From a virus (lineage: Duplodnaviria; Heunggongvirae; Uroviricota; Caudoviricetes): DNA of 64,000 nucleotides. Numbering within the stretch: the first letter of the stretch is position 1; each line of letters starts with the position of its first letter. A program made the translations under genes and the position numbers. Shown piece after piece: positions 1 through 64,000 of the stretch. Under the pieces are notes generated by a model that did not search any database, was not told the origin of the DNA, and was given only the letters and a program-made list of their open reading frames with translations. Where the stretch lies: the IMG/VR virus record IMGVR_UViG_3300024348_000012; one strand, written 5' to 3'.

Positions 1-70
1 GCAAGAGAAGCAATCAAAGAAGGTAAGACAGTTTATTATACAAGTTGGTGGTAAAATTAAAATATAAGTT

Positions 71-322
71 ATGGATATAAGAGAACAATATAGAGAACGA
101 GTTATTCAATTCGTTAAAGAGTGGAATGAAAATGTAAGTGAACACATTATAGACATTATGGTTTCTATTATGTGTACTAGAGATAAGGTTTCATATCCAG
201 GTGGTGGTTTTGCACAAGCAGTAGTTGATAACAATTTGTATTTGGCTTTGAGTAGAGCAGACACCGATTGTAGAAAAAATATATTCATTCTTACAATGTG
301 TAGGATGAATTGTCATTTATAA
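71..322 (+). CDS. hypothetical protein
   Basis: 83-aa + strand ORF at the head of the co-directional gene array; no motif recognised. Confidence 0.4.
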   Translation: MDIREQYRERVIQFVKEWNENVSEHIIDIMVSIMCTRDKVSYPGGGFAQAVVDNNLYLALSRADTDCRKNIFILTMCRMNCHL

Positions 323-333
323 AAAAATAAGTT

Positions 334-675
334 ATGAGAATTAAATCAACATTACCACCTATTTGTTTTGAGTCACCATTATCAGGTAAGAAATGGATTG
401 TCTGCACGGGTGGTGAAAAAAGTAGTGGGTGGATAGAAGTAAAGAGATGGTATGGTTGGAATGAATTGGAAAAGATGTGGGATAAAATTGACTACATAAA
501 ACCAAAAGAGTTCAACAAAGTCAAAGTGAAAAAAGAATACAAAGTCAAAGGAAGTAAAGACAATGTATATAAGGTAGTAAATGATGAAGGGTTTTGGAGT
601 TGCAGTTGTCCCGCACATGGGTTTAGTAGAGGACGTGATTGTAAACATATTATTCAAATAAAAAATAAAAAATAA
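334..675 (+). CDS. SWIM zinc-finger domain protein
   Basis: C-terminal WSCSCPAHGFSRGRDCKHIIQIK fits the SWIM CxCx(n)CxH pattern; paralogous C-terminus in ORF 2531-3124. Confidence 0.55.
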   Translation: MRIKSTLPPICFESPLSGKKWIVCTGGEKSSGWIEVKRWYGWNELEKMWDKIDYIKPKEFNKVKVKKEYKVKGSKDNVYKVVNDEGFWSCSCPAHGFSRGRDCKHIIQIKNKK

Positions 676-680
676 AAGTT

Positions 681-1055
681 ATGGGATGTTTTAGTTTTAT
701 ATGTAAAGAGAGTGGATTGCCAGTTGCATCAGACTCTTTTAGTGGTGATGCAGTTAGATTGTATCTATTAAAAAATGGTAAGGTTATAGAGGAGATGAGA
801 GGTCATTACGACTCTTATGGTAGAGTATTCAAAGATAAACAATGTGAGGACTCTTTTGAATGGAAAATGCATTGGAGTGATGTATGTGATATGATGTTTA
901 ATGATAACAAAGGTGATGGTATTGCCGTAGTATTAGAAAAGTATTTTACGGATAAGATACCAACCGAACAAAGTGAAGGAGACCCCGACCAAGGATGGGG
1001 TAAACGAAGTGGTGGCGGAAAAATAATTAAAGACGCTATTCACATAGTATATTAA
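681..1055 (+). CDS. hypothetical protein
   Basis: 124-aa ORF tiled in the + strand array. Confidence 0.45.
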   Translation: MGCFSFICKESGLPVASDSFSGDAVRLYLLKNGKVIEEMRGHYDSYGRVFKDKQCEDSFEWKMHWSDVCDMMFNDNKGDGIAVVLEKYFTDKIPTEQSEGDPDQGWGKRSGGGKIIKDAIHIVY

Positions 1056-1065
1056 AAACAAAGTT

Positions 1066-1425
1066 ATGAGTAAGACATATTTTAGTGAGTTCAAAAGTGA
1101 TGTTGCAGTTGCAATACTAACCAAAGATGACTACCGATATGAAGTGATGAAACCACTATTTGAACAATGTGGTTTTGGTTTCGCTGAGACAAGTTCGGGT
1201 TGTGTATTCATTGATGGTGAAGTGAAGTTAACCAAAGATGAATTAAGGTGGGTTGAAGCACATGAATTAGCACACATAATGTTGAAACACACAAAAGATA
1301 GAAACGATGATGATGAAATGTCCGCTGATATGTTTGCAATCATTTTACTAAAAGATAAAGGATATAGTAAAGCAGCACAATTAGTAGAGGACAAATTTTT
1401 AGAAAGACATAAAAGAAAATTATAA
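1066..1425 (+). CDS. ImmA/IrrE-like HExxH metallopeptidase-domain protein (putative)
   Basis: Motif WVEAHELAHIMLKH resembles the HEXXH...H signature of ImmA/IrrE (COG2856) zincins. Confidence 0.4.
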   Translation: MSKTYFSEFKSDVAVAILTKDDYRYEVMKPLFEQCGFGFAETSSGCVFIDGEVKLTKDELRWVEAHELAHIMLKHTKDRNDDDEMSADMFAIILLKDKGYSKAAQLVEDKFLERHKRKL

Positions 1426-1428
1426 GTT

Positions 1429-1749
1429 ATGAGATTAAAATTAGAAATTTCACCACAATTGATAGGTAGGTTTGAAGTAATGCTAAACAAACAATTGGGT
1501 AAACGATTAATTAAATTTGATATAAATGATTTGGGTTCACAATATCAATTTGAATTTACTGACCCGATAAATAATGGAAGATGGCATTTTGAACTGGATA
1601 AAGAATGTAACGCTGGAGCATGGTATACATTACATTGTTCTACTCAAGAATTACATTTACCAATTCATTACATTAAAGACATAAGAATATTTTGTCAGCA
1701 AATAGGTAGAATAAAAGAAATGCAAATTGATTATGTAAATAGTAAATAA
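1429..1749 (+). CDS. hypothetical protein
   Basis: 106-aa ORF, ATG 4 nt after previous stop. Confidence 0.45.
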   Translation: MRLKLEISPQLIGRFEVMLNKQLGKRLIKFDINDLGSQYQFEFTDPINNGRWHFELDKECNAGAWYTLHCSTQELHLPIHYIKDIRIFCQQIGRIKEMQIDYVNSK

Positions 1750-1755
1750 AATAAT

Positions 1756-2103
1756 ATGAGACGACCAGTAAACTTTGAAACAATAGATGCAGTAGATTTT
1801 GAAATACATGGACATTCTTTTCATACTGACTTAGACCAATTACAAAATAAAGAAAAAAGTAATTGGGTATGGGTATTTCCTCATGGTGGAATATTAGGTG
1901 ATTATGTAGTTTTATTTGAATTAAAATGGGAACATGATTGTTATAGTATGAAAAAATGTATATTAGGTGAAGGTAATACAGGGAATTATATATTCCAAGA
2001 CAATTGGCTTAGACGAGATATTATTAAGACAAAAGATGACTTTATAAATCACATACAATTGGCTATTGAAGAACAAATGGGACGCGGGACATTCCAAAAT
2101 TAA
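1756..2103 (+). CDS. hypothetical protein
   Basis: 115-aa ORF in tiled array. Confidence 0.45.
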   Translation: MRRPVNFETIDAVDFEIHGHSFHTDLDQLQNKEKSNWVWVFPHGGILGDYVVLFELKWEHDCYSMKKCILGEGNTGNYIFQDNWLRRDIIKTKDDFINHIQLAIEEQMGRGTFQN

Positions 2104-2109
2104 AGAGTT

Positions 2110-2526
2110 ATGATTATGAATTACAATATATTACTTTCAATCGTAATGGTATTTTTACCTTACCAAATGGAAATGAAAGAAAAGGAAATAAGTAAAATGA
2201 TAGAAGGTATAGTACCCGATATCGTTACACTAACCACATACACCGCAAGTGAAAACGAAACGGACTCAACACCAAATATCACAGCAAGTGGTTTTAAGAT
2301 TGACACAAAGAATGCAAAGAGACATAGAATTATTGCAGTGAGTAGAGACCTTAAAAAGAAATTAAAGTTTGGTAGTAAGGTTCGTATTGAAGGAGCAGGT
2401 AAGTATAGTGGGACATATGTAGTTAAGGATGTAATGAACAAACGATATAAGAAACGAATTGACATTCTCATTAATCCAGATGACAAACAAACAAAATTAA
2501 AAAAGATTAAATTATACAAAATATAA
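2110..2526 (+). CDS. 3D-domain (MltA-like, cell-wall binding) protein
   Basis: C-terminal IIAVSRDL...GSKVRIEG...YVVKDVMNKRYKKRIDILINPD resembles the 3D domain with its conserved Asp residues; N-terminal hydrophobic segment. Confidence 0.5.
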   Translation: MIMNYNILLSIVMVFLPYQMEMKEKEISKMIEGIVPDIVTLTTYTASENETDSTPNITASGFKIDTKNAKRHRIIAVSRDLKKKLKFGSKVRIEGAGKYSGTYVVKDVMNKRYKKRIDILINPDDKQTKLKKIKLYKI

Positions 2527-2530
2527 AAAC

Positions 2531-3124
2531 ATGGGACAATATTATAAGATAGTAAATATCAAAAAGAAACAATACATAACACCTCACACATTTGGAGATG
2601 GTGCAAAGTTAATGGAATTTAGTATGTCCGCAAGTGGTGTATTAGCCGGTTTGGCAATATTACTTGCTGACGGAAATGGTAGAGGTGGTGGAGACTTACA
2701 TAGTAAAAACGATATCGTAGGTAGTTGGGCAGGTGATAACATTGTTGTCGCAGGTGATTACGCAGATGCTGGTAAGTTTGTAAAAGAACCCGACCAAACC
2801 TTATATGAAGTAGCGAGTAGTGAGGGTGAGGATATATCCGTAAAAGTATTGGAAGCATTATTTGATGACCAATATTTCTTTTCGGAGTTTAGAAAGAATA
2901 GAGCAGGTTGGAGTACCGATGATGCAATAGATGATTTAATTAAACAAAAATTAAAAGACAAAGGTTTATCAGAAACTAAAAAACATAAAATACAATCCTC
3001 AAAAAATCCAAGTGTTCAATACAATGTAACGGAAGATAACGGAAATTGGGAATGTGATTGTCCATCTTATACATACACAGGTGGAAATGAATGTAAACAC
3101 ATTAGACAAATTAAAACAAAATAA
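2531..3124 (+). CDS. SWIM zinc-finger domain protein
   Basis: C-terminal WECDCPSYTYTGGNECKHIRQIK (CxCx(n)CxH), paralogous to the C-terminus of ORF 334-675. Confidence 0.55.
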   Translation: MGQYYKIVNIKKKQYITPHTFGDGAKLMEFSMSASGVLAGLAILLADGNGRGGGDLHSKNDIVGSWAGDNIVVAGDYADAGKFVKEPDQTLYEVASSEGEDISVKVLEALFDDQYFFSEFRKNRAGWSTDDAIDDLIKQKLKDKGLSETKKHKIQSSKNPSVQYNVTEDNGNWECDCPSYTYTGGNECKHIRQIKTK

Positions 3125-3138
3125 TAAAAACAAATAAC

Positions 3139-3342
3139 ATGGCACAAACAGTAACAACACAAATGAATGAATTTAGAACATTAGAAGACGGCCGCATCGT
3201 ATTGGATGGATTAGTCTGGAGTCAACATGCAGAAAAAGCAATTGAAGTAAAAGATGAAGATAATGGTTTTAAAGTTCTTAATATTAAATTGAATGGAGTA
3301 GCATACTATCCAGTAGGATATGACAAACGCAAAAAGAAATAA
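3139..3342 (+). CDS. hypothetical small protein
   Basis: 67-aa ORF. Confidence 0.35.
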   Translation: MAQTVTTQMNEFRTLEDGRIVLDGLVWSQHAEKAIEVKDEDNGFKVLNIKLNGVAYYPVGYDKRKKK

Positions 3343-3343
3343 A

Positions 3344-3910
3344 ATGCAAGGTAAAGGAACGGAAAAACAAGCGAGAATTAGTTTCATATTAGTTTTATGT
3401 ATATTTGCTTTATTATTAGCAACAACACTTATTGGTTGTAGTAAAGAGGGATTTTTACAACCGAATAAAAATATTGAAATGAGTATTGATACCCGTTTAC
3501 CAAAAGATAGTAATGGGTATTCAGTATTCAAGTTGTATTCAACCGAAACACAAAACATACATACCATATCAGGAAGTATTAGAGTGAATGGCAAAGTACC
3601 AAATGAACCCAGAGAGAAAGTTGAATGGGAAAATAATTTATATTGGAACTTAGTTAAAGGTGATACGATTACTACAATAACAAAAACCTATTTGAACTAT
3701 TATACAGGTCAGTTTACGATAGTTAAGTTGCCACCAATGATAAGTAATGTGAACGCATTAGTACCTACAATCAATAAGGTATGTTACAATTCGGCAGATG
3801 GTAGTATCAATACAGTCATAGCACCTAAGTGGGAAATGAGAGGTGATACAATGACAATAGTTGCACGATGTGGTAATGTAGTAAAAGTGGAAAAGATTAT
3901 TTTGAAATAA
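3344..3910 (+). CDS. putative lipoprotein
   Basis: N-terminal hydrophobic signal ending in lipobox-like LIGCSKEG; the ATG at 3344 directly follows the previous stop (the track's 3320 start overlaps the upstream ORF). Confidence 0.5.
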   Translation: MQGKGTEKQARISFILVLCIFALLLATTLIGCSKEGFLQPNKNIEMSIDTRLPKDSNGYSVFKLYSTETQNIHTISGSIRVNGKVPNEPREKVEWENNLYWNLVKGDTITTITKTYLNYYTGQFTIVKLPPMISNVNALVPTINKVCYNSADGSINTVIAPKWEMRGDTMTIVARCGNVVKVEKIILK

Positions 3911-3947
3911 CAAATAATTAGTGTATATTTACTAAAAGAAAATAATT

Positions 3948-4205
3948 ATGAGTAAGATAAACAACGAATTTATGAAACAACAATTGACAGGTTCTATTGG
4001 TGGTGATGAAGATTTTTTATACGAACAATACATTGCCCAAGAACAAATGAACGAAGAATATTGGCAATGGAAAAGCGTTCAAAGTCATTCTATATTTCCA
4101 GATGAAGTACAATATGACGATGAATATTACAAATCTAGTTATCTACCAACACCCGATGAAGAGGCAGAAAACTATAAACAAACAAAACAAAATGGAAATA
4201 CTTAG
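3948..4205 (+). CDS. hypothetical acidic protein
   Basis: 85-aa ORF. Confidence 0.4.
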   Translation: MSKINNEFMKQQLTGSIGGDEDFLYEQYIAQEQMNEEYWQWKSVQSHSIFPDEVQYDDEYYKSSYLPTPDEEAENYKQTKQNGNT

Positions 4206-4527
4206 TGAAATAATTGAAGCATCAAATCATATGATAGATGCTTTAGAAGAAACTGATTTCTTTATAGAGACACCATTCATAGATAGAATACCTTTGAAGA
4301 GAGCATTACAAATTGCAATGCAGAAAAAATGGGAACAAGAAGATGACATGTTTTTGAATGATGCTGAATTTTTAGAAGTTTGTCAAAGTGTATCTAACAA
4401 ATCAATAGGTAAAACGATTGAGGATTTAGTAGACAAAGGTGCATTGAATATGAGTGTAAATGAAGATGGTGAAATACTATATTCAGCAAACAAAGATTTT
4501 CAATTTGATAAAGATGAAGATGAATAA
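4192..4527 (+). CDS. hypothetical acidic protein
   Basis: ORF in the 4102 frame; the internal ATG at 4192 (MEILSEI...) avoids a long overlap with the upstream ORF. Confidence 0.4.
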   Translation: MEILSEIIEASNHMIDALEETDFFIETPFIDRIPLKRALQIAMQKKWEQEDDMFLNDAEFLEVCQSVSNKSIGKTIEDLVDKGALNMSVNEDGEILYSANKDFQFDKDEDE

Positions 4528-5908
4528 ATTATTATTAGGATTTGATGTTATGGCATATAATGGTGAAATGCCCAATTGTTTAGACCCAAAATTTTTATCA
4601 ACAATACACCAAGCTTCTGATTTTGATTATAGATTTTCAGGTGAAGGATTTAAAAAAAGATGGAATGAAGATTGGTCAATATATAATAGTGGATTTTGGG
4701 ACAATCATTCTATTAAAAAATCCATTTACGAAATAATTAAATATCATCCAAATGAAAAATGGTTTTATATGATAGAACCATTTGGAAATATAGAAGCGTT
4801 TTTTGGTAACCATCCATTTTATAATAAATTGTCTTTAGAAAACATTTCATCCGTAGCACTTAATGAAATTAAAAATGGTAATGGTAATTTATTAATTAAT
4901 TATATAGTTGATGGTGGGTTGGGTGTTACAACTAATAACTTTAAAAAAATTATAGATTTTACAAGAAATAATGATATACCAGATGAAAAAGTATACCTAA
5001 TATTTCAAGATTTTAATTTATCTGAAAATATAAAAAGTTTGGGAGTAAATTATAATGTTATTGATTATAATTGGGCACATCATTTAAAATCAACCGAATT
5101 TTGGAATACTATAAACATTCCAAATTGGAGTTTTTGGCCAGAAGATGCATATGAACCCCAATTTGGTAAAATGGAAAAAGTAAAAAGTTCTATTGCATCG
5201 TATGATGAATTTGAAGAATCAATCGGTAAAGATAAAAAAGATTTTCTATTTTTATGTAGACATTGGAAAAAACACAGATTACATATATTGGATATATTAT
5301 ACAAATTAGGATTTGAAAATAATTTAGTTAGTTGGGATAATAGATTTTTTGATACCAATTCAGTAAACCATTACTATATAGATGCAAACAATACTGAAAT
5401 GATTGAGTTGATTAAAAACACATCAAAACATTTGGATATTGAAGATATAACTAAAATTGCAGGATATGGATATGAAGATAAAAATCTATATTTAAATTCT
5501 TATTTGAGTATTGTATCTGAATCCGTTTTCTTTCAAAATGAAATTGATTTCCCAACAGGTTATTTAAGTGAAAAAATTTGGAAACCAATTGGACATTCAC
5601 AAGCATTCGTATTGGCAGGGCCGGCAAATTCATTGAAGTATATTCAAGATATGGGATATAAAACATTTCATCCATATATTGATGAAAGTTATGATAGTGA
5701 AATGGATGATTTGAAACGAATGAATATGATTCTAATAGAAATTGAAAAGTTTTCTAATAAAACAAAAGAAGAAAAGGATGAGTTTTTGAATAATGTAAAA
5801 GATATTGTAAAATATAATCAAGAATATTTTTTAAATTATGCAGAAAAAAATAGCCCAAAAAATATAAACGATATTGTATGGAATTTAACAAAACCGACAA
5901 AGATTTAA
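4514..5908 (+). CDS. fucosyltransferase-like (GT10-like, GT-B fold) glycosyltransferase, paralog A
   Basis: C-terminal YLNSYLSIVSESVFF...GYLSEKIWKPIGHSQAFVLAGP parallels the FucT motif YxFxLxFENS...TEKxW...VPVVLGP; HxxR-type motif CRHWKKHRLHIL upstream; three paralogs elsewhere in the window. Confidence 0.5.
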   Translation: MKMNKLLLGFDVMAYNGEMPNCLDPKFLSTIHQASDFDYRFSGEGFKKRWNEDWSIYNSGFWDNHSIKKSIYEIIKYHPNEKWFYMIEPFGNIEAFFGNHPFYNKLSLENISSVALNEIKNGNGNLLINYIVDGGLGVTTNNFKKIIDFTRNNDIPDEKVYLIFQDFNLSENIKSLGVNYNVIDYNWAHHLKSTEFWNTINIPNWSFWPEDAYEPQFGKMEKVKSSIASYDEFEESIGKDKKDFLFLCRHWKKHRLHILDILYKLGFENNLVSWDNRFFDTNSVNHYYIDANNTEMIELIKNTSKHLDIEDITKIAGYGYEDKNLYLNSYLSIVSESVFFQNEIDFPTGYLSEKIWKPIGHSQAFVLAGPANSLKYIQDMGYKTFHPYIDESYDSEMDDLKRMNMILIEIEKFSNKTKEEKDEFLNNVKDIVKYNQEYFLNYAEKNSPKNINDIVWNLTKPTKI

Positions 5909-6135
5909 AGCAGATGAGTGATGATGAATTGTTTGAGTATTTAGATGCAAAGGCATTATACTTAAAGCAACATACCTCACCATTGAGTAGTTATAAGACA
6001 AAAAAGTTTGCAAGTATTGGAGCAGCAATATCTAATACCGAATTTGACTACGATAGTGTAAAGCAAATAGCAAAAGAAAACGAACAAAAAGGATACGAAA
6101 AATTTATAAAAGATAAAAACAAAAACAATGAATAG
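5878..6135 (+). CDS. hypothetical protein
   Basis: 85-aa ORF overlapping the GT 3' end by 30 nt. Confidence 0.35.
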   Translation: MEFNKTDKDLKQMSDDELFEYLDAKALYLKQHTSPLSSYKTKKFASIGAAISNTEFDYDSVKQIAKENEQKGYEKFIKDKNKNNE

Positions 6136-6817
6136 TAATTTTACAACAGGTATGAATAAACCATCAAAGTTTATAGCAGAAACCTACGGAACAAAAATTA
6201 AAGTAAAGATAGACCATAGTGATTTAAGTTTAGATGAAGTTATGGATGCATTCCAAACTTTAATTATTGGTATGGGGTATCACGAAAATTCATTTAAGAA
6301 TTGGGTGATAGAAAGAGCAAATGAGTATAATGAAACCGATGCAGAGGACTTAAAAGAAAAGTTAGAAGCATGGAAATTTGAAGATGATGATATTGTTTTA
6401 AGACATCGTTATCTTAAAGATAGTGAGGGATATGAAAGTCTAGACGAATTAGAAAATGATTTCTTTGGCACCCACGATAGTGAAGGGTATGAGAGTAATA
6501 TAGATGCTGAAGCGGAAATGAGAAAGTATGCAGAAGAGGAAATGGAAAAAGAAGCGGAAAGAAGAATGGATATCATAGGACAAAACGGAAACGAAGGATT
6601 GCATTATAGAGCAACACAAGAGGATGAAGATGAATTTTCAAACGATGGTGGATTTGATGGTAAACCACATTTTGAATGGGGTGATGTACCAGAAGATAAC
6701 GAAAATTTATTTGAAGGTGATGAATGGAAACCAAACCAAAAATTGGCAGAAGCAAACGAACGATATAAAAGTGAAGTGAAGAAAATGAAATCTAAAAAAA
6801 GAAACAAAAAAGACTAA
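6128..6817 (+). CDS. hypothetical highly acidic protein with internal DSEGYES repeats
   Basis: 229-aa ORF, Asp/Glu-rich; duplicated DSEGYESLDELEND / DSEGYESNIDAEAE segment around 6420-6500. Confidence 0.45.
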   Translation: MNSNFTTGMNKPSKFIAETYGTKIKVKIDHSDLSLDEVMDAFQTLIIGMGYHENSFKNWVIERANEYNETDAEDLKEKLEAWKFEDDDIVLRHRYLKDSEGYESLDELENDFFGTHDSEGYESNIDAEAEMRKYAEEEMEKEAERRMDIIGQNGNEGLHYRATQEDEDEFSNDGGFDGKPHFEWGDVPEDNENLFEGDEWKPNQKLAEANERYKSEVKKMKSKKRNKKD

Positions 6818-7035
6818 TGGGATTTAATCATTGCTACCTAACAAATGTTAAAGACTTACAAAATCATTTAGATAATGTAAGTTTAGAAAAGTTTATTAAA
6901 ACCTATCGTAGTTATGATGCCTTAACCGGCCCAAGTGAATGTTTTGAATTTATTGAACAAAAAATTGAAGAGTATGAAAAAGTTATTAGTGATATTGATA
7001 TTGGGGATGTTGAGTTGCAAGAAGGAAATACCTAA
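6817..7035 (+). CDS. hypothetical small protein
   Basis: 72-aa ORF; its 3' end overlaps the next gene in another frame. Confidence 0.3.
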   Translation: MGFNHCYLTNVKDLQNHLDNVSLEKFIKTYRSYDALTGPSECFEFIEQKIEEYEKVISDIDIGDVELQEGNT

Positions 7036-8218
7036 TATTGTAATACCAACACCACAAACAAAGATAGTAGATACAATAGTACAATCTTTTATTAAAATAA
7101 AAACACAAGTTTCACCTATAAATATTGGAACGTCTTTTTATAACAAATTGGATAAAGATTATAATCCTTTTAGTAAATTTAAATCATTGATTTCACCAAA
7201 AGACCATATTGGAGCTGCATGGTCGTATATTGATTTTGATAAAGATGGTGATGATGATTTTATTGTAGCAACACAACCTGATAATAGTGAAATAGAACAA
7301 ACAAATCACATATACCTTATCAAAAATGATGGTGGTAATTTTTCTTTGTGGAAAACTTTAAATGGTTTTGTTTTTCCAAGACGCGGATTATTGGGGGATT
7401 ACGATGGGAATGGTTATCTGGATTATTTGGTTGCAGACCAGGGATTAGAGACGGATTTCGCAGGTGCATTATTAGGAATAGTATATTTTTATAAAGATAG
7501 TGTTGAATTAAAATATATCCCAAATTCAAAAGAATTTAATCACACTGCAGCAAGTGGTGATATTGATATGGATGGTGATATAGATATTATAACGGCCGAT
7601 TCTAAATATATAAATGATGGCAAAGGAAATTTTGCAAAATCAAATGCTACTACCGAAAATATTAAGGCCGGTTATTTTCATAATCAATTGTATGATTTGG
7701 ATAATGATGGTAAATTAGATGCAATATTTGGTGGTTCGGAAATATTTGGTGATTCAATATATGATTCATCTCCCCGAAAATATAATGGAAATAATAGAAT
7801 ATATTGGAATGATGGTTTGGGTAATTATTCGTATACAAATTCAAATCCATTACCATTAACATATACACAAACAAAAGATACATTTACAATAGTGGATGAT
7901 TTTAATTTTATAGATTTTAATAACGATGGATATCAAGATATTATTGTTTTAAAAGGATGTTGGAAAGGAGTTGGATACTATATTCAGTTTTTACAAAACA
8001 ATAAAAATAAAACATTCACCGAAGTTACAGAACAATACATTGATTTTTATAAATTGAATATTCCAGCTGGGAAGCCAAATGATTTCCAATGGTTAGTTTG
8101 GATAAGGTTGGTTGATTTAAATAAAGATAATAAATTGGATATAATTGCTAGAGAAGGTACGAATATTGAAATGAAATGGATTAATGATGGCAACAATCAC
8201 TTTAAATTACAAAAATAA
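6974..8218 (+). CDS. lipoprotein with FG-GAP/VCBS-like beta-propeller repeats
   Basis: Signal MKKLLVILILGMLSCKKE (lipobox); six or more Ca-binding-like DxDxDG repeats (DFDKDGDDDFIVAT, YDGNGYLDYLVAD, DIDMDGDIDIITAD, DLDNDGKLDAIFGG, DFNNDGYQDIIVL, DLNKDNKLDIIAREG). Confidence 0.5.
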   Translation: MKKLLVILILGMLSCKKEIPNIVIPTPQTKIVDTIVQSFIKIKTQVSPINIGTSFYNKLDKDYNPFSKFKSLISPKDHIGAAWSYIDFDKDGDDDFIVATQPDNSEIEQTNHIYLIKNDGGNFSLWKTLNGFVFPRRGLLGDYDGNGYLDYLVADQGLETDFAGALLGIVYFYKDSVELKYIPNSKEFNHTAASGDIDMDGDIDIITADSKYINDGKGNFAKSNATTENIKAGYFHNQLYDLDNDGKLDAIFGGSEIFGDSIYDSSPRKYNGNNRIYWNDGLGNYSYTNSNPLPLTYTQTKDTFTIVDDFNFIDFNNDGYQDIIVLKGCWKGVGYYIQFLQNNKNKTFTEVTEQYIDFYKLNIPAGKPNDFQWLVWIRLVDLNKDNKLDIIAREGTNIEMKWINDGNNHFKLQK

Positions 8219-8697
8219 TGGGTTACAATAAATTTAGATGGTGGACAAAGGGTAGACCGAACAAACCACTTAAAGCAGACGCACCTTTGTTATTGAAAAT
8301 AAGAAATGGAGACTTTAACTATTCATATATGTTTAGTGAAGCAATTGAAATGAGAGAAACGCAACACAAAGTGTATCAACAGGCATATGACAATTATGGT
8401 GGAACGGATGAAAGGAATAGAATACAGGCTGCATTGGAAGCATCACAAATGAAACGAGTTAAAGCATTGAAGTTAGAATTTGAAGCAAACAAAGATGAGC
8501 AGATGTTATTGTGGAAACTACGAAGTGAACTTACAAAAGAGTTCGGAAAGGATTTGTGGGATAAAGCAATGGAACGAAGTCGAGGTAAGGGTACATTGGA
8601 GGATTTATATATGTGGTATAAAAAACAATGTAAAATTGGTACAACAAAAAGTGAAATAGATATTCAATTAAAAAGAAAGAATACATATTTATCTTAA
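8218..8697 (+). CDS. hypothetical protein
   Basis: 159-aa ORF; ATGG overlap with the previous stop. Confidence 0.45.
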   Translation: MGYNKFRWWTKGRPNKPLKADAPLLLKIRNGDFNYSYMFSEAIEMRETQHKVYQQAYDNYGGTDERNRIQAALEASQMKRVKALKLEFEANKDEQMLLWKLRSELTKEFGKDLWDKAMERSRGKGTLEDLYMWYKKQCKIGTTKSEIDIQLKRKNTYLS

Positions 8698-8994
8698 ATG
8701 AAAGGAGAACCAATTATATTGCATATAGAATTAGGAAACGAATCAGTATCAAACTGGTTGTATCAAAATCAATATGTAATTTTTTCAGAACTAATCCGAT
8801 ATTCAAAAAAACTTATTAAAGAAAATTTAAATGCCATTCAAGCAATAATGGTATCTAATTCATCGGATAATATTGTATTCATTATTAAAAAAGATAATGT
8901 TAAATTGACATTGGATAAAGCTATGGATTATTTTCTAGAAATAGAAGAATATGAAAAATGTTCGGAAATAAGAGATTTATTAAATGAGTTATGA
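8698..8994 (+). CDS. hypothetical protein
   Basis: 98-aa ORF. Confidence 0.4.
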   Translation: MKGEPIILHIELGNESVSNWLYQNQYVIFSELIRYSKKLIKENLNAIQAIMVSNSSDNIVFIIKKDNVKLTLDKAMDYFLEIEEYEKCSEIRDLLNEL

Positions 8995-10079
8995 TAATAT
9001 TTAAAGAATTAAATAAAAAAAATGAAATATCCGATATTGAATTGGGTAGTATATCTTTATTAAATGCTAAATCATTATATGATGTATTTAAAACTGATAA
9101 AAATATTTTACATTTATTTTATAATGGTGGTTATGATTTCACCTCCATTGATGTGATTTTTGAATTAATGGAATATGATAAAGTTATTTTAGATTTTAGT
9201 GGAGCAGATGATTTCTTATTAAGATTTTATGATATGGATAATGTAAAATCTAAAATAAAAGCAAAAGAAATTATTATCATATCTAAAAATATATTTGAAA
9301 AACCTGGGTACATTTATAACGACCCAATTATGCATAGGATTAAAATATTAGATTTTCTTATTAGTAATGATATTAAAAATCATTTATATTTCTTTTTAGG
9401 TGGGCATGCTAGGTGGCATCGTTTATTATTTTTGAATAAACTTTTAAAAATAAACGCATTATCAAAATTAAATTGGTCTTTGCGAAGAGTTGAAGAAGAA
9501 ACACCATCAATGGTAAGAACTTGTATTCCATTGGAATATATAAATCTTTATAAGGATTTAGAAATACACAAATATTTACCAAAGAGTTTGGACTTTGATA
9601 TACATGACCAAGCATCATATCATAACTGGGGTGACGCATCTATATTTGATAATCCTGGTTATATTGCTAATTTAGATTTTTATTATAATAGTTACATTGA
9701 AATAATATCCGAAAGTGTTTTTGAATTAGCAATCAATCCGGCTAAAAAAGATAAAGAATATTTTATAGTATCGGAAAAAACATTCAAACCATTGGCATTG
9801 GGATTTCCTTTTATTGGATTAACATTACCAAAAACGTTTACAAAATTAAAAGAGTGGGGATTTAAATTGTTTGATGAATTAATTGATTATTCATTTGATG
9901 ATGAATATGATGATAATAAAAGAATGGAAATTATTATTGAACAAATTTCCAATAACAATATAAAAGAAAACTTTAATATTCATTTTGAATCTATAAAAGA
10001 AAAACATTTACATAATAGAAAAGTGTTTTTAGAATTAAAAGAACGATTACTTAAAAATTATGAAAAAAATATCATTTAA
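8991..10079 (+). CDS. fucosyltransferase-like glycosyltransferase, paralog B
   Basis: YYNSYIEIISESVFE...IVSEKTFKPLALGFPFIGL...DYSFDDEYDDNKRMEII aligns with paralogs A, C and D; GGHARWHR motif; ATGA overlap. Confidence 0.5.
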   Translation: MIIFKELNKKNEISDIELGSISLLNAKSLYDVFKTDKNILHLFYNGGYDFTSIDVIFELMEYDKVILDFSGADDFLLRFYDMDNVKSKIKAKEIIIISKNIFEKPGYIYNDPIMHRIKILDFLISNDIKNHLYFFLGGHARWHRLLFLNKLLKINALSKLNWSLRRVEEETPSMVRTCIPLEYINLYKDLEIHKYLPKSLDFDIHDQASYHNWGDASIFDNPGYIANLDFYYNSYIEIISESVFELAINPAKKDKEYFIVSEKTFKPLALGFPFIGLTLPKTFTKLKEWGFKLFDELIDYSFDDEYDDNKRMEIIIEQISNNNIKENFNIHFESIKEKHLHNRKVFLELKERLLKNYEKNII

Positions 10080-11247
10080 TAAATTAGAAAGAAATCAAGA
10101 TGAATTGGGTAATTTTACATATTCATTTAGAACAATAAAAGACCACAACGAAGGTTTGACTGAATTGTTGGATTCCTTTGTTGAAAAGGGATATAAATTT
10201 GAACAAGTACATAATTCAAGTATAGATACAAATACATCAATTGTTGTCAGCATTAATGTAATTGATATGGAAGATGTTAATCTTTGTAAAGAAATTAATA
10301 AAATACTAAACATAGATTGTAAAAATATCTTTATAGAATTAAGTTGTTATGACCACCAAGAAATTGATATTAGATTTTATAATTTTTGTAGAGAAAATAC
10401 AAATAAAGAATTGTGGTTTATAGATAAAAATATGTTGCAAGTTGCGGATGATTGTTTATTTTTTGAACACCATTGTTGGCATACAAATATGTATATGCCA
10501 AAATATAAAGATTCATTTATTCAATTGAATACTTGGTCTGAGAAATTTCAAAAACCACACAAAGGATTATTTTTAGCAGGACATATTAGATTTCATAAAA
10601 TAGAATTACTTAATTATTTATATGAAAATAATTTATTAGATGAAAATTTCATATGGAGTTCAACCGATGAGACATTTCAATCGGGTATGTTTAGAGAATT
10701 TATTCCAGAAAGAGATGATGCAGAATATAGAACTTTTAAAATATTAGAAAGAATACCTAATATGCAAGATTTTAATTTATTTGATGAATGGAAATATCAT
10801 AACTACCCAGCTCACATAAATTATATGAATTATTTTAATACATATTTTGAAATAATACCTGAAACTCATTTTTATGATAGAACAAACGTATCAGGTGGAA
10901 CAAGAAATACTAGAAAAAATTGGATAAGTATAAGTGAAAAAACCTGTAAAGCATTAAGAATGAATATACCATTTGTAATGTTATCAAAATCAAACACAGT
11001 TAAATTACTTACTGAACGATTTGGATTTGATGTTTCGTTGGACTTTTGGAATCACTCATATGATGAAATTGAAGATGATAAATTAAGAATGGAATCAATT
11101 AAATTAAAATTAAAATCAATATTAGAAATATCAAAAGAAGAGTTGCATGATTTTTATTACAAGTATTTTTACAATAAAAATAATAATCATATATTTATTG
11201 AAAATTTTTACAACAAACCTTTAGAAACAATTTTTAATAAATTTTAA
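10060..11247 (+). CDS. fucosyltransferase-like glycosyltransferase, paralog C
   Basis: YFNTYFEIIPETHFY...SISEKTCKALRMNIPFVML...NHSYDEIEDDKLRME; AGHIRFHK motif. Confidence 0.5.
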   Translation: MKKISFNKLERNQDELGNFTYSFRTIKDHNEGLTELLDSFVEKGYKFEQVHNSSIDTNTSIVVSINVIDMEDVNLCKEINKILNIDCKNIFIELSCYDHQEIDIRFYNFCRENTNKELWFIDKNMLQVADDCLFFEHHCWHTNMYMPKYKDSFIQLNTWSEKFQKPHKGLFLAGHIRFHKIELLNYLYENNLLDENFIWSSTDETFQSGMFREFIPERDDAEYRTFKILERIPNMQDFNLFDEWKYHNYPAHINYMNYFNTYFEIIPETHFYDRTNVSGGTRNTRKNWISISEKTCKALRMNIPFVMLSKSNTVKLLTERFGFDVSLDFWNHSYDEIEDDKLRMESIKLKLKSILEISKEELHDFYYKYFYNKNNNHIFIENFYNKPLETIFNKF

Positions 11248-11248
11248 A

Positions 11249-11431
11249 ATGAAACAACAAATATTAAAACTAGTAAATCAAATAAAAGAGGACTTAAAAG
11301 CAATAGATAAAGATGGAGTTTCGCATCCATTAATTGATAGTGTTTATGAGAGATTAGAATTGATTGAAGATGAAATTTACGAAGATGATGCACAAGCAGA
11401 TGCATTATCATTTGAGGATGAGGATTATTAA
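11249..11431 (+). CDS. hypothetical small acidic protein
   Basis: 60-aa ORF, ATG 2 nt after the previous stop. Confidence 0.35.
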   Translation: MKQQILKLVNQIKEDLKAIDKDGVSHPLIDSVYERLELIEDEIYEDDAQADALSFEDEDY

Positions 11432-11442
11432 AACAAAACAAA

Positions 11443-11784
11443 ATGAATAGGTTATTACAAGGTATCTTTTATGGTATCTTAGGACAGGTTTTTTCCTTTA
11501 TGCAATTGCAGGGAAGTATAAAGTATGGTTGGTATCAAAAATATCCTATATTAATATTATTAAGTTCAATACCAGCAGCATGGTTTTACATTAAATCAGT
11601 AGAACATTTGGTTGCATGGGGTGATGGTCAATTATGGCCGTCCCGTCTTATTGGATTTGGTATTGGTATGATTGTATTTGTACTTTTGAGTATGGTATTA
11701 TTCAAAGAACCATTGACACTAAAAACATTAACTTGTTTAATGTTAGCAGCAAGTATTTTATTAGTACAAATATTTTGGAAATGA
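11443..11784 (+). CDS. hypothetical membrane protein
   Basis: 113 aa with three or four predicted TM helices. Confidence 0.45.
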   Translation: MNRLLQGIFYGILGQVFSFMQLQGSIKYGWYQKYPILILLSSIPAAWFYIKSVEHLVAWGDGQLWPSRLIGFGIGMIVFVLLSMVLFKEPLTLKTLTCLMLAASILLVQIFWK

Positions 11785-12026
11785 TAAGAAAAATGGAGAC
11801 CGCTAAAGTTGGTGAGGACTTATACGAAATAATAAAGAAGTTACCAATACAAAGATTTGCACAAGAAGTAACGGGTGAATATGCAGAAGCATTAAAAAAG
11901 TATTATGGAGTTGAAAAGATATTAAAATTTCATCAAACACAAGAATACTTATTCGTAAATTTAATAGAAGAATTACAAATACAAACAAATGATAACAAAG
12001 AAACAAGCGAAAGCAACAAATCGTAA
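11781..12026 (+). CDS. hypothetical protein
   Basis: ATGA overlap start (MIRKMETAKVG...); the track's longer 11634 start overlaps the upstream gene. Confidence 0.4.
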   Translation: MIRKMETAKVGEDLYEIIKKLPIQRFAQEVTGEYAEALKKYYGVEKILKFHQTQEYLFVNLIEELQIQTNDNKETSESNKS

Positions 12027-12113
12027 AGCGATGGCTAACAAAACGAGAAGTGAACAATTAAAAAAGAAAAACTATCGTAGACATACATAAAATTCTTGCA
12101 TGCCATGTGAAGT

Positions 12114-12149
12114 GGGATGTCTCTTTATTGAGGTGTCCCATTTTTATTT
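12114..12149 (+). terminator. putative rho-independent terminator
   Basis: GGGATGTCTC-tttatt-GAGGTGTCCC hairpin (with G-U pairs) followed by ATTTTTATTT. Confidence 0.35.
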
Positions 12150-12178
12150 GGTAATGTCAAAAATTTATCGTATATTTA
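12147..12178 (+). promoter_or_regulatory. conserved phage promoter box (TTTG-N20-TATATTTA)
   Basis: tttggtaatgtcaaaaatttatcgtatattta; one of 7 near-identical boxes; fits the Bacteroidetes -33 TTTG / -7 TAnnTTTG architecture. Confidence 0.5.
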
Positions 12179-12195
12179 AGTATTAAAAAGAAATT

Positions 12196-12735
12196 ATGTT
12201 TGATAAGTTAGTAGATTTATTAGTTAGATTTAGTATGGATATATTGCCATTTGTTATTGTAGAACAATGGAATGGTGCAGTACAATTAAGATTTGGAAAG
12301 TTTATAAAAGTATTATATCCTGGTATTCATTTTAAGATACCATTTTTTGACTCTATTATTGAATGTCCTGTTATTACTCAGTCAGTCAATTTACCCTCAC
12401 AAACATTAACTACATTGGACGATGAAAGTATTGTATTAAAATCAATTATCAGATACAAAGTAAGTAATATACAAACGTACTTATTAAGTGTAATGCACGC
12501 AAATGATGTACTAATTGATACGACACAGGGTATAATTAGGGATGTGGTAGAAAGGACAACATGGAATAACTTAGTGGATGTAAACGAAACAATAACAAAC
12601 GAAGTGAAAGAATATGTAGTTAGATGGGGAATTGAAGTTGAAGCAGTAACAATAACAGATTTGGGGATTGTAAAAAGTTTCCGTATATTTGGAGATGAAG
12701 GACAAGGAACAAAAATATTACCAAACGATATATAA
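12196..12735 (+). CDS. SPFH/band-7 (stomatin/prohibitin-like) domain protein
   Basis: N-terminal hydrophobic anchor, then VEQWNGAVQLRFGKFIKVLYPGIHFKIPFFDSI...TLDDESIVLKSIIRYKV, typical of the SPFH core. Confidence 0.65.
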   Translation: MFDKLVDLLVRFSMDILPFVIVEQWNGAVQLRFGKFIKVLYPGIHFKIPFFDSIIECPVITQSVNLPSQTLTTLDDESIVLKSIIRYKVSNIQTYLLSVMHANDVLIDTTQGIIRDVVERTTWNNLVDVNETITNEVKEYVVRWGIEVEAVTITDLGIVKSFRIFGDEGQGTKILPNDI

Positions 12736-12932
12736 TGGATAAGAGATACGCAAAACAAATAATACAATGGGCAGAGGAAGCAAAAGAAACCTTAACCATT
12801 CGTAAAGAAATTATAATAGATGAAAATGTTACCGATGAAAAATTAGGTAATATTATTCGTATGATGTATAAAGCAAAAGTGGAAACACAAAACGAAACAA
12901 TTTTAAAAACAAAAGAAAACACAAGATTATGA
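12735..12932 (+). CDS. hypothetical small protein
   Basis: 65-aa ORF, ATG overlapping the previous stop. Confidence 0.35.
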   Translation: MDKRYAKQIIQWAEEAKETLTIRKEIIIDENVTDEKLGNIIRMMYKAKVETQNETILKTKENTRL

Positions 12933-13123
12933 AAAAATGGGAAATAGCAAACAATAGAACACAAATAAATAAAGATATAGTAAATGTATTACCCTTTATT
13001 AAAGTATGGTATAGTAAAAATTACTTTTTTGAAACAGGAGTATTCACACCAGCATTTGGAATAGCAATTAGCTGGTTAAAATGGAATTACTATTTGACAA
13101 TTCAACAAGGATATAAAAAATAA
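12929..13123 (+). CDS. hypothetical small protein
   Basis: 64-aa ORF, ATGA overlap. Confidence 0.35.
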   Translation: MKKWEIANNRTQINKDIVNVLPFIKVWYSKNYFFETGVFTPAFGIAISWLKWNYYLTIQQGYKK

Positions 13124-13126
13124 ATA

Positions 13127-13327
13127 ATGAAATCGGAAAAACTTATGGCACTTTACAAACGAAAAAAAGAATTGCAAGAGCAAATCATTTATTGGGAGAA
13201 ATTTCAGGGAGTGAATTGGCTAGGTAAATGGGGCAGAAGTGTTAGGTTAGAGGTATTAAAAGAAAAGTTTGCAAAAATAGAAAAACAAATAACAAAATCA
13301 AAAAACAAAAAAGACGAAAATAAATAA
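13127..13327 (+). CDS. hypothetical small basic protein
   Basis: 66-aa ORF. Confidence 0.35.
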   Translation: MKSEKLMALYKRKKELQEQIIYWEKFQGVNWLGKWGRSVRLEVLKEKFAKIEKQITKSKNKKDENK

Positions 13328-13330
13328 GTT

Positions 13331-14149
13331 ATGGAATTAATTATAACATTAATAGTATTGATTATAATATGGTGTATTGCATTTATGGTAGGTAATAAAC
13401 AAGGCACAAACCAATTAATCAATCAAATCAAAAAGGATGGTGGGTATTATGATATGGAATATACATCATCAGTATATCCAATTTTAGACCCAACAAGTTC
13501 ACTAAACGAAGTACCCAAAGAATTATTAATGGGTGGTGATATTGAAAGGACACTACATATTGCCGGAGTTAAACAAGCAACACCCGCGAAATTACAAGAG
13601 TGGCAAGATGAAAGATTTAAGAGAGCAAGTGTAGAAACTGAATTATCTATGGATAGTTTATTGGATAAGTTAAATAAAACGGACTTACAAATTAAAGCAG
13701 GTATAATAGAAAATACCGATAAAACGGGAGCTGATATTAAAATTCAAGTCAAAGTAATTGACCCGATTGAAGAATTGAAATTGAAAACGGATGCTGCAAG
13801 AAAACAACATGAAAGGGAAAGGCAGGAACGAATTAAAATTGACTTTGATGCATTAAATTTTAGTAGAATATCCAATGAAGCAAGAAAACAAATAACCGAA
13901 ATAGTAAAGCAGGATTTGGAAAACAAAATAAAAGAAATTGAAAAAAATACTCCTGAAATAAATGAAGATGCAAAATCGGAAGGGGATTTTATGTATAATT
14001 GGATAAGAGAAAAAAGTGGAAAAAAGAAACCAAATCCAAAACAAATGGATGGTGTTAAAAGTGATGTACCTTTTGTAAAAACTAGAAAGAGAAAACCCAA
14101 AACTACAAAAGAGTGGGAGGATGAATTTGATATTGGAGGAAATTCGTAA
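13331..14149 (+). CDS. hypothetical membrane-anchored, highly charged protein
   Basis: N-terminal TM (LIITLIVLIIIWCIAFMV), then a K/E-rich low-complexity region. Confidence 0.45.
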   Translation: MELIITLIVLIIIWCIAFMVGNKQGTNQLINQIKKDGGYYDMEYTSSVYPILDPTSSLNEVPKELLMGGDIERTLHIAGVKQATPAKLQEWQDERFKRASVETELSMDSLLDKLNKTDLQIKAGIIENTDKTGADIKIQVKVIDPIEELKLKTDAARKQHERERQERIKIDFDALNFSRISNEARKQITEIVKQDLENKIKEIEKNTPEINEDAKSEGDFMYNWIREKSGKKKPNPKQMDGVKSDVPFVKTRKRKPKTTKEWEDEFDIGGNS

Positions 14150-14152
14150 TAT

Positions 14153-14371
14153 ATGAAATGGATATTAATTTTATTACTACCATTTTCAATATCAGCACAA
14201 ACAAATGATACTACCTGTCAAATGGTTTATTATCAAAAGAGTTTAATAAAGAAAGGTAAGATTGAATTATATGGTTACACCTCATATGATTTGTGGTGGG
14301 CAGATGAAAGTGGAATGGGTATAAACATAACAATACCTAACAAAAGAAAAAAGAAAAAACATAAGCATTGA
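14153..14371 (+). CDS. hypothetical secreted small protein
   Basis: Signal-peptide-like MKWILILLLPFSISAQ. Confidence 0.4.
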   Translation: MKWILILLLPFSISAQTNDTTCQMVYYQKSLIKKGKIELYGYTSYDLWWADESGMGINITIPNKRKKKKHKH

Positions 14372-14799
14372 GTTGGATTTGTAGATATTGTAGCAAAGAT
14401 ACATCCGATATTGATTACGATTATTTGGATGGGTATGACCATTTATCATGTGCATTAAGTAATATAAAAATGAAAACAAAACTAAAAATAACTAATCCCG
14501 AAAAGATTAATAGTAAAAATATATGTTTAGATAAGTCAATTGTTGAAATAAATTATGTTGGACTTAACGCAGCAGTCAACACAGACAATGAAACATATAC
14601 TTTATATAAATTTGTAGGAATTATGAATAGTAATTGGTGTAATACGATATTTGAAATACATACCGACATAAAGGATAACAAAGTTCAGTTTAATATTTGG
14701 AAAAATGGCGGAGTGGAATTGAATAAGTTGCCTGTTAATGTAATACGAGATAGGAGTGAGTTAATAAACCGAATGATTGCAGAAATCAAAAAGTCTTAA
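14368..14799 (+). CDS. hypothetical protein
   Basis: 143-aa ORF, ATGA overlap. Confidence 0.45.
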   Translation: MSWICRYCSKDTSDIDYDYLDGYDHLSCALSNIKMKTKLKITNPEKINSKNICLDKSIVEINYVGLNAAVNTDNETYTLYKFVGIMNSNWCNTIFEIHTDIKDNKVQFNIWKNGGVELNKLPVNVIRDRSELINRMIAEIKKS

Positions 14800-14800
14800 T

Positions 14801-15376
14801 ATGAAAATTAAAGGTTGGGAAAAAATAAGTGGATATACATACAAAGGATATACAATTGTCAATCCAATACACAATGCCGGTCAAACAAGTTATAATGCAA
14901 CAATATTAAACTTAAACTTGCCACAAAAACCAAAGTGGGAATTATCAGTATTGACACCACAACATAAATTTATAGTAGGTGAAAATACTGCGGATGGTAT
15001 ATTTTATATAGTAATGTGGGATGACAATAAAAATCATATAAGTAGACATGTATCAAAACAAAGAATGAAGTCTATTTCAATTTTCAGAAATGAATATGAG
15101 GAAATGATTGATGAAATGTTAAGTAGACAAATAACATCGGCACCCCGTAGTCATTCGTTAAATACTGCATATAGTAAACCAATTAATAATAATTTATACG
15201 GAACGGCAACAATTGTAGGTAATACGGGTGGTGGAATAATGAGCACAATAAATAGTAATGGAAATACTACTACATGGAACCCGAATACAAACTTACCAAG
15301 TTCAATGTTGATGTCAATAAAAGATTTACAAGAACAAATTGATAACTTAAAAAATAAATATGTTAACAATAAATAA
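14801..15376 (+). CDS. hypothetical protein (IKG/ISGY small-protein family)
   Basis: Start MKIKGWEKISGYTYKGY shares the IKG...ISGY..GY motif with ORFs 20769 and 20036. Confidence 0.45.
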   Translation: MKIKGWEKISGYTYKGYTIVNPIHNAGQTSYNATILNLNLPQKPKWELSVLTPQHKFIVGENTADGIFYIVMWDDNKNHISRHVSKQRMKSISIFRNEYEEMIDEMLSRQITSAPRSHSLNTAYSKPINNNLYGTATIVGNTGGGIMSTINSNGNTTTWNPNTNLPSSMLMSIKDLQEQIDNLKNKYVNNK

Positions 15377-15626
15377 TTTAGACAAAATAGTTAGGTACCC
15401 GATAGGATATACTTTTCGTGTTAAGTCAATGGTGTGCGGACATACAACTTATCACATCAGTTTAATAGATGGCAAAGGTGGATGCAGAGACTTAAAACTC
15501 AATCGTATCAAAAATAAACGAGGTAAATATACAATATCACATGGTAACTATTCTTTGTATTTGAAATTTTCAGACATACACAATTTAGATTTCTTTTGTA
15601 AACAAATAACAAGATTAATATGCTAA
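15360..15626 (+). CDS. hypothetical protein, MLTIKN-family member
   Basis: N-terminus MLTINNLDKI; same start as 15620, 17132 and 20036. Confidence 0.45.
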   Translation: MLTINNLDKIVRYPIGYTFRVKSMVCGHTTYHISLIDGKGGCRDLKLNRIKNKRGKYTISHGNYSLYLKFSDIHNLDFFCKQITRLIC

Positions 15627-15889
15627 CAATTAAAAATGTCCAACAAATAATCGGACAAGAATATAACGAAGTGTTTAATATTATTGGGGTTAAAGAATAT
15701 AAACAATGTTATGAATTTACATTGGGATATGATGCTACTATAAAACCGGCAGTAGAAACTATATTACTACATAGAAAACAAACCGACAACGGAATGTATA
15801 TAATGGAATACAATAGTAAAACCCTTTGGTTATCAAAAAGTGAATTTGACACAATTGATAAGATTATAATTTGTATGCAAACAATTTAA
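15620..15889 (+). CDS. hypothetical protein, MLTIKN-family member
   Basis: N-terminus MLTIKNVQQI; its 3' 138 bp is duplicated at 16990-17127. Confidence 0.45.
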   Translation: MLTIKNVQQIIGQEYNEVFNIIGVKEYKQCYEFTLGYDATIKPAVETILLHRKQTDNGMYIMEYNSKTLWLSKSEFDTIDKIIICMQTI

Positions 15890-15890
15890 T

Positions 15891-16982
15891 ATGAAATGTA
15901 AGTTTTTAAGACAGAGTGGATATGATATTAAAGTTAATGAAGGCAATTTACAAACATTCCCAAAATGGGCCGGTGCTACTATTGAAAATAATGATGAAAA
16001 TGTTTTGATATTTTTTAACAATTTAATGGAGTTATCTAATTCTAATTTATTAAAAGAATTAAAAATTAAATTTGACAAAGGGGGTTTAAAAAGGTTAATT
16101 TTATTTTCAGAAGATATGGATTTTATTCAAAATCAATCTACAATAGATACAATTGTTAAAAATTTAAATGATATTTTTCAAAATCATATTGATAAAATTA
16201 AAATAACATTATTGAGTAAAAGTTGGAATTTAAATTGGGGTAATATATTCACATCAAATAATCTGGGATGTTTGTCTATGGTTATTGATAGAAATATTCA
16301 ACTGGGTAAAAATTATAATTTATTAAATTTAAATAGGGAAAAACATTTTATTACAACACAAAATGCACCTCGTGCGAGTAGAATGTATCTTTATGATTTT
16401 TTAATTAAAAATAATCTTTTAGATAAATTTGAATATTCATTTTTTGTTACTCAAAATAAAGAGTATTTAATGTGGCAAGATGTTATTGGGGGAACTGATA
16501 ATTTACAACCATTAACAGGTAAGTACCTCAAAAAGAATTTTGATAACGAAAATATTGTAAATCCATTAGAAGATTTACAATTAGTAAATTTTACAAAAGA
16601 ATTAAATACATATTTTTCAGTATTAATGGAAACTTCATATTGTACTAGTGAAAATTATTATGGAATATCCGAAAAATCGTTCAAAGGTTTTTCCATAAAA
16701 AAACCATTTTTATTATTTGCATCCGCAGGAGCATATAAAGGTTTAACTGAACTGGGATTCAAAATGTATGATAATATTTTTGACCTATCTTATATGCATA
16801 AAACATCTCATTATGAACGTTTAGAAGGATTTACAAATGAAATAAAACGAATATGTGAATTACCAATTAATGAAATTCAAAAATTATATATTGATAATTT
16901 GGAAACAATAGAATATAATTACAATAATTTAACAAATCTTATTGAAAAAGAAAAAAGTGATTTCTTAAAATTGTTTTGGTAA
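15891..16982 (+). CDS. fucosyltransferase-like glycosyltransferase, paralog D
   Basis: LNTYFSVLMETSY...GISEKSFKGFSIKKPFLLF...GFKMYDNIFDLSY aligns with paralogs A-C; flanked by 138-bp direct repeats. Confidence 0.5.
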   Translation: MKCKFLRQSGYDIKVNEGNLQTFPKWAGATIENNDENVLIFFNNLMELSNSNLLKELKIKFDKGGLKRLILFSEDMDFIQNQSTIDTIVKNLNDIFQNHIDKIKITLLSKSWNLNWGNIFTSNNLGCLSMVIDRNIQLGKNYNLLNLNREKHFITTQNAPRASRMYLYDFLIKNNLLDKFEYSFFVTQNKEYLMWQDVIGGTDNLQPLTGKYLKKNFDNENIVNPLEDLQLVNFTKELNTYFSVLMETSYCTSENYYGISEKSFKGFSIKKPFLLFASAGAYKGLTELGFKMYDNIFDLSYMHKTSHYERLEGFTNEIKRICELPINEIQKLYIDNLETIEYNYNNLTNLIEKEKSDFLKLFW

Positions 16983-16989
16983 ACCGAAT

Positions 16990-17127
16990 GTAGAAACAAT
17001 ATTACTACATAGAAAACAAACCTCAAACGGAATGTATATAATGGAATATAACAATAAAACACTTTGGTTAAATACGAATGAGTTTGACACAATGGATAAG
17101 ATTATAATATGTATGCAAACAATATAA
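16990..17127 (+). pseudogene. 3' fragment of an MLTIKN-family gene (duplicate of 15752-15889)
   Basis: About 88% nt identity to the 3' end of ORF 15620-15889. It encodes VETILLHRKQTSNGMYIMEYNNKTLWLNTNEFDTMDKIIICMQTI with no N-terminal part. Confidence 0.5.
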
Positions 17128-17131
17128 GGAT

Positions 17132-17443
17132 ATGTTAACAATAAAAAACTTAAATAAACTAAACAATATAGAATTGGGTAAGAAAAACTTTTATGTAGCA
17201 AGAATTGAGGAACAATTTAGTATTGATAATATAAGTTTAACTGCAAGTCAACATCAATACAAATTTGAATTATCTAATATGAAATACGCAATAACAGTTA
17301 CATTGGATAGGGGGCCCAAACAATTTGTAGTTTCACATTATAAATTAACTAGTAGTACGGGAAAAGTATTGTATATAACAGGAAAAGAAATTAGCAACAT
17401 GGACATATTCATTGATAAGTTAAGATTTGTCGCATTAGGATAG
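17132..17443 (+). CDS. hypothetical protein, MLTIKN-family member
   Basis: N-terminus MLTIKNLNKL. Confidence 0.45.
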   Translation: MLTIKNLNKLNNIELGKKNFYVARIEEQFSIDNISLTASQHQYKFELSNMKYAITVTLDRGPKQFVVSHYKLTSSTGKVLYITGKEISNMDIFIDKLRFVALG

Positions 17444-17444
17444 A

Positions 17445-17476
17445 TTTGGCAAAGTGAAAAATTTGTCGTATATTTA
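17445..17476 (+). promoter_or_regulatory. conserved phage promoter box
   Basis: tttggcaaagtgaaaaatttgtcgtatattta; ends 5 nt before the UvdE ATG, so the transcript is likely leaderless or nearly so. Confidence 0.5.
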
Positions 17477-17480
17477 CTAT

Positions 17481-18368
17481 ATGAGTATAGGATATGCATG
17501 TATTAACCTTTCATTAGGTAAAAAGATTACAACGAATAGAACAATGGTTAAACGAACTTTCATAGCAAAGGGTATTGACTATGTATCGGATTTGGTATTG
17601 CAGAATGTTGCAGACCTCGAACGAATTATAGACTGGAACGAACAAAACGGAATTAAAATGTATCGTATGAGTAGTGAGATGTTTCCGTGGGCAACCGAAT
17701 ACGAATTTACTGAATTAAAAGATTGGAACGAAATACAAAAGATACTACAAAGATGTGGTGCAAAGGCAACAATGTATAAACAAAGATTATCATTTCACCC
17801 AGGACCTTTCAATGTATTAGTTTCACCAAAAGAAAATGTGGTATTGAATACGATTAAAGATTTGGAAGTGCATGGTAAAATAATGGACGCAATGGAATTA
17901 TCTAAAACACCTTACAATAAAATAAACATACATTGCAACGGAGTATATGGTGACAAGATTGCAGCAATGGATAGATTTATAACTAACTTTGACAAACTAT
18001 CTAATTCAGTAAAAAGTAGACTAACAATTGAGAACGATGACAAGGCTAGTATGTATTCAGTTAAAGACTTAATGTATATTCATAATAAGATTAACATACC
18101 TATTGTATTTGATTATCACCACCATACTTTTAACACAGGTGATTTGAGTGAACGAGATGCATTGAAGTTGGCAGTATCAACCTGGCCGAAAGGCATAACA
18201 CCGGCAGTTCATTATTCCGAAAGTAAAGCACTACATGAAAACAATACAAAAATTAAAGCCCAAGCACATTCCGATTATATTACAACCCTCCCCGATACAT
18301 ACGACATGGGTGTGGACATTATGGTTGAAGCAAAACAAAAAGATTTAGCAATATTAAAATTTATATAA
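17481..18368 (+). CDS. uvdE: UV-damage endonuclease (UvdE/UVDE family)
   Basis: N-terminal MSIGYACINLSL matches the UvdE start motif, then TIM-barrel-like length with His/Asp/Glu-rich motifs (HCNGVYGDK, DYHHHTFN). The track's 17454 GTG start lies inside the promoter box. Confidence 0.6.
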   Translation: MSIGYACINLSLGKKITTNRTMVKRTFIAKGIDYVSDLVLQNVADLERIIDWNEQNGIKMYRMSSEMFPWATEYEFTELKDWNEIQKILQRCGAKATMYKQRLSFHPGPFNVLVSPKENVVLNTIKDLEVHGKIMDAMELSKTPYNKINIHCNGVYGDKIAAMDRFITNFDKLSNSVKSRLTIENDDKASMYSVKDLMYIHNKINIPIVFDYHHHTFNTGDLSERDALKLAVSTWPKGITPAVHYSESKALHENNTKIKAQAHSDYITTLPDTYDMGVDIMVEAKQKDLAILKFI

Positions 18369-18374
18369 AACGAT

Positions 18375-18629
18375 ATGGGATTATTTACTGAAAGAGAAAC
18401 GGATAATAAAATTGAAAATTGGATAGCACGAAAGGGAAATGTAATTGCAGCGGTATTTGTAATTTTTAGTTACACAATAGTAGTATTCTTTTTAGGAATG
18501 GTATTTGAATGGGAACATTATGGTAGAGTTCAACAATATGAAATACAAACAAAAATAGTTGAATATCGTTTAGGTAATATAACATTGGGTAGAGATACAA
18601 TGAATGTAGTAACGGAAAAATATAAATAA
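18375..18629 (+). CDS. hypothetical membrane protein
   Basis: 84 aa with one TM (VIAAVFVIFSYTIVVFFLGMVF). Confidence 0.4.
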   Translation: MGLFTERETDNKIENWIARKGNVIAAVFVIFSYTIVVFFLGMVFEWEHYGRVQQYEIQTKIVEYRLGNITLGRDTMNVVTEKYK

Positions 18630-18630
18630 T

Positions 18631-18843
18631 ATGAAAACAGCATTAGAAACACTATATGATAACTATGGTAACGGAATGGACGAACTATGGAGAAAATCAG
18701 ATGTAGGTGATTTAGATGATTGGCTTTATGATAATTGGTTAGTGGAAGACTCTACCGGAAAATTTAGAATATTAAAAATAGAAGAGTTTGATTATTTACT
18801 TAAAAATGATAATAACTTCGCAAATAAATGGAATAACATATGA
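18631..18843 (+). CDS. hypothetical small protein
   Basis: 70-aa ORF. Confidence 0.35.
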   Translation: MKTALETLYDNYGNGMDELWRKSDVGDLDDWLYDNWLVEDSTGKFRILKIEEFDYLLKNDNNFANKWNNI

Positions 18844-19082
18844 TAACAATAATAACAATATACATAATAGGATTTTTCTTAACACTAACATTTTTCAAAT
18901 ACTTTGGAGTGAAAATTGGATTTGATTATGACAATCGTAAAATGGAATGGGATGACTGGGAAAGCAATGAACAAGCATTTACTGCATTCTCTATATTTTG
19001 GCCGGTGATAATACCTATGATTTTAATAATTGGTATTTTCAAAATGATATTCAAATTTGGAAAATGGTATCTTAAAAAGTAA
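18840..19082 (+). CDS. hypothetical membrane protein
   Basis: 80 aa, two TM segments, ATGA overlap. Confidence 0.4.
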   Translation: MITIITIYIIGFFLTLTFFKYFGVKIGFDYDNRKMEWDDWESNEQAFTAFSIFWPVIIPMILIIGIFKMIFKFGKWYLKK

Positions 19083-19220
19083 AATTGACTATGAAAATAA
19101 TATACATGCAAAGGACAATTGAAATGATTGTTAAAAATGAAATTGAATTGTCAGCAGATAGTTTACTCAATACAAAACCGACAAGAGTTGAAACACATAA
19201 AGAACAAAACTATTTAGTAT

Positions 19221-19568
19221 ATGAGTTTGACAATACAGAATTATTCTAAATTAGAAAGTTGGTCACACAATTATAAAGAGTTTATGATAGGTGAGGTAAT
19301 TGAAACTGAAACGGAATATCGTTTTAGAGTTGGTTATAATGGATTACCTTATACAATAAAAATATTTAGACAAATAACAATATCAAATGAATGTGAAATA
19401 GTATTAAGGGATGGAGCAGATACAACACAATACGGCAGAGAATGGATTAATGTTAGAAAGTTAAAATCAAAAGAATTAACTGCAATGATATTTGAAACAC
19501 TTATTGTAAAACATAAACCAAAAGCACGAGGAATAAATAATACGTTTTACAATAACGGCCCATTTTAA
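19221..19568 (+). CDS. hypothetical protein (MSLTIQN start; distant MLTIKN-family?)
   Basis: 115-aa ORF. Confidence 0.4.
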   Translation: MSLTIQNYSKLESWSHNYKEFMIGEVIETETEYRFRVGYNGLPYTIKIFRQITISNECEIVLRDGADTTQYGREWINVRKLKSKELTAMIFETLIVKHKPKARGINNTFYNNGPF

Positions 19569-19580
19569 AAATAAACAAAT

Positions 19581-19763
19581 ATGAAAACTGAATTTAGAAA
19601 AACATTAAAAGATAAAAGATTAGAAGATTTATCGGATAAGATAAGACGAGGTACGCCGGTATCAATGAGTGAAGCAATTGAAGTTATTGAGTACCAACAA
19701 ATGTTAAGAAAAAACAAAGTATCTTTAAAAGACAGAATTATAAATTTCTTTAAAATAAAATAA
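19581..19763 (+). CDS. hypothetical small basic protein
   Basis: 60-aa ORF. Confidence 0.35.
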   Translation: MKTEFRKTLKDKRLEDLSDKIRRGTPVSMSEAIEVIEYQQMLRKNKVSLKDRIINFFKIK

Positions 19764-19787
19764 TACGAAACCACAAACCACGAACCG

Positions 19788-19818
19788 AAGGGGCGGGGGT
19801 TGGGGGCGAGTCGTTTTA
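19788..19818 (+). repeat. G-tract element GAAGGGGcGGGGGTTGGGGGcgaGTCGTTTT
   Basis: Striking G-runs in an AT-rich genome; a near-identical copy lies in inverted orientation at 28709-28746. Confidence 0.6.
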
Positions 19819-19857
19819 GGAAATTTTTTTGATAGTATAAATAAAACAAAATAGAAT

Positions 19858-20055
19858 ATGAAAAAATATACATTAGAGGTAATAATGAATGTATCCCAAA
19901 AACTTAAAGAATATGAAGTGATTGCAGATTATTTTGAATGGAGCAATAGTGGATGTTATATATTTTACACAAAGGACAAAGGTAAGAGTACAATAGTCAG
20001 CACATATCCAATTAGTAGAACAATAATAAATAAAATTGAAGATGTTAACGATTAA
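19858..20055 (+). CDS. hypothetical small protein
   Basis: 65-aa ORF. Confidence 0.35.
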   Translation: MKKYTLEVIMNVSQKLKEYEVIADYFEWSNSGCYIFYTKDKGKSTIVSTYPISRTIINKIEDVND

Positions 20056-20359
20056 AGGTATAAGTAATACAGGATTAAAAGAGTTTCAATGGGCAGGTTA
20101 TGAGTGGGTATTATATGGTATTGATACAACGAGTTTAGAATATCGTTTTATCTTTATACCAATGGAAGCAGGTCGGTACGATACACATAAAGCACAAATA
20201 GTCCTTTTAGATAGGAATAAAAAAAGAATAGGTAGTGAAGTATTGGGTTATAGATTATGGACAACGGATGGCAAACATACATACCTTAATACAAAGGACA
20301 TACCTAATTGGAGTGCACTAGTAAAAGTAGTTTATGAAAATAGAATGGTATGCAACTAG
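20036..20359 (+). CDS. hypothetical protein, MLTIKG-start family member
   Basis: MKMLTIKGISNTGLKEFQWAGYEW. Confidence 0.4.
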   Translation: MKMLTIKGISNTGLKEFQWAGYEWVLYGIDTTSLEYRFIFIPMEAGRYDTHKAQIVLLDRNKKRIGSEVLGYRLWTTDGKHTYLNTKDIPNWSALVKVVYENRMVCN

Positions 20360-20489
20360 AATTAGATAACGGAAAATTATGTTATACACCAACGTGTGTA
20401 ATATATAAGGGCAAAGAGTATCCTGCGCCCGTATATTTGAAAACACTATTAGCAATGGACTATATAGTAGACTTATTAAAAACGGGTGA

Positions 20490-20765
20490 GTGGAAAAAAT
20501 AAAACAAGATAATATGAAAATAGAATTAGGATTAAGTGTATTAAGTAAAAGAGAAACCTTATTGGGTGTGCAACTAACAACGCATAACGGAGTGAGTGTA
20601 AAAGATGGTGAGTTATGTAGTGAACGAGTAGTGGAATTTAGCATTGGAATTATCTTTGCGATATTCACAATAGGTTTCGTAAGTATCGGTAATAAGATTG
20701 AAACGCCGGACAATGTTATGAAAGCAATAGAAGCATTTGAAAGTGAAATGGACAAGAATAAGTAA
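20490..20765 (+). CDS. hypothetical protein
   Basis: 91-aa ORF with one hydrophobic segment. Confidence 0.4.
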   Translation: MEKIKQDNMKIELGLSVLSKRETLLGVQLTTHNGVSVKDGELCSERVVEFSIGIIFAIFTIGFVSIGNKIETPDNVMKAIEAFESEMDKNK

Positions 20766-20768
20766 GAT

Positions 20769-21005
20769 ATGAACATAAAGAAAAACAAAATAGGGTTTAA
20801 AGGAATAACAGACCCTACATACATAACAAAGCAATGGAGTAGGATAAGTGGGTATAAGACGAGAGGGTATCGGAATAGAGTTAAGTTGGTAGGTAGAAGC
20901 AGAACATATATTGACAATCCCGAAATAACCCAACATGTGAAACGAAACCGAATACACAAAATGGTTGTAAACGGGAAAACGATTTTGAATAACGAGATAA
21001 AATAA
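20769..21005 (+). CDS. hypothetical small basic protein (IKG/ISGY family)
   Basis: FKGITDP...WSRISGYKTRGY. Confidence 0.4.
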   Translation: MNIKKNKIGFKGITDPTYITKQWSRISGYKTRGYRNRVKLVGRSRTYIDNPEITQHVKRNRIHKMVVNGKTILNNEIK

Positions 21006-21336
21006 ATTCAGCAAGTAATGATAGCAGTAGTAATAACAATAATAGTAATGGTCCTGTATAAGGTATATATAACTAATAAGATAAACGATAAGAAAATAAA
21101 GGAATTAGAACAAAGACTGGACGAATACTATAAGAGACGAGAGAACGAATTACTGAATAAGTTTAGAGACATAGAACAATAAGATATGAATAAGATAACA
21201 AAAAAAGATATAATAGAAGCAGTAGGGTTTATTTTAATGGTAGTGGGTATTATAACCTTGCTATGTGTTGCATATGAAGTGAACAAAGTAAGTAAGGACA
21301 TAAAGGTATTAAAGTCTATGACAATAAGAAAATAGA

Positions 21337-22029
21337 ATGAATACGTTTTTTACATATCCAATAGAAGTGAACGAAATCAAACCTATGAAGCAGTGTACTA
21401 CATGCAATGAAATCAAACCAATAGAGGAATATCATATGCACCCATCCTCAAAGGGGCATATAAGATGTGAATGTAAAGTATGTGTTAATAAAAAAAATAG
21501 AATTAAGTTACAAAAGATATATGATAACCCCGAACGATTAGAACGATATAAACAACAAAAGAGAAATCATTTTTTAAGGAATAAGGATAAAGCAGAGTTT
21601 AGAGTTAATCATGGTATAAGGAAATTAATTATAGCGGGATTTAAGAGGGCAGATAAGGGTAGAAAGGTTATAAGAAAAATGGATAAGACTGAAAGCATAT
21701 TAGGTTGTAGTGTAAATTTCTTTGTTGAATATATTAAGTCTCAATTAACAGACAATATGACAATGGAAAATTATGGTAGTGTATGGATATTAGGACACAT
21801 AGTTCCACAGGGATATTCATTAGATGATCCAGATAAAATAAATTTACTTAATCATTATCTAAATTATGCTCCACAAAATAAATTAGAGAATGGTGAATTG
21901 AATTGTAAAATATGGAAACAAAAGTTTACTGACTACCATGCAATGAAATATAAAACAATTATAGATGAATATAATTTGTATCAATCCAATAGATTAATTA
22001 GTGTATCAAACAATACTATATCAAAATAA
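21337..22029 (+). CDS. HNH-type (homing) endonuclease, putative
   Basis: N-terminal Cys cluster CTTCNEIKPIEEYHMHP...CECKVC plus C-terminal GHIVPQGYSLDDPDKINLLNHYLNYAPQNKLEN (H...N...N/H spacing of the HNH motif). Confidence 0.5.
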   Translation: MNTFFTYPIEVNEIKPMKQCTTCNEIKPIEEYHMHPSSKGHIRCECKVCVNKKNRIKLQKIYDNPERLERYKQQKRNHFLRNKDKAEFRVNHGIRKLIIAGFKRADKGRKVIRKMDKTESILGCSVNFFVEYIKSQLTDNMTMENYGSVWILGHIVPQGYSLDDPDKINLLNHYLNYAPQNKLENGELNCKIWKQKFTDYHAMKYKTIIDEYNLYQSNRLISVSNNTISK

Positions 22030-22035
22030 ATAAAT

Positions 22036-22102
22036 TAGTGTCAATTAGTGGGTAAAAGTGGTAAATTGTGTTAAAGAGTGTCAATAAGTGTTATGTGTCA
22101 AT
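22036..22102. repeat. iteron-like GTGTCAAT repeats (x3) with AGTGG repeats
   Basis: GTGTCAAT at 22038, 22078 and 22095 in the noncoding region 3' of the HNH gene. Confidence 0.5.
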
Positions 22103-22496
22103 ATTAAATCGTTACATACTTACACACTACAAAGAAAACAAAACACTATAAAAGTATATCAGTCAATCAGTTTATATCCCACCTTTGCGTTCTGCGAAAC
22201 AATTTTTTTCTGCAATACAAAACAATTGACAAAAAGAATTTCTGCGATTAGTGATTTGAACAGAAAATAATTCGGTGAGTGGAAAATAAATCGCCTGAAA
22301 CCCTTACTGGCTGTGGATTGCCGGACATGCGCACTCTAACTATTAAGATACGAAAAATAATTGACATTGCCAAATCCTTACTGGCATTGAGTTTCATCTA
22401 ACATATCAATTGATTCATTAGATATTATTTAATTCAACGTGGAGTTAAGTTTGAAAATATCTAAAATAACTAAAATTCATTAGAAATTTATTAAAT

Positions 22497-22555
22497 GCAT
22501 AACTCGTTGATAATCAATGTGCCGGCATAAACTACTGGAAATCAACGAGTTATGC
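22497..22555. repeat. perfect 15-bp inverted repeat GCATAACTCGTTGAT...ATCAACGAGTTATGC (about 29-bp spacer)
   Basis: Seen directly; the left arm plus AATCAAT recurs at 22612-22631; CCTTACTGGC is also repeated at 22302 and 22376. Confidence 0.6.
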
Positions 22556-22651
22556 CACAAAAATTCTTTATTGAGTATCAGTGCTTTACATATATTTTTT
22601 TTTGTTATGCCCGTAACTCGTTGATAATCAATAATAATTCTTTTCAAAACA

Positions 22652-22682
22652 TTTGGCCAGAATAAAATATTGTCGTATCTTT
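22652..22682 (+). promoter_or_regulatory. variant of the conserved promoter box
   Basis: tttggccagaataaaatattgtcgtatcttt with the same TTTG-N20-TA spacing. Confidence 0.4.
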
Positions 22683-23096
22683 ATGTATTGGGTTGAGAGA
22701 ATGACCCCTCACATAGTAAAAAATTATAATATGAATAGTAGAATGACAAACGAATTTACCGAAACCGCTTTTAATACATCTCGTAACGAAAGACCTATTT
22801 ATAGAAACTTTGCCGCAAGTAAGTTATCTAATAGTATTAAACCTCAATCAATTGTTGAGTTTACCGATTTTATGGGTAGAAAACATAAAGTTGCGGTTCG
22901 TAATAATACGGAGTTGAAAAAACAAATGAAGTTTTTTGGTATGTTGAAAAAAGAATCTGCAACGATTAAACAAATTATCTCGCAGTATCCTATTAAATTA
23001 GGTAAGGTTGAAAAAAGGTTTCTTGCTGAATGTAAAAGAGAATTGAAGTCAGTATTGAAATTGAATAACAAACAATTGGAAATAGTGTTAGGTTAA
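22683..23096 (+). CDS. hypothetical protein
   Basis: ORF; the ATG at 22683 abuts the promoter box. The track's TTG start at 22653 lies within the promoter. Confidence 0.4.
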   Translation: MYWVERMTPHIVKNYNMNSRMTNEFTETAFNTSRNERPIYRNFAASKLSNSIKPQSIVEFTDFMGRKHKVAVRNNTELKKQMKFFGMLKKESATIKQIISQYPIKLGKVEKRFLAECKRELKSVLKLNNKQLEIVLG

Positions 23097-23111
23097 TACC
23101 TACACTATTTT

Positions 23112-23393
23112 GTGTTTAAAGTAATTAGTAAAGTAAAAATGAATAATATGAGTAAAAGTAAAGTAAATGTCAAAAGTAACTATGACATCAAAAAAGTAAA
23201 AAGAGTTATGAGAATGAAAAACGAAGGATTTGAACCCACATCGTTTGAGGTATTTAAGGTATCAGGTCCTAATAAGTTTAAAAAGTATTTCGTTAGTCGT
23301 AAAGATGCCAAATCGTTTATTGACAATTACACCGATACTAAAATGACATTGGGTATAGTAAAAAACATTATGAACGAAATTAAAGTAAAGTAA
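23112..23393 (+). CDS. hypothetical basic protein
   Basis: 93-aa ORF. Confidence 0.4.
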   Translation: MFKVISKVKMNNMSKSKVNVKSNYDIKKVKRVMRMKNEGFEPTSFEVFKVSGPNKFKKYFVSRKDAKSFIDNYTDTKMTLGIVKNIMNEIKVK

Positions 23394-23669
23394 TATGAAA
23401 AAAGAGATAACATTAACAATGACTTTAAAACAATTAGAGTCTATTATATTCACAATGGGTATCGCATTAGATACTGATTGTAGACCAATGAATGATTTGA
23501 GTGAAAAGAAATTTGAAAAGATATCAATACTACGTGAAGTGTTAGAAGATATGTTAAACCAAGCAAAATAATATGATAACAATAGGAGAATTTTTAGTAG
23601 TATCAATCGTATCAATTTTAGGATACGCATTAATCAAAACAATAGTACAAACCATTAAAAGTAAATAAT

Positions 23670-24071
23670 ATGAATAAGAATAACACAATAACACCAAACC
23701 ATTTAATAGACCCAATAGATAGTCCAAACGAAATTTGGGAAAGTAAAGTAGGATATGATTCAGCAAACAAACGAATGATTGCAAAAGTATATCATTCTTT
23801 ATACTACATTATGGAACATTCAACATTGAAACCATCGTGGTTGGCAGTAGTAAGACATATGTTAACAATGGATGGTCGATTGAATGAAGTGAAAGTCAAC
23901 GGATACTATTCAACGATACGCAAGAACTTAAAAGACATTGAGGTAATTCAATACAATGGTCGTAAGGGATTGAGTAAAGGTAAAAATTGGGATAGGTTTT
24001 TTAGTGATGAAGATTGGACCTGGTTTATTACTAACACTAATAGTGGTGGGTATGGTAGAATTTTAAGATAA
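23670..24071 (+). CDS. hypothetical protein
   Basis: 133-aa ORF. Confidence 0.45.
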   Translation: MNKNNTITPNHLIDPIDSPNEIWESKVGYDSANKRMIAKVYHSLYYIMEHSTLKPSWLAVVRHMLTMDGRLNEVKVNGYYSTIRKNLKDIEVIQYNGRKGLSKGKNWDRFFSDEDWTWFITNTNSGGYGRILR

Positions 24072-24085
24072 TTAAATTAGATAGT

Positions 24086-24403
24086 ATGAATAGAAAAAAA
24101 CGAAACGATAGAAACCACATAGTATATGAGATAGTCAATACTGAAAATGGTAAGAGTTATATTGGTATTACTGCCGCAATTGGTAGACGCTTCCACTACT
24201 CTGCTAAACTAAGATTACAAAAGCACTTTAGTCGTGCACGTAAAGAGAATAAGAATTGGGCACTATATAACGATATGAGAGAGTATGCACAAGAGGTGTA
24301 CGATTTGTTTATCGTTAAAGTAATAAGAGGTAAAGCTGCCGCACACCAATACGAAACGAAGCAATTGCAAAAGTTTCATTATGAATTAAATAGTACACAC
24401 TAA
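24086..24403 (+). CDS. GIY-YIG domain nuclease
   Basis: HIVYEIVNTENGKSYIGIT (the GIY...YIG motif) followed by conserved Arg (RRFHY) and Glu. Confidence 0.65.
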   Translation: MNRKKRNDRNHIVYEIVNTENGKSYIGITAAIGRRFHYSAKLRLQKHFSRARKENKNWALYNDMREYAQEVYDLFIVKVIRGKAAAHQYETKQLQKFHYELNSTH

Positions 24404-24413
24404 AATTGAATAT

Positions 24414-24785
24414 ATGAGTAAGAAAGTAAAAGAAATTAAGTTAGGTAAGAGAGGTTATAAAGCCGTAGTTAAGAATAAGAAATTCAACTTTGGTGATGGC
24501 AAGCACATCTATGAAGTGATTGAGTTATCAGGTCCCAAGATGGACAAACCTCGTATCTTTGTGGATGAGGAATCAGTACGAAAATACATTGGTGAATTGG
24601 ACATTGAAATTAAAATGGACAAGTTAGAGACTAGCTTAATCAAAAATGTATTAAGTAAGAAGGATAAAAAAGAAGTAATCGCATCCAAAGAATTAGAAGT
24701 GATTACAGCATGGGACGCAACTGCAAACATATCTGCTTATATGAGAGATGAAAATGCAAAGAGACCCGAAGATAACGATAAATAA
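24414..24785 (+). CDS. hypothetical protein
   Basis: 123-aa ORF. Confidence 0.45.
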   Translation: MSKKVKEIKLGKRGYKAVVKNKKFNFGDGKHIYEVIELSGPKMDKPRIFVDEESVRKYIGELDIEIKMDKLETSLIKNVLSKKDKKEVIASKELEVITAWDATANISAYMRDENAKRPEDNDK

Positions 24786-24786
24786 G

Positions 24787-24818
24787 ATTTGGTAATGTCA
24801 AAAATTTGTCGTATATTG
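24787..24818 (+). promoter_or_regulatory. conserved phage promoter box
   Basis: tttggtaatgtcaaaaatttgtcgtatattgt. Confidence 0.5.
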
Positions 24819-24929
24819 TATATAACAAAGAGACATTAACAATAAAGATACAAGCGAAGCAAGGGTAAAAGGAAGCCGCCCTTATGGAGCTTGACTATTA
24901 TAAACATTAAAGGCAACCAAAAAAACAAC

Positions 24930-25238
24930 ATGGCTAAGAAAATTAGTACAAAAGTGAATTATCAGGTAACAGAATTAGTAAACAACTTAAACGAAGCGGC
25001 AACGACTCAAAGTGAACAAAAGAGAGATTTCTTTACGACTAGAGCATTGTATAACGCAAAACGTTTATCAACTATCTTATCTACGGCTAAAGTGGGTGCG
25101 ATGGCATTAGTGTTAACTATTGGTATGGTAGCATGTGGTGCTCCTGCAACTGAAGTTAAGGCTGATTCAACTGCTTCAGTAGCTGTTGATACAACTGCAA
25201 CTGCTCCAGTAGCTGATACTGTAAGTGCAGTAAAATAA
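24930..25238 (+). CDS. hypothetical small protein with internal lipoprotein-like segment
   Basis: ATG at 24930 (the track's 24891 is a TTG); contains MALVLTIGMVACGAP followed by a T/A/V-rich tail. Confidence 0.4.
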   Translation: MAKKISTKVNYQVTELVNNLNEAATTQSEQKRDFFTTRALYNAKRLSTILSTAKVGAMALVLTIGMVACGAPATEVKADSTASVAVDTTATAPVADTVSAVK

Positions 25239-25244
25239 TTTAGT

Positions 25245-25400
25245 ACGAGGTTGTAAAGATTCCATAGCAATATGGTTGTAAAGATTCCTCGTTCTAATGA
25301 AGCGGTGAAGGTGTAATGGTATCCACACGGACGAAAGCCCGCGGGAAGCATGATAGTCCCCCAGATTATAGGAGTTAGTTCAATTCTAGCTCACCGCTCT
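25245..25400 (+). ncRNA. candidate structured RNA / regulatory element (GC-elevated)
   Basis: ACGAGG[GGTTGTAAAGATTCC-atagcaatat-GGTTGTAAAGATTCC]CCTCGT hairpin holding a 15-bp direct repeat. Then a GCGGTGA...TCACCGC stem enclosing about 85 nt with a tRNA-like T-arm (GTTAG-TTCAATT-CTAGC). No full tRNA fold could be built. Confidence 0.25.
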
Positions 25401-25479
25401 ATGTTGTTAGCATATTGGTTACTTTACAAATGGTTATTCTCCGATTTACTTTACAAAGAAAGCAACAACACTTAACGAA

Positions 25480-25507
25480 GTGGCTCCCCAATAGAGCCAC
25501 TTTTTTT
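25480..25507 (+). terminator. rho-independent terminator
   Basis: GTGGCTC-cccaata-GAGCCAC followed by TTTTTTT. Confidence 0.6.
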
Positions 25508-25524
25508 ATAACCAAAACAATGGA

Positions 25525-25956
25525 ATGATTTACTTAAACACAAAGGTTGAAAGTTTAGAGAGAAAGCATGCCGTAGCAATAGCAAATATGGCATTGCGAT
25601 GGTGCCGGAAACATATGGGTATAAACAATAGAAAAAAATATCAGCCCATCTGGTCCATAACAAAAGGATATGATAGCGACTGTGGTGAATATGATGCTAC
25701 TGATAATGAAGTACACATATACTACAACAATTGCTACGATGTAAGAGAACTAATTGGAACGTGTGTGCATGAGTGGACACATCAATTACAACCGATATTA
25801 ACAAAATACGATGCTTACCCCGGCTCATATAGTAGAAACCCATATGAGAGGCAAGCAAGACGAAACGAAGACAAATACGTGCGACCATGTTGGGAGCACA
25901 TTAAAACAAAATCAAAATGGATTACGCAATCAAAAAACTTAAACAAGACGAGATAG
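25525..25956 (+). CDS. putative HExxH zinc-metallopeptidase-like protein
   Basis: IGTCVHEWTHQLQP (HExxH) about 20 aa before conserved Tyr/Arg residues. Confidence 0.4.
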   Translation: MIYLNTKVESLERKHAVAIANMALRWCRKHMGINNRKKYQPIWSITKGYDSDCGEYDATDNEVHIYYNNCYDVRELIGTCVHEWTHQLQPILTKYDAYPGSYSRNPYERQARRNEDKYVRPCWEHIKTKSKWITQSKNLNKTR

Positions 25957-26147
25957 TATTAATGAAAAAGATTAAATCATTGCAGGACGGCAAACCTAAG
26001 TGGGCAGCGTCAAAGCAGTTAGATGAAATCAGGTCCGCTATACAATTGTTAGAACGATACAATGACATATCGGAGCAGGACATAGAGAATGAAGATGAGT
26101 ATTTAAAACAAATCTTTGAAGTACATCCTGCTAAAGCAAAAGCTTAA
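25917..26147 (+). CDS. hypothetical small protein
   Basis: 76-aa ORF overlapping the previous gene by 40 nt. Confidence 0.35.
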   Translation: MDYAIKKLKQDEIVLMKKIKSLQDGKPKWAASKQLDEIRSAIQLLERYNDISEQDIENEDEYLKQIFEVHPAKAKA

Positions 26148-26184
26148 GTCGGACAATCTTAATAAAAATAAATTCAGTTAATAT

Positions 26185-26391
26185 ATGAATAGTAATAGTA
26201 TAGACATAGAGAAGTATAATAGTATAGAGATAGATAGACATAACACTATGGGAGATAAAGATTTCATAGAGTGGTGTAAACAATATAACATAGGTAGTAG
26301 AGTAGAAGCAGTAAGTGAACAAAGACTAAAAGCAAATGAGTTAATGTCGCAGTACACTAAGTACACTCACTACATAAGTAAAAGAAATTAG
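26185..26391 (+). CDS. hypothetical small protein
   Basis: 68-aa ORF. Confidence 0.35.
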   Translation: MNSNSIDIEKYNSIEIDRHNTMGDKDFIEWCKQYNIGSRVEAVSEQRLKANELMSQYTKYTHYISKRN

Positions 26392-26442
26392 ATTTGGTAT
26401 TCTAATGTTTTCATTTTTTTTGATTTAGCAAGAGTGAGGTAT

Positions 26443-26600
26443 TAAGGTTATCCTCACGACCCCGCAATGAGTAACATCGTTGCGGGATTCTTGTGCTTAT
26501 TATTTTTTGCGAACAGTTACGTGTAGCTCAACGCAAACGAGGTTGCTGCAAATTGGGTCGGATACGTGCGAATACCGGGGACCAATTTTTTTGCTATGGA
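26443..26600 (+). other. hairpin-rich GC-elevated intergenic region (terminators and/or ncRNA)
   Basis: GTGAGG-n12-CCTCAC; CCCGCAA-n12-TTGCGGG followed by a T-run; GGTC...GACC-AATTTTTTT. Confidence 0.35.
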
Positions 26601-26725
26601 CGCAATTTTGACATGATGTATGATACACACAAAGTGAAAATAGGTGTTTTTCTTTTACCTAAGTGATACTTATCTATACGATATCGGAATTAGTTGACTT
26701 ATTTTTTAACCAAACTAAATTAAAT

Positions 26726-26836
26726 ATGAAAGTATTAGATTTCGTTTTACACTATCCGTTTTGGGTAGGTGTATTAGTAGGGTGGAAGTTGATACCTTAC
26801 GCAGTGACATTTGTGAAAAGGTTTATTAAATTATAA
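26726..26836 (+). CDS. hypothetical 36-aa membrane peptide
   Basis: MKVLDFVLHYPFWVGVLVGWKLIPYAVTFVKRFIKL, followed directly by a terminator. Confidence 0.3.
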   Translation: MKVLDFVLHYPFWVGVLVGWKLIPYAVTFVKRFIKL

Positions 26837-26844
26837 ACTGAGAA

Positions 26845-26874
26845 CCCTCTACTTAAAATGTAGGGGGTTTTTTT
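26845..26874 (+). terminator. rho-independent terminator
   Basis: CCCTCTAC-ttaaaat-GTAGGGGG followed by TTTTTTT. Confidence 0.55.
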
Positions 26875-26899
26875 ATTTACAAATAAGATATTTATTAGT

Positions 26900-27094
26900 A
26901 TGAAATTAAAAGAACTATTAGTAAAGATGTATGAAGGTAATTGTGAAAGATTGCCAGATGAGAGTGATGAAGATTATCTAACACGTTGTAGTAATTCAGT
27001 ATTCAATCTACCAGGTAATATCTCACAAAGAAGTAACCTACCCAATGTAATGAAAAAGAAAATTGTAATTCCTATCCCTATTAAAGAAAAATAA
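26900..27094 (+). CDS. hypothetical small protein
   Basis: 64-aa ORF. Confidence 0.4.
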   Translation: MKLKELLVKMYEGNCERLPDESDEDYLTRCSNSVFNLPGNISQRSNLPNVMKKKIVIPIPIKEK

Positions 27095-27095
27095 A

Positions 27096-27395
27096 ATGAT
27101 AAAAGAAAGTGTATATGTAGAAGCGGCAGATGCATTTGGTACATCAATTGGAGTTGCACATATTATTGGATTTAAGAATAAGAGTGAACAAATAAAGGAA
27201 GAAGGTATAGAATCGTTTAAGAAGATAGAGCCAGAATTAGAAGTGAACTATATCATTTTAGACGCAATAGATGAAAACAAATACCAAGAACTACAAAGAG
27301 AAGTATATAAGATAAAACAAAAAGGAGATAAAAGATTAAAAGAAAAAACAATTTATAGAAAGGCTTTAGAAATAGTATTATATGGCAAGAAATGA
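27096..27395 (+). CDS. hypothetical protein
   Basis: 99-aa ORF. Confidence 0.4.
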   Translation: MIKESVYVEAADAFGTSIGVAHIIGFKNKSEQIKEEGIESFKKIEPELEVNYIILDAIDENKYQELQREVYKIKQKGDKRLKEKTIYRKALEIVLYGKK

Positions 27396-28218
27396 TTTAA
27401 AGGTTAACCCTCAAAGATATGTAAAGATTAGTGAAAGGTTTTGGCAAGTTACAGCGTCTCCTGCTATTGAACCAGTTTTCATCGCAAGAACATCTATATT
27501 GAAAGATTTAACACCGGTATTAAAAACGGAAGGTTTTGTTATACAATTGGATAATCAGTATTTGCTCTCACAAAAAACATTAGATTTAATATTACAAAGA
27601 GATTCACCACACTACTCAATAGAAGCAAATGGTGATATATTAGGAGTACAAATAGGAAAATCTATACCCGTTCTTAAAATTGACCTAGCTCCAGTATACC
27701 AAACAGCAGAGTATAGACAAAGATTAGATAATAGTGCAGCAATTAAATTTGCAGAGTGGTTATACTTAGGAGATAAACACCCAATATATGATGTTCCTTT
27801 AAGATTAATAAATTGGATTGACTATATGTTAACCGATAAAATGGTATCCCCTACCGAAACCTTTGAGATATATGAGTTCGCATTAGAATTAGAAGTGCTA
27901 CAAAAAGAAATTGATTCATTTGCTACGGAGATAACATGGAATCAATCATCAGGCTCCATTATAATTGCAAACGATAAAACTACTAACTATATAACAAAGG
28001 TAAATGGTTACTTAGATGCACTTAGAAGAGACTTTGATTCTATTGTAAAAGTTTATTCATTAGGTATTATTCCTCCTGATAATGGAGACTCATTTACAAG
28101 AACTACCAATAAGATAGTGACCGATGAAATAGAAGGTGTGAATAGAGTGGTAACACTACAATCTGCCGCAGTAGCTAGTATAACACCAAGAACCACACCA
28201 ACACCAACACAAGTTTAA
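27382..28218 (+). CDS. hypothetical protein
   Basis: 278-aa ORF. Confidence 0.45.
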   Translation: MARNDLKVNPQRYVKISERFWQVTASPAIEPVFIARTSILKDLTPVLKTEGFVIQLDNQYLLSQKTLDLILQRDSPHYSIEANGDILGVQIGKSIPVLKIDLAPVYQTAEYRQRLDNSAAIKFAEWLYLGDKHPIYDVPLRLINWIDYMLTDKMVSPTETFEIYEFALELEVLQKEIDSFATEITWNQSSGSIIIANDKTTNYITKVNGYLDALRRDFDSIVKVYSLGIIPPDNGDSFTRTTNKIVTDEIEGVNRVVTLQSAAVASITPRTTPTPTQV

Positions 28219-28247
28219 TAATCACTATTTATTTCAAACGCAAACAT

Positions 28248-28517
28248 ATGCTAAAGTTACTAAGTGAAAAAATCGTTAAGTTATTAGAGAACATAGGAGT
28301 AGTGATGAGAATCATTGCATTCGGTACTCTTTCTATTATGGGCCCGTCTACTCCTTTCTTACTTATGTGGATATGGAATACCATTGATGCAATCATTCTA
28401 ACTTATTGTGCATGGGAGAGAAGTAATAGAGCATACCTTATTCTAAATATTTTTTGGATGTTAGTCGGACTTATAGGTATATACACATCAATTTTTGGAA
28501 ATGCAATCACCCATTAA
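28248..28517 (+). CDS. hypothetical membrane protein (3 TM)
   Basis: 89 aa with three hydrophobic helices. Confidence 0.45.
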   Translation: MLKLLSEKIVKLLENIGVVMRIIAFGTLSIMGPSTPFLLMWIWNTIDAIILTYCAWERSNRAYLILNIFWMLVGLIGIYTSIFGNAITH

Positions 28518-28656
28518 GTCTATATCGGACATTATAACCTGTATACTACTCATTCCTGTCATTTTGGTTGCCTTCATTGGTCTAACTATGTATTGGGTGT
28601 GTAAGTTTCCATTTTGGTACATAGAGAGGAAAGAATGGTGGAGGAATCACAAATAG
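28501..28656 (+). CDS. hypothetical 51-aa membrane peptide
   Basis: MQSPIKSISDIITCILLIPVILVAFIGLTMYWVCKFPFWY..., overlapping the previous stop in another frame. Confidence 0.3.
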   Translation: MQSPIKSISDIITCILLIPVILVAFIGLTMYWVCKFPFWYIERKEWWRNHK

Positions 28657-28708
28657 AGGTATACTATCAATAGAGGTACGATATTCTTATTCCAAAAATT
28701 TTCTTAAA

Positions 28709-28746
28709 AAACGACCTTTCCCCCAACCCCCACACCCCTTCATATG
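28709..28746 (-). repeat. inverted copy of the G-tract element (C-rich on + strand)
   Basis: The minus strand reads GAAGGGGtgtGGGGGTTGGGGGaaagGTCGTTTTTT, near-identical to 19788-19818. Confidence 0.6.
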
Positions 28747-28767
28747 ACGAAACTCATATAATGTATA

Positions 28768-28799
28768 TTTGAAAATCTAAAATATTTATCGTATATTTA
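28768..28799 (+). promoter_or_regulatory. conserved phage promoter box
   Basis: tttgaaaatctaaaatatttatcgtatattta; about 70-nt leader to the 28870 gene. Confidence 0.45.
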
Positions 28800-28869
28800 T
28801 TCTTTATTAAAAACAAATAATAGTTATATTTATAGGAGAATATAAACAAACAAAAACAAATAGTATAAT

Positions 28870-30327
28870 ATGAAGGCAGTATTAATATCTACGGATTACA
28901 TTAAAACAGCAACGGGTGAATATAAGGTTTTAGAAATAAATACAAGTACAAGAATCGTAGCGGCCGATAATGAAGGAAATCTACCGGGATTAGACTGGTC
29001 AAATCTAACTACCTTTATCCAAACTAATGGATTTACAAATGTACATTGTATAATACCAATGTACGATAAAGGGTTTGCAACTAAATTAAGTGAAATATGT
29101 GATAACATTGGTGGAATTACATTTCTTTCACATGAAACAAGTGGTACTTCAATTACTGTTCCATATATTGAAGATAACGAAACTACTCTTATTTTGAGAG
29201 TTTCATATGATACTACTGCAATTGTTGATGATGAGTATTGTAGAGATAATTATTCTTTCTTAAGAGCAATTAATGAATTAACAACAAAACCAAAAACTTA
29301 CATACCAAACATATCCGACGATTTTGAAAATTTATCAGAATTTAACTATACATTAGATTTACCGAATTTTATTATTAAAAAACGATATCCAAATTATGAT
29401 AAAAATGAATTCCCTAAATTATATAAAGTACAAAATTTAACCGAACTAACACAATTAAAAGGGTTAGTTAATGTTAATACGGAATTTTTACAAGAATTTA
29501 CAAATTCAGAAATTCTATCAAACAAAAGAAGTATTATCAGAGGAATTGATATAATATATGGTTCTAATTTAGATGTAATTAGTATGGGTGGATATAAAGT
29601 ACTTCATGCAATCACAGAAAATATATGGAGTAACACATTTGGAGATTTAGGACTATTAGCTAAAAAAGATAGACCAAAATATATTACATATTACTCACCA
29701 ACATCCGATAGAGCTACATATATTTACGATGAAGACCAAGAAGTTTTAATGGCGGATGGTAGTAGAAAATCATTTGCGGAATTAGAAGTGGGTGATTCTG
29801 TAAAATCAATAAATATCCCATCATTACCAGTAAATGAGACCGAATATAAAGTGGAGGAGTGGACAGGTAGTCATACTGATTTCACTACAAATTTTGCAGT
29901 TAGTGAAACAGCTATTGTTGTAAAAACTACACAAACAACATCTGATTTATTTATTAGAATTACATTAGAAGATGATATTGTATGGGATGATTTACCCGTA
30001 ACCCACCTTCTTGTTAAGAATGATGATGTTATAAGATTTAAAAATGTTAACAATTTGCAAATTGGTGATGTATTAGAATTATTTAGTACGGAAACCGAAA
30101 CTATTGTAAATAAAACAATTACTAATTTAGAAATATTATTTAAAGAAAATGAAGTAGTTGGAACTATGGATGTTGAACCTTTAGATTTGTTCTTACCATT
30201 AGTAACAAACTCATTCGCTATCGTTCAACACAATGCATGTAATGCAAACTTTTGTTCAAGTTTCGGAGGACAATGTTACAATTATGGTAAATGTGGTGAT
30301 TGTGGATATTATCAATGTGCTAAATAA
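28870..30327 (+). CDS. Hint (intein/pretoxin-HINT-like) domain protein with C-terminal 30-aa six-Cys tail
   Basis: Residues about 292-455 show Hint blocks: N-terminal VLMADGSRKSFAELEVGDSV (the Cxx[DG]T...G...I.eL..GD.V pattern with Val at position 1), TGSHTDF, and C-terminal MDVEPLDLFLPLVTNSFAIVQHN (blocks F/G ending in HN). Followed by ACNANFCSSFGGQCYNYGKCGDCGYYQCAK. Confidence 0.5.
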   Translation: MKAVLISTDYIKTATGEYKVLEINTSTRIVAADNEGNLPGLDWSNLTTFIQTNGFTNVHCIIPMYDKGFATKLSEICDNIGGITFLSHETSGTSITVPYIEDNETTLILRVSYDTTAIVDDEYCRDNYSFLRAINELTTKPKTYIPNISDDFENLSEFNYTLDLPNFIIKKRYPNYDKNEFPKLYKVQNLTELTQLKGLVNVNTEFLQEFTNSEILSNKRSIIRGIDIIYGSNLDVISMGGYKVLHAITENIWSNTFGDLGLLAKKDRPKYITYYSPTSDRATYIYDEDQEVLMADGSRKSFAELEVGDSVKSINIPSLPVNETEYKVEEWTGSHTDFTTNFAVSETAIVVKTTQTTSDLFIRITLEDDIVWDDLPVTHLLVKNDDVIRFKNVNNLQIGDVLELFSTETETIVNKTITNLEILFKENEVVGTMDVEPLDLFLPLVTNSFAIVQHNACNANFCSSFGGQCYNYGKCGDCGYYQCAK

Positions 30328-30494
30328 AAAATATTAATTATGGAAATTATACAAAACGAAATCGTTGAATTAACAATTACAGAGAAATCAGAAATTGCAA
30401 CAATATTTCAAAATATTATAACAAATATAAAAACTGATATTACAAATCAGTAAAAATATTTGGTAATTCAATTTTTTTTTATTATATTAGTGTT

Positions 30495-30770
30495 ATGGGA
30501 TTTAATTTAAAAACTATATCACAATCTTGGTTTGATTCGTACTTTGGTACCGATTCTCAAAGGGAATTGGCTAAAGAAAGATTAGGCATATGTGAAACTT
30601 GTCCGTCAAAAAAAGAACTTTTTAAGAATCAAAATTGGTCAGTTGTATGTGGTGAATGTGGTTGCCCAATTAATAAAAAAATATTTTCTAAAAAAATAAA
30701 AGAATGTCCATTGGACAAATGGAAAGAAGTTGATTCTAATTCTATTATTTTCTCAAAAAAAGTTATATGA
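30495..30770 (+). CDS. Cys-rich zinc-ribbon-like small protein
   Basis: CETCPS...CGECGCP...KECP. Confidence 0.45.
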   Translation: MGFNLKTISQSWFDSYFGTDSQRELAKERLGICETCPSKKELFKNQNWSVVCGECGCPINKKIFSKKIKECPLDKWKEVDSNSIIFSKKVI

Positions 30771-31264
30771 TAGAATCCATATATGGTTTTTTAAATGATG
30801 TGGAATTGAGTTTAGTAGATACATTTTGTTTAAATTTTAAACAAGAAGATAATCCACGTCCCACTAATTATTACAATAGAATGTTTCTAAATAAAGAAAC
30901 AGATTTAATTGATTATCAAAATAAAATAAAGAACCACTTATTCCAAAAATATGGTATTACATATGAAGTAGAAGGTATTTGGATAAATAAAGTAACACCA
31001 GATACAAATAAAGATGACGAATTTCATTTAGATAATAATGCGTTAACAATCGTTACTTATATAAATGATAATTTTATAGGAGGGGAATTTGAATATTTTA
31101 TATTAGGAATTAAACCAAATCAAAAAATAAATCCAAAAAGAAATTTAAGTTTAATTACAAACGATAAATTACCACATAGAGTATTGCCTGTAATTACAGG
31201 AGAAAGATATTCAATTGTGGTTTTTTGTGTTATACCAAATAAAGATAAAAAAACAATGTTATGA
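30767..31264 (+). CDS. 2OG-Fe(II) oxygenase, prolyl-4-hydroxylase-like
   Basis: HLD (HxD), GGEFEYF, second His PHRVLPV, and GERYSIVVF (the 2OG-binding Arg-x-Ser). Confidence 0.6.
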   Translation: MIESIYGFLNDVELSLVDTFCLNFKQEDNPRPTNYYNRMFLNKETDLIDYQNKIKNHLFQKYGITYEVEGIWINKVTPDTNKDDEFHLDNNALTIVTYINDNFIGGEFEYFILGIKPNQKINPKRNLSLITNDKLPHRVLPVITGERYSIVVFCVIPNKDKKTML

Positions 31265-31875
31265 TAAAGATTAATATCAACAATGAAATTGATATATATA
31301 AAACTACATTAGATTTTAATTCAAATTTTGATAAAAATTTATTTATTGATAAATTAAAAATTGTTGATACATTAGTAGATGCGTCCCTTCCAGCTAAAAA
31401 AACACCAGGTAGACAAGCCGCTTTATCTGAAATGTATATGCCTGAATTAAATTTTATAAAAGATAATATATCTAATTTATTATCAACGGAATTTAATGTT
31501 AGTAATAATTTTATTATGAAAACATGGGTTTATTATAGTGATAGTGATAATGGTTATAGTGGATACCACACACACGAAACATTGCACCCAAGGCCAACAA
31601 CGGCCGTTGGTAAGGTAAAAACGAATTATACATTTACATATTACCTACAAATGCCAAATAATCTTAAAAATGATGAAGGAAAGTTATTTTTAAAAACGAA
31701 ATCTGGATTTGAATTTGGTATATTACCAGAAGAAGATGATGTTTTTATATTCCCGGCCGACCTAGAACATAGACCTGAAACCAATCCCAATTCAACTAAA
31801 TCCAGAATTGTTATTGCCGGTAACACTGCTTTTTTTGATGAACATTTGAGAAAAACAGAAAAAAGCGTTTTATAA
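31261..31875 (+). CDS. hypothetical protein (possible cupin/oxygenase-like)
   Basis: His-rich motifs YHTHETLHP ... DLEHRPE ... RIVIAGN; weak. Confidence 0.35.
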   Translation: MIKININNEIDIYKTTLDFNSNFDKNLFIDKLKIVDTLVDASLPAKKTPGRQAALSEMYMPELNFIKDNISNLLSTEFNVSNNFIMKTWVYYSDSDNGYSGYHTHETLHPRPTTAVGKVKTNYTFTYYLQMPNNLKNDEGKLFLKTKSGFEFGILPEEDDVFIFPADLEHRPETNPNSTKSRIVIAGNTAFFDEHLRKTEKSVL

Positions 31876-33075
31876 ATGAATATCGTTATTGTAGGAGGAG
31901 GAACTGCCGGATGGATTACTTCTTTATTTTTACTTTCAGAATATAAAAATAGTAATATCACAGTTATTGAAAGTGATGTTATTGGTATATTGGGTGCAGG
32001 AGAAGGCTCAACACCACTAATGAAAAAATTCTTAAAGAAATGCAATATTGATGAAAACGATTTCATTAACAAAACGAAATCTACTTTTAAATTGGGTATT
32101 GATTTTGAAAATTGGAATGTTTGCAACAAATCGTATAAACATCCATTTATAAATGATTCCAAAGCATATCATTTTGATGCAAGACTAATTGCAGAATATT
32201 TTAAACAAATATCAATTAATAGAGGTGTAACTCACATAAATGGAATTGTAAAATCTTTTGTTCAAAATGATAAAAAAGATATTACCAATTTGGTATTATC
32301 GGATGATACAACAATACCAACTGATTTTGTATTTGATTGTTCAGGATTTCATAGATTACTAATCGGGAAATTATATAATTCAAATTGGGTTTCGTATTCA
32401 AATCATTTAAAAGTAAATACGGCCGTTCCATTTTTCTTAGATAGAACGGATACTAATATGGAATTGGATACCAAAGCAATTGCGATGGATTATGGTTGGA
32501 TGTGGCAAATTCCATTACAACATAGATGGGGATGTGGGTATGTATTTGATGGTAATAGAATAAACGAAATACAGGCCAAAGAAGAAATTGAATTAAAATT
32601 AAATAGAAAAATACAATCACCAAAGACATTAAAATTTTCAGCAGGTTATTATGATAATGTGTGGGTTAATAATTGTATTGCTATGGGATTAGCTAGTGGG
32701 TTTTTAGAACCATTGGAAGCAGTATCAATCCACATTACACTTATGGAATTGAATTTAATTAAAAACCATTTATTTAAAGATAACGATACTAATATAGTTA
32801 ATGAAAAATTTTCACAAATAATGGATGAACATTTTTTATTTATATATTATCATTATTTGTGTAATAAAAAAGATACAGAATTTTGGTCAGATTATAATTT
32901 GATTAGTGCACCATTGGAGTTACACAAATTTGTTAAAAAAGATTTAAACATATCGTTTAGTTCCGATGAGGATTATATTTCTAAATTCAAATATAATGAT
33001 GTTGTACAATATACACACTACGATTGGAAACTTATAAATGATGGAATTTTTGGTTTAAATAAATCTTTATTATGA
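31876..33075 (+). CDS. flavin-dependent halogenase (tryptophan-halogenase family)
   Basis: MNIVIVGGGTAGWITS (FAD GxGxxG), ITVIES...ILGAGEGST, the signature YGWMWQIPL (WxWxIP), and AMGLASGFLEPLEAVSIHI (the halogenase GxxSGFxEPLES block). Confidence 0.8.
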   Translation: MNIVIVGGGTAGWITSLFLLSEYKNSNITVIESDVIGILGAGEGSTPLMKKFLKKCNIDENDFINKTKSTFKLGIDFENWNVCNKSYKHPFINDSKAYHFDARLIAEYFKQISINRGVTHINGIVKSFVQNDKKDITNLVLSDDTTIPTDFVFDCSGFHRLLIGKLYNSNWVSYSNHLKVNTAVPFFLDRTDTNMELDTKAIAMDYGWMWQIPLQHRWGCGYVFDGNRINEIQAKEEIELKLNRKIQSPKTLKFSAGYYDNVWVNNCIAMGLASGFLEPLEAVSIHITLMELNLIKNHLFKDNDTNIVNEKFSQIMDEHFLFIYYHYLCNKKDTEFWSDYNLISAPLELHKFVKKDLNISFSSDEDYISKFKYNDVVQYTHYDWKLINDGIFGLNKSLL

Positions 33076-33440
33076 TTGAAACAATAAACATAAATACCAA
33101 ATTATATGTCAAATATATTGATAATATAAAAGGATTTGGTGTATTTGCAAATCATATAATTAAAAAAGACGAAATTATTGAAGATTGTTATTCTTTATTA
33201 ATTCATAATACAAATTCGGATTACGAACCTTATTATTTTTATTTTAAAGGTGACACTAAATTATTACCATTAGGATTTGGTTCTATTTATAACCATAACA
33301 ATAATCCAAATATAGCTTGGAAAATCGTAGATGATAATCGTAAAATAATTAGATTTTATGCAATAACCGACATCAATATCAATGAGGAATTGTGTCATAA
33401 TTACGGCCCTAATTATTGGAAAAATAAAAATATATTATAA
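33072..33440 (+). CDS. SET-domain protein methyltransferase
   Basis: GFGVFANHIIKKDEIIEDC...IYNHNNNPNIAW...NEELCHNYGPNYW (SET N-region, NHxCxPN-like and ELxxxYG post-SET-like motifs); about 120 aa as in viral vSET. Confidence 0.55.
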   Translation: MIETININTKLYVKYIDNIKGFGVFANHIIKKDEIIEDCYSLLIHNTNSDYEPYYFYFKGDTKLLPLGFGSIYNHNNNPNIAWKIVDDNRKIIRFYAITDININEELCHNYGPNYWKNKNIL

Positions 33441-34123
33441 TGAATACACTTTGGACATTTGGTGATAGTTTTACATTTGGTCATGGTTGTAGAGAAGATT
33501 GTAATTCATATACCGTAGATGATTATTATGGTTACAAAAAAGAAGGAGATGACATCTGGCCCAACCATTTAGGTAATTTGTTAAATTGTAAGGTTAGTAA
33601 TTTAGGAAAAAACGGAGTATCAAATGATTATATTTTAGATGCAATAATAGATAATTTTGATTTTATAAAAGAAAATGATTATATTATAATAGGAAAAACA
33701 TTCCATGGTAGAATTGAAGTACCTTTTAATAATAAAATTTATAAATCCTTTGCACATTATGAGGGTGGTAAGATAGATGAAAATACTAATAGTAAAGATA
33801 TATGGATAAAAAATGAATTTAAAGATTTAAACAAAGAAGTGATAGAAACAATTATTAATTTTCAATATTATTTTTCAAATGAATTATTTTATAAAGAACG
33901 AAATAATAAAAGATTTGAATTTATTAAGAATAGATTGCATAATGAAAAAAATGTAAAGTTTTCTTATATATGGGGAATAGAAGAAGATAAAAATTTTTAT
34001 CACACATTTCAACAAATAATACAGGCAACTAATGGCAAAGTAATTGATACACATTTTTCTTTTAAAGGTCACTTAGATTTTGCACATTTTATTTATAATA
34101 AAATTAATACCAAAATAATATGA
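33440..34123 (+). CDS. SGNH/GDSL-family hydrolase
   Basis: N-terminal TFGDSFTFGHG (GDSx block I), conserved Gly/Asn blocks and a distal DxxH-like motif. Confidence 0.55.
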   Translation: MNTLWTFGDSFTFGHGCREDCNSYTVDDYYGYKKEGDDIWPNHLGNLLNCKVSNLGKNGVSNDYILDAIIDNFDFIKENDYIIIGKTFHGRIEVPFNNKIYKSFAHYEGGKIDENTNSKDIWIKNEFKDLNKEVIETIINFQYYFSNELFYKERNNKRFEFIKNRLHNEKNVKFSYIWGIEEDKNFYHTFQQIIQATNGKVIDTHFSFKGHLDFAHFIYNKINTKII

Positions 34124-34665
34124 TTAAAAAAAAATTGGGGTTTACAACATATTGTTATGATGAATTTATAACAATAGAAGAACAATCTGAAATTAAAAAA
34201 TGGGCATTAGATAATGAAAATAAAATGCCACCGAATATGTCTGGCCCGTATAGAAGATTTAGTAGATTGGATAGTTTTAATAATATACCGAATATAATAC
34301 ATACTATAAAACAAAGAGTTATAGATGTTGAAAATATAAAAAATGTAATGGAAGCACCACAAAATGCCGATTGGGTAGGTATTCAATGGGAAAATGCCTT
34401 TGTTGAACCACATTTAGATGACAATGGCAACAATAAAAATTATTATACCAGACGATATAATATACTAGTATCATATCCTGAAGAAGGAGGCCAACCTATA
34501 TATGGTAATGAAATTTTAGAAGTTAAAGAAAGAATGATGTGGAGATGTGATGCGGGTTTAATTGAACATTCTAGTATACCAAATAAAGGAAAAATACCTA
34601 GAATTAATTTGTCTTTTGGATTTTTAATGCCAATAAAAACTACAACTAAAAAATCTTTATTATGA
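34120..34665 (+). CDS. 2OG-Fe(II) oxygenase, P4H-like
   Basis: EPHLDD (HxD), GGQPIY, IEHSS (distal His), RINLSF. Confidence 0.55.
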   Translation: MIKKKLGFTTYCYDEFITIEEQSEIKKWALDNENKMPPNMSGPYRRFSRLDSFNNIPNIIHTIKQRVIDVENIKNVMEAPQNADWVGIQWENAFVEPHLDDNGNNKNYYTRRYNILVSYPEEGGQPIYGNEILEVKERMMWRCDAGLIEHSSIPNKGKIPRINLSFGFLMPIKTTTKKSLL

Positions 34666-35222
34666 TATATCAACAAAAAATATTTACAAAAGAGGAATGT
34701 CAAACCATAATAGAGTACCATAAAAAATATACCGACTTGGAAGGTTGGTTTCCCTCAAAATACATTGACGGCCAACGAATAAAAGATAACCACAATCTAA
34801 TGGCATATGAAGTATATAATATACTTAACAATGCAGAAACAAATTGGTTTTTTGTAAAATTATTTAATTGGTTTAGTGAAGTTAGCGGAATTAAAATTGA
34901 TGAAACTAATAAGTTACCAAAATGTACCTTACACAGATATACCATTGGTGACCATTTTGCAAAACATATAGATTTAATGAAGGGATACGAAGAAAGAAGA
35001 TATAATTCAGGCATACAACTGAATGATGAATACGATGGTGGTGAATATGTGACTTGGGATGCGCTGGGTAAGGAAATATTAATATCAAAAGAACCTGGCA
35101 CAGCTGTAGCGTACAGTTCTACAGTTGAACATGAAATAAAAGAAATAACAAAAGGAGAGAGATGGTCTATTGTGATGCCCATAACAAAATACAATATAAT
35201 TGAAAAGAAAAGTTTTATATAA
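34662..35222 (+). CDS. 2OG-Fe(II) oxygenase, P4H-like
   Basis: KHIDLMK (HxD), YDGGEYVTW, VEHEIK, GERWSIVMP. Confidence 0.6.
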   Translation: MIYQQKIFTKEECQTIIEYHKKYTDLEGWFPSKYIDGQRIKDNHNLMAYEVYNILNNAETNWFFVKLFNWFSEVSGIKIDETNKLPKCTLHRYTIGDHFAKHIDLMKGYEERRYNSGIQLNDEYDGGEYVTWDALGKEILISKEPGTAVAYSSTVEHEIKEITKGERWSIVMPITKYNIIEKKSFI

Positions 35223-35893
35223 TGTCAATATTAATTAAAAATGATATAATATGGGTTTCAATTCCAAAATGTGCATCAATGTCAATAGAGGATGCGTTGT
35301 TGAATTCTAAGTTGGACATAGAGAGACATTCCTATGCAATTAAAAGTGAACCACTACATACACACATTGGTATCCGTAAATTAAAAGAAGAATTTGGTGA
35401 TAAAAAAACTATATGTATAAAAAGAGATTGGTTTGAAAAGTGGGTAAGTGCCATTCAGTTTTGTTTTGAAACCATAATACCAACCGATGGAAATCTACCA
35501 ATCAAAAAATGGGAAGATATTGATAATGATTTTATTTATTCAATATTTACGGATGAATTTATAAATTTATTATATTCCGAAAAAACGGATTCATTAAATG
35601 AGTGTTATAGTAGATTGATTGTAAATGGAAAAGTAACAGAAACAAATAGATTGTCCGTACTATTTTCCCAAAATTATTGGAAAGAGGATAACAAATGTGA
35701 TTATGAATTTGACATAAAAGATATGGATAAATTTGTTTCTTTCATAGAACAAAAATATGGGGAAAAATTAATAATTCGTAAAATAAATGAAAATCCAAAA
35801 ACAAAAAGTAAATTAGTTTTAAATGATGAACTAAAAGAGTTTATTTGGCAAAAGTTTGAAAAAAGATTTTCTAAAAAAAGTTATTTATTATAA
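35222..35893 (+). CDS. sulfotransferase-like protein (putative)
   Basis: N-terminal IIWVSIPKCASMSIEDAL resembles the PAPS 5'-phosphosulfate-binding loop (PKxGxT) of Sulfotransfer_2-type enzymes; weak. Confidence 0.35.
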   Translation: MSILIKNDIIWVSIPKCASMSIEDALLNSKLDIERHSYAIKSEPLHTHIGIRKLKEEFGDKKTICIKRDWFEKWVSAIQFCFETIIPTDGNLPIKKWEDIDNDFIYSIFTDEFINLLYSEKTDSLNECYSRLIVNGKVTETNRLSVLFSQNYWKEDNKCDYEFDIKDMDKFVSFIEQKYGEKLIIRKINENPKTKSKLVLNDELKEFIWQKFEKRFSKKSYLL

Positions 35894-36384
35894 TGTTTAC
35901 TAAAGAAGAATGTGAAAGAATAATTTATTTAGCTCAGTCATCTTTAGTGGATTCTAAATTATATTTTAAATATGATGATAATATAAAATATAAAGTATCT
36001 AATATCAAAAAAGATGAAACTACGGATTGGATATTTGATAAAATGCTTGTATTTTTTACAAACAGAACTGGTATTAAAATAAAAAAATCATTGAATATTT
36101 TACATGTTCACAATTATAAAACAGGAGATTATTTTAAAAAACATAGAGATGATTTACACCCAACACAAATACACAATATAGGTGTTTGTTTAAATGATGA
36201 TTATGTAGGTGGTGAATTTATTTTATATGAACCATATGAAATATTACCAAAAAAACAAGGTGAGATATATACATTTGAAAGTTTAAGATTACATGAAGTT
36301 AAAAAAATAGAAAGTGGTGAAAGATGGAGTATAATTGCATTTTTACATAATGAAAATTTAGAACTAAAAAAAACACTATTATGA
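35893..36384 (+). CDS. 2OG-Fe(II) oxygenase, P4H-like
   Basis: KKHRDDLHP (HxD), YVGGEFILYEP, LRLHEVKKIESGERWSIIAF. Confidence 0.6.
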   Translation: MFTKEECERIIYLAQSSLVDSKLYFKYDDNIKYKVSNIKKDETTDWIFDKMLVFFTNRTGIKIKKSLNILHVHNYKTGDYFKKHRDDLHPTQIHNIGVCLNDDYVGGEFILYEPYEILPKKQGEIYTFESLRLHEVKKIESGERWSIIAFLHNENLELKKTLL

Positions 36385-36914
36385 AAATCGGTATAACTGG
36401 ACACTCTAAAGGATTGGGAGAAGCAATTTATAATAAATTAAATAAAATGAATGAAGTTATTGGATTTAGTAGAACAAATGGATACGATATTCAATCACCA
36501 AATAATATAATAGAAAAATTAGAAAATTGTGATATTTTTATAAATAATGTGTATTATGAAACCCATCAATCTAATTTATTTTTTAAATTATTTCAAAAAT
36601 GGAACGATTTAGAAAAAACGATAATTAATATAAATAGTAGTTCTATACATCAATCGGGCGCATGGAATCCTTTATATGTTGCAAACAAAAAACATTTAAA
36701 AGATATTACACAATCTCTAATTGATAAATACCCACAGAAAAAATGTAGAATTATTAATTTAAATTTGGGTACATTAGATACACATAAAAACTTTGAAACT
36801 TTTAATAAAATCGAAGTATCTAAAGTTGCGGAAGTAGTGGAATGGTGTATAAATCAACCACATGGTATTGAAATACAAGAATTAACAATATTACCAACAA
36901 CACAACTAAAATAG
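36381..36914 (+). CDS. short-chain dehydrogenase/reductase-like NAD(P)-binding protein
   Basis: MKIGITGHSKGLGEAIYNKL (TGxxxGxG Rossmann motif); short (177 aa). Confidence 0.45.
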   Translation: MKIGITGHSKGLGEAIYNKLNKMNEVIGFSRTNGYDIQSPNNIIEKLENCDIFINNVYYETHQSNLFFKLFQKWNDLEKTIININSSSIHQSGAWNPLYVANKKHLKDITQSLIDKYPQKKCRIINLNLGTLDTHKNFETFNKIEVSKVAEVVEWCINQPHGIEIQELTILPTTQLK

Positions 36915-36943
36915 ATGTTATTGACACTTGAAAAAATAATAAT

Positions 36944-37762
36944 ATGAAAATTTTAAAATATTGGAAGCCTGACGGGTTTGAAATTTCCTCTTACAAATAC
37001 TCATTAAAAGAAAAAGCAAATCAAATACATACAACGTGTGGTGAAGATAATACTAATCTATGTACCTACACCTACAATGAATTAGGATTTAGGGGTGACA
37101 GTATAAAAAAAGAAGGGTTTAAGGTAATGTCATTAGGTTGTTCAATTACCGAAGGGGTTGGTGTAAATGATAATGAAACGTGGACATCTCAATTCACAAA
37201 TTTAGTACCAAATTCAGTAAATTTAAATTTTGGTGTTTGTGGTAGAAGTAATGATTTTATAGTAAGGTGTTTGTTAAGTTACTATGATTTAATTAAACCA
37301 GATTTGGTATTAATTATGTATACATACTCAACTAGAAAAGAAATATATACAAATGATGGGGGAGTTGAACCATATATGGCAACATCTGCATGGGGATATA
37401 TGCAAGAAACTGAAGATGGTAGACTTATTCAAAAAAATTTACTTGAAATACAAAACGATAATGAAGATTTTATAAATTGGTATAAAAATCATCAATTGAT
37501 AAAATTATTTTTAGAATCTAAAAAGTGTAATTTTATTTGGAATGGTAGTTTGATTCGTTCTAATTATAAAGATGAATTTAGATATGATGGTGATTTTTTC
37601 TTAAATGTATTAGATAAAGGAGTGGATAATAAACATGCAGGCCCAAAACACCTTAAAAATTATGCAACAAAGTTATACGACCATATCAATAATAATTTTC
37701 CTCATTTTTTATTAAATGATAAAACTAAATTAAATATTAAAAATAGTAATAAATTAATATAA
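36944..37762 (+). CDS. SGNH-hydrolase-like protein (putative)
   Basis: FKVMSLGCSITEGVGVN resembles SGNH block I (GDS replaced by GCS); distal His near C-terminus. Confidence 0.4.
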   Translation: MKILKYWKPDGFEISSYKYSLKEKANQIHTTCGEDNTNLCTYTYNELGFRGDSIKKEGFKVMSLGCSITEGVGVNDNETWTSQFTNLVPNSVNLNFGVCGRSNDFIVRCLLSYYDLIKPDLVLIMYTYSTRKEIYTNDGGVEPYMATSAWGYMQETEDGRLIQKNLLEIQNDNEDFINWYKNHQLIKLFLESKKCNFIWNGSLIRSNYKDEFRYDGDFFLNVLDKGVDNKHAGPKHLKNYATKLYDHINNNFPHFLLNDKTKLNIKNSNKLI

Positions 37763-38323
37763 ATGGTAATTACAATCCTTGCAGAACCAAGAAGTGGTTC
37801 AACTAATTTAGCTAATTGGTTTTATTTTAATAAAGACTTTACAATATTATATGAACCAATTACCAGTCCAAAATGGAAATGGTATAAGCATGGTGTATCA
37901 CCAAAATTATGGGAATATAACACTTCTCATTTATTAGTTAAAGAAATTTTTAGACCAGAAACAGATTTTTCTGAATTAATAGAAATATCTGATAAGGTAA
38001 TTATTTTATATAGAGAAAATATAATTGAACAAACCGAATCTTGGTTAAATGCTAATAAAACAAATAATTGGGATAAAGCATGGGTATTTAAAGAAAATTT
38101 AATAAAAAATGAGGATGCATCATATTTTAATCAAATAAAATCCGGATTAAAAGAAAATTATTTGAATAAAGATTATTTTAATATATCATACGAAGAATTA
38201 TATTATAATAATGGTTTTGAAAAAATATTAAATTATTTAAATATAGACGAATTAGAAAATAAAAACTTTCCTTACGGAGAGAAATATAGAATAAATGTTA
38301 ATAAACCAAATACCTTAATATAA
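37763..38323 (+). CDS. sulfotransferase (Stf0/Sulfotransfer_3-like)
   Basis: MVITILAEPRSGSTNLANWF matches the PAPS-binding PRSGST(T/L)L 5'-PSB loop; size about 190 aa, typical of Stf0-type. Confidence 0.5.
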   Translation: MVITILAEPRSGSTNLANWFYFNKDFTILYEPITSPKWKWYKHGVSPKLWEYNTSHLLVKEIFRPETDFSELIEISDKVIILYRENIIEQTESWLNANKTNNWDKAWVFKENLIKNEDASYFNQIKSGLKENYLNKDYFNISYEELYYNNGFEKILNYLNIDELENKNFPYGEKYRINVNKPNTLI

Positions 38324-38324
38324 A

Positions 38325-38356
38325 TTTGGTAATGTCAATTATTTGTCGTATATTAG
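38325..38356 (+). promoter_or_regulatory. conserved phage promoter box
   Basis: tttggtaatgtcaattatttgtcgtatattag. Confidence 0.5.
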
Positions 38357-38384
38357 AGTATTATAAACAATTAAACTCTAAATT

Positions 38385-39032
38385 ATGAAACAAAAGACAG
38401 AACAAGAATTGAAAGCAAATTATGACCGATTTATAGGTATAATTAAGAAGTATTTTAAAGGAGAAAGATTGGAGAAATTACTCCATATGTATTCCGAAGA
38501 AGAATTGGGTGTAAATTTAACCCTATCACCGGCGTCCGGCTCAAAACACTATCATAATGGGTATATAGGTGGGTATATTGACCACATCTTTAATGTATGT
38601 AAGAACGCTCTTAAAATGAGAGACCTGTTCGTAATGCAAGGTGGAGAGATTGATTTCACCGAAGAAGAATTGATATTTAGTTGTCTACATCACGACTTAG
38701 GAAAGTTGGGTATTAAAGGTGAATTACATTACCTACCAAACCAAGAAGAATGGTCTCAAAAGAAATACGGAACTTTATTTGTTCGTAATGAGAAGATACC
38801 TTATATGACTTTAACCGATAGAACTTTCTTTACACTAAACGACTATGGTATTACTTATAATGAGAAAGAGTATTTTGCAATCAAACTTACTGATGGTATG
38901 TATGACGAAGATAATCAAAAGTATTTAGCAGGTCACGACTTAAAGAAACAATTAGTTTATAAGTTACAATTTATTATGCATTGGGCAGACCATATGTCTA
39001 CAATCATTGAAAGACAAGATAACGTAATTTAA
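38385..39032 (+). CDS. HD-domain phosphohydrolase
   Basis: HYHNGYIGGYIDHIF ... LHHDLGKLG (H...HD...D metal-binding motifs). Confidence 0.65.
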   Translation: MKQKTEQELKANYDRFIGIIKKYFKGERLEKLLHMYSEEELGVNLTLSPASGSKHYHNGYIGGYIDHIFNVCKNALKMRDLFVMQGGEIDFTEEELIFSCLHHDLGKLGIKGELHYLPNQEEWSQKKYGTLFVRNEKIPYMTLTDRTFFTLNDYGITYNEKEYFAIKLTDGMYDEDNQKYLAGHDLKKQLVYKLQFIMHWADHMSTIIERQDNVI

Positions 39033-39152
39033 TGACACATTTTCCGATTTGTAACAAAGTAAGTGTAAAATTGTCATAACTTTGTAACGGAGTAAGAGAT
39101 GGTATAGTATTTGGACTATATAGAATATTATTAACTAAAAAACATTTATATT

Positions 39153-39530
39153 ATGTACATGATTGATTACAGTAAGTTATTTGAAGAGTTCTTTAATGAA
39201 CCAAAAACAACAACTTATGTTCCAAACAAATTCGCAGTAGACATTAAAGACGAAGTCGCGAGTATTGCACTATCAGTATTAGGACACAACCCAGAGGATA
39301 TTGAAATTAATTGCTTTGAGGACAAGATTGAAATTAAAGCTAAAAAAACACAAGAGGATAAAGAAAGTCCTTTTAATCAATTGGTTTCGGATATTGAAGA
39401 AAGAATCCAAGTAGGCAAAAACTTTGATGGTAAAAAAGCAAAAGCTGAGATTAAAAATGGAATTCTCTTAATTACACTTGAAAGAAAAGAAGAGTCCAAA
39501 CCAAAAAAATTAACCCCAAAATTAGGTTAA
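39153..39530 (+). CDS. small heat-shock protein (Hsp20/alpha-crystallin domain)
   Basis: AVDIKDEVASIALSVLGHNPEDIEINCFEDKIEIKAK ... AKAEIKNGILLITLERK (the ACD AxxxNGVLxIxxPK-like end). Confidence 0.55.
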   Translation: MYMIDYSKLFEEFFNEPKTTTYVPNKFAVDIKDEVASIALSVLGHNPEDIEINCFEDKIEIKAKKTQEDKESPFNQLVSDIEERIQVGKNFDGKKAKAEIKNGILLITLERKEESKPKKLTPKLG

Positions 39531-39555
39531 TTCAGTTATTTTTTGTATATTACAA

Positions 39556-39586
39556 AGGTAGAAGAGTCATTACTTCTACCTTTTTT
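39556..39586 (+). terminator. rho-independent terminator
   Basis: GGTAGAAG-agtcatta-CTTCTACC followed by TTTTTTT. Confidence 0.6.
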
Positions 39587-39608
39587 TATTTATTAAATAT
39601 TTATAAAC

Positions 39609-39785
39609 ATGATATACAACGAAAAAATACAAATGTTATTGGAATCTTTAGACGGTAAGTTGAGGATTTTGCAAAATGGAATTACAGGTGCACAACATAT
39701 GTCACCTTCTGAAGCTCACACTACATTGGAAGATGCAAGAAAGATAGCTGAACGAATTTCCGAATTAACACGAATCAATAGATAA
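39609..39785 (+). CDS. hypothetical 58-aa protein
   Basis: Small ORF filling the gap; its stop abuts the next ATG. Confidence 0.3.
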   Translation: MIYNEKIQMLLESLDGKLRILQNGITGAQHMSPSEAHTTLEDARKIAERISELTRINR

Positions 39786-40964
39786 ATGAATTGGCTTAAA
39801 TATTTAGTCGGATTTTCTGCACTAATTATCGCCGGTTGTGCAGCATTTTTCTCCGTAACAGGATTGGGTGTTCTATTTAGTGGAGCATCAACCGCAGTAA
39901 TGGTAATGGCCGGGTCATTGGAATTTGCTAAATTAGTAGCAGCAACCTATCTTAAACAAAAATGGGATGAAATTAAGGGTTTTAATAAGTGGTATTTAGT
40001 ATCTGCTGTTGCATTACTAATGTTAATCACATCTGCAGGTATCTTTGGTTACCTTTCTAATGCTTTTCAGGCACAATCACTTAAATTACAACAGGTAGAT
40101 AGGGAAATTATGGTTCATTCTACTAAAATTGACCAAAATACTACTCAAATCACTCAATTATCAACACAAATTAGTGAGTTTAATAAAAATCAAGGTAAAA
40201 TATTAGATGGTGGTAAGGTAAATTCTCGTCTTATTCGTTCAATAGACAATAGAGATAAAGAAATTGCTAAAATTAACAAAAAAATTAGTGATTTACAAGA
40301 CCAAAACGCAAAAGAAAACGAAAAAATCAACGAAATTAAAACTACTAATATAGATTTAGAAAAAGAAGTAGGTGGTTTTAGGTTTGTAGCAGAAGCATTC
40401 GGTGTAGAACTGAAAAATGTTGTAAAGTTCTTCATATTTTTGATTGTAATCGTATTTGACCCATTGGCAGTTGCTTTAATTATCGCATTTAATGGTATGG
40501 TTGGTGAAACAAAACGAAAACAACGAAAACTTTTAGGTGAAATTATGGAAAATGATGAAAAATTGAGCTTATACGATAATTTGGATGATTTGATGGAAGA
40601 AAACTACAAAAATTACCAAATATACGGAGATAATGGAAAATATTCTACAAAAGAGGATAAAAATGAAGTTATAGTGGAAAATATTCTTAACGAAACGGAA
40701 AAAAATGAGATTAACGAAAAAAAAGAAGATACAAATGTTGAATCTACTGATGTTGTGGTTGATGTTACACCTGCTTCTGAAATTATAGAAGAAACCCCAT
40801 CATTAAAATGGGAAGAATACATGCATCCAGAATTCCAATGGCAAAAAAGAAATTTGTGGATAAATAACCCAAAGGCAGTTAATTATTGGTTAAAATCAAA
40901 AGGTGGAACCGTTAGAGAATTGGCAAAATTCAGAAACGAAGAAGAAAATATCAAAACTTATTAA
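39786..40964 (+). CDS. membrane protein with central coiled coil
   Basis: Three N-terminal TM helices, long coiled-coil (heptad-like QITQLSTQISEFNKNQ...), another TM (VVKFFIFLIVIVF), acidic C-terminus. Confidence 0.45.
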   Translation: MNWLKYLVGFSALIIAGCAAFFSVTGLGVLFSGASTAVMVMAGSLEFAKLVAATYLKQKWDEIKGFNKWYLVSAVALLMLITSAGIFGYLSNAFQAQSLKLQQVDREIMVHSTKIDQNTTQITQLSTQISEFNKNQGKILDGGKVNSRLIRSIDNRDKEIAKINKKISDLQDQNAKENEKINEIKTTNIDLEKEVGGFRFVAEAFGVELKNVVKFFIFLIVIVFDPLAVALIIAFNGMVGETKRKQRKLLGEIMENDEKLSLYDNLDDLMEENYKNYQIYGDNGKYSTKEDKNEVIVENILNETEKNEINEKKEDTNVESTDVVVDVTPASEIIEETPSLKWEEYMHPEFQWQKRNLWINNPKAVNYWLKSKGGTVRELAKFRNEEENIKTY

Positions 40965-40967
40965 TTA

Positions 40968-40998
40968 TTTGGTAATTTAGAATAATTTTCGTATATTA
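40968..40998 (+). promoter_or_regulatory. conserved phage promoter box
   Basis: tttggtaatttagaataattttcgtatatta; ends 5 nt before the ATG at 41004 (leaderless-type). Confidence 0.5.
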
Positions 40999-41003
40999 CA
41001 AAT

Positions 41004-41399
41004 ATGAAAAAGTACGCATTATTTATTGGAAGGTGGCAAACATGGCATAAAGGTCATGAGTGGTTAATCAATCAACAATTGGATAAAGGAAAGAATTGTT
41101 GGGTAGCAATTAGAGATGTTCAACAAGATGAGAACAATCCAAAGTCAGCTCAAGAAGTATTAAGAGAATTACAACAGGAACCATTTTTTACAAACAATTG
41201 GGATAAGATTATGTTATCAATTATTCCAGATATTGAAAGTGTAAACTATGGTAGAGGTGTAGGTTATGACGTTATATATCACGAACCACCAAAAGAAATT
41301 GAACAAATTAGTGGTACGGCAATTAGAAAAAAATACATTGACTCAAATGGTGATGTAATCATTTACAATATAGATACGGAAGATGGTAGTAGAGCGTAA
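41004..41399 (+). CDS. nucleotidyltransferase, NMN adenylyltransferase (NadM)-like
   Basis: FIGRWQTWHKGHEWLI (GRFQPFHxGH, the HxGH motif) and C-terminal ISGTAIRKK (SGTxIR). Confidence 0.6.
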   Translation: MKKYALFIGRWQTWHKGHEWLINQQLDKGKNCWVAIRDVQQDENNPKSAQEVLRELQQEPFFTNNWDKIMLSIIPDIESVNYGRGVGYDVIYHEPPKEIEQISGTAIRKKYIDSNGDVIIYNIDTEDGSRA

Positions 41400-41592
41400 A
41401 CGACATATTGCTAAAACTATCTCATATCGTATTTTAAGTACCATAATTGGTTTCTTATTAACGTGGTTGATAAGTGGTTCAATTAAAGTTGGAGCAGCAT
41501 TTGGAGTAGCAGAATTGATTTATAAACCCATTCAATACTATATTCACGAAAGAGTATGGTATAAATGGATTAAATACGGATTAAAAAAATAA
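41383..41592 (+). CDS. small membrane protein (DUF2061-like)
   Basis: 69 aa with two TM helices; pattern resembles DUF2061. Confidence 0.4.
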   Translation: MVVERKRHIAKTISYRILSTIIGFLLTWLISGSIKVGAAFGVAELIYKPIQYYIHERVWYKWIKYGLKK

Positions 41593-41595
41593 AAT

Positions 41596-42243
41596 ATGAA
41601 ATTAATAGTTGATAAGGGTTCTAACGGACTAACAACAAAAGAGTTTGTGGAGTATCTAAAAACTCCTGTATTAAAGTCAGAAATTACACAGCAAGAAGCT
41701 GATGAGTTAAGAAAACAATTAGAACAAGGATTAAGTGAATATCCAGGTTTAGGCATTTCAGCAACTCAATTAGGAATTAAAAAGAGAGCTTGTTATATTA
41801 AATTTGGAGAAGAAGAAGATATTACAGAATTATTTTTGTTAAATCCAATTATTAAAGAAAAATCTAAAGAAGGGTTTCTTTTTATGGAAGGGTGTTTATC
41901 AATTCCATCTTCACTTACAAAACCAACTAGAACTATTAGAGCTTGTAAAGTCGTAGTTGATACTGATAACTTGGGTGAACTAACATTTGAAATTAATCCA
42001 GAAGGTGACAAAGCAAATGAATCAATATCAAAAGAAACAATGATGACCGTTATAGTTCAACATGAAATTGACCATTTAGACGGATTTACAATTAAAGATA
42101 GAGTTTACAATACTCAGGTGGTGAAAAAAGTAGATTTTGGTAGAAATGAAAAAATTGTAATGAAATCAAAAGAAGGTGAGATGGTTGAAGTTAAATTCAA
42201 AAATGCAAACAAATTATTTTTACAAGGATACGAAATCGTTTAA
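41596..42243 (+). CDS. def: peptide deformylase
   Basis: All three PDF motifs are present: GLGISATQLG (GxGxAAxQ), MEGCLSIP (EGCLS) and VQHEIDHLDG (QHExDHLxG). Confidence 0.8.
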   Translation: MKLIVDKGSNGLTTKEFVEYLKTPVLKSEITQQEADELRKQLEQGLSEYPGLGISATQLGIKKRACYIKFGEEEDITELFLLNPIIKEKSKEGFLFMEGCLSIPSSLTKPTRTIRACKVVVDTDNLGELTFEINPEGDKANESISKETMMTVIVQHEIDHLDGFTIKDRVYNTQVVKKVDFGRNEKIVMKSKEGEMVEVKFKNANKLFLQGYEIV

Positions 42244-42244
42244 T

Positions 42245-42511
42245 ATGATATATACAATACTTACATTACTCATACTTACATTATCATATGTAGTTTATAA
42301 TCTTCTAAAAAAATTAGAAAAATATGAAGATACATACGAAGATACACAAAAATTTATACAAACGGAAATTGAAAGGAACGAAGCATTACTGGAGGCATTA
42401 AGACTAATTGATAGTCGTGAAATGTTTGAGAAGGATGATGAAGTTGGTTCTATATTTTATCAAATTAAAGAAACAATAGAAAAATTCAAACAACAAAAAA
42501 ATGCCAGTTAG
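42245..42511 (+). CDS. hypothetical membrane-anchored coiled-coil protein
   Basis: ATG at 42245 just after the def stop (MIYTILTLLILTLSYVVY...). Confidence 0.4.
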   Translation: MIYTILTLLILTLSYVVYNLLKKLEKYEDTYEDTQKFIQTEIERNEALLEALRLIDSREMFEKDDEVGSIFYQIKETIEKFKQQKNAS

Positions 42512-43199
42512 AAAGAAAAGAGGCCCGAACAGACAATATTTTCCAAAAGATACCGAAGATGCAATCATTGAGTATAATTTAACCAATGACCAATATATTA
42601 AAGATAAATTATATAGAGAAAGAATTGCATCTGCATTTGACAAACTTGCAGAGATAGTTTATAATAAATGGAAGTTTACTTATTTTGATGATGACCCAAA
42701 AGATGTAATGGCGGAGGTTGTTGCATTTATGATTGAAAAAATTCATATGTACAAAGCGGGTAAAGGTAAAGCATTTAGTTATTTTACAATTGTTGCACGA
42801 AACTATCTTATTTTAAATAATAATGCAAATTATAAAAGGTATAAAGATACCGATGTGATGTCAGGTTTGCCGGAATCGTTTGATACTGAAAATAATTTTA
42901 GAGAGGAGGAACGCAATGATGAACATAGAACATTTAATATTAGAATGTTAGAATATTGGGATAAACATTTAGAAAACCATTTTCCAAAGAAAAGAGACAT
43001 GCAAATTGCAGATTCGGTATTAGAATTATTCCGTAGAGCAAATTACATAGAAAATTTTAATAAAAAATCACTATATCTACTTATTAGAGAAATGACAGGA
43101 CACCCTACTCATTATATTACCAAAGTTGTTAATAAGATGAAAGAAAAACAAATGGCACTTTATAATGAATTTGATAGGGAAGGTGATATAAAAATTTAA
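42501..43199 (+). CDS. sigma-70-family-like transcription factor (putative)
   Basis: DVMAEVVAFMIEKIHMYKAGKGKAFSYFTIVARNYLI resembles sigma region 2.1-2.2 (DLiQEg...kFdp.kG.kFsTYAtwwIR). Confidence 0.4.
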   Translation: MPVRKKRGPNRQYFPKDTEDAIIEYNLTNDQYIKDKLYRERIASAFDKLAEIVYNKWKFTYFDDDPKDVMAEVVAFMIEKIHMYKAGKGKAFSYFTIVARNYLILNNNANYKRYKDTDVMSGLPESFDTENNFREEERNDEHRTFNIRMLEYWDKHLENHFPKKRDMQIADSVLELFRRANYIENFNKKSLYLLIREMTGHPTHYITKVVNKMKEKQMALYNEFDREGDIKI

Positions 43200-43201
43200 A
43201 A

Positions 43202-44899
43202 ATGATACAATTAGGTTTATCCGCATTTTACCACGATTCAGCAGCAGCTCTGGTTATAGATGGTAAAGTTATATGTGCAATTGAAGAAGAAAAACTATCC
43301 GGTGAAAAGCATGATAGTTCTTTTCCGTTTAAGGCAATTCAATGGTGTTTGGAATACACAAAGATAACAATTGATGAAGTTGATATGGTTTGTTGGTATG
43401 AAAATCCAAATGATAAATTTGAAAGAGTTAGAGAAACGATTGGTAAGTGGGGTGGATTAAGATTTCCAATGAAATGGAGACAATTCTTAAAAAGATGGAA
43501 TCAATCGGAAGGTAATTTAAAAGGAATATTAAAATCAATTGGATATGATGGAGAAATTTTATATTCATTACACCACCATTCACATTTAGCACTATCTTAC
43601 TACACATCACCATTTGATAAAGCAATAGGTTTATCAATTGATGGAGTTGGTGAATCGCATACGATATATGCAGCAATGTGTGATGAGTTGGGTTTTCATA
43701 AAATACAAACATTACACTTTCCTCATTCGTTGGGATTGATTTATTCAGCATTTACTGCTTATTTAGGATTTAAACCAAACGAAGGTGAGTATAAAGTAAT
43801 GGGACTTGCTCCATATGGTGATAATCAAAAATATAATAACATATTTGATAAAGTTGTTACTACCGGTGGTGAAATAGACATTGTAAAGATGGATATGTCT
43901 TACTTTACATGGCATACATCGGATAACGATATGTTTAATGATAAGTTAATTAATTTAATTGGATTCCCTCCACGTTTTAAAGATGAACCAATTGAACAAC
44001 ATCATAAAGACTTAGCTGCTTCATTACAAAGGTGGTATGAAAGTGCATTATACTTTATTATCAATAGAATTACAAATACTTGGGAATGTGAGAATTTAGT
44101 ATTAGGTGGTGGTTGTGCATATAATGGAACTGCTAATGGTAAAATTAAACAATTCACTGCAATTAAAAATGTATTCATTCCATTTGCTCCATCAGATAGT
44201 GGTTCTGCAATTGGTGCATGTTTATATCATTATCATCAAACATTTGGTAATCCCAAAGTAAAAGGTGGGGATAACCAATCACCATATTTGGGTGAGGAGT
44301 GGAGTAGTCCTGAATTACTTAAAATTATATTACAAAATCATAGAAGTAAGGTTGTAATGTATGATACCGATGATGTATTATGTAAAGAAGTTGCAAAGTT
44401 AATCAATGAAGGTAATATTGTAGGATGGTTTCAAGGTAGAACTGAATTTGGTGCAAGAGCATTGGGTAATCGTTCTATATTAGGTAATCCACATTTGTCC
44501 GACATTAGAGATAGAATTAATAAGGTTGTCAAAAAGAGAGAAATGTTTAGACCATTTGCTCCATCGGTTACACATGAAGATTATCAAAAGTATTTCCTGT
44601 CAGAAGAAGATGTTCCTTATATGAATCAGGTTGTCAAAGTTAAAAAGGATGTAAACATTCCGTCAGTAACGCATGTTGACAATTCTGCAAGGATACAGAC
44701 ACTTAAAAGAGAGGATAACCCACTTTACTATGACTTATTAAAGGAGTTTGAGAAACTAACAGGAACACCCATTCTATTGAATACATCGTTTAACTTAAAA
44801 GACCACACAATGACAAATGACCCACAAAAAGCAATTTGGACATTTCATAATTGTGACATGGATTATTTAGTATTAGGTAAATTTTTAATCAGCAAATAA
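43202..44899 (+). CDS. carbamoyltransferase (NodU/CmcH/TobZ family)
   Basis: N-terminal MIQLGLSAFYHDSAAALVIDGKVICAIEEEKLSGEKHDSSFP matches the Carbam_trans_N signature; 565 aa as expected; His-rich metal site HHHSH. Confidence 0.8.
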   Translation: MIQLGLSAFYHDSAAALVIDGKVICAIEEEKLSGEKHDSSFPFKAIQWCLEYTKITIDEVDMVCWYENPNDKFERVRETIGKWGGLRFPMKWRQFLKRWNQSEGNLKGILKSIGYDGEILYSLHHHSHLALSYYTSPFDKAIGLSIDGVGESHTIYAAMCDELGFHKIQTLHFPHSLGLIYSAFTAYLGFKPNEGEYKVMGLAPYGDNQKYNNIFDKVVTTGGEIDIVKMDMSYFTWHTSDNDMFNDKLINLIGFPPRFKDEPIEQHHKDLAASLQRWYESALYFIINRITNTWECENLVLGGGCAYNGTANGKIKQFTAIKNVFIPFAPSDSGSAIGACLYHYHQTFGNPKVKGGDNQSPYLGEEWSSPELLKIILQNHRSKVVMYDTDDVLCKEVAKLINEGNIVGWFQGRTEFGARALGNRSILGNPHLSDIRDRINKVVKKREMFRPFAPSVTHEDYQKYFLSEEDVPYMNQVVKVKKDVNIPSVTHVDNSARIQTLKREDNPLYYDLLKEFEKLTGTPILLNTSFNLKDHTMTNDPQKAIWTFHNCDMDYLVLGKFLISK

Positions 44900-45675
44900 T
44901 GAAACTACACGCATTTGGAGATAGTTGGACAGAAGGAGAAGGAACCAACTGGCCGATAGAACAATCATTTAAAGACAGAAAACAATTACAACTATTTAGA
45001 AATGAAAGTAGTTGGGTAAACACTCTTGCCAATAAATTAGGATTAGAACCTGTAAATAATGGATGGAGTGGTAAAGCAAATAATGTTATTTTTAATGAGG
45101 TTATAAATGATTTAAGAAATGGTAAAATTCATAAAGATGATTTTGTTGTTATCATGTGGAGTTCATCGTTAAGAGATTATGTTCCATTTTTACCAAAAGG
45201 TGAATGGATAAGTTGGGGACAAATGGAATTAGCAGCCTTGCCACATAAGTTTACAGAATCATACACATATGGAGATGAAAAGTTTAATAATTTTTTGGCT
45301 GAGTATAAAAAATTCTTTTTAGGAAATTTATTTACACAAAATTATTATAACATAATAAATCAAAACTATATAATTTATTTACAACATATGTTAAATGAAT
45401 ATGGTGTAAAATATATTATGTGTGATGCATTTGATTTAATGATTCAAAATTTGGATAAAAAGGATGATAACACTTATTTAATTAATAAATCAACATATTG
45501 GGGGTTTGCAAACGAATCTTTGGAATTATGGTTAATGAAAAACTTTAAAGGTGAAGATGTTTGGGAAAAGAAAATTCCAAACCCAATGAAAGTTGCACAA
45601 CACCCCAACGAAGCTGGATACCAACTGATAAGTCAGGAACTTTATAATTATATAGTAAAGAACAACATAATATAA
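44899..45675 (+). CDS. SGNH/GDSL-family hydrolase
   Basis: MKLHAFGDSWTEGEG (block I GDSx), internal Gly/Asn blocks, C-terminal QHPNEAG (DxxH-like region). Confidence 0.55.
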   Translation: MKLHAFGDSWTEGEGTNWPIEQSFKDRKQLQLFRNESSWVNTLANKLGLEPVNNGWSGKANNVIFNEVINDLRNGKIHKDDFVVIMWSSSLRDYVPFLPKGEWISWGQMELAALPHKFTESYTYGDEKFNNFLAEYKKFFLGNLFTQNYYNIINQNYIIYLQHMLNEYGVKYIMCDAFDLMIQNLDKKDDNTYLINKSTYWGFANESLELWLMKNFKGEDVWEKKIPNPMKVAQHPNEAGYQLISQELYNYIVKNNII

Positions 45676-46079
45676 TGTCAAACGAATTTCAATTATTTGA
45701 TGGTAAGAATTTATCATCATTATTTAAAGATATATACGAAAATCAACAAAACAAAAAGAAAAACATTTCTGAGTTAATTGAATCGTTAAGAAAACTTATT
45801 CGTAATGTGGGTGAAGCAACGGTTATTGCACCTATTATAAAAGATTTAATTGAGGTATCGGTTAAAAACGATGACCACTTAATTAAACTTGCAACTATTG
45901 CACAAAGACTTGCAGCTGCAGAAGCGAAAGGTATTGGTGAAGATGGTTGGTTAAGTGAACATGAAAAAACGCAATTACTACAAGATATGGAAGATACCAT
46001 CAATGCGGTAGAAGAAAAGACAAAAGAAAAAATGGGTGATTTAGAAATAGAAATTGAAGAAATAAAAACTAAATTGTAA
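45675..46079 (+). CDS. hypothetical protein
   Basis: 134-aa ORF, ATGT overlap; first gene of the apparent structural block. Confidence 0.45.
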   Translation: MSNEFQLFDGKNLSSLFKDIYENQQNKKKNISELIESLRKLIRNVGEATVIAPIIKDLIEVSVKNDDHLIKLATIAQRLAAAEAKGIGEDGWLSEHEKTQLLQDMEDTINAVEEKTKEKMGDLEIEIEEIKTKL

Positions 46080-47314
46080 TGACGAATATAGAATCATTTT
46101 TAGCTACAGTTGATAAAGTATATCCAACCGGTACTCCATTTGAACCAATAGATAGAGATGATACTGCAAGTCAAGATAATGTATCTATATACAATGGAAA
46201 TGATAAATTTGCAGACTACGACTCTAGAAAATATGGTGCAATAACTTATGATTTTGAAGATACAATTGGAATAAGCGATATTGCACATCCATTTGATAAA
46301 AATAATTTTACATTTCCAATTAAAGGAGAAACTGTAGTTATATTAAAACTACATGGTCTTACATTTTGGTTGCCATATTCAAAAACACCATATTCAAATT
46401 ATAGGAGAGATTATATAACATATGCTGCAACATTGCCTGAAGATAATATTATAGAGGCAGGTGATGATATGACTGGGTTAGCTTATAGAAAAAACACAGC
46501 AGCACCAAAAACCACAGCGACAAAACCAAAAAAAAATACCGGAGAGTATGGTATAAATGAAAAAATTAAATTTTTAAATCCAAAACAAGGTGATACGATA
46601 TTAAGTGGAAGAGTTGGTAACACAATTCGTTTTAGTGAATTCTTTTTAACCGAAGATGGAAAAACTTCATCACCTGGAATTTTCATAAGAAACAAACAAA
46701 ATTCAGAATTGGATTCAAAACCAATTGGAACTTTAATAGATGAGGATATAAATAAAGATGGTACATCGGTTTATATAACTTCTAATAAAATAAAAGTACC
46801 ATTTAAAGAAACGATAAATAAATCTAAAATTGCATTTAAAAATTATCCAGTTTCAGAAAAATTAACAGGCAATCAATTGTTTGTAAATTCGGATAGAATT
46901 GTTTTATCAGCTAAAGCAAGTGAATTCATTATGTTTGGTAAAGGAAATACAGGAATAATAACCGATGGTAATTTCTCAATTGATGCGGAAAAAGAAATAT
47001 ACATACACAATAATAAAAATATAACAATTCATTCGGATGGTAGTAATCAAATATTTTTAAATTCAGATAATGGTAAAGTTTTTATTGGAAAAAATGTAGG
47101 TATTGGAGACGCGGGCGCCGATGTACAAAAAATGGTATTAGGAGGTGAATTGGTTCAAATATTATCTAAATTAATTGATGAGATAATTGCACAACAATAT
47201 TTAACACCTGCAGGTAAAACAAAATTACCACCACTAAATCAAGGAGCATTTAGAGATATACAAAAATCACTTAAAACAATGTTATCTATGAATAATTATT
47301 TAAGTAAATCTTAA
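46079..47314 (+). CDS. baseplate central spike/needle-like structural protein (putative)
   Basis: C-terminal repetitive beta-helix-like segments (NQLFVNSDRIVLSAK / NFSIDAEKEIYIHNNKNITIHSDGSNQIFLNSDNGKVFIGKNVGIG), three genes upstream of gp25. Confidence 0.4.
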   Translation: MTNIESFLATVDKVYPTGTPFEPIDRDDTASQDNVSIYNGNDKFADYDSRKYGAITYDFEDTIGISDIAHPFDKNNFTFPIKGETVVILKLHGLTFWLPYSKTPYSNYRRDYITYAATLPEDNIIEAGDDMTGLAYRKNTAAPKTTATKPKKNTGEYGINEKIKFLNPKQGDTILSGRVGNTIRFSEFFLTEDGKTSSPGIFIRNKQNSELDSKPIGTLIDEDINKDGTSVYITSNKIKVPFKETINKSKIAFKNYPVSEKLTGNQLFVNSDRIVLSAKASEFIMFGKGNTGIITDGNFSIDAEKEIYIHNNKNITIHSDGSNQIFLNSDNGKVFIGKNVGIGDAGADVQKMVLGGELVQILSKLIDEIIAQQYLTPAGKTKLPPLNQGAFRDIQKSLKTMLSMNNYLSKS

Positions 47315-47318
47315 TATA

Positions 47319-48284
47319 ATGAATTTTGATTCATTTAAACATAGTGAAAGTGCATCCTGGACTGATTTTTATATCAATATGTTAATTGGTATGTCAAAAG
47401 TTAGAAGTATCCAAAAACTAACGATTGTAGAAAAATCCGGTGAAAGTATTACAAATACTATATTTGATAATCCATTAGCAGAAACTTTGAAAGACGAATT
47501 AAATATGTTTATGTTTGCACATGAACTTGCAGATGAATATGATTCTGTAATTAGAGGTGGTGGAGGTACTATGCTAAGTAATTTGGCGGTTGAGTTTGGA
47601 AACAAACAATTAATGCAGGATACTTTATTTGGAATATTACAAGTGACCAACATTTCAGATACTAAAACATTATTGGATAATATCGGACTTGCAGTCAAAG
47701 CTTATTGGATGGCTGCACAATTATCAACGATTAAAACACCAATTATACCATGCATTGGGTCAGTAAAAAATTTAAGAACAATCACCGGTCAATGTATTTT
47801 TCCTGGTATATGGACACCAATATTAGTAGAACCTGTTACACCATTTTCACCATTTTTAATGAGTTTTATTGCATCGGCAGCATTACATCTATTAACATTA
47901 ACAGGTTATATTGAATGTTTTTGTCAATATCCTCCACCTGCACCTCCTGCACCTGGAATTCAACCATGGGTGGGATATGTAGTAAAACCAATATCAAATC
48001 CATCCGCAGTATTAAAGAATGCGGCGAGAACTCCAAATTTAGTTTTGAATTCTTTGGCAATAGGATTTGATGCATTGGGAGACGTTACCGAAGGAGATGA
48101 TACGGAGTTTTTAGAATCAATAAAAAATTTACCACAAGCTATACAAACCGCATTAACTTCTACATATCAGGATGATAAGGCTAGAGAAAAAATCAAAGAA
48201 GTAGAATTGGCCTTGAAAAAAGAGAAAGAAGAAAAGGAAGCACTTGCAAACGCATCACAAACCCAAAATATTACTATTGGGTAA
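47319..48284 (+). CDS. hypothetical structural protein
   Basis: 321-aa ORF with a PPPAPPAPG Pro-rich linker. Confidence 0.45.
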   Translation: MNFDSFKHSESASWTDFYINMLIGMSKVRSIQKLTIVEKSGESITNTIFDNPLAETLKDELNMFMFAHELADEYDSVIRGGGGTMLSNLAVEFGNKQLMQDTLFGILQVTNISDTKTLLDNIGLAVKAYWMAAQLSTIKTPIIPCIGSVKNLRTITGQCIFPGIWTPILVEPVTPFSPFLMSFIASAALHLLTLTGYIECFCQYPPPAPPAPGIQPWVGYVVKPISNPSAVLKNAARTPNLVLNSLAIGFDALGDVTEGDDTEFLESIKNLPQAIQTALTSTYQDDKAREKIKEVELALKKEKEEKEALANASQTQNITIG

Positions 48285-48331
48285 ATTTTAACTTTCAATA
48301 TTTATTACTAAACATATACAAAACAATTATT

Positions 48332-48829
48332 ATGAAATCAGAAATTTTATTAACTTTAATTAAAGAAGTTGTTAAAAACGAAGTTAAGTTACAAGTAAAA
48401 GAAGAACTTGTTAAACTTATCAAATCTGGTGCAGTTACATTAAACTCACAAAAAAAACCATCTACTCCATCATTGCGAGAGATGACAGAAACTACACCGG
48501 TTAAAAGACAACAACCAGTTCAACAAACCCAAAAATCACAAAGAGAATTTTCAAAAGACCCAATGATAAATGAGATTTTGAATATGACACAACCTTTCAC
48601 CGCAGCTCATAGAGCAGAAGGTGGTATGGGTGGTGCAGGTGGAAGTGTGTTAGATATGATACAACCACAACAAACTATGGATGGAGATTGGGAAACTATG
48701 GATTATAGAGATATGGAAATGCCTACAAACATTCCACAACAATTTGAACCAACAGGAGATGCATTGCAAGATGCAACTATGAAAGCATTGACAAGAGATT
48801 ATTCGGAATTAGTAAAAAGATTTAAATAA
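48332..48829 (+). CDS. hypothetical protein
   Basis: 165-aa ORF. Confidence 0.45.
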   Translation: MKSEILLTLIKEVVKNEVKLQVKEELVKLIKSGAVTLNSQKKPSTPSLREMTETTPVKRQQPVQQTQKSQREFSKDPMINEILNMTQPFTAAHRAEGGMGGAGGSVLDMIQPQQTMDGDWETMDYRDMEMPTNIPQQFEPTGDALQDATMKALTRDYSELVKRFK

Positions 48830-49266
48830 TGGCAATAGAGTTAGGAAAAGTTAATGTAACCGATTTAACACAGAATAATTATAAAATATTAGGAATTGGA
48901 ATAAATAGAGCTTCCAATTCTAATGGTATTTTTGCAACAAATTACACAACTTTAACCCAAGCTAAAGATAATTTAAAAAATTTAATTTTAACAAAAAAGG
49001 GAGAACGATTACAACAACCCGAATTTGGTTGTGACATTTGGTTATTAGTTTTTGAACAAATTGACGGAGAAAATTTAGAGAATAGAATAGAATCGTCTAT
49101 ATTAGATGCCGTTCAAAGTTGGATACCAAACATTAATATAAATCAAATTATATTTGATTATGATAATAATGATATAGATAATAATAGGATTGGATTGGAT
49201 ATAAAATTTTCATTGATATCAAATCCTAATTTGACCGAAACAATACAAGTAAATGTAAATAATTAA
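48829..49266 (+). CDS. baseplate wedge protein gp25-like (GPW family)
   Basis: LTKKGERLQQPEFGCDIWLLVFEQ...ENRIESSILDAVQSWIPNI aligns with T4 gp25 TTRKGSRPFDPEFGCDLSDQLFE...ERNIESAVRNYEPRI. Confidence 0.8.
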   Translation: MAIELGKVNVTDLTQNNYKILGIGINRASNSNGIFATNYTTLTQAKDNLKNLILTKKGERLQQPEFGCDIWLLVFEQIDGENLENRIESSILDAVQSWIPNININQIIFDYDNNDIDNNRIGLDIKFSLISNPNLTETIQVNVNN

Positions 49267-49268
49267 TA

Positions 49269-51293
49269 ATGGCACTTAAACCTTTAGATAAAAGTTGGGG
49301 AAATCAAAATAAAAATTTTAATTATGTTGGCAAAGATTTTGCAACATTGAAACAAAATTTAATTGATTTTACTAAAACTTATTTTCCGGATTCATACTCC
49401 GATTTTAGTGAAGCTTCACCTGGTTCTATTTTTATAGAACAGGCAGCTGCAATTGGAGATATGTTATCTTTTTATCAAGATACCCAATTAAAAGAATCAA
49501 TACTATCATATGCAAGTGAAAAGAAAAATGTGTTAGCATTGGCACAATCCATGGGATATAAACCCAAATTAACATCACCTGCAGTAACTACATTAACTAT
49601 ATATCAAATAGTTCCAAGTATTGGATTGGGTACGTTAAATAAACCAGACGATAGATTTTATCTTAAAATAAAAGATGGACTACAAATTGATTCTAATAAC
49701 GGAGTAACTTTTAGAAGTACAGATATAGTTGATTTTTCATTAGCAGACGGTAGAGAAATTGATGTATATGAGAGAGATACAAATACACAAGAACCATCTA
49801 GATATTTAATTACTAAAAAAGTAAAAGCAATATCTGCAACTGAAAAAACTACAACGATTTCATTTACTACAAATGATGTAGATTATCCAACGGCCACGAT
49901 TGTTGATTCAAATATAATTGCAATAAATTCGGTTGTTGATGAAGATAATATAAAATATTATGAAGTACCTTATTTGGCTCAAGAAACTATTTTTGTAGAA
50001 CAACCAAACACATCATACAATTCAAAACTATCAGAATATTCAAATACAGTACCATATATTTTAGAAGTACAAAAAGTACCTAGAAGGTTTTCTGTAAAAG
50101 TAAATTCTGATGATAGTATTGATTTACAATTTGGTAGTGGTGATGTTACTATGTCGGATGAAAGAATATTACCAAACCCAAAAAATGTAGGATTAGGATT
50201 GGCTAATTCGGTTAATAGATTAAATCAAGGTATTGACCCTTCTAATTTTTTAAAAACAAATACATTTGGAATAGCACCCACAAATACAACATTGACTATA
50301 AAATATTTAGTAGGTGGTGGTGTTGAATCAAATGTAAATACTGGTGATTTAAATAGAATTAGTAGAATTGAATTTGAAGAAGATTTACTATCCTTAAGTG
50401 ATACCGATTTGAGAATATATAATGATATAAAAAATACAGTAGCAGCTGAAAATTTAGAACCTGCAGTTGGTGGTAGGGGTGCAGAATCAATAGATGAAAT
50501 TAGAAATAATGCAATTGCAATGTTTGGTTCTCAAAATAGAGCAGTAACTAGACAAGATTATATTGTAAGAGCTTTATCAATGCCTGAAAGATATGGTAGT
50601 GTTGCAAAAGTATATGTTAGTCCTGATGGTGAAGTTGACAATAATAGTCCTGCTTCAATACTTGCAAATCCAAAAAATATTGCTGAATTTACAAATTTAG
50701 TAGATGGATTGAAAACAAAATCTAAAACAGATATTCAAAAAGAATTGATTAAATATTTAACTCAAAAACAATCCAATGTTGCAGAAAATAATAATCCATT
50801 TGCAATTAATATGTATGTTTTAGGATATGATTTAAATAAAAATTTAACAAATTTAAACTTAGCCGTAAAACAAAATCTAAAAACATATTTAGGTGAATAT
50901 CGTATGATAACAGACGCAGTAAATATGATTAATGGATTTATTATAAACATTGGTTGTGATTTTGAAATTATATGTTATTCAAATTTTAATAAAAGAGAAG
51001 TTATTACAAATTGTTTAAATCAATTGAAAGATTATTTTAATATAGATAATTGGACATTTAATAAACCAATAAACATTTCAGAAATAGAATTAATTCTTGC
51101 GAATGTAGAAGGAGTTATGAGTGTACCATCCGTTAAGATTTCAAATTTATGCAGTGAAGCTGGAACAAATTATTCACCAAATAAATATAATATAGATGAA
51201 GCAACTAAAGGTAAGATTGTCTATCCTTCTTTAGACCCATCAATATTTGAAGTTAAATTTCCTAACAAAGACATAAAAGGGAGGGCTTTATAA
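49269..51293 (+). CDS. baseplate wedge protein gp6-like (baseplate J family)
   Basis: N-terminal FATLKQNLIDFTKTYFPDSYSDFSEASPGSIFIEQAAAIGDMLSFYQD...ALAQSMGYKPKLTSPAVTTLTI parallels T4 gp6 (FAEIKQNLIEW...DYDFEGS...AQDNGYLPTSKSAAQTEI). 674 aa versus 660 aa; directly follows gp25. Confidence 0.75.
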   Translation: MALKPLDKSWGNQNKNFNYVGKDFATLKQNLIDFTKTYFPDSYSDFSEASPGSIFIEQAAAIGDMLSFYQDTQLKESILSYASEKKNVLALAQSMGYKPKLTSPAVTTLTIYQIVPSIGLGTLNKPDDRFYLKIKDGLQIDSNNGVTFRSTDIVDFSLADGREIDVYERDTNTQEPSRYLITKKVKAISATEKTTTISFTTNDVDYPTATIVDSNIIAINSVVDEDNIKYYEVPYLAQETIFVEQPNTSYNSKLSEYSNTVPYILEVQKVPRRFSVKVNSDDSIDLQFGSGDVTMSDERILPNPKNVGLGLANSVNRLNQGIDPSNFLKTNTFGIAPTNTTLTIKYLVGGGVESNVNTGDLNRISRIEFEEDLLSLSDTDLRIYNDIKNTVAAENLEPAVGGRGAESIDEIRNNAIAMFGSQNRAVTRQDYIVRALSMPERYGSVAKVYVSPDGEVDNNSPASILANPKNIAEFTNLVDGLKTKSKTDIQKELIKYLTQKQSNVAENNNPFAINMYVLGYDLNKNLTNLNLAVKQNLKTYLGEYRMITDAVNMINGFIINIGCDFEIICYSNFNKREVITNCLNQLKDYFNIDNWTFNKPINISEIELILANVEGVMSVPSVKISNLCSEAGTNYSPNKYNIDEATKGKIVYPSLDPSIFEVKFPNKDIKGRAL

Positions 51294-52633
51294 TGCATAA
51301 ATTTTTTACATCGTCATTTGACGCAAGTATATATCTTCAACAACCTGAACAAAACGCAGGTAGAGATGAAATATTAGAAGTAGGTAAACTTTACTATGGT
51401 TCTGTTATGGATGTAGCTAGAACTTTAATTAAATTTGATACAACACAGATTTCTGAAGTTGTTTTGGAAGAATCTGCATCGTTGAATAGTTTATTAAATT
51501 CAAATAGTGCATCCGTTTCCACAATATCATCTTCATGGTATACGGCAGTATCATCATCATTATATTGGTCATCATCATATAGTACTAGTTTATCAGTTAC
51601 CAATAGTTTATCATCATCATATTCTGCATCTTGGAATAATTATGTAACACAATCTTTGGTAGTTTCCGCTTCATATAATTTAGAGTCGGCATCTTTAGCG
51701 TTGGGTATTTCAAACGGAGATTATGTGTTTAATTATAAAACATACTTAAATTTAAAATCAGCAAATTCGGAAGAGTTACCATTAGAATATTCAATTTATG
51801 CAAACGCAGTTTCTCAAAGTTGGACAATGGGAACTGGTACAAAATTTGATAATATAACATCCGATGGTGTGAGTTGGTATTACAGAGATGGTAGTTCTAA
51901 ATGGTTGGATTTAACAAGTTCATATAGTCCCGGTTCGGATACAGGTTCAATAAAAAGTAGTGGCGGTGGTACTTGGTATACCGCATCTATGGCATGTCAG
52001 TCATTTAGTAATGAGCCAGATGATATTAGAATGGATATTACCAATATTGTAAATTTATGGGTTAGTGGTTCTTTACCAAACAATGGAATTATATTACATC
52101 ATCACACATCGGCGTCAATCAGTACAGACAATGATGGTTTAGATTATGGTTTATTAAAGTTTTTTTCAAAGGAAACGAATACAATATATGAACCTAAATT
52201 AGAATTAGTTTGGGATGATAGTTTATTCATAACAGGAAGTTTAACACCTGTAACAGGTTCGGCAAGCGATGACTATAAAGTTGTAGTTACCAATTTGAAA
52301 AATGAATATCCTTCAAACTCTAAAGTAAAAATAAGAGTTAAAGGTAGAGATATGTTTCCATATAAAACATTTGGAACAACATTTGGATATGACCAAGCAA
52401 AATATCTACCATCAGGTTCAACATATTATCAAATTGAAGATTATATAACAAACGAAATAATAGTCCCATTTGGTGATTATTCTAAATTAAGTTGTGATAG
52501 TACATCAAATTATTTCAATTTAGATACGTCAACATATGCAGCAGATAGGGTTTATAGATTAAAGATTAAAATTTTACAAAACGGAATAACCGACATAATA
52601 GATGATAAATTGACATTTAAAATAGTAGAATAA
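51293..52633 (+). CDS. structural protein with Ser-rich low-complexity region (baseplate/fibre-associated)
   Basis: 446 aa; SSSWYTAVSSSLYWSSSYSTSLSVTNSLSSSYSAS stretch; ATGC overlap with gp6-like. Confidence 0.45.
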   Translation: MHKFFTSSFDASIYLQQPEQNAGRDEILEVGKLYYGSVMDVARTLIKFDTTQISEVVLEESASLNSLLNSNSASVSTISSSWYTAVSSSLYWSSSYSTSLSVTNSLSSSYSASWNNYVTQSLVVSASYNLESASLALGISNGDYVFNYKTYLNLKSANSEELPLEYSIYANAVSQSWTMGTGTKFDNITSDGVSWYYRDGSSKWLDLTSSYSPGSDTGSIKSSGGGTWYTASMACQSFSNEPDDIRMDITNIVNLWVSGSLPNNGIILHHHTSASISTDNDGLDYGLLKFFSKETNTIYEPKLELVWDDSLFITGSLTPVTGSASDDYKVVVTNLKNEYPSNSKVKIRVKGRDMFPYKTFGTTFGYDQAKYLPSGSTYYQIEDYITNEIIVPFGDYSKLSCDSTSNYFNLDTSTYAADRVYRLKIKILQNGITDIIDDKLTFKIVE

Positions 52634-53394
52634 TGGCATTAACATCTTTAGAAAATGCAACTGCAGTCCAATTACAAAAAAGGAAAGATGACCTAAATAA
52701 AATATTAACGGAATTGGGGTCACAGGCAATGGTGACAAACGATTATAATATAAACTATGTTTCCGATACAAACGTAGCCAGTACATTGATATTTAATCCA
52801 TTAGTTAACTCAAAATTTGATAATATAGAATTAGCTAAAGCAATAGATGTTGAAATAACGGAGTTAATACCAAACGTAAATAAATCAAAAAAAAATCTAA
52901 TACCAAAAGATATATATGATACTGAGGTTCAAATTCAAAAAGATTTGCAAATTGAATTAGACAATTTAAATTCTAATATACCTCTATTAAATAAAGAAAT
53001 TGATGGTTTACAAATTGAATTAGAAAAACAAATTAACGAACGTTTAAAAATAGAACAAACACAAGATGTATTACAAAATCAATTAAACACACTTACGGAT
53101 TTAATTGAATTGTATTCAACAAAAATTGCACAAGTGGTACAAAAATCAACGGATGAATCAATATTAAGAACATCACTAGAATCACAAAACGCTGGGTTAA
53201 AAGCACAAATTGAAGGATTGATTAAACAAATAGAAACATTATATGCAATAATAACTGGATTATTAAATCAAATTGGTGCAGAAATTAGAATAACAAAAAC
53301 ACAAATATTCCCAAGTACACCTGGTGGAGCCGGTGGTGGTAGAGAAGATGGAAATAACTCTGACCCAAGCAATGAATTAAAAAAATATAAGTAA
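52633..53394 (+). CDS. coiled-coil tail-fibre-like protein, paralog 1
   Basis: N-terminus SLENATAVQLQKRKDDLNKILTELGS homologous to ORF 53396; heptad-rich; Gly-rich C-terminus GGAGGGREDG. Confidence 0.45.
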   Translation: MALTSLENATAVQLQKRKDDLNKILTELGSQAMVTNDYNINYVSDTNVASTLIFNPLVNSKFDNIELAKAIDVEITELIPNVNKSKKNLIPKDIYDTEVQIQKDLQIELDNLNSNIPLLNKEIDGLQIELEKQINERLKIEQTQDVLQNQLNTLTDLIELYSTKIAQVVQKSTDESILRTSLESQNAGLKAQIEGLIKQIETLYAIITGLLNQIGAEIRITKTQIFPSTPGGAGGGREDGNNSDPSNELKKYK

Positions 53395-53395
53395 A

Positions 53396-54682
53396 TTGAG
53401 TACACCATTAGAAAATATATCAGTAGTTCTTTCAGCTAAAAGAAAAAATGAATTAAATACAATACTAACTCAATCGGGCTCAAGTGCATCCACTAAAACC
53501 AATGCAGGCGTTACTATTGTAAATGATTCAAATATTGCATCTTCATTAGTATTTCAAAAATTACAATCGCCGGCATATGATATTACGGAATTATTAAAAT
53601 CAATTAATACAAGTGCGGTTGAAATAAATCCAAATATTCCTGAATCAAATACAAATTTTGTTCAAAAACCAGTATACGATAATCAATTATTAATAAATTC
53701 TAATATTAAAACTAAAATTAATGAAATTACTAAAATAGTAGACCAATTAATTTCAATTAAAGATGATTATAATTCCCAAATACAATTTGAAAAAACACAA
53801 CAAACTTTAATAAAATCTTCAAATACTTTATTAGCAACTTCTATAAAAAGTTTAAAAAAAACAATTGAACAATTTAATACCCAAATAGAAGAAGCTATTC
53901 AAAAATCATTATTGGAATCTATTAAAAGAACATCAATTGTTGCACAAAATAGAGGATTTTCTAAAGAAATTAGTGCATTATTAAAACATGTTAATACATT
54001 AAATTTATTAATACAAACAATAAATGTACAAATTGCAACAATTGAAACAAAAACAAAAATAGAAGGAGACGCAAGAGCTTTTGCAGCTGAAAAAAATGGT
54101 ATAGTATTAAATTCTATATTAGTTGTGTATTGGGATGGGTTTACTAGTGATGTAACTCAACCAAAATTTTATGGTTGGGGATATAATGATGATAGAAGAA
54201 TGGATTGGGGAAATAGTCATGGCCGATTGTATTTTAAAAACTTTGATAAAGAAAGTGTTAAAGTAAATCTATCAGCTACTTTTAATAAAACCAAAAACAC
54301 ACCAAATGTGAATGGCTTTATCAACCAGGGACCTAAATGGTTTGAATTTGGTGAAACACCAGGAAATGTAAATACTAAATATCCAGTAGCAGGATTTCCA
54401 AATCCTGGCCTTGCAACTACTATTCCGGCCGAAGCGGAAAAAACTATATACATGAAATTTAATCCTGAAGCAAGTGGGCCATGGGATTCACAAGGCCCTA
54501 ATGGGTTTTGGGGTGCAATTTCTAATACTACAACTTACTATGGTTGGATGCAAATTAGTTCAATAAGGGCTGACGGGTTTGTTGACACTATACCATATTT
54601 AGATACTCAATTTGCACTAACAAAGTGGCATAAAAAAAGCAAAACTTACACAAATTCCGGTGGGCACAAAACAAGTCTTTAA
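53396..54682 (+). CDS. coiled-coil tail-fibre-like protein, paralog 2
   Basis: PLENISVVLSAKRKNELNTILTQSGS N-terminus paralogous to 52633; the C-terminal globular domain is a candidate receptor-binding domain. Confidence 0.45.
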   Translation: MSTPLENISVVLSAKRKNELNTILTQSGSSASTKTNAGVTIVNDSNIASSLVFQKLQSPAYDITELLKSINTSAVEINPNIPESNTNFVQKPVYDNQLLINSNIKTKINEITKIVDQLISIKDDYNSQIQFEKTQQTLIKSSNTLLATSIKSLKKTIEQFNTQIEEAIQKSLLESIKRTSIVAQNRGFSKEISALLKHVNTLNLLIQTINVQIATIETKTKIEGDARAFAAEKNGIVLNSILVVYWDGFTSDVTQPKFYGWGYNDDRRMDWGNSHGRLYFKNFDKESVKVNLSATFNKTKNTPNVNGFINQGPKWFEFGETPGNVNTKYPVAGFPNPGLATTIPAEAEKTIYMKFNPEASGPWDSQGPNGFWGAISNTTTYYGWMQISSIRADGFVDTIPYLDTQFALTKWHKKSKTYTNSGGHKTSL

Positions 54683-54704
54683 TTAATGAAATTAAATAAA
54701 TAAA

Positions 54705-56015
54705 ATGAGCATTAAAAAATATACAAACATTGAACAAATAAATCTTAATAAACAAAATGTAGGACAATTTATAGAAGATAAGGATTTATTTATTATTGCA
54801 AAAAATGAAACAGTTACATCTACCTTTGGTGATAATTCATATGATACAATGGAAGTATCCGTTTATGATATAAACAATAATTTATTACCACAAAAATCAG
54901 GAAATAATGTTTCTTATATAAAAACGGGAGATATTAAAAATTATATGTATAATGTTACAAATAAAAATGGTACAAAAGAAATTGCGATTGATGCTGAAAA
55001 ATTATTAAATGATTTGGGGTTTACCAATGGAATTCTCAAACTTAATATAAATTTTGTTAGAAATAAAGTTGGAAATAACAATGAATTATCGCGAGTATGG
55101 ATACAAGAAATATCTCCGTCAAGAGAAGAAATTCGTATTTTACCATTAAAAACAAAAAATGAAACAATAAATAAAATAACTAATTTAGAATTTGCAAATT
55201 TAAAAAAACAATATAAAACATTTGCAAATGTAAAACAAAATATTAACTTACAAATTTCTACATTTGAAAATAGTTATTTAACTAAAATAGATGATTATTT
55301 AAATACACAATTTGGAACAGATTATTTATTATATCTAAAAAAAGATTTTGGATTACAAAATTTTGATGATTATGTTAAAAAAATATATACGGATTTTAAA
55401 TCAGCAGTAAATAATTATTTAACAAACAAAAAATATAATATAACTTCAAGTGATTTTGGTAAAGTTGATGTTGTTAGATTTATTGATTCAGAAATATATA
55501 AAACAGAAGATATTGAAAAAGAAATTAATTTAATATTAATGGCATGTATTACAAAAAATCTACCGGATTTGAAACAAAGAACAATAGAAACTAAAACAAT
55601 TGAAAAACAATTTACAAATTCTCCAATAGATAGACTTACATTAGACACCACCAATGTACCTCCTATTATATCAAATAGAAAAATTATTACAATAACACCG
55701 AATCAAATTAGTTTTACAAAAATAGCAGGAGGTACTGGTACCAATTTACCTACACCTAAACCAAAAGGAACATTGATTACAACAATATGTAAAGGATTTG
55801 ACCAATATGAAACATACGCAGATGGAAATGGTGGTACATATGATACATTGATTAAGGTTAATTCTTTAACATGCGGATATGTTGCACCTACCCTCGGAGG
55901 TGGAACTGGAGGTGGAGGTGGAACTGGCGGTGGTGGGCGAGGTGAAGGTAGTGGAACTGGAGGTGGTGGACGAGGTGAAGGTTCAAATCCCGATGGTAGT
56001 AATGACGCAAAATAA
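54705..56015 (+). CDS. structural/fibre protein with Gly-rich C-terminal repeat
   Basis: 436 aa ending GGGTGGGGGTGGGGRGEGSGTGGGGRGEGS. Confidence 0.45.
   Translation: MSIKKYTNIEQINLNKQNVGQFIEDKDLFIIAKNETVTSTFGDNSYDTMEVSVYDINNNLLPQKSGNNVSYIKTGDIKNYMYNVTNKNGTKEIAIDAEKLLNDLGFTNGILKLNINFVRNKVGNNNELSRVWIQEISPSREEIRILPLKTKNETINKITNLEFANLKKQYKTFANVKQNINLQISTFENSYLTKIDDYLNTQFGTDYLLYLKKDFGLQNFDDYVKKIYTDFKSAVNNYLTNKKYNITSSDFGKVDVVRFIDSEIYKTEDIEKEINLILMACITKNLPDLKQRTIETKTIEKQFTNSPIDRLTLDTTNVPPIISNRKIITITPNQISFTKIAGGTGTNLPTPKPKGTLITTICKGFDQYETYADGNGGTYDTLIKVNSLTCGYVAPTLGGGTGGGGGTGGGGRGEGSGTGGGGRGEGSNPDGSNDAK
55899..55983 (+). repeat. about 30-bp tandem repeat (x2.5) encoding a GTGGGGRGEGS collagen-like motif
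   Basis: ggaactggaggtggtggacgaggtgaaggt units seen directly. Confidence 0.6.
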
Positions 56016-56055
56016 AAACAATTTTTAATAAAGATATTTATAATAAATTAACACA

Positions 56056-59000
56056 ATGGCTTTAACAAACTATGTAATAAACTTTGGTAGTAATTTTACT
56101 AGTGAATTGGGAACTCTTTTAACTTTAAATGTTGAAATCAGTAATTCATTGACCAAAACACCTTTAAAACCATTACTATTAAAAGATGGTAGCACTTTAC
56201 CACAAAATATAGATTATAGTTTAATAAACAATGCCAAAATAATTTTATATTTAAGTGGTAATCTTCCCGAAGAATATGTTGTTAAAAAAATATGTTATAC
56301 CAATAAAGCTACATATGCAACTGCACCAACGGATTTAACAAAATGGTCAACTGCAAAAGTGGCCGCTATTAACTCTCCATTTGAAATAGATAAAAATATA
56401 ATTATAACTGGAGAATTATATGTTGTTGTTATTTTAGAAAAAACAACGGTAAAAGCTCCTACAATAGTTTTAACCAATCCAAATAAAAAAATAGATATAA
56501 AAGTAAAGGATTCTGATTTAGAAAAAGAATTAATTATTAAATTTACAAAACCAAATACAGATTATGTAACGGTTTATCTTTCACCAAATAGAATTGTAAA
56601 AACAGAAGATACATTTGTAACTTTATATTATAAAAAAGATTTTGATGGAATATTGGGTAATAAAAAAATATTTTTAGTTCCAAGTTCAAATGCATATGGT
56701 GATGGGGCTCCTGTTGAATTAATAATAAATTGGATAGCTGAGGCCGATACACCATCTATGGTTGAAATAGACATCGTTGATACAATAGATGTTCCAAGTT
56801 TTTCTAATTTGGATATTAATTTTGAAATAGAATATAAAACCATAAATGCAACAACGGTTGATATATTTTTATTAGCAAAAGATTTAACCAAACTACCATT
56901 AGTACAAAACCAATCTCCAAATGGTAAATTAAAATTAAATTTAAGAACTTTAGCTACTTCATATCCTAAGTGGAATGGTAATACCGACTTAACATTGGTT
57001 TTTAAACCATACAATAAGGGAGGACAAAAAATATTAGAGGGAACGGAGATATCGGCAACTACAAAAATAATATATCCAAATCTTAAATTAGATACCGAAA
57101 AAATTAAAAAATCAATTTATGATGGATTTTTAAACAAATTAGATTTTGTATTTGATAAAGAGGACAAATATTTAACACATATTGCTAATTTTGGAAATGA
57201 TGAACAAATTATAATATCCTCTTGGGAAGAAGATGATTTTACACTTTCTAAAAAATCGGAAGATGAATTTGGTAATACAATTGTAAAACCAGAAGATATA
57301 GTAGAATCTACTATATTAAAATTATACAACCCACTTCCAGCATCTATTAATGAAAATACAACTTTATGGATTTCTAAACTATTAACAAATCCGTTAATAG
57401 AAACAATTATTTTAAGTGAACAAGATGATATAAAATGTCCTCCTATAAAGGGGCCTAATTTTAGTGTAGAAGTTGATTTTGTAATTGGCCAATCTACAAA
57501 TTATGAATCGTTAGATAATTTAATATTAAGTGCATCGGTTTCCAGTTCATCACAATTAGTTGCAACGTATTTAAGTTCATCTTTAATAGAAACCGATGAT
57601 TTAAATATTCAATACGCAAACGTTAATTTTACAAGTTCACATAGTGGGTCGGTAATGTCAGGTGCAGGTGAATACCTTTGGAATAATTTTGTCCATTTTA
57701 GTTCTGCAAAAGAAAGAGTAGATAATTTTATATACAAAGTACAATTGATTGAAAAATATGAACAATTAATTAGTAGTTCATCTAATGGTGCAAATTCTAT
57801 ATCTGAAAATAATGAAACGGAAAGACAAACTATTAAAAAACAAAAATTAATTCAGGGTTTTGATGGTTTTGAGAAATTTTTATATAATAAATCGGAATAT
57901 ACAACAAACCATTCTAGTTCTTTAACTTGGCCATATAATGGTGATAGATTATCATCAAATGATACAATAGTTTCAAATTGGTATGATAATATTATTGAAT
58001 TAGCGACTGAGTTTGATAAAACAAATGTGAATTGGGTTCAAAATAATATACCACAATATGTTGTTACCAATGGTGATAATGAAAGCATGTTATTGTTTTT
58101 GTCAATGATAGGCCATCACTTTGATACATTATATTTTTATACAAAATCAATAGAAAATAGTAGAGGACTTGGATATAAATCAAAAAATACAATAAATGAT
58201 AAATTGTTATTTGATATATTGAAATCAATGGGTTGGGATGCGAAAAACCTAGCTGCAGATACTAAACTTTGGGATTATGTATTTGGACAAAATGCCGATG
58301 GTAGTCAAAAGTATATATCAATTGATGAAAATGGTGATGAAATAAAATCTAAATCTGCAAAGCAAAGAACATATGAAGTTTGGAGAAGAATTGTAAATAA
58401 CTTACCTTATTTATTAAAAAATAAAGGTACAAGGAGAGGTATATACGCATTAATGTCTTGTTATGGAATACCGGCATCAAATCTTTCAATTTTAGAATTT
58501 GGAGGCCCGGAAATAACAACTAATACAAAAAGTAAATTAGTAATGGACAATGTTACTAGTGCACTTAAAATGGTGTCTGGTTCTTTAATTCAAATGGAGT
58601 GGAAAGATACGGATAAAGGTAGAAAACCAAATACTATTGAATTATTTGTTAAACCGGCATATAGTAAAAATTGGACAATATTATCTGGAAGTAATTGGGA
58701 TGTTAAGATTAGTGGTTCGGTTAATAGTAATTATGGTAAAGTAATATTCAATTATTCGGGTTCAAATCATCATATAGAATCATCCTTATTACCAATATTT
58801 AACGATAGATTTTTTGGTATAGCTGTAAGTGTAAGTGGTTCCAATGGATTAAAATTAGATGTTAGACAAGCCGAAAAAGAAAGAACTATATTTGAAGAAT
58901 CAATTACATCATCCGCATATACCAATTGGAACACTGATTCTACTTTATATTTGGGAAATGATTTTGTTGGTAGTGTAGATGAATTTCGTTTGTGGTCAGA

Positions 59001-60684
59001 AGTATTAGATACTGAAAGATTTTATGAACACGTTTCTTTTCCTGAAATGATTAATGGTAATAGTATTACATCATCCACAACGGATTTATATTTCCGTTTA
59101 GATTTTGAATATCCAAAAAATTTAGCAACAAATACAAAATTAATAAATGTTGATACAAATGTTTATTACCCTGCAATACAAATAAATCCGTCTAGTTCTT
59201 TACAAATAACAAGAAACATACTAGAAGAAACTGGATCAATTGGAAGTAATGTAATATCATCAATTAATACTTCTCCACTATTATTTGCAACAGCAAGTGG
59301 ATTTCCACCAATAACATCATATCCATATCAATTTGAAGCAATAGATAGAAGTGTTACATTAGAAATTCCTGATTTAGGTGCAAGTAGATATTCAACAAAT
59401 AAAGTTAGATTTGAAAGTCAATATAATTTAGATGGAACGGAGATAACTCCAACTAAAGGTGTGAACCTATCGGTAAATAGTAGAGGAACTAAAAAATCAT
59501 TTGACCAATCACCAATTGATTCAAATAGAGTAGGTTTATTTTTCTCACCAACAAAAGAATTAAACATTGATATTGCAAAATCATTTGGTGGAATTAATTT
59601 AGATAATTACATTGGTAACCCACAAGATTATTATAAATCAAATTATTCTCAATTAGATTCTTTAAGAAATTATTATTTCCAAAGATTTGATGGTAGAGAT
59701 ATTTACGCATACATTAATTTAATCAAACTATATGAGAAATCTATGTTTGAAGATATTAAGAAAATGTTACCTGCAAGGGTTAAAGCAACTACCGGTTTAT
59801 TAATTGAACCACATATTTTAGAAAGAAGTAAAGTTGCACATAAAAAACCAACAGGAGTAAATAATCAATTAGAAACTATAATAGACTCAAATAATACGAC
59901 TAATATATTTGCAGAAACAAACCAATATCAAACCATAATTGACGCAAATCTGTCAGATAATCTATTTGCAGAAAATTATCAATATAATACCAGAATTGAT
60001 ATTAATAATGAAAATCAAATATCAGCTGATAATTACCAATATAATACAACTATAAGAACAACCGATAACACAAATATAAGTTCCGATTATTACCAACAAA
60101 CGGCATCAATTGATTGTGGTTTACAAAATCCTACAATTTTAACTGAGTATGATTTGTATGATTTAAATATTGTAGCCGGCCAAACTACATTTGAAACAGT
60201 TGGATTTGGAATATATGCTCAAAATGGACATGCTATTAGAACATATTTTGATGAAAGAGGCCGAAGAGTTAAAGAAAGAATTAAAGTAGATTTAATAACA
60301 GAACAAAAATCAAGAGAAGCTTTAAAATATAAAATTGTAATAAATGGTAAAGGTGACCCAAGAGGTGGGATGGAATTAACATCATCCATTTACTATGAAA
60401 CAAAATTAAATATTCAACCATATTCAACTGCAAAGGTTATTAATGCGGGTACGGGTAGTATAGTTCAAGTAAAAAAAGTAGATGGATATTTACCAACACA
60501 TTATAGAAATACATCGGATTTGACAATAGGATTGCAAAATAGTTTCTTTAGAGGTTCAAAAAATACAGCAGCAACAACTATTGATGGTGCATCACCTATT
60601 GAAACATTTATATCTAATCCAAACATATTAACTGTAAATAAAGCAGGTAGAAATACATCCGAACCAATTTTGGAAGTAGAATAA
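56056..60684 (+). CDS. very large (1542 aa) virion structural protein (tail fibre / baseplate-associated, putative)
   Basis: Single uninterrupted ORF; internal short repeats (NxFAENYQYNT x3 near 59.9-60.1 kb); location in the fibre block. Confidence 0.5.
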   Translation: MALTNYVINFGSNFTSELGTLLTLNVEISNSLTKTPLKPLLLKDGSTLPQNIDYSLINNAKIILYLSGNLPEEYVVKKICYTNKATYATAPTDLTKWSTAKVAAINSPFEIDKNIIITGELYVVVILEKTTVKAPTIVLTNPNKKIDIKVKDSDLEKELIIKFTKPNTDYVTVYLSPNRIVKTEDTFVTLYYKKDFDGILGNKKIFLVPSSNAYGDGAPVELIINWIAEADTPSMVEIDIVDTIDVPSFSNLDINFEIEYKTINATTVDIFLLAKDLTKLPLVQNQSPNGKLKLNLRTLATSYPKWNGNTDLTLVFKPYNKGGQKILEGTEISATTKIIYPNLKLDTEKIKKSIYDGFLNKLDFVFDKEDKYLTHIANFGNDEQIIISSWEEDDFTLSKKSEDEFGNTIVKPEDIVESTILKLYNPLPASINENTTLWISKLLTNPLIETIILSEQDDIKCPPIKGPNFSVEVDFVIGQSTNYESLDNLILSASVSSSSQLVATYLSSSLIETDDLNIQYANVNFTSSHSGSVMSGAGEYLWNNFVHFSSAKERVDNFIYKVQLIEKYEQLISSSSNGANSISENNETERQTIKKQKLIQGFDGFEKFLYNKSEYTTNHSSSLTWPYNGDRLSSNDTIVSNWYDNIIELATEFDKTNVNWVQNNIPQYVVTNGDNESMLLFLSMIGHHFDTLYFYTKSIENSRGLGYKSKNTINDKLLFDILKSMGWDAKNLAADTKLWDYVFGQNADGSQKYISIDENGDEIKSKSAKQRTYEVWRRIVNNLPYLLKNKGTRRGIYALMSCYGIPASNLSILEFGGPEITTNTKSKLVMDNVTSALKMVSGSLIQMEWKDTDKGRKPNTIELFVKPAYSKNWTILSGSNWDVKISGSVNSNYGKVIFNYSGSNHHIESSLLPIFNDRFFGIAVSVSGSNGLKLDVRQAEKERTIFEESITSSAYTNWNTDSTLYLGNDFVGSVDEFRLWSEVLDTERFYEHVSFPEMINGNSITSSTTDLYFRLDFEYPKNLATNTKLINVDTNVYYPAIQINPSSSLQITRNILEETGSIGSNVISSINTSPLLFATASGFPPITSYPYQFEAIDRSVTLEIPDLGASRYSTNKVRFESQYNLDGTEITPTKGVNLSVNSRGTKKSFDQSPIDSNRVGLFFSPTKELNIDIAKSFGGINLDNYIGNPQDYYKSNYSQLDSLRNYYFQRFDGRDIYAYINLIKLYEKSMFEDIKKMLPARVKATTGLLIEPHILERSKVAHKKPTGVNNQLETIIDSNNTTNIFAETNQYQTIIDANLSDNLFAENYQYNTRIDINNENQISADNYQYNTTIRTTDNTNISSDYYQQTASIDCGLQNPTILTEYDLYDLNIVAGQTTFETVGFGIYAQNGHAIRTYFDERGRRVKERIKVDLITEQKSREALKYKIVINGKGDPRGGMELTSSIYYETKLNIQPYSTAKVINAGTGSIVQVKKVDGYLPTHYRNTSDLTIGLQNSFFRGSKNTAATTIDGASPIETFISNPNILTVNKAGRNTSEPILEVE

Positions 60685-60731
60685 CGAAATTTAAAAATAA
60701 TTATATTTATATCAAACGATAATACAACACT

Positions 60732-61358
60732 ATGGGATATTTAAGTAACACAGAATTAACAGTAGATGCTATCCTTACTAAAAAAGGTAGAGAAAAATTA
60801 GCAGCAGGTGGTGGTTTAAACATCACTCAATTTGCATTAGCAGATGATGAGATTGATTATAATTTATATGAACCGGCACATCCATTGGGTTCTGCATATT
60901 ATGATAAGGCAATTATAAGTATGCCTGTGTTAGAAGCATCTCCAGATGAGACACAAGTAATGAAATACAAATTGGTAACATTACCAAAAGATTCAAAAAG
61001 TATTCCTGTTGTGTCTATTAGTCAACCATCTATAAATGCAACAACAAAAGTAACCGGCCCTATTACAATTTCACCTAATACTTCTGGTGGAAGTAATGCA
61101 CAGGGTGGATACACTGCTATTTTATCAAATAAAAATGCAGGTACTTTACAAGGTGAAGGAGTAACTTCTGATGTAGGTAGTGTTCCTGTATTTATTGGTG
61201 ATGATGTATCAGCAACAGCAGCAACGGCTAAAGGAACGACTTTCAAATTCTTCCCGGCTAACAACTTAACATCTAATTTAACAACAACACTTACTATTTA
61301 TGGTAATCAAACGGGAGGTTCAATTACTATTCCTGTGACGATAACTTATGTAGTTTAA
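60732..61358 (+). CDS. hypothetical structural protein
   Basis: 208 aa, Thr/Ser/Gly-rich. Confidence 0.45.
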   Translation: MGYLSNTELTVDAILTKKGREKLAAGGGLNITQFALADDEIDYNLYEPAHPLGSAYYDKAIISMPVLEASPDETQVMKYKLVTLPKDSKSIPVVSISQPSINATTKVTGPITISPNTSGGSNAQGGYTAILSNKNAGTLQGEGVTSDVGSVPVFIGDDVSATAATAKGTTFKFFPANNLTSNLTTTLTIYGNQTGGSITIPVTITYVV

Positions 61359-61372
61359 AATAATAAAACAAA

Positions 61373-62632
61373 ATGGCAATAATTAGAAACACAACAGTCC
61401 TTACAAATTTACAAACGGAGTTATCAAATGCTATTGCAAATGGCCTGAATACTGCGACAATAGTAAATATATTAAATGGTGCACTGGGAGCTGGAGAACA
61501 AATTGGACAAACTGCATTTAATACAATAACCGAAGGAGTTTATAAAAAATTCGGTGTAGGTGACCAAGTTTTAAATAGAACAGAAATTGTAACTACCGGT
61601 ATATGGAGTGGTGATACTGGTTCTTTAACGGTAAACGCAACTTATACATCATCTGCACAAATTGCAAACATTAGTGGTAAATACTATATTGATGTTTATA
61701 ACGCATTAACATCATCGGATTCAGCTGAGGTTCAATTCTCAATTGCATATGGTGATTATAATGGATATGGTGCACCAACCATAGGACAAGACGATTCGTC
61801 AACACGACCAACAAAAGCAACATATTCACAATATAAAAATTTATTGTTATCACCAACAGATGAATATTTTAGTGTTTATAGTGGTCCGGCTACATCATCC
61901 GCTGCAACGACAACTCATAATTTAACATCATTCTACGCAATTAATGTAAATAGAGCTAGATATAAAGAAAGATTAGACCCAGGAAATATATCTATAACAT
62001 TAGCAGGTACTTCTGGTTCAATAACATTAATAGATGATAGTGGTGGAACTGATGAAAATGTAACAACTTCAGGTAGAATTTATAACTTAGTAAGTGGTTC
62101 ATTAAATATTGGTTCGGCTTTAACTGCATCAATTAAAAATGTAACCTCTAGAAATGGTGAAGGATATGGATTATTTTATCCTGATATGGGCATTATTTTG
62201 TTAAATCCAAATGCACTAGCTTCAATTGTAGATATCAAATTGGCACCCGCTAATAGTTCAATGACAGGTGTTTATCATAACATCTCTTTAAGTGGTAGTA
62301 CATATAGTGCAAATTCTGGTTCAGTAATGTTATTAAACACATTAGCAGGTGGTGCAGATTTCCAAGTAAGAAGAACTGAAAACGTTTCAACTGCACATTA
62401 CTTTATAAGAGCAAATAATAGAGAATTTAACTTCTCAAATAATCCAACATTTGTAACGGGTTCAGCTGGGCAGTTTACATGGCCGGTTTTTGAATCAAAT
62501 CCAAAAGTTTTTATTACAACAGTTGGTTTATATAATGATGCGAATGAATTATTAGCCGTTGCAAAAACTTCAAAACCAATTGAAAAATCATTTGATAAAG
62601 AAGTGGCAATTAAAGTTAAATTAGACTTCTAA
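61373..62632 (+). CDS. structural protein, paralog 1 (shared C-terminal domain)
   Basis: C-terminus ITTVGLYNDANELLAVAKTSKPIEKSFDKEVAIKVKLDF is paralogous to the C-terminus of ORF 62706. Confidence 0.45.
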   Translation: MAIIRNTTVLTNLQTELSNAIANGLNTATIVNILNGALGAGEQIGQTAFNTITEGVYKKFGVGDQVLNRTEIVTTGIWSGDTGSLTVNATYTSSAQIANISGKYYIDVYNALTSSDSAEVQFSIAYGDYNGYGAPTIGQDDSSTRPTKATYSQYKNLLLSPTDEYFSVYSGPATSSAATTTHNLTSFYAINVNRARYKERLDPGNISITLAGTSGSITLIDDSGGTDENVTTSGRIYNLVSGSLNIGSALTASIKNVTSRNGEGYGLFYPDMGIILLNPNALASIVDIKLAPANSSMTGVYHNISLSGSTYSANSGSVMLLNTLAGGADFQVRRTENVSTAHYFIRANNREFNFSNNPTFVTGSAGQFTWPVFESNPKVFITTVGLYNDANELLAVAKTSKPIEKSFDKEVAIKVKLDF

Positions 62633-62705
62633 TCGGAGAATAAAATAAAAACTATGGCCCACCTTAATTTGGTGGGTTTTTAGTTTTAAGATATTTATAT
62701 ACAAT

Positions 62706-63914
62706 ATGTTAAAACGAATACCAAAGTCAGATATTAGTATTAGGCCATTTAAAGCCTATAAAGAGTGGGATGAATTATCAGCTAGTGCATCGGTGTTATT
62801 TGCCGAACTTGGTGATTATACGGAAACCGAAATGGTCAATATAACACAAGGTCATTTAAGTGGTTCAACTTATAATAAACATTCATTGTACGGACAAGTT
62901 AAATCTACATTTTATAATGGTAGAGAAGATAATCCAATTGAAAGATTTGGTATAAAAACAAATGGATTTACAATATTTACCAGAGCTAAAGAAAGATATT
63001 TAAGTGGAAGTGCAACTGTTATATCTGTTCCTCAAAGTTGTGTAGGAGAAGGAATTAAAAGAGGTTCGGTTATTTTAAATGATGGTACAAGTCAATATGT
63101 GGATGATGGATATGGTAATTTATCAGGAGAAGCTGCCGATGTATTTTTAGAAACCATAAATTTTAATAATGAACAAATTATATTCCAAGATTTATCTGAA
63201 GCTTTGATTTCTTTTGAGATAGTTCAATTAAATTTAGAAACCAATATATTAGAAGTTGTATATAATACTATACCATATGCATTAGAATTAATAAAAATAG
63301 ATTTTGAAAATGATGTTTTATTGGTTGAGTCTATCCCATTTTTGGATAATATTATTAATAAATTGGGTAATGTTTTTTATAATCAAGGTTTAATTGTTTT
63401 AACCGAAACAACAAATTTTAATACATCCAGTTTTGATTTAGATTTTAAATCAACACAAACAATATATGAAAATGAATTTTTATTAATAGTGAATCCGGAT
63501 GAATTTAATTTTTCAACGAATCCAACATCGGTTGAAACTATTGGTATGGTCGTTACTTCTTCAATAGAACTATACGATAAATCAAATCCAAATTCAAAAA
63601 CATATATTAAAAAAATTATTACTAATGCAGGTACACAATATGTTAAGAAAAAATCAATTACTAGTACAGGTACAATAGTTGATTATAGATTTACAGGTTC
63701 TTATAGTGGTTCTAATTCTGCATCATATGCTGGGTTTGAACATTATGAATTAAGTAGTTCAGTTGATACCACCGGTTCATTTTTAACACCTATGATTACA
63801 ACAATTGGTTTATATAATGATGCGTGTGAATTACTAGCGGTAGCTAAATTACCTCAACCTATTAAATCGGAACCGGATATTCCTGTAAACTTTATTGTCC
63901 GTTTTGATACATAA
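62706..63914 (+). CDS. structural protein, paralog 2 (shared C-terminal domain)
   Basis: C-terminus ITTIGLYNDACELLAVAKLPQPIKSEPDIPVNFIVRFDT; preceded by a hairpin-like sequence (GGCCCACCttaatttGGTGGGtttt) at 62655-62682. Confidence 0.45.
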   Translation: MLKRIPKSDISIRPFKAYKEWDELSASASVLFAELGDYTETEMVNITQGHLSGSTYNKHSLYGQVKSTFYNGREDNPIERFGIKTNGFTIFTRAKERYLSGSATVISVPQSCVGEGIKRGSVILNDGTSQYVDDGYGNLSGEAADVFLETINFNNEQIIFQDLSEALISFEIVQLNLETNILEVVYNTIPYALELIKIDFENDVLLVESIPFLDNIINKLGNVFYNQGLIVLTETTNFNTSSFDLDFKSTQTIYENEFLLIVNPDEFNFSTNPTSVETIGMVVTSSIELYDKSNPNSKTYIKKIITNAGTQYVKKKSITSTGTIVDYRFTGSYSGSNSASYAGFEHYELSSSVDTTGSFLTPMITTIGLYNDACELLAVAKLPQPIKSEPDIPVNFIVRFDT

Positions 63915-63944
63915 TTTATATTTATAAGTAAAATAAAAACAATA

Positions 63945-64000
63945 TGTCTAAAATTTTAGAATTATACAAATCAGGTCAATCATCTTTGGGTGTTGACAAA
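63945..64000 (+). CDS. 5' end of a gene running off the window
   Basis: ATG at 63945 (MSKILELYKSGQSSLGVDK...), truncated by the window edge. Confidence 0.3.

Follow-up and report, generated by a model that had tools for sequence, protein, structure and literature searches.

Promoters read by the primary sigma factor of Bacteroidetes carry TTTG at -33 and TAnnTTTG at -7 (Bayley 2000 and Chen 2007, as cited in PMC6847099 and PMC9723704). Host promoters of F. johnsoniae have nearly invariant T-12, A-11, T-8, T-7, T-6 and G-5, a weak -33 element and AT-rich motifs near -18 and -28 (PMC6847099). In promoters of this class, initiation lies 4-5 nt past the -7 element. The TAnnTTTG of F. psychrophilum is located at -12 to -5, and approximately 5% of mRNAs in the phylum are leaderless (PMC9723704). 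Among phages, the consensus of T4 early promoters extends beyond UP, -35, TGn and -10 (PMC2988021), and T4 middle promoters combine a MotA box at -30 with sigma appropriation (PMC2988021). T4-type phages also carry the promoter-terminator cassettes known as PeSL (PMC2839356, PMC4122927). A PeSL element has a terminator stem-loop immediately 5' of its promoter and ends in a Shine-Dalgarno sequence with the start codon; such elements flank indels or replacements between close relatives, and mini-circles are excised between tandem copies. Phage promoters with an extended consensus are thus already well known, and the boxes described here are not a new kind of regulatory system.

We analyzed a window of 64,000 nt of phage DNA, in which a preliminary description had reported seven copies of a 30-bp promoter box. 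We consider it likely that these boxes are early or middle promoters and that they are recognized by the host RNA polymerase in unmodified form with its primary sigma factor, the host belonging to the Bacteroidota. The box is most likely the standard early/middle promoter of a large group of uncultured Flavobacterium-type phages. That transcription starts at the boxes, which polymerase and sigma factor read them and to which timing class they belong, we infer from the sequences.

Box copies in the window

The bipartite core TTTG-N17-TCGTAT was found nine times in the 64,000-nt window against 0.16 matches expected by chance, and none of 100 shuffled windows reached nine. The matches comprise the seven reported sites, a minus-strand site at 22374-22348 and an intragenic one at 63598-63572 (minus strand), the last being probably a chance match. 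On the plus strand the spacing was exact, with seven matches at N17 and none at neighbouring spacings. When the full 30-mer was searched with up to three mismatches, matches appeared at 12147, 17445, 24788 and 38325 (chance expectation 0.00). All seven reported copies therefore exist, one of them being shifted from 24787 to 24788, but seven is an undercount: a minus-strand copy (22374-22344), a copy at 30459 and degenerate candidates at 39522, 3900 and 12660 were also found. The TTTG-N20-TA spacing is present in all eight strong copies, as had been claimed for an invariant TTTG-N20-TAtaTTt; the final base of that motif varies (T in four, A in three, G in one).

Intergenic DNA makes up 4.8% of the window, and all strong copies lie within that fraction. 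Plus-strand copies begin 1 to 120 nt past the preceding stop codon and are, without exception, co-oriented with the next open reading frame (ORF), in agreement with the reported position of each copy upstream of an ORF. Similarity between copies is limited to ATTTGG...TATATT and the flanking sequences are unrelated; near-identical spacers are found in four copies (12147, 24788, 38325 and, less close, 17445). The strict intergenic location, the co-orientation with the next gene and the conservation ahead of orthologous genes of diverged relatives support the earlier reading of the boxes as putative promoters. Their working parts would be A-TTTGG as an extended -33 element, a fixed-length spacer rich in A and T, a T-run and, after it, TCG-TAT(A/C)TT as an extended -7 element.

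The distance between box and start codon is also informative. Across 234 unique contexts, the end of the hexamer lies 5 to 7 nt from the ATG in 51, with a peak at 6 nt, and 8 to 16 nt away in only 5, others being at 17 nt or more. As expected from the geometry of Bacteroidetes sigma-A promoters, this bimodal distribution fits initiation 12 nt past the TA, and transcription would begin at about that point. Since the start site so placed coincides with the A of the ATG at 17481, 30495 and 41004, leaderless phage mRNAs are predicted there, in a phylum where about 5% of mRNAs are of this type (PMC9723704).

Copy 1 (12147..12177, plus strand; TTTGGTAATGTCAAAAATTTATCGTATATTT) matches both the full 30-mer and the core. 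With the predicted start site at 12183, the leader of the SPFH/Band 7 gene (12196-12735) would be 13 nt long; the earlier label of this gene was upheld (Pfam Band_7, 3.9e-22). A terminator-like hairpin with a T-run (12109..12144, plus strand) lies directly 5' of this copy, the only box so equipped. Copy 2 (17445..17475, plus strand) has its predicted start site on the A of the UvdE ATG (17481); the UvdE label also stood (Pfam UvdE, 3.9e-66), and the 5- to 6-nt distance between box and ATG is kept in 26 of 49 UvdE orthologs.

The newly found minus-strand copy (22344..22374; TTTGGCAATGTCAATTATTTTTCGTATCTTA; PWM 38.9) faces away from copy 3, toward a noncoding region in which no ORF of at least 40 aa was found downstream of it. 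It is conserved in four relatives, and, unlike this box, the selected ORFs of the window are all on the plus strand. Copy 3 (22652..22682, plus strand) is a TATCTT variant; because the ATG at 22683 is missing in relatives, the true start codon behind it is probably the ATG at 22701. Copy 4 (24788..24818, plus strand) matches the previously given consensus exactly and would leave a 106-nt leader to the ORF at 24930-25238.

Copy 5 (28768..28798, plus strand) is a TTTGA variant with a predicted 66-nt leader to the ORF at 28870-30327, for which the label 'Hint protein' found no backing (no Pfam and no PHROG match). A different motif, ATATTTAT, is situated between copy 5 and this ORF. The new copy at 30459..30489 (plus strand; TTTGGTAATTCAATTTTTTTTTATTATATTA), in which TAT replaces TCG, has its predicted start site on the ATG at 30495 and heads an oxygenase/halogenase cluster; TTATTATATT variants of this kind also occur upstream of UvdE in relatives.

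Copy 6 (38325..38355, plus strand) would give a 24-nt leader to the HD-like phosphohydrolase gene at 38385-39032, and boxes exist ahead of its orthologs; the label 'HD hydrolase' amounts to a weak PHROG match at 1.9e-7. The degenerate copy at 39522..39552 (plus strand; TTAGG... TTGTATATTA) is followed by a terminator hairpin at 39554-39583, and relatives have an intact GTTGGTTAATTCAGTTATTTTTCGTAT at the equivalent site. Copy 7 (40968..40998, plus strand) has its predicted start on the ATG at 41004 of a cytidylyltransferase-like gene, for which the name 'NadM' reduces to a weak cytidyltransferase or kinase PHROG match; in many relatives a box of the 40968 type precedes UvdE instead.

Two further candidates are weak. 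The one at 3900..3930 (plus strand; PWM 17.9), before the ORF at 3948, has a spacing one base short and GTG for TCG. The other, at 12660..12690 (plus strand; TTTGG-N16-CCGTATATTTG; PWM 16.4), lies within the 3' end of the SPFH gene, 45 nt ahead of the ORF at 12735.

Distribution of the box and the probable host

A 23-base version of the box was found in more than 117 IMG/VR loci but in a single contig when 185,579 bacterial species genomes were searched; the box is phage-specific. Relatives of UvdE are present in more than 595 loci of IMG/VR, and an unbiased set was made of loci retrieved by the UvdE protein and not by the box, giving 53 unique upstream regions. The hexamer TAT[AC]TT is present in 49 of these, and a profile of the 49 orthologs was anchored on the hexamer alone. 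It recovered TTTGG at -24 to -20 (G at -21 in 48/49), T at -14 (42/49), TTTCG at -5 to -1, and T at +6 (31/49) and G at +7 (28/49), that is, TAnnTTTG. The conserved parts upstream of the 49 UvdE orthologs are thus TTTGG, T at -14 and TTTCG-TATATT(TG). As for orientation, TTGG-N16-TCGTAT gave 45 unique boxes on the gene strand of the UvdE loci and none on the other.

The window phage is related to the T4-like myoviruses, its relatives carrying homologs of gp6, gp20 and gp23. In the cultured Flavobacterium phage vB_FspM_immuto, TTG-N17-T[CT][GT]TAT[AC]TT has 24 occurrences on the strand of the genes, compared with two on the opposite strand. These elements, whose spacers are mutually unrelated, are mostly ahead of non-structural genes, with 12 in a block of small ORFs at 60-76 kb and just two inside the structural block. 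Structural genes of both genomes have ATATTTAT ahead of them. In immuto this motif lies before the genes for terminase, portal, sheath and tube, and in the window before the large ORFs between 48 and 63 kb. The last box in the window lies at about 41 kb, ahead of the structural genes. The suggestion that the boxes form one temporal class is therefore plausible, as they end at 41 kb and the structural genes bear a different motif. We would place this class as 'early' rather than 'middle' only by analogy and because no other promoter type was seen before the non-structural genes. Together, the boxes and ATATTTAT may allow operons and timing classes to be predicted from sequence.

The analogy is with T4 early promoters, which likewise occur as many very similar, near-optimal host-type copies before early non-structural genes and have a consensus reaching past the canonical elements. 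They differ in serving another type of host polymerase and in having TGn where the box has TCG; moreover, the window phage lacks Shine-Dalgarno sequences, and several of its mRNAs are predicted to be leaderless.

The ends of the box had been taken to indicate a Bacteroidetes host. The ends alone do not establish this, as TTGGTA-N17-TATATT also fits sigma-70 geometry (9-10 of 12 matches); support for a probable Bacteroidota host comes from other evidence. The same element is used by immuto, a Flavobacterium phage, and TAnnTTTG emerges in the unbiased ortholog profile. In addition, Shine-Dalgarno motifs precede 4 of 95 genes (control 11.7%) and A is enriched at -3, -11 and -12 relative to the start codons of the window, both of which match the translation signals of Bacteroidetes (PMC6847099). 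Against this, the cultured phage with the nearest baseplate homolog is one listed for Microcystis. The host is probably a member of the Bacteroidota, Flavobacteriia-like, as these signals suggest.

The boxes would thus connect these phages to Bacteroidota hosts and supply a promoter definition (A-TTTGG, 16 AT-rich nt, TCG-TAT(A/C)TT) for abundant, nearly unannotated freshwater myoviruses. Genetic tools for Flavobacteria could also draw on them as strong and compact promoters.

The spacer and the polymerase reading the box

Compared with a Bacteroidetes sigma-A promoter, the box has the same TTTG, the 20-nt gap followed by TA..TT and AT-rich blocks near -18/-28, and TATATTTG emerges in the profile of the relatives. 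The window boxes do not vary at T-12, A-11, T-8 and T-7, and T-6 is found in four of eight and G-5 in one of eight; among the UvdE orthologs T-6 is found in 31/49 and G-5 in 28/49. Unlike the weak host element, the -33 element of the phage is invariant and extended to A-TTTGG, and an invariant TCG, not mentioned in the host-promoter literature cited here, abuts TA. With T-6 and G-5 mostly missing and TTTGG and TCG invariant, the box departs from the textbook host promoter, and its use could require a modified polymerase.

One form of this alternative is that the boxes are middle-class promoters needing a phage activator or a remodelled sigma factor, in the style of T4 MotA/AsiA, with the factor reading TCG or a mid-spacer T(C/A)AAA. 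Besides the departure from the host consensus (PMC6847099), the mid-spacer T speaks for it, being kept in 42 of 49 orthologs and, as the T of box position 11, in 43 of the 45 boxes from the unbiased loci. So do the recurrence of one spacer version ahead of many non-orthologous genes in IMG/VR loci and the HD-gene spacer, whose identity (0.65-0.71) exceeds that of synonymous sites (0.50-0.52). T4 middle promoters also resemble the box in having a phage-specific sequence upstream of a host-type -10/-7. However, the upstream element of the box is host-like (TTTG) and at the host position, and no alternative, truly early promoter type was seen before the non-structural genes. Neither sigma, helix-turn-helix, MotA nor AsiA families were detected in the window ORFs of at least 100 aa that were scanned, namely 50 searched with Pfam and 14 more searched with PHROGs only.

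The evolution of the spacer also weighs against an activator, and with it against the earlier proposal that a conserved middle marks the site of an extra regulator. Between UvdE orthologs of 60-70% amino acid identity, identity of the 16-nt spacer is 0.55, against 0.47 at fourfold synonymous sites and 0.865 at the box ends, with a random expectation of 0.42, so that the spacer evolves at a near-synonymous, near-neutral rate. In immuto both box ends are kept, but the spacers share no sequence and lack a T at the position equivalent to the mid-spacer T, and in some relatives a GC-rich terminator hairpin takes the place of the spacer.

An activator of this type is, on balance, unlikely. Most of the 'conserved middle' appears to reflect high AT content, preference for a few bases and common descent rather than a separate regulator site; its AT-rich blocks agree with the host-promoter motifs near -18/-28 (PMC6847099). 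We likewise attribute the near-identical spacers of the window to their AT content, to preferences at a few positions, and to common ancestry or the copying of a single strong version of the promoter, with no second protein-binding site invoked. Some constraint remains at the T of box position 11, in the T-run before TCG and in the HD-gene spacer, which leaves room for a lineage-specific factor.

A phage sigma factor or RNA polymerase, or a host sigma factor of the ECF type, might instead read the boxes, the cue being CGT in the -10 region. A conserved -10 CGT is typical of ECF-type promoters, such as SM6 in F. psychrophilum (PMC9723704), and the box is almost absent from bacterial genomes. 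Nevertheless, TA..TT(TG) matches the -7 box of the primary sigma factor, and neither a sigma factor nor a polymerase of phage type turned up among the scanned ORFs of the window; in the first 150 kb of immuto none is annotated, save a doubtful 'subunit N'. We regard this reading as very improbable. The ECF promoter class (AAC at -35, 16-17 nt, CGT at -10) was itself compared with the box and set aside: CGT is present, AAC is absent and an invariant TTTGG stands in its place.

There is a small chance that the invariant TTTGG and TCG and the lineage-specific mid-spacer T, together with the lost T-6/G-5, mark promoters read well only by a host polymerase altered by the phage, the boxes serving also as points of cassette exchange. 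The altering factor could then enter the cell along with the phage DNA or be among the first proteins produced, as a Bacteroidetes counterpart of T4 Alt or MotA/AsiA, and the boxes would double as exchange points for gene cassettes across very abundant freshwater phages.

Boxes and cassette exchange

Recognition by the unmodified host polymerase, the reading we prefer, treats the boxes as promoters above all. Alternatively, they may be conserved chiefly as portable recombination homology that shuffles cassettes, as in PeSL, promoter activity being secondary. However, a fixed spacing, a strand bias and the geometry relative to the ATG characterize promoters and not recombination sites, and we found no rearranged segment flanked by two boxes. 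Most breakpoints lie elsewhere: about 6 of some 40 breakpoint ends (hand count) fall at boxes, which occupy 8 of about 106 gene boundaries, in a sample that is biased because the loci were chosen via the box or UvdE. The PeSL stem-loop is present in the window at one of eight boxes (12147), the others being 1 to 5 nt past a stop codon or hairpin-free, and in those relatives that have a hairpin it lies inside the spacer and not upstream. The window phage also differs from PeSL in lacking the Shine-Dalgarno element (4/95 genes) and in having three boxes that abut the ATG without a leader. Conservation mainly for recombination thus seems quite unlikely.

Some observations nonetheless fit exchange at boxes, and PeSL provides a precedent (PMC4122927): there too, conserved early promoters occupy the variable, non-structural region of the genome. 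One cassette at least, UvdE, has been exchanged with a junction within the promoter. In dozens of relatives UvdE sits behind a box of the 40968 type, between the genes at 39786-40964 and 41004; in the window another box, 17445, precedes it, and the left junction lies inside the shared TCGTATATT. A 1.55-kb insertion at 15893-17444 ends exactly at a box 5' edge, and the sequences 5' of the HD-gene box vary widely among relatives. As in PeSL, a terminator hairpin is fused to the promoter in immuto and some relatives.

Distribution of the box in the window and in related phages

The window has a GC content of 29%, and its plus strand carries all of the ORFs selected as likely genes. Searching it with the 30-mer box, allowing up to 3 mismatches, gave matches at positions 12147, 17445, 24788 and 38325, with a chance expectation of 0.00. 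The bipartite core TTTG-N17-TCGTAT gave 9 matches versus 0.16 expected, corresponding to the seven copies of the preliminary description, a copy on the minus strand and one probable chance match. All seven sites were thereby recovered, one of them at 24788 rather than 24787, while the final T that had been taken as invariant was seen to vary among copies. The spacing of the core is exact, since N17 gave 7 plus-strand matches and neighbouring spacings gave none. The minus-strand box lies at 22374-22344 (position-weight score, 38.9), and a position-weight scan added weaker sites at 30459, 39522, 3900 and 12660. The strong copies are all intergenic, although intergenic DNA makes up only 4.8% of the window, and the plus-strand copies share the orientation of the next ORF, often starting 1 to 5 nt past the upstream stop codon. 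As to the genes behind the boxes, SPFH (box 12147) and UvdE (box 17445) were confirmed, but the HD gene (38325) and "NadM" (40968) had weak PHROG matches only, and "Hint" (28768) had none.

Similarity between copies is limited to ATTTGG...TATATT and ends at the box edges, and an origin of the copies by segmental duplication was rejected for this reason. Homogenisation of all boxes within a genome was ruled out by inspection, as orthologous boxes between genomes are more alike than different boxes of one locus. The GTTGGTTAATTCAGTT box type is constant across loci.

Outside the window, the 23-base version of the box, TTTGGNAANGTNAANNATTTNTCGTATATT, was found in at least 117 IMG/VR loci among the matches listed. 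Approximately two-thirds of these align with the window at 70 to 99% nucleotide identity; the rest have the box alone in common, some of which derive from elsewhere on those contigs. A search of 185,579 species genomes of bacteria and archaea matched the same pattern in a single contig (8.9 kb, from a metagenome-assembled genome), indicating that the box is a phage feature and not a host consensus. No close deposited phage was found by megablast with a 20-kb query, and blastn with the box and its flank gave nothing beyond chance-level matches. By baseplate-wedge protein, the nearest homologs belong to Microcystis phage Mel-JY01 (amino-acid identity, 41%) and Flavobacterium phage vB_FspM_immuto (38%).

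Phage immuto has Flavobacterium sp. LMO8 as its host; over its first 150 kb, TTG-N17-T[CT][GT]TAT[AC]TT has 24 matches on the gene strand versus 2 on the opposite strand. Twelve copies fall in a block of small ORFs at 60-76 kb, with one promoter per ORF, and the remaining copies mostly precede DNA-metabolism genes, only 2 lying inside the structural block. The immuto consensus, aGTTGC-N16-TC(G/T)TAT(A/C)TTtaggtat, has the geometry of the window's box but no common spacer; several immuto spacers are terminator-like hairpins, e.g., TTGCCCCTTCGGGGGCTATTTCTTATCTT. Mel-JY01 also has TTG-N17-nCGTATATTTG sites (record positions 111415, 129549, 129953, 130033, 130174 and 135112), most of which end in a Bacteroidetes-type TAnnTTTG and which include a divergent pair in the set at 129.5-130.2 kb. 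The listed host of Mel-JY01 is a cyanobacterium, so that either the motif lacks specificity for Bacteroidetes or this host assignment merits re-examination.

Predicted start-site geometry and conservation among orthologs

In F. psychrophilum, the -7 box occupies positions -12 to -5 (PMC9723704), so that transcription would start 36 nt past the box's first base. The start thus predicted coincides with the A of the ATG at 17481, 30495 and 41004, and the other copies have predicted leaders of 13 to 106 nt. The ATG abutting box 22652 is absent in relatives, and therefore the start codon of that gene is probably at 22701.

The region upstream of UvdE was compared in 80 loci retrieved by the UvdE protein, not by the box (65 to 97% amino-acid identity to the window UvdE; more than 595 relatives exist). 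The TAT[AC]TT hexamer was present in 49 of 53 unique upstream regions. The profile anchored on it (n = 49) has TTTGG at -24 to -20, with the G in 48 sequences, T at -14 in 42, TTTCG at -5 to -1, and T at +6 in 31 and G at +7 in 28, which is the Bacteroidetes TAnnTTTG. Across the UvdE-fetched loci, TTGG-N16-TCGTAT matched 45 unique boxes, all of them on the gene strand. The hexamer lies 6 nt from the ATG in 22 and 7 nt in 4 of the 49 orthologs. Over 234 unique contexts, this distance was 5 to 7 nt in 51 and otherwise at least 17 nt, with only 5 contexts at 8 to 16 nt, a bimodal distribution as expected of a genuine start site.

Between UvdE orthologs with an amino-acid identity of 60-70%, identity across the 16-nt spacer is 0.55, versus 0.47 at fourfold synonymous sites, 0.42 expected at random from spacer composition and 0.865 at the box ends. 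The HD-gene promoter is more constrained (spacer, 0.65-0.71 versus 0.50-0.52 at synonymous sites), a rough figure owing to mis-anchoring in 3 loci, and 22 loci had no nearby hexamer. The near-identical spacers of boxes 12147, 24788 and 38325 are probably explained by AT-richness, a few preferred positions and the copying or shared ancestry of one version. In some relatives (L168, L172 and L195), a GC-rich hairpin and a T-run after it take the place of the spacer, the TTG being part of the hairpin.

UvdE also provides the one clear case for a recombination cassette of the PeSL type, the promoter-early stem-loop of T4-type phages, as it lies behind a 40968-type box in dozens of relatives and behind box 17445 in the window, the junction falling inside TCGTATATT. 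Nevertheless, a stem-loop is found at only 1 of 8 boxes, the Shine-Dalgarno element is absent, and most breakpoints are away from boxes (cf. PMC4122927), making such a main role quite improbable. Membership in the PeSL family itself was ruled out, given the missing stem-loop and Shine-Dalgarno element.

Host and polymerase

A Bacteroidetes host had been proposed from the ends of the box. The ends alone are no proof of this, because TTGGTA-N17-TATATT fits sigma-70 geometry too, but such a host is made probable by the promoter in common with a Flavobacterium-isolated phage, by TAnnTTTG in the ortholog profile and by the translation signals. Shine-Dalgarno motifs precede 4 of 95 genes versus 11.7% in controls, and A is enriched at -3, -11 and -12, features that match the translation signals of Bacteroidetes (PMC6847099). 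T-6/G-5, nearly invariant in F. johnsoniae promoters (PMC6847099), are mostly missing from the window copies. Within the spacer, the AT-rich blocks correspond to AT-rich motifs reported around -18 and -28 in host promoters (PMC6847099).

A generic sigma-70 scan gave no enrichment (114 versus 129.6 expected; 145 versus 147.4 expected) and is uninformative, since the boxes themselves score just 9-10 of 12. The canonical host -7 motif TAHHTTTG has 49 plus-strand and 60 minus-strand matches in the window, and a separate class of textbook host promoters is absent. As TAHHTTTG is unenriched on the gene strand and nearly all of its matches are intragenic, the boxes are the only candidate promoters before non-structural genes, which argues for the reading of at least some of them by an unmodified host polymerase. 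We favour, as the likely explanation from sequence comparison, that the host primary holoenzyme would read the boxes as strong promoters of the early or middle class. By analogy, the consensus of T4 early promoters likewise extends past the canonical elements (PMC2988021).

Two features, the conserved mid-spacer T (box position 11) and the way in which the box departs from host promoters, would suit a phage activator or a remodelled sigma, in line with the additional regulator proposed earlier; we regard this as unlikely. The 64 window ORFs scanned with Pfam and/or PHROGs gave no match to a sigma factor, helix-turn-helix protein, MotA or AsiA, and the annotation of the first 150 kb of immuto lists none. 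Reading by a phage or ECF-type sigma is weakened by the missing -35 AAC and seems very improbable; on the same ground, an ECF-type promoter was ruled out.

No prior account of these promoters was found in the literature searched. The promoter type itself is well known, and the boxes add a member to a known kind. Also of use are a candidate late promoter, a set of mRNAs predicted to be leaderless, a definition of the promoter for this uncultured and very abundant group of phages, and the conserved control region of 620 bp, which contains two divergent boxes.

A second motif and neighbouring features

In immuto, ATATTTAT(A) is found 20-35 nt upstream of the genes for terminase, portal, sheath, tube and hub (58 plus-strand versus 18 minus-strand matches). 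The window has 12 plus-strand versus 4 minus-strand matches, with plus-strand sites at 8685, 26888, 28826, 39597, 48298, 56034, 60703, 62691 and 63918, 12-44 nt before gene starts (among them 26900, 39609, 48332, 56056, 60732 and 62706), mostly those of large ORFs in the baseplate-containing right end. The motif is probably a late promoter. Since it and the box precede different genes in the window and in immuto, two promoter classes appear common to both phages.

At the degenerate box 39522, a terminator hairpin (39554-39583) lies after the box and not before it, and an ATATTTAT motif comes next, at 39597. The predicted start site of this box falls inside the 5' arm of the hairpin, so that upstream read-through could be stopped and box-initiated RNA could escape. 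Box 24788 has an unusually long leader (24824-24929; 106 nt), and the noncoding stretches after it (25239-26725 region) have higher GC and terminator-like hairpins at 25477-25503, 26461-26486 and 26840-26872. Small RNAs from these stretches, which have no Rfam match, are possible. Rfam gave no matches in the window at gathering thresholds and only chance-level ones at 21.9-26.95 kb with E up to 1, and the tRNA search of the window found none. C-rich or G-rich tracts, e.g., cccccaacccccacacccc and ggggcgggggttgggggcg, stand out against a 29% GC genome at 28735-28757 and 19790-19815, upstream of the HD-gene box in three related loci (L057, L093 and L099) and at 42434-42536 in immuto; several of these tracts are just upstream of boxes.

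The 620-bp noncoding region 22030-22650, kept in relatives, contains the minus-strand box, three copies of TAACTCGTTGAT with the palindromic core TTGATAATCAA, and a perfect 15-nt inverted repeat (22497-22511/22541-22555). Its TTGATAATCAAT motif recurs in L172 and L195, where it precedes the HD gene. The region could serve as an operator or as an origin of replication. A structured RNA from the minus-strand box was ruled out, as its predicted 239-nt transcript folds no better than shuffles (z, +0.61); this transcript had no Rfam match.

Segments missing in close relatives represent indels between lineages (15893-17444, 4523-5881, 8978-11220 and 43199-45645); the first stops exactly at the 5' edge of box 17445, and the other three are not beside boxes. 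An HNH/endonuclease VII-like ORF (21337-22029) adjoins the noncoding control region, and a GIY-YIG (SegE-like) ORF (24086-24403) immediately precedes box 24788; each may encode a homing endonuclease, and both are close to variable segments. A metabolic gene cluster (30495-37762, 41596-42243 and 43202-44899) encodes 4-5 2OG-Fe(II) oxygenases, a tryptophan-halogenase-like protein (1e-91), a SET-domain protein and a short-chain dehydrogenase, with a peptide deformylase and a Nol-like carbamoyltransferase further downstream.

Follow-up and report, generated by a model that had tools for sequence, protein, structure and literature searches.

The locus and its two G-rich elements

Within the window (the whole 64-kb stretch of DNA that was analysed), a segment of about 8.8 kb (19837..28662, + strand) carries about 25 small ORFs, all on the + strand, and is bracketed by two convergent copies of a G-rich signal about 9 kb apart, element A on the + strand (full extent 19765-19836) and element B on the - strand (28741-28663). 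The segment encodes an HNH nuclease (21337-22029, + strand) and a stand-alone GIY-YIG nuclease (24086-24403, + strand), the latter kept with identical sequence across hundreds of contigs, and contains hairpin terminators at 25478 and 26841. A non-coding iteron block (22000..22190, + strand) carries repeats of the GTATATCAA and AGTGTNAA types. The nucleases and the iteron region thus lie inside the bracket and both elements are intergenic, as the original prediction had it. No recognisable initiator or replication genes were found in the bracket. The window yielded no tRNA or tmRNA genes, no match to an Rfam family at the gathering score over its whole length and no terminase gene, so that the packaging type cannot be read from TerL.

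Promoter-like sequences accompany both elements. A TTGATA-17-TAGAAT site (19829..19857, + strand), the second-best consensus match between 17.5 and 31 kb, overlaps the inner end of A and reads into the bracket; its activity as a promoter is uncertain, since relatives do not keep the -10-like part. Just outside B, a degenerate copy of the P promoter motif (28768..28797, + strand) reads away from the bracket, and many relatives have a well-conserved P motif (TTTGG.AATGT.A...TCGTATATTTG) at this position.

The original prediction described two near-identical G-tract sequences on opposite strands about 8.9 kb apart, and both are present: GAAGGGGCGGGGGTTGGGGGCGAGTCGTTTT on the + strand at 19787-19817, one nucleotide ahead of the predicted start at 19788, and GAAGGGGTGTGGGGGTTGGGGGAAAGGTCGTTTTTT on the - strand at 28741-28706, a few bases off the predicted 28746-28709. 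Near-identity holds for a 12-nt core and short flanks, while the copies differ by indels, and their similarity reaches further than had been proposed, running on in both to A(A/G)GAAA-TTTTT and TTGATAGTATA. The common layout is GAAGGGG-N1-3-GGGGGTTGGGGG-N3-4-GTCGTTTT-A(A/G)GAAA-TTTTT-...-TTGATAGTATA. In A, the G-tract core (GAA GGGG C GGGGG TT GGGGG; 19787..19806, + strand) is followed by a short inner arm made of GTCGTTTT, AGGAAATTTTT and TTGATAGT (19810..19836, + strand) and preceded, outside the bracket, by the C/A-rich module ACGAAACCACAAACCACGAACC (19765..19786, + strand), which is kept in 17 A-type copies from IMG/VR and is not universal, other A-type variants having TTTTAATAACAAAGGGGC... 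instead. In B, the core (GAA GGGG TGT GGGGG TT GGGGG; 28720..28741, - strand) leads into a long inner arm (28663..28715, - strand) of GTCGTTTTTT, AAGAAAATTTTT, a variable 23-nt spacer that A lacks, placed before TTGATAG, and TTGATAGT.

These were said to be essentially the only G/C runs in the window, which is too strong: there are nine runs of at least five G and three of at least five C, and four of these twelve fall inside the elements. Nevertheless, the elements rank first and third among the GC-densest 25-mers. GGGGGTTGGGGG occurs exactly twice in the window, and a profile HMM built from the elements of 60 relatives finds only A and B in the 64 kb (E-values of 1.4e-10 and 9.7e-10; next hit 4.8); the pair is therefore not a chance match.

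Distribution and conservation in related phages

IMG/VR yielded about 75 related elements, on AT-rich contigs that reach 251 kb, and a set of 185,579 species-representative genomes gave a single one, located on a phage contig that had been mis-binned. The signal thus belongs specifically to a single family of phages that are uncultivated, AT-rich and about 240-250 kb in size and probably infect Bacteroidota. Across the window and its relatives the motif is neither scattered genome-wide nor missing from relatives: each examined genome stretch has two copies (a 116-kb contig gives two matches), and the copies converge without exception, 7.35-9.93 kb apart, in the window as well as in 16 further contigs, with the arrangement of A on + and B on - invariant in all 17.

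GTCG and TTGATAG are present in all copies of the family. In some A variants GTCGAATT replaces the T run after GTCG, and in B-type copies the distance from the core to TTGATAG is 47-80 nt, with a second GTCGT within some of the spacers. A and B are two versions of one composite DNA signal, about 55-90 bp long, in which G tracts are followed by GTCG, an A/T-rich bendable stretch and TTGATAG. The 2-nt loop of the G5-N2-G5 unit varies (TT 60, TA 10, CT 4, AA 4, and also TC, AT and TG) with the G5 tracts kept, and the A and B cores can differ inside a single genome, by TT versus CT, TC or TA loops or by a G6-A-G4-CC-G4 form. Between relatives, identity is 87-95% in element A and about 75% in the coding DNA beside it; A is the more strongly constrained of the two.

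Relatives share one genomic neighbourhood at this locus, and genes inside and outside the bracket lie on one strand (ORFs of four segments and called genes of ten further loci). The right two thirds of the segment are syntenic, and the 1-2.8 kb adjoining A are variable. The 190-nt iteron block lies within the bracket in all relatives that cover the region, is about 82-86% identical in at least 11 of them and is always found 1-2.8 kb inward of A. Nine of 17 A-type loci share the same upstream flank, and at least seven different sequences follow TTGATAGT among the 17. Genes have crossed both boundaries between relatives, a movement that would fit any type of recombination-prone junction. Contig ends show no accumulation at a fixed nucleotide of the elements; such a pile-up would not be expected for a collapsed terminal repeat anyway.

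G-quadruplex and hairpin potential

The original prediction also proposed a G-quadruplex (G4), and this idea survives in a reduced form. G4Hunter scores of the elements are 1.6-2.4, and the ViennaRNA minimum-energy structure includes a two-layer G4 in six of six elements. Each element has at most three G tracts (G4, G5, G5), short of the four needed for a canonical intramolecular fold, (G3+N1-7)x4, and a three-tetrad fold of that kind is not possible because only the two G5 tracts are universal. These predictions, together with G tracts that are kept over varying loops, make a two-tetrad or an intermolecular G4 plausible; the middle G of each G5, dispensable in a two-tetrad fold, is nevertheless invariant.

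A hairpin-type terminator, another of the proposed roles, does not fit. The elements share no conserved hairpin or stem, their folding energy is no better than that of shuffled sequences (z of -0.6 to -1.6), and the C-rich stem partner is missing from B and from many A variants.

Possible functions of the pair

Recurrence of a convergent pair, 7.3-9.9 kb apart, in 16 further contigs bears out the suggestion that the elements are boundaries of a segment, and supports A and B as a functional pair that delimits it. Because the genes all run in one direction, the RNA from the inverted copies would be G-rich at A but C-rich at B, and a role at the DNA level, symmetrical about the segment, fits best. 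A protein of replication or packaging may bind the signal, a possibility that comes close to our preferred reading. This reading, which is tentative, is that the pair may delimit a long direct terminal repeat (LTR) carrying early genes. The block would be the LTR of the virion DNA, collapsed by assembly to one copy, with A and B as its processing and packaging signals. On the replicative concatemer, a phage nuclease or the terminase would recognise the G-tract signal and cut one strand at each boundary, and since the sites are inverted the cuts would fall on opposite strands, the top one at A and the bottom one at B. The resulting 5' overhangs would span the block, and strand-displacement synthesis would extend the 3' ends, which under this proposal leaves a full copy of the repeat in both daughter genomes. 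The A end, followed by a promoter and the hypervariable small genes, would lead the way into the cell and allow early or host-takeover genes to be expressed. The G tracts could act as duplex recognition sequences or, once unwound, as two-tetrad or intermolecular G4s.

The LTR reading is favoured by the exact and universal pairing (two profile matches in the 64 kb, two matches in the 116-kb contig, and convergent pairs in the window and 16 contigs) and by the phage-specific nature of the element and its constraint relative to its neighbours. Precedents are the inverted repeats at the LTR boundaries of K-like phages and, for the type of motif, herpesvirus pac1. The content of the bracket is also like that of known LTRs, with about 25 small ORFs of no assigned function, two nucleases, promoters and terminators. 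Known LTR regions are highly variable, and the genes adjoining A are hypervariable. Against it stand the gene traffic over both boundaries between relatives and the case of T5, an LTR phage that, when examined here, had no inverted repeat at its LTR boundaries, so that the feature is not general among LTR phages. The iteron block within the bracket could equally mean a role in replication.

An unlikely alternative to an LTR is a transcriptional boundary or insulator, in which each element, with a gene upstream and the promoter of the following unit downstream, would use a G4 or a bound protein, and no hairpin, to halt RNA polymerase or make it pause; the G-rich strand is the template at B, whereas at A it is the non-template (RNA) strand, and the element may also supply upstream A/T-rich sequence to the adjacent promoter. 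This agrees with the intergenic position of both copies beside promoter-like sites, with the G4 predicted on the G strand and with the conserved P-type promoter of relatives, which lies directly against the outer side of B and at A is often found after TTGATAG. Moreover, the A and B junctions have no hairpin terminator, whereas other junctions do, such as 12111-12142 before the P motif at 12147. However, two copies per genome contrast with many P-type promoters and gene junctions, a fixed convergent pair at 7-10 kb is left without a reason, and some A variants have no T run after GTCG. In several relatives the next start codon is about 20-40 nt past the C tract of B with no P-type motif between them; the downstream gene may thus need read-through, and B may not terminate + transcripts there.

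Replication signals appear less probable still. In this case the phage origin region, marked by the iteron block, would lie between the elements, which would be R-loop or G4-forming priming sites for two opposed unidirectional starts, polar barriers or initiator binding sites. Non-template G clusters favour persistent RNA-DNA hybrids, as in ColE1 RNA II and mitochondrial CSBII, the inverted orientation suggests symmetry around an internal point, and the conserved iteron block keeps a roughly constant distance from A in all covering relatives. On the other hand, no evident promoter would transcribe the G strand of B, and the absence of recognisable initiator or replication genes from the bracket also weighs against this role. 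TTGATAG and the iterons have TATCAA-type words in common, but at 2.25 per kb these are too frequent to link the two, and we know of no precedent for origin flanks 9 kb apart.

It is improbable that the elements are recombination anchors, that is, patches of conserved homology or hot spots of nuclease attack that border a hyperplastic accessory region and at which co-infecting relatives swap modules, as proposed for the PeSL cassettes of T4-type phages (PMC2839356, PMC4122927). Besides this precedent, the diversity of sequences after TTGATAGT behind a shared upstream flank, the gene crossings at both boundaries and the HNH and GIY-YIG nucleases inside the bracket are what such anchors would lead one to expect. 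However, PeSLs are many and direct, whereas here two inverted copies are found, and a linker role explains neither why G tracts are conserved with variable loops nor why the spacing is constant; the variability itself could stem from location and not from the function of the element.

It is likewise doubtful that the G5-N2-G5 units are telomere-like, quadruplex-forming signals of the termini, in which case a phage nuclease, which could be the GIY-YIG protein, would nick the G strand at either boundary of a 9-kb terminal repeat, and the G-rich strands thus exposed would fold or pair into G4s that guide cleavage by the terminase or keep the genome ends together.

An invertible or transposable 9-kb segment with A and B as its terminal inverted repeats, which the original prediction had also raised, is suggested by two related sequences inverted around a discrete segment and is now largely refuted and very improbable: gene orientation is constant at every locus checked (the four ORF-analysed segments and ten further loci), about 75 elements include no hybrid junction of A-outer and B-inner sequence, the differences between A and B cores within some genomes do not favour site-specific crossover, inheritance of the arrangement is vertical, in the same neighbourhood and not at varying insertion sites, and Pfam, PHROGs and NCBIfam detect no serine or tyrosine recombinase or transposase among the tested ORFs (all but the smallest in the bracket and about 7.5 kb on each side).

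Comparison with known systems

For the LTR reading, the closest resemblance is to K-like staphylococcal phages, whose 7.6-8.5-kb LTRs are bordered by the 12-bp inverted repeats TAAGTACCTGGG and CCCAGGTACTTA (PMC6022877, PMC4111496); the annotated LTR boundary falls within the 12-bp inverted repeat, and the annotated LTR of phage K (8,486 bp) comprises 21 small hypothetical ORFs together with an HNH nuclease gene and terminators. These phages are likewise large and AT-rich (about 30% GC), and in both cases two short inverted sequences with G/C runs lie at intergenic boundaries around a block of small, mostly same-strand ORFs with an HNH nuclease and terminators. Nevertheless, the relation is by analogy only, since there is no sequence similarity to TAAGTACCTGGG; the present elements are longer (55-90 bp), composite and differ by indels between copies, the host and the phage lineage are other ones, and the terminal redundancy of the present block is a proposal.

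The PeSL cassettes, which combine a promoter and a stem-loop, are also conserved intergenic composite motifs by early promoters at the edges of variable genes, and were proposed as module-exchange points. Unlike the elements described here, they are based on hairpins, and a cassette with many copies per genome does not match exactly two copies in 64 kb. The G segment of Mu and the C segment of P1 (Gin/Cin) resemble the locus in having inverted repeats around a multi-kb phage segment, but here there is no invertase gene or alternative orientation, and the genes are small and of early type instead of tail-fibre alternatives.

Outside the phages, the T-rich pac1 element of herpesviruses, which has G tracts on both sides, guides cleavage by the terminase and folds into a G4 in vitro (PMC13595911, PMC13386867). 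It shares with A and B the combination of a short T-rich element and G tracts, lies at the genome termini and is read by a terminase that shares lineage with the phage terminases. On the other hand, pac1 acts with a distinct partner signal, pac2, and has a longer T-rich stretch, and a link to the terminase is drawn here by analogy. If the G tracts did prove to be telomere-like G4 signals, they would be the bacterial-virus counterpart of the pac1 G4, in a jumbo-phage lineage.

Elements A and B in the window

Both G-rich sequences lie within a few bases of where the original prediction had placed them, as read directly from the sequence. Copy 1 (19787-19817, + strand) reads GAAGGGGCGGGGGTTGGGGGCGAGTCGTTTT and copy 2 (28741-28706, - strand) reads GAAGGGGTGTGGGGGTTGGGGGAAAGGTCGTTTTTT, and the 12-mer GGGGGTTGGGGG occurs twice in the window, in these two copies alone. 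The likeness noticed between them is real but its extent was understated, as A(A/G)GAAA-TTTTT continues both copies and both terminate in TTGATAGTATA, with a 23-nt insert ahead of TTGATAG in copy 2. The full elements span 19765-19836 (+; element A) and 28741-28663 (-; element B). The GC content of the window is about 29% and nearly all of its ORFs are on the + strand. The claim that the pair provides essentially the only G/C runs here was overstated, because there are nine runs of at least five G and three of at least five C; still, a ranking of the window's 25-mers by GC density has the elements in first and third place.

A conserved family of convergent pairs

Pattern scans of IMG/VR yielded about 75 related elements (63 distinct sequences) on AT-rich contigs of 27-37% GC and at most 251 kb, with chance matches in GC-rich contigs excluded from the count. 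The short form, type A, consists of G tracts, GTCG, AGGAAA and a T run fused to TGATAG, and is often preceded by ACGAAACCACAAACCACGAACC. The long form, type B, consists of G tracts, N3-6, GTCGTTTTTT, AAAGAAAATTTTT, a variable stretch of 4-40 nt that holds a second GTCGT in some copies, and then TATCTCTATTGATAG. Most family copies keep two G5 tracts, the first G4 tract being optional, and the 2-nt loop between the G5 tracts is TT (60), TA (10), CT (4), AA (4), TC (1), AT (1) or TG (1); in one lineage G6-A-G4-CC-G4 replaces the usual G tracts. When loci were retrieved by the A/T-rich arm alone, G5-N2-G5 was present in 13 of 13. When the window is searched with a profile HMM of 60 family elements, precisely two sites emerge, with E values of 1.4e-10 and 9.7e-10; the third-ranking match is at E 4.8.

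Outside these phages, the lone match among 185,579 species-representative genomes (596 Gb) is on a 2.8-kb, 28% GC contig in a Cyanobium MAG, which is a mis-binned phage contig, and a host-derived or Chi-like motif was rejected on this ground. Neither the elements nor their region matched cultured phages by Megablast, tblastn or blastn against INPHARED (at blastn sensitivity for the elements), and no phage context for the core sequence was found in the literature. As a separate observation, the related viral locus L001 carries a degenerate A-like second copy (GGGGCTGGGG...GTCGG...TTTTTTTGATAGT; 4312-4360, - strand) oriented as A and 0.8 kb from it (5121-5141), so tandem duplication of the element can occur. 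The degenerate pattern also retrieved an unrelated set of GC-rich viral contigs (52-58% GC; L081, L086, L088, L089, L093, L095, L098 and others) in which a CGCTACGGTGA-GGGGGAGGGGGG-AAGGGTCGTTTTT motif is conserved.

Wherever the sequence suffices, one A-type and one B-type copy lie on opposite strands with their G strands facing each other. Their distance is 8.93 kb in the window, 9.56, 9.93, 9.56, 9.18, 7.35 and 9.48 kb in six IMG/VR contigs, 9.35, 8.2 and 8.56 kb in the related loci L023, L067 and L009, and 8.47, 9.8, 8.4, 8.5, 9.6, 9.6 and 8.85 kb in seven contigs retrieved via the GIY-YIG gene; a 116-kb relative contig has one A and one B and no more. The suggestion that the pair bounds an invertible or mobile segment found no support, because the gene strand is the same inside and outside the bracketed block at every locus checked, no A-outer/B-inner hybrid junction occurs among the family elements compared, the loops of A and B may differ within one genome, and the ORFs tested inside the block and within about 7.5 kb on either side of it include no recognisable recombinase or transposase. 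The element is a real, lineage-specific paired DNA signal, previously undescribed, and this strong conservation and strict pairing hold whatever its function.

Contents and variability of the bracketed block

The block holds about 25 small + strand ORFs, most without a family match. The HNH nuclease (21337-22029, +), the stand-alone GIY-YIG nuclease of 105 aa (24086-24403, +) and the iteron region are indeed located within it, together with a possible metalloprotease, two small membrane proteins adjoining B, hairpin terminators at 25478 and 26841, and promoter-like P motifs. The exact amino-acid sequence of the GIY-YIG protein is present in 855 blocks of a public contig collection, while genes beside it reach only 30-90% identity when those genomes are compared, and such conservation is unusually strong.

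The 1-2.8 kb adjoining A varies among relatives, with at least seven different sequences after TTGATAGT and an upstream flank that is often common. Beyond this stretch lies a non-coding, conserved iteron block about 190 nt long (~22000-22190, the non-coding region extending to ~22650). It contains repeats of two types, GTATATCAA and AGTGTNAA, shows 82-86% identity in at least 11 relatives, always 1-2.8 kb inward of element A, and may be an origin or an array of protein-binding sites. The remainder is syntenic in relatives, with 70-99% protein identity. The ~10 kb right of B (28870-38000) is far more diverged than the interior (compared with the related loci L002/L056, L016/L048 and L027/L058); a 485-aa protein there (28870-30327), whose C-terminus is rich in Cys and which gives a weak intein-like match, has only about 31% identity, versus 70-99% inside the block.

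Promoter-like motifs, probable host and neighbouring genes

The 30-nt P motif, TTTGGTAATGTCAAAAATTTGTCGTATATT, has five matches in the window versus zero expected, at 12147-12176, 17445-17474, 24788-24817 and 38325-38354 (+) and at 22345-22374 (-), plus degenerate copies at 22652-22681 and 28768-28797. The leftward copy, within the conserved non-coding region, could drive a minus-strand non-coding RNA. The motif is compatible with a TTGgtA-17-TATAtT geometry and, in relatives, with that of the Bacteroidota -33/-7 type (TTTG...TAnnTTTG). Of 50 long ORFs in the window, 49 lack an upstream Shine-Dalgarno motif. No close cultured relative was found by Megablast, tblastn or blastn against INPHARED; the sole cultured-phage link is through a 1542-aa protein, with distant matches in Flavobacterium phage immuto. 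The promoter geometry, the lack of Shine-Dalgarno motifs and the immuto matches together make a Bacteroidota host probable.

Other genes include those for an FG-GAP repeat protein (6935-8218), an SPFH/Band 7 protein (12196-12735) and UvdE (17454-18368). A cluster of modification-type enzymes at 30767-45000 comprises at least two 2OG-Fe(II) oxygenases (30767-31264 and 34662-35222), a tryptophan-halogenase-like flavoprotein (31876-33075) and a carbamoyltransferase (43202-44899); with the radical-SAM genes that adjoin B in relatives, it could represent a DNA or metabolite modification pathway.

Possible roles of the pair

Several readings were rejected. A structured RNA or RNA gene is contradicted by the lack of Rfam, tRNA and tmRNA matches and by insignificant folding z-scores. 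The proposed terminator-like signal, as a hairpin type, fails since the elements fold no better than shuffled sequences, and the sole candidate hairpin, an imperfect one in type A, has no 5' partner in other variants of that type. On the C-rich strand B can be traversed by an ORF, yet the differences in spacer length are not multiples of three, so protein coding does not account for the conservation. A multi-copy regulatory cassette like the promoter-stem-loop (PeSL) of T4-type phages (PMC2839356, PMC4122927) does not fit exactly two sites in the window. TTGATAG was dismissed as an iteron copy, the shared TATCAA word being too common, and as a -35/-33 box, its downstream -10/-7 partner being unconserved.

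The idea that the G tracts (GGGGCGGGGGTTGGGGG) could form a G-quadruplex is plausible within limits. A two-layer G-quadruplex is predicted in all six elements scored, with G4Hunter values of 1.6-2.4, but this predicted potential, while real, is limited: the universal tracts are just two, both G5, and each has an invariant central G, which favours recognition by a protein, or an intermolecular quadruplex, over a simple two-tetrad fold.

Because all transcription runs one way, two inverted copies would yield opposite RNAs, and a DNA-level role symmetrical about the enclosed block is therefore the most economical reading. The leading candidate for such a role, put forward tentatively and with somewhat less than even confidence, is that A and B mark terminal-repeat or packaging boundaries. 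The block would be a long direct terminal repeat (LTR), collapsed to one copy by assembly, with A and B as its boundary signals. The G strand would be nicked at each boundary, the inverted sites putting the two nicks on opposite strands, and the resulting 5' overhangs spanning the block would be filled by strand-displacement synthesis, leaving every daughter genome with a complete repeat. A scheme of this kind has been proposed for terminal-repeat duplication of the T7 type. Three points weaken this proposal. Contig ends are scattered relative to the elements and were rejected as physical ends; B-containing contigs do end preferentially inside the block, but at scattered positions, and this preference is better explained by an interior common to co-occurring strains. 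The LTR boundaries of T5 have no inverted repeats. No terminase gene is recognisable in the window, hence no packaging type can be derived from TerL.

Three less probable rivals are a transcriptional boundary, an origin-associated signal tied to the iteron block, and recombination anchors. Comparison of relatives reveals gene movement across both block boundaries in the course of evolution.

If A and B are indeed LTR boundaries, the physical genome ends, and likewise a first-injected early gene block, probably anti-defence, could be identified from sequence alone in a widespread group of uncultivated ~240-kb phages, which is normally impossible for phages known only from metagenomes. Additionally, G-tract/T-element packaging signals, so far known from herpesviruses, would extend to tailed phages, offering a tractable system for asking whether G-quadruplexes take part in terminase cleavage.

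Comparison with known systems

T5 was considered as an LTR precedent and set aside, as there is no inverted repeat at its LTR boundaries. The K-like staphylococcal phages, with about 30% GC, have LTRs of 7.6-8.5 kb delimited by a pair of 12-bp inverted repeats, TAAGTACCTGGG and CCCAGGTACTTA (PMC6022877, PMC4111496), and in the phage K record (KF766114, L160) the LTR boundary falls inside the 12-bp inverted repeat. The same record, of a ~30% GC genome, has further G runs, GGGGGCAGGGG and GGGGGTGGG, at 8425-8470, just inside the right LTR boundary. With 21 small hypothetical ORFs, an HNH nuclease and terminators, the phage K LTR is very like the block between A and B in content. In herpesviruses, the terminase cleavage signal pac1 has a T-rich element between G tracts and forms a G-quadruplex in vitro (PMC13595911, PMC13386867). 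By analogy, the K-like LTR repeats and pac1 are two precedents in support of the LTR-boundary model.

Follow-up and report, generated by a model that had tools for sequence, protein, structure and literature searches.

What does a tailed phage make with a Hint-domain protein and a run of tailoring enzymes encoded behind it? Such a block, carried by a large uncultured tailed phage, lies at positions 28870-38323 of the window, the 64,000-nucleotide stretch of DNA that was analysed. Our answer is tentative and falls a little short of an even chance: the block would encode a self-releasing, RiPP-like peptide with its tailoring enzymes, forming one module round a self-processing precursor-enzyme.

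Gene packing and enzyme families

All ORFs listed in the block by an initial annotation were recovered at the same positions on the + strand, and its description of a co-directional, translationally coupled block was borne out. Genes met in 4-nt ATGA overlaps at six junctions (30767, 31261, 33072, 34120, 34662 and 36381), in 1-nt TAATG overlaps at three (33440, 35222 and 35893) and by direct abutment without a gap at two (31876 and 37763); the only intergenic gaps were 12, 41, 29 and 61 nt. The promoter box proposed at 28768 was present upstream of the first gene as TTGAAA-17-TATATT (28769-28797, + strand, 10/12 matches). However, promoter-like sites were not enriched over shuffles (85 found, 94.9 expected), so this site is weak evidence of a promoter.

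The following features all lie on the + strand. Directly after the Hint gene comes s37 (30340-30453), a conserved 37-aa ORF missed by the initial annotation, without Cys and 54-70% identical in relatives. Zn91 (30495-30770; phrog_13558, 6.4e-9) is a 91-aa Cys-rich, Zn-ribbon-like protein carrying the C-terminal tag described below. Profile searches backed the 2OG-Fe(II) oxygenase assignment at 30767-31264 (P4H-type PF13640, 2OG-FeII_Oxy_3, E 1.9e-6; C-terminus KKTML), 34662-35222 (PF13640, 2e-11; KKSFI) and 35893-36384 (PF13640, 2.1e-9; KKTLL). They also backed the short flavin-dependent halogenase (31876-33075, 399 aa; Trp_halogenase, 1e-91; NKSLL), the SET-domain methyltransferase (33072-33440; PF00856, 2.9e-13; NKNIL), the sulfotransferase-like ST1 (35222-35893; phrog_3347 Gal-3-O-sulfotransferase, 9.4e-6; KSYLL) and the 177-aa short-chain dehydrogenase/reductase (SDR; 36381-36914; adh_short, 4e-8, and NCBIfam SDR; no C-terminal tag). 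The halogenase matched PDB entries at 8e-57 and VirX1 (6qgm) at 8.6e-38; its GxGxxG, WxWxIP, FKLG Lys and EPLE motifs were readable, and the Trp halogenases with solved structures are longer by ~110-150 aa. A minimal 186-aa sulfotransferase, ST2 (37763-38323), closes the block.

Other assignments changed or stood in part. The product of 31261-31875 (EKSVL), labelled a His-rich cupin, was reassigned as a 2OG-Fe(II) oxygenase by phrog_81 (1e-12), with a weak Pfam match (5e-3). The 34120-34665 product (KKSLL) is a probable 2OG-Fe(II) oxygenase: an HxD...H...R motif and a local 2OG profile (hhalign, E 4e-4) agreed with the P4H-like label, but the profile probability was 34% and no family matched otherwise. 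As to the two SGNH hydrolases, the 33440-34123 protein (NTKII) has an FGDS motif and no direct family match, and its relatives (family labelled by local jackhmmer) matched Lipase_GDSL at 4.4e-6 and also DUF6071. The conserved 272-aa protein at 36944-37762 (65-76% identity to relatives; SNKLI) was weakly SGNH-like, matching only GDSL_2 at 0.011.

The Hint protein and its family

The 485-aa product of the first gene (28870-30327, + strand), not described before, joins three parts. Residues 1 to ~277 (28870-29700) form an ATP-grasp-like (carboxylate-amine ligase-like), apparently circularly permuted domain, which the initial annotation had overlooked; in sequence searches it matched no model of Pfam or NCBIfam, graspetide ligases included. 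The Hint domain (29716-30234, aa ~283-455) ends in His454-Asn455 and is followed by the 30-aa six-Cys tail ACNANFCSSFGGQCYNYGKCGDCGYYQCAK (30235-30327 with the stop codon), the proposed released core peptide. Among 56 homologs (33-83% identity), C457, C462, C469, C475 and C478 of the tail were invariant, as were His454 and Asn455 directly before it, M1-K2 and many charged N-domain residues. The tail claimed by the initial annotation was real; the Pfam Hint matches were below threshold (0.014 and 0.037).

The Hint domain has no Cys or Ser at position 1 and carries T-L-E-D instead of TxxH in block B; the acidic residues of block F and the terminal His-Asn are retained. It has lost the requirements for the N-terminal acyl shift, and this loss, together with the retained block F and His-Asn, leads us to predict Asn455 cyclisation. 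The residue at +1 to Asn is variable and Cys stands at +2, a non-canonical junction that counts against self-release. The tail of the window's protein had a pLDDT below 50, and neither Trp nor Pro occurs in it despite the halogenase and six 2OG oxygenases nearby.

The family comprised 463 homologs (366 clusters at 50% identity), all of them on contigs of viral or metagenomic origin; zero matches were found in 50,697 phage records, cultured phages included, and in 185,579 prokaryote genomes. Its 217 unique tails (mean length 34 aa, up to ~120 aa) contained 18.7% Cys, versus 0.5% in the body, and were rich in G, P, W and Y. The Cys count was even in 212 of the 217, with 6, 8, 10 or 12 Cys per tail, and residues between the Cys were hypervariable. 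Judged by sequence, family tails behave as hypervariable disulfide peptides, and the window's tail looks like a releasable core peptide.

C-terminal architectures in the family are polymorphic. Two kinds of domain come after the Cys-rich segment: in some relatives a canonical Hint that has Cys1, TxxH and VHN (Intein_splicing 1e-7, PT-HINT 8.5e-6), in others a weakly supported S74-like self-cleaving domain. Peptidase_S74 was the top Pfam match in the two sequences tested (E 0.012 and 0.043) and the sole match in one; it began at the cleavage Ser. The best PDB match of the S74-like profile was the GA-1 neck-appendage chaperone 3gud (E 0.0076), aligned from 3gud residue 1, and about ten family members ended K|SDxxxKxNI...AQEL...VDY. 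Tandem-Hint variants without the Cys-rich segment, their extra Hints directly after Hint1, made up 31 of 127 family representatives (about a quarter), and eight representatives had only a short non-Cys tail. Nearly all architectures had Lys at or a few residues from the C-terminus (..PPAKL, ..CAK, ..VHNK).

Conserved linkage and a shared C-terminal motif

The Hint gene was found inside the same enzyme set in ~90 loci, with varying gene orders and three kinds of flank. Of 35 non-redundant full-context loci, with flanks of 7 kb or more on each side, 34 had 2OG oxygenases (median 4 copies), 31 the near-universal partner Zn91, 28 and 29 the two families of sulfotransferase-like proteins, and 24 s37; the Hint gene and the enzymes are one conserved module despite rearrangement. 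Halogenase presence tracked tail Trp (16/2 vs 7/10, Fisher p 0.0045, uncorrected for phylogeny). Zn91, s37, ST1, ST2 and the halogenase were missing from the loci of Cys-less variants, a pattern likewise uncorrected for shared ancestry. Sampled Cys-less tandem-Hint loci retained tagged 2OG oxygenases, SET, SDR and radical SAM genes, indicating that those enzymes do not depend on the tail, that the tail cannot be the sole substrate, and that much of the set has another or additional substrate. Carbamoyltransferase, APS kinase, NTP-transferase and large glycosyltransferase/methyltransferase genes adjoined the module in relatives, and two ST2 homologs carried the JGI name NodH-like LPS sulfotransferase. 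No collagen-like or other obvious substrate gene was present within the block.

K-x-S/T-L/I-L/I was the ending of almost every enzyme in the module, across ten or more unrelated families (ST2 66/66, ST1 63/65, OGd 107/120), regardless of start/stop overlap (193/229 with a gap vs 244/269 with overlap). The motif was absent from flanking gene families and from the homologs in HTVC008M and P-SSM2. It was disordered in the ST2 structure model. This common ending had not been noticed by the initial annotation.

A modified peptide, its rivals and the closest known systems

In the reading that we favour, Asn455 cyclisation would break the chain behind Asn455, leaving the tail free and with a new N-terminus. 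Decoration of this peptide, either still tethered or already released, would fall to the products of the downstream coupled genes, which probably have other targets too: six 2OG hydroxylases, two sulfotransferases, two SGNH-like proteins, a SET methyltransferase, an SDR and a truncated, open-site flavin halogenase. The flexible ending of the enzymes may be a common docking or recruitment peptide, and the even-numbered Cys would oxidise to disulfides on cell lysis; the product may be a toxin, signal or host-manipulating peptide. The initial annotation had also proposed a modified peptide; the tail does look releasable (invariant His-Asn, even Cys, second self-cleaving domains), but it is not the sole substrate, and the analogy with conotoxins (specific Tyr sulfation, Pro/Lys hydroxylation) is conjectural. 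Thirteen enzymes are many for 30 residues, which counts against the peptide reading, and decoration of glycans or virion proteins fits the carbamoyltransferase, APS kinase and glycosyltransferase neighbours equally well.

The statement that no phage system with this combination had been described was wrong for the enzymes, since dioxygenase and halogenase islands were published in 2010. Iyer et al. 2010 (PMC2938197) described tandem dioxygenase and halogenase neighbourhoods in cyanophages and bacterial 2OG/halogenase/sulfotransferase/PAPS-synthetase neighbourhoods, assigning peptide or secondary-metabolite modification to them; Sullivan et al. 2010 (PMC3037559) also described the cyanomyovirus neighbourhoods, and PMC10452541 cites the viral halogenase VirX1. 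Like the window, cyanomyoviruses Syn9, P-SSM2 and S-PM2 and Pelagibacter phage HTVC008M carry tandem unrelated 2OG oxygenases and a flavin halogenase (31-36% identical to that at 31876); the genes lie in an accessory region, and the carrier is a large myovirus of marine or fresh water. The predicted role is similar, and bacterial kin add sulfotransferases and PAPS synthesis. Unlike the window, these phages have no ATP-grasp-Hint-Cys-tail homolog, their enzymes lack the C-terminal motif and no candidate substrate gene has been identified there; the window adds SET, two sulfotransferases, SDR, SGNH-like proteins and a Zn-ribbon, in a set fixed round one gene.

As in those islands, the enzymes might act not on the tail but on virion proteins, on glycans of the host or phage, or on a small molecule; the ATP-grasp-Hint protein would then serve as a scaffold, make the real substrate (e.g., a ligase-built peptide) or simply be a conserved neighbour. 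We consider this unlikely while giving it appreciable weight: it accords with the tagged enzymes kept beside Cys-less variants, the transferase and APS kinase genes adjoining the module, the NodH-like name, the 2OG/PhyH and halogenase genes of cyanophages and a pelagiphage that have no Hint protein, and the collagen-like/tail-collar proteins and secondary metabolites proposed as substrates by Iyer et al. 2010. However, every sampled locus has the Hint gene within the enzyme set despite rearrangement, the Kyanoviridae enzymes lack the motif, the presence of Zn91, s37, ST1, ST2 and the halogenase varies with that of a Cys-rich tail, and the block offers no obvious substrate gene.

Improbable in our judgement is a ligation or tagging device, in which the Cys-rich segment or the ATP-grasp-Hint body is covalently attached to a target through a downstream-Hint thioester (as in Hedgehog cholesterol transfer or the ciliate BIL-ubiquitin-like-BIL protein BUBL) or an ATP-grasp acyl-phosphate, or the peptide is cyclised head to tail. 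Hedgehog and BUBL likewise use the Hint fold for cleavage or transfer, not splicing, and long family variants resemble BUBL in placing a small cargo between two Hints. The ligase-like domain fused in cis, the near-terminal Lys and the tandem-Hint variants, which can release only the body itself, are consistent with ligation, an argument based on architecture alone. However, the window's protein has one Hint without a thioester-forming Cys, its Cys-rich cargo is no relative of ubiquitin, no target for conjugation was identifiable, and Cys at +2, not +1, disfavours native-chemical-ligation-type cyclisation. More doubtful still is a catalytically dead, domesticated structural Hint with the tail as a Zn/Fe-S knuckle attached to an unrelated ATP-grasp enzyme. 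It is in keeping with the loss of both the N-terminal nucleophile and the block B His, with the likeness of a CxxC pair and four to five invariant Cys to zinc knuckles, with a reducing cytoplasm, and with the HN yet almost absent tail of some members. Against this stand the His-Asn kept invariant exactly at the Hint C-terminus across 33-83% identity, the hypervariable inter-Cys residues, Cys numbers and tail lengths unlike one metal site, and relatives that place self-cleaving domains after the Cys segment.

The self-releasing peptide also has parallels elsewhere. PT-HINT polymorphic toxins likewise have a conserved N-part, a Hint and a polymorphic C-module thought to be Hint-released, with a small gene directly after, and family members match PT-HINT (PF07591) with their second Hint. 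Unlike in these toxins, a Cys-rich peptide of 20-120 aa takes the place of an enzymatic toxin domain as cargo, the N-part is ATP-grasp-like, not a secretion/trafficking domain, the family is confined to viral and metagenomic contigs, and the downstream small ORF has no assigned immunity role. The S74 chaperone of phage tail spikes and fibres (endosialidase, GA-1 neck appendage) offers a further likeness, as those ~10 family members align from the 3gud cleavage Ser; here the S74-like domain comes after a Cys-rich segment instead of a trimeric fibre, scores below curated thresholds and is absent from the window's own protein. RiPP clusters (graspetides/microviridins with their ATP-grasp enzymes, rSAM-modified Cys-rich peptides of the SCIFF/ranthipeptide kind, conopeptide-like modification sets) share a conserved N-part ahead of a Cys-rich, hypervariable C-terminal core, clustered tailoring enzymes, radical SAM/SPASM genes in relatives and a predicted built-in step of N-part removal. 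Unlike in RiPPs, the "leader" is a 455-residue two-domain protein whose removal would be autocatalytic via Hint, and the block has no RRE, protease or exporter. The product is so far predicted from genes alone; if the prediction is true, phages make modified peptides.

Architecture of the Hint protein family

The co-directional block at 28870-38323 opens with a gene (28870-30327) encoding a 485-aa protein, here termed the Hint protein, which consists of an ATP-grasp-like N-domain, a Hint domain (Hint1) and a 30-aa tail with six Cys. The Hint fold was recognized at aa ~283-455, and all Hint matches in Pfam were sub-threshold. When homologs were aligned, position 1 of Hint1 held no Cys, Ser or Thr nucleophile and an invariant Tyr was found there; we infer that position 1 is either this Y284 or the variable residue 285. 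Block B was T-L-x-D with no conserved His, whereas TxxH is needed for the N-terminal acyl shift. H454 and N455 were invariant in 56 sequences (homologs 33-83% identical), as were the acidic residues of block F, and HN was found by pattern search in 120 of 127 full-length representatives. The Asn was followed by one variable +1 residue (A, G, V, P, S or other), a Cys at +2 and then the Cys-rich tail, which was disordered in the predicted model of the protein. Residues of this kind are expected where a Hint domain is limited to C-terminal cleavage via Asn cyclisation, the activity predicted here. An intein was considered and rejected: Cys1 and a +1 nucleophile were absent, and the variable +1 residue, the Cys at +2 and the presence of the domain in every full-length homolog indicate that Hint1 is not an intein. 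Comparison of Hint1 with Hint2 profiles by hhalign aligned an internal pseudo-repeat, and no residue map was obtained.

The N-domain had no sequence match in Pfam, NCBIfam or PDB. Sequence profiles of the whole Hint protein and of the N-domain gave only noise against PDB, and a BFVD search gave no structural analogue of the full-length protein. An N-terminal E-x-N (E22-x-N24), K170, Q208-E209 and R224 were invariant, residues that we take to resemble the nucleotide/Mg-binding motifs of ATP-grasp enzymes in permuted order; this suggests that the N-domain holds a permuted yet active site.

A word-indexed search recovered 463 homologs of the Hint protein, all unnamed and all metagenomic, and an exhaustive N-domain profile search gave 366 cluster representatives at 50% identity. 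No match was found by tblastn against cultured phage records, so no annotated relative exists. Relatives were also absent from prokaryotes (185,579 species, one genome each, with a reach bounded by the search patterns used). The N-domain and Hint1 were constant across the family and the C-terminus was polymorphic. Among the 127 full-length representatives, 67 ended in a Cys-rich tail only, eight in a short non-Cys tail, and seven had no His-Asn by pattern search. In six, a Cys-rich segment preceded a canonical Hint that had Cys1, TxxH and VHN (Pfam Intein_splicing 1e-7, PT-HINT 8.5e-6). In eight others it was followed by a ~70-residue module of the form K|SDxxxKxNI...AQEL...VDY, for which Peptidase_S74 was the top Pfam match (weak, E 0.012-0.043) and the sole match in one of two tested sequences; the best PDB match of the module profile was the intramolecular chaperone of the GA-1 neck appendage (E 0.0076), aligned from the cleavage serine. 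Sequences of this kind (L022, L072, L075, L079; P0143-P0177) carried a Cys-rich segment of up to ~90 aa with 10-14 Cys ahead of the S74-like chaperone, which is of tail-fibre type. Further Hints directly after Hint1 were found in 31/127. Cys-less variants of this kind (P0227, P0228, P0255, P0240; loci L089-L098) had one to three further canonical Hints after Hint1, no Cys-rich segment, and an end in ..VHNK(K); the four-domain P0227 type had no loci in IMG/VR.

The 217 unique tails had a mean length of 34 residues and a Cys content of 18.7%, versus 0.5% in the body of the protein. They were rich in Gly, Pro, Trp and Tyr, acidic and aliphatic residues were scarce, and the number of Cys was 6, 8, 10 or 12 in 212 of them.

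The block, its enzymes and their genomic setting

The window is AT-rich (GC ~0.29), with nearly all long ORFs on the + strand, and is from a tailed phage: a gp6-type baseplate wedge protein (49269-51293; phrog_219, 9.7e-24) has counterparts with 38-41% identity in Microcystis phage Mel-JY01, Flavobacterium 'immuto' phages and a 484-kb uncultured phage. GC was 0.25-0.27 in the block (30001-38000) and 0.29-0.32 in its flanks, and the whole 64-kb window was without tRNA genes. At the nucleotide level, megablast found nothing similar to the block among 50,697 phage records; its close relatives sit on metagenomic contigs of 125-339 kb. Other genes in the window encode an FG-GAP-repeat protein (6935-8218; PF13517, 5.9e-24) in an otherwise unannotated upstream region, an endonuclease (17454-18368; phrog_8420, 9.5e-59), an HNH/endonuclease VII-like protein (21337-22029) and a phage-encoded peptide deformylase (41596-42243; PF01327, 1.3e-21). 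In the relative locus L007, a 314-aa endonuclease gene matched PF03851 UvdE.

The ORFs that the initial annotation had described in the block were all found in place, and this observation is extended here. The overlapping junctions described there were also borne out, with ATGA overlaps at six sites, one-base TAATG overlaps at three and abutment at two; gaps between genes were limited to 12, 41, 29 and 61 nt. No terminator-like hairpin was found within the block. The block is followed by genes for an HD-like phosphohydrolase (38385-39032) and HSP20 (39153-39530), and the region's only strong hairpin of this type lies 3' of the latter (39554-39583). The promoter box proposed upstream of the Hint gene is present at 28769-28797, but such boxes were no commoner than in shuffled sequence. 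A 37-aa ORF, s37 (MEIIQNEIVELTITEKSEIATIFQNIITNIKTDITNQ, 30340-30453), which starts 12 nt 3' of the Hint gene, was absent from the earlier gene list. It was conserved among relatives, with a 45-48-aa form in distant ones; considered as an alternative precursor, it had no Cys and no modification-prone pattern.

Oxygenases were judged for 2OG-Fe(II) membership by family profile (P4H-type PF13640) and the HxD...H...R facial triad. The three P4H-like oxygenases starting at 30767, 34662 and 35893 scored above the Pfam cut-off for 2OG-FeII_Oxy_3. The product of 31261, called a His-rich cupin before, proved to be a 2OG oxygenase instead (phrog_81, 1e-12), and that of 34120 had the HxD...H...R motif and a weak hhalign match to local 2OG proteins. 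Assignment of 31876 to the tryptophan-halogenase family was upheld (PF04820, 1e-91; PDB matches down to 8e-57), and GGGTAG (GxGxxG), GWMWQIP (WxWxIP), STFKLG (catalytic Lys) and FLEPLE (Glu) were all present. At 399 aa it is shorter than the solved Trp halogenases (497-554 aa); its PDB matches skip ~60 residues after residue 40 and stop early. The insert and the C-terminal module that bind free tryptophan in those structures are missing, and free tryptophan is therefore unlikely to be the substrate. The SET methyltransferase at 33072 (PF00856, 2.9e-13, above cut-off) and the short SDR at 36381 were likewise as first described. Of the two proposed sulfotransferases, ST2 (37763) has the fold and a 5'-PSB-like loop; for ST1 (35222) there was a PHROG match to Gal-3-O-sulfotransferase (9.4e-6) over the N-terminal 90 residues, and no Pfam match. 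The two SGNH calls held in part: 33440 had FGDS but no direct match, with relatives placed in its family by local jackhmmer matching PF00657 at 4.4e-6, and 36944 matched only GDSL_2 at 0.011.

Gene linkage and the shared C-terminal motif

The Hint gene lay inside the same gene set in all loci sampled, namely 80 from IMG/VR and six relatives identified through exact protein matches. Near relatives had the gene order of the window. In distant relatives (30-35% identity) the order was two 2OG oxygenases, halogenase, two 2OG oxygenases, ST1, the Zn-ribbon-like protein Zn91 (91 aa; 30495 in the window), the Hint gene, s37, SGNH, 2OG oxygenase, ST2 and radical SAM. The flanks were of several types (APS kinase with w41004; w27382 with w28248; HD with HSP20), and since they differ between loci the gene set moves as a unit. 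Among 35 non-redundant loci flanked by 7 kb or more on each side, 2OG oxygenases were found in 34 (median four, up to eight), Zn91 in 31, ST2 in 29, ST1 in 28, a 37-45-aa ORF of the s37 type in 24, the GDSL-like protein in 20, the halogenase in 18, radical SAM enzymes in 18 and SET in 11. Relatives additionally carried B12-radical SAM enzymes, arrays of SPASM radical SAM enzymes and an Asp/Asn beta-hydroxylase. In L005 (1-6608), L023, L031, L034 and L037, four or five radical SAM/SPASM genes lay a few kb 5' of the Hint gene and adjoined carbamoyltransferase and APS kinase genes; no upstream radical SAM genes like those of L005 were present in the window. The window has a Nol-like carbamoyltransferase gene at 43202-44899.

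On the 172-kb contig of L007, the flanking genes were 63-88% identical to those of the window, the Hint protein was 34% identical, and the island had about five genes versus fifteen. Evolution or exchange is much faster for the Hint gene and its island than for the backbone.

Nearly all proteins of the module, from at least ten unrelated families, ended in K/N-x-S/T-L/I-L/I (e.g., KKTLL, EKSLI, NKSLL, PNTLI). Among unique sequences, the motif was found in 44/47 and 107/120 proteins of the 2OG families OGa and OGd, 32/36 halogenases, 63/65 ST1, 66/66 ST2, 23/24 radical SAM and 59/69 Zn91 proteins; flanking families scored 0-4. In the window it was carried by 12 of the 13 ORFs in 30495-38323 and by five of 74 other + strand ORFs. 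It also occurred at 8991-10079 and in a GDSL-like/DUF6071 protein (44899-45675; Lipase_GDSL 8.5e-6; C-terminus ..KNNII) directly 3' of the carbamoyltransferase gene; this protein could be a module member that has become detached. An origin as a by-product of ATGA/TAATG coupling was rejected: the motif was present before 193/229 gaps of more than 15 nt versus 244/269 overlaps, and was written with many codons. It was disordered in the ST2 model. HTVC008M and P-SSM2, which have no Hint protein either, lacked it in their 2OG, PhyH and halogenase proteins. We read it as a putative common docking, sorting or turnover signal.

Candidate substrate of the enzymes and relation to known systems

Our leading reading, held tentatively and at somewhat short of even chances, is that the Hint protein self-releases a RiPP-like peptide that is modified by the co-encoded, motif-bearing enzymes. 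The peptide-tailoring role proposed in the initial annotation was partly supported, by clustering and co-variation but not by the Cys-less loci, which keep many of the enzymes. Trp was present in the tail at 16 loci with the halogenase and absent at two, versus seven and ten at loci without it (Fisher p 0.0045, uncorrected for ancestry); the two exceptions were the window and its nearest relative. The main rival, that the enzymes chiefly decorate something other than the tail, we regard as rather unlikely. Against the tail as substrate, the window tail has neither Trp nor Pro, no separate Cys-rich small ORF was found in the window or in the loci of Cys-less variants, and glycan-type genes (carbamoyltransferase, APS kinase, glycosyltransferases) adjoin the module in relatives. 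Further, loci of the tandem-Hint Cys-less variants retained tagged 2OG oxygenases, SET, SDR, radical SAM and the 36944-like protein, indicating that those enzymes have another or additional target. However, Zn91, s37, ST1, ST2, the GDSL-like protein and the halogenase were all missing from these same loci, and this loss, with the association of halogenase and Trp, speaks for the tail.

The tail might instead be a non-cleaving, metal-binding one. A released, disulfide-forming peptide, rather than a fixed metal site, is favoured by the even number of Cys, the hypervariable residues between them and the presence of self-cleaving modules on either side, and we consider metal binding improbable. 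Use of the Hint protein as a ligation or tagging device is also unlikely.

If the tail is the released substrate, the module could be a virus-only class of ribosomal natural-product pathway, a full reading that is possible but doubtful. The 455-residue ATP-grasp-Hint 'leader' would use Asn cyclisation to detach itself from a hypervariable disulfide-rich core; where a second Hint or S74-like domain flanks that core, as in some lineages, a C-terminal thioester, conjugation or cyclisation would be possible. The common K-x-S/T-L/I-L/I docking peptide would recruit a dozen unrelated tailoring enzymes, and large aquatic phages would release diversifying, decorated knottin- or conotoxin-like peptides at lysis.

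Descriptions of tandem dioxygenases with halogenases in cyanomyoviruses, and of bacterial sets that also include sulfotransferases and PAPS synthesis, date from 2010; the role given to both was modification of peptides or secondary metabolites, with no substrate named (PMC2938197; PMC3037559). The view in the initial annotation that no phage system with this combination was described does not hold for the enzymes (PMC2938197). Given these descriptions and VirX1, cited in PMC10452541 as a characterised cyanophage halogenase, the enzyme repertoire is a variation on known sets. The features of the cyanophage islands (Iyer et al. 2010), tandem unrelated 2OG oxygenases and a halogenase in a myovirus accessory region, were found here; the present module adds the Hint protein and the C-terminal motif. 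In its logic, the Hint protein is closest to PT-HINT polymorphic toxins, BUBL/Hedgehog autoprocessing and RiPP precursors. The ATP-grasp-Hint-Cys-peptide protein, its fixed association with the enzymes and the shared motif appear to be new, and a literature search on these three found nothing.

With similar enzymes locked to one gene that carries a candidate substrate and a predicted built-in release, an older puzzle becomes testable: to our knowledge, the multi-copy 2OG oxygenases and halogenases of marine phages have been puzzling since ~2005-2010, with no substrate in sight. If the reading is true, Hint-mediated release would be a new way of freeing a ribosomal peptide, the C-terminal motif would represent a new signal for enzyme recruitment, and phages would hold a large, so far untapped store of modified disulfide-rich peptides (366 clusters at 50% identity). 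Whether or not the tail is the substrate, the ATP-grasp-Hint family and the motif at the enzyme C-termini are undescribed and widespread in large aquatic phages.
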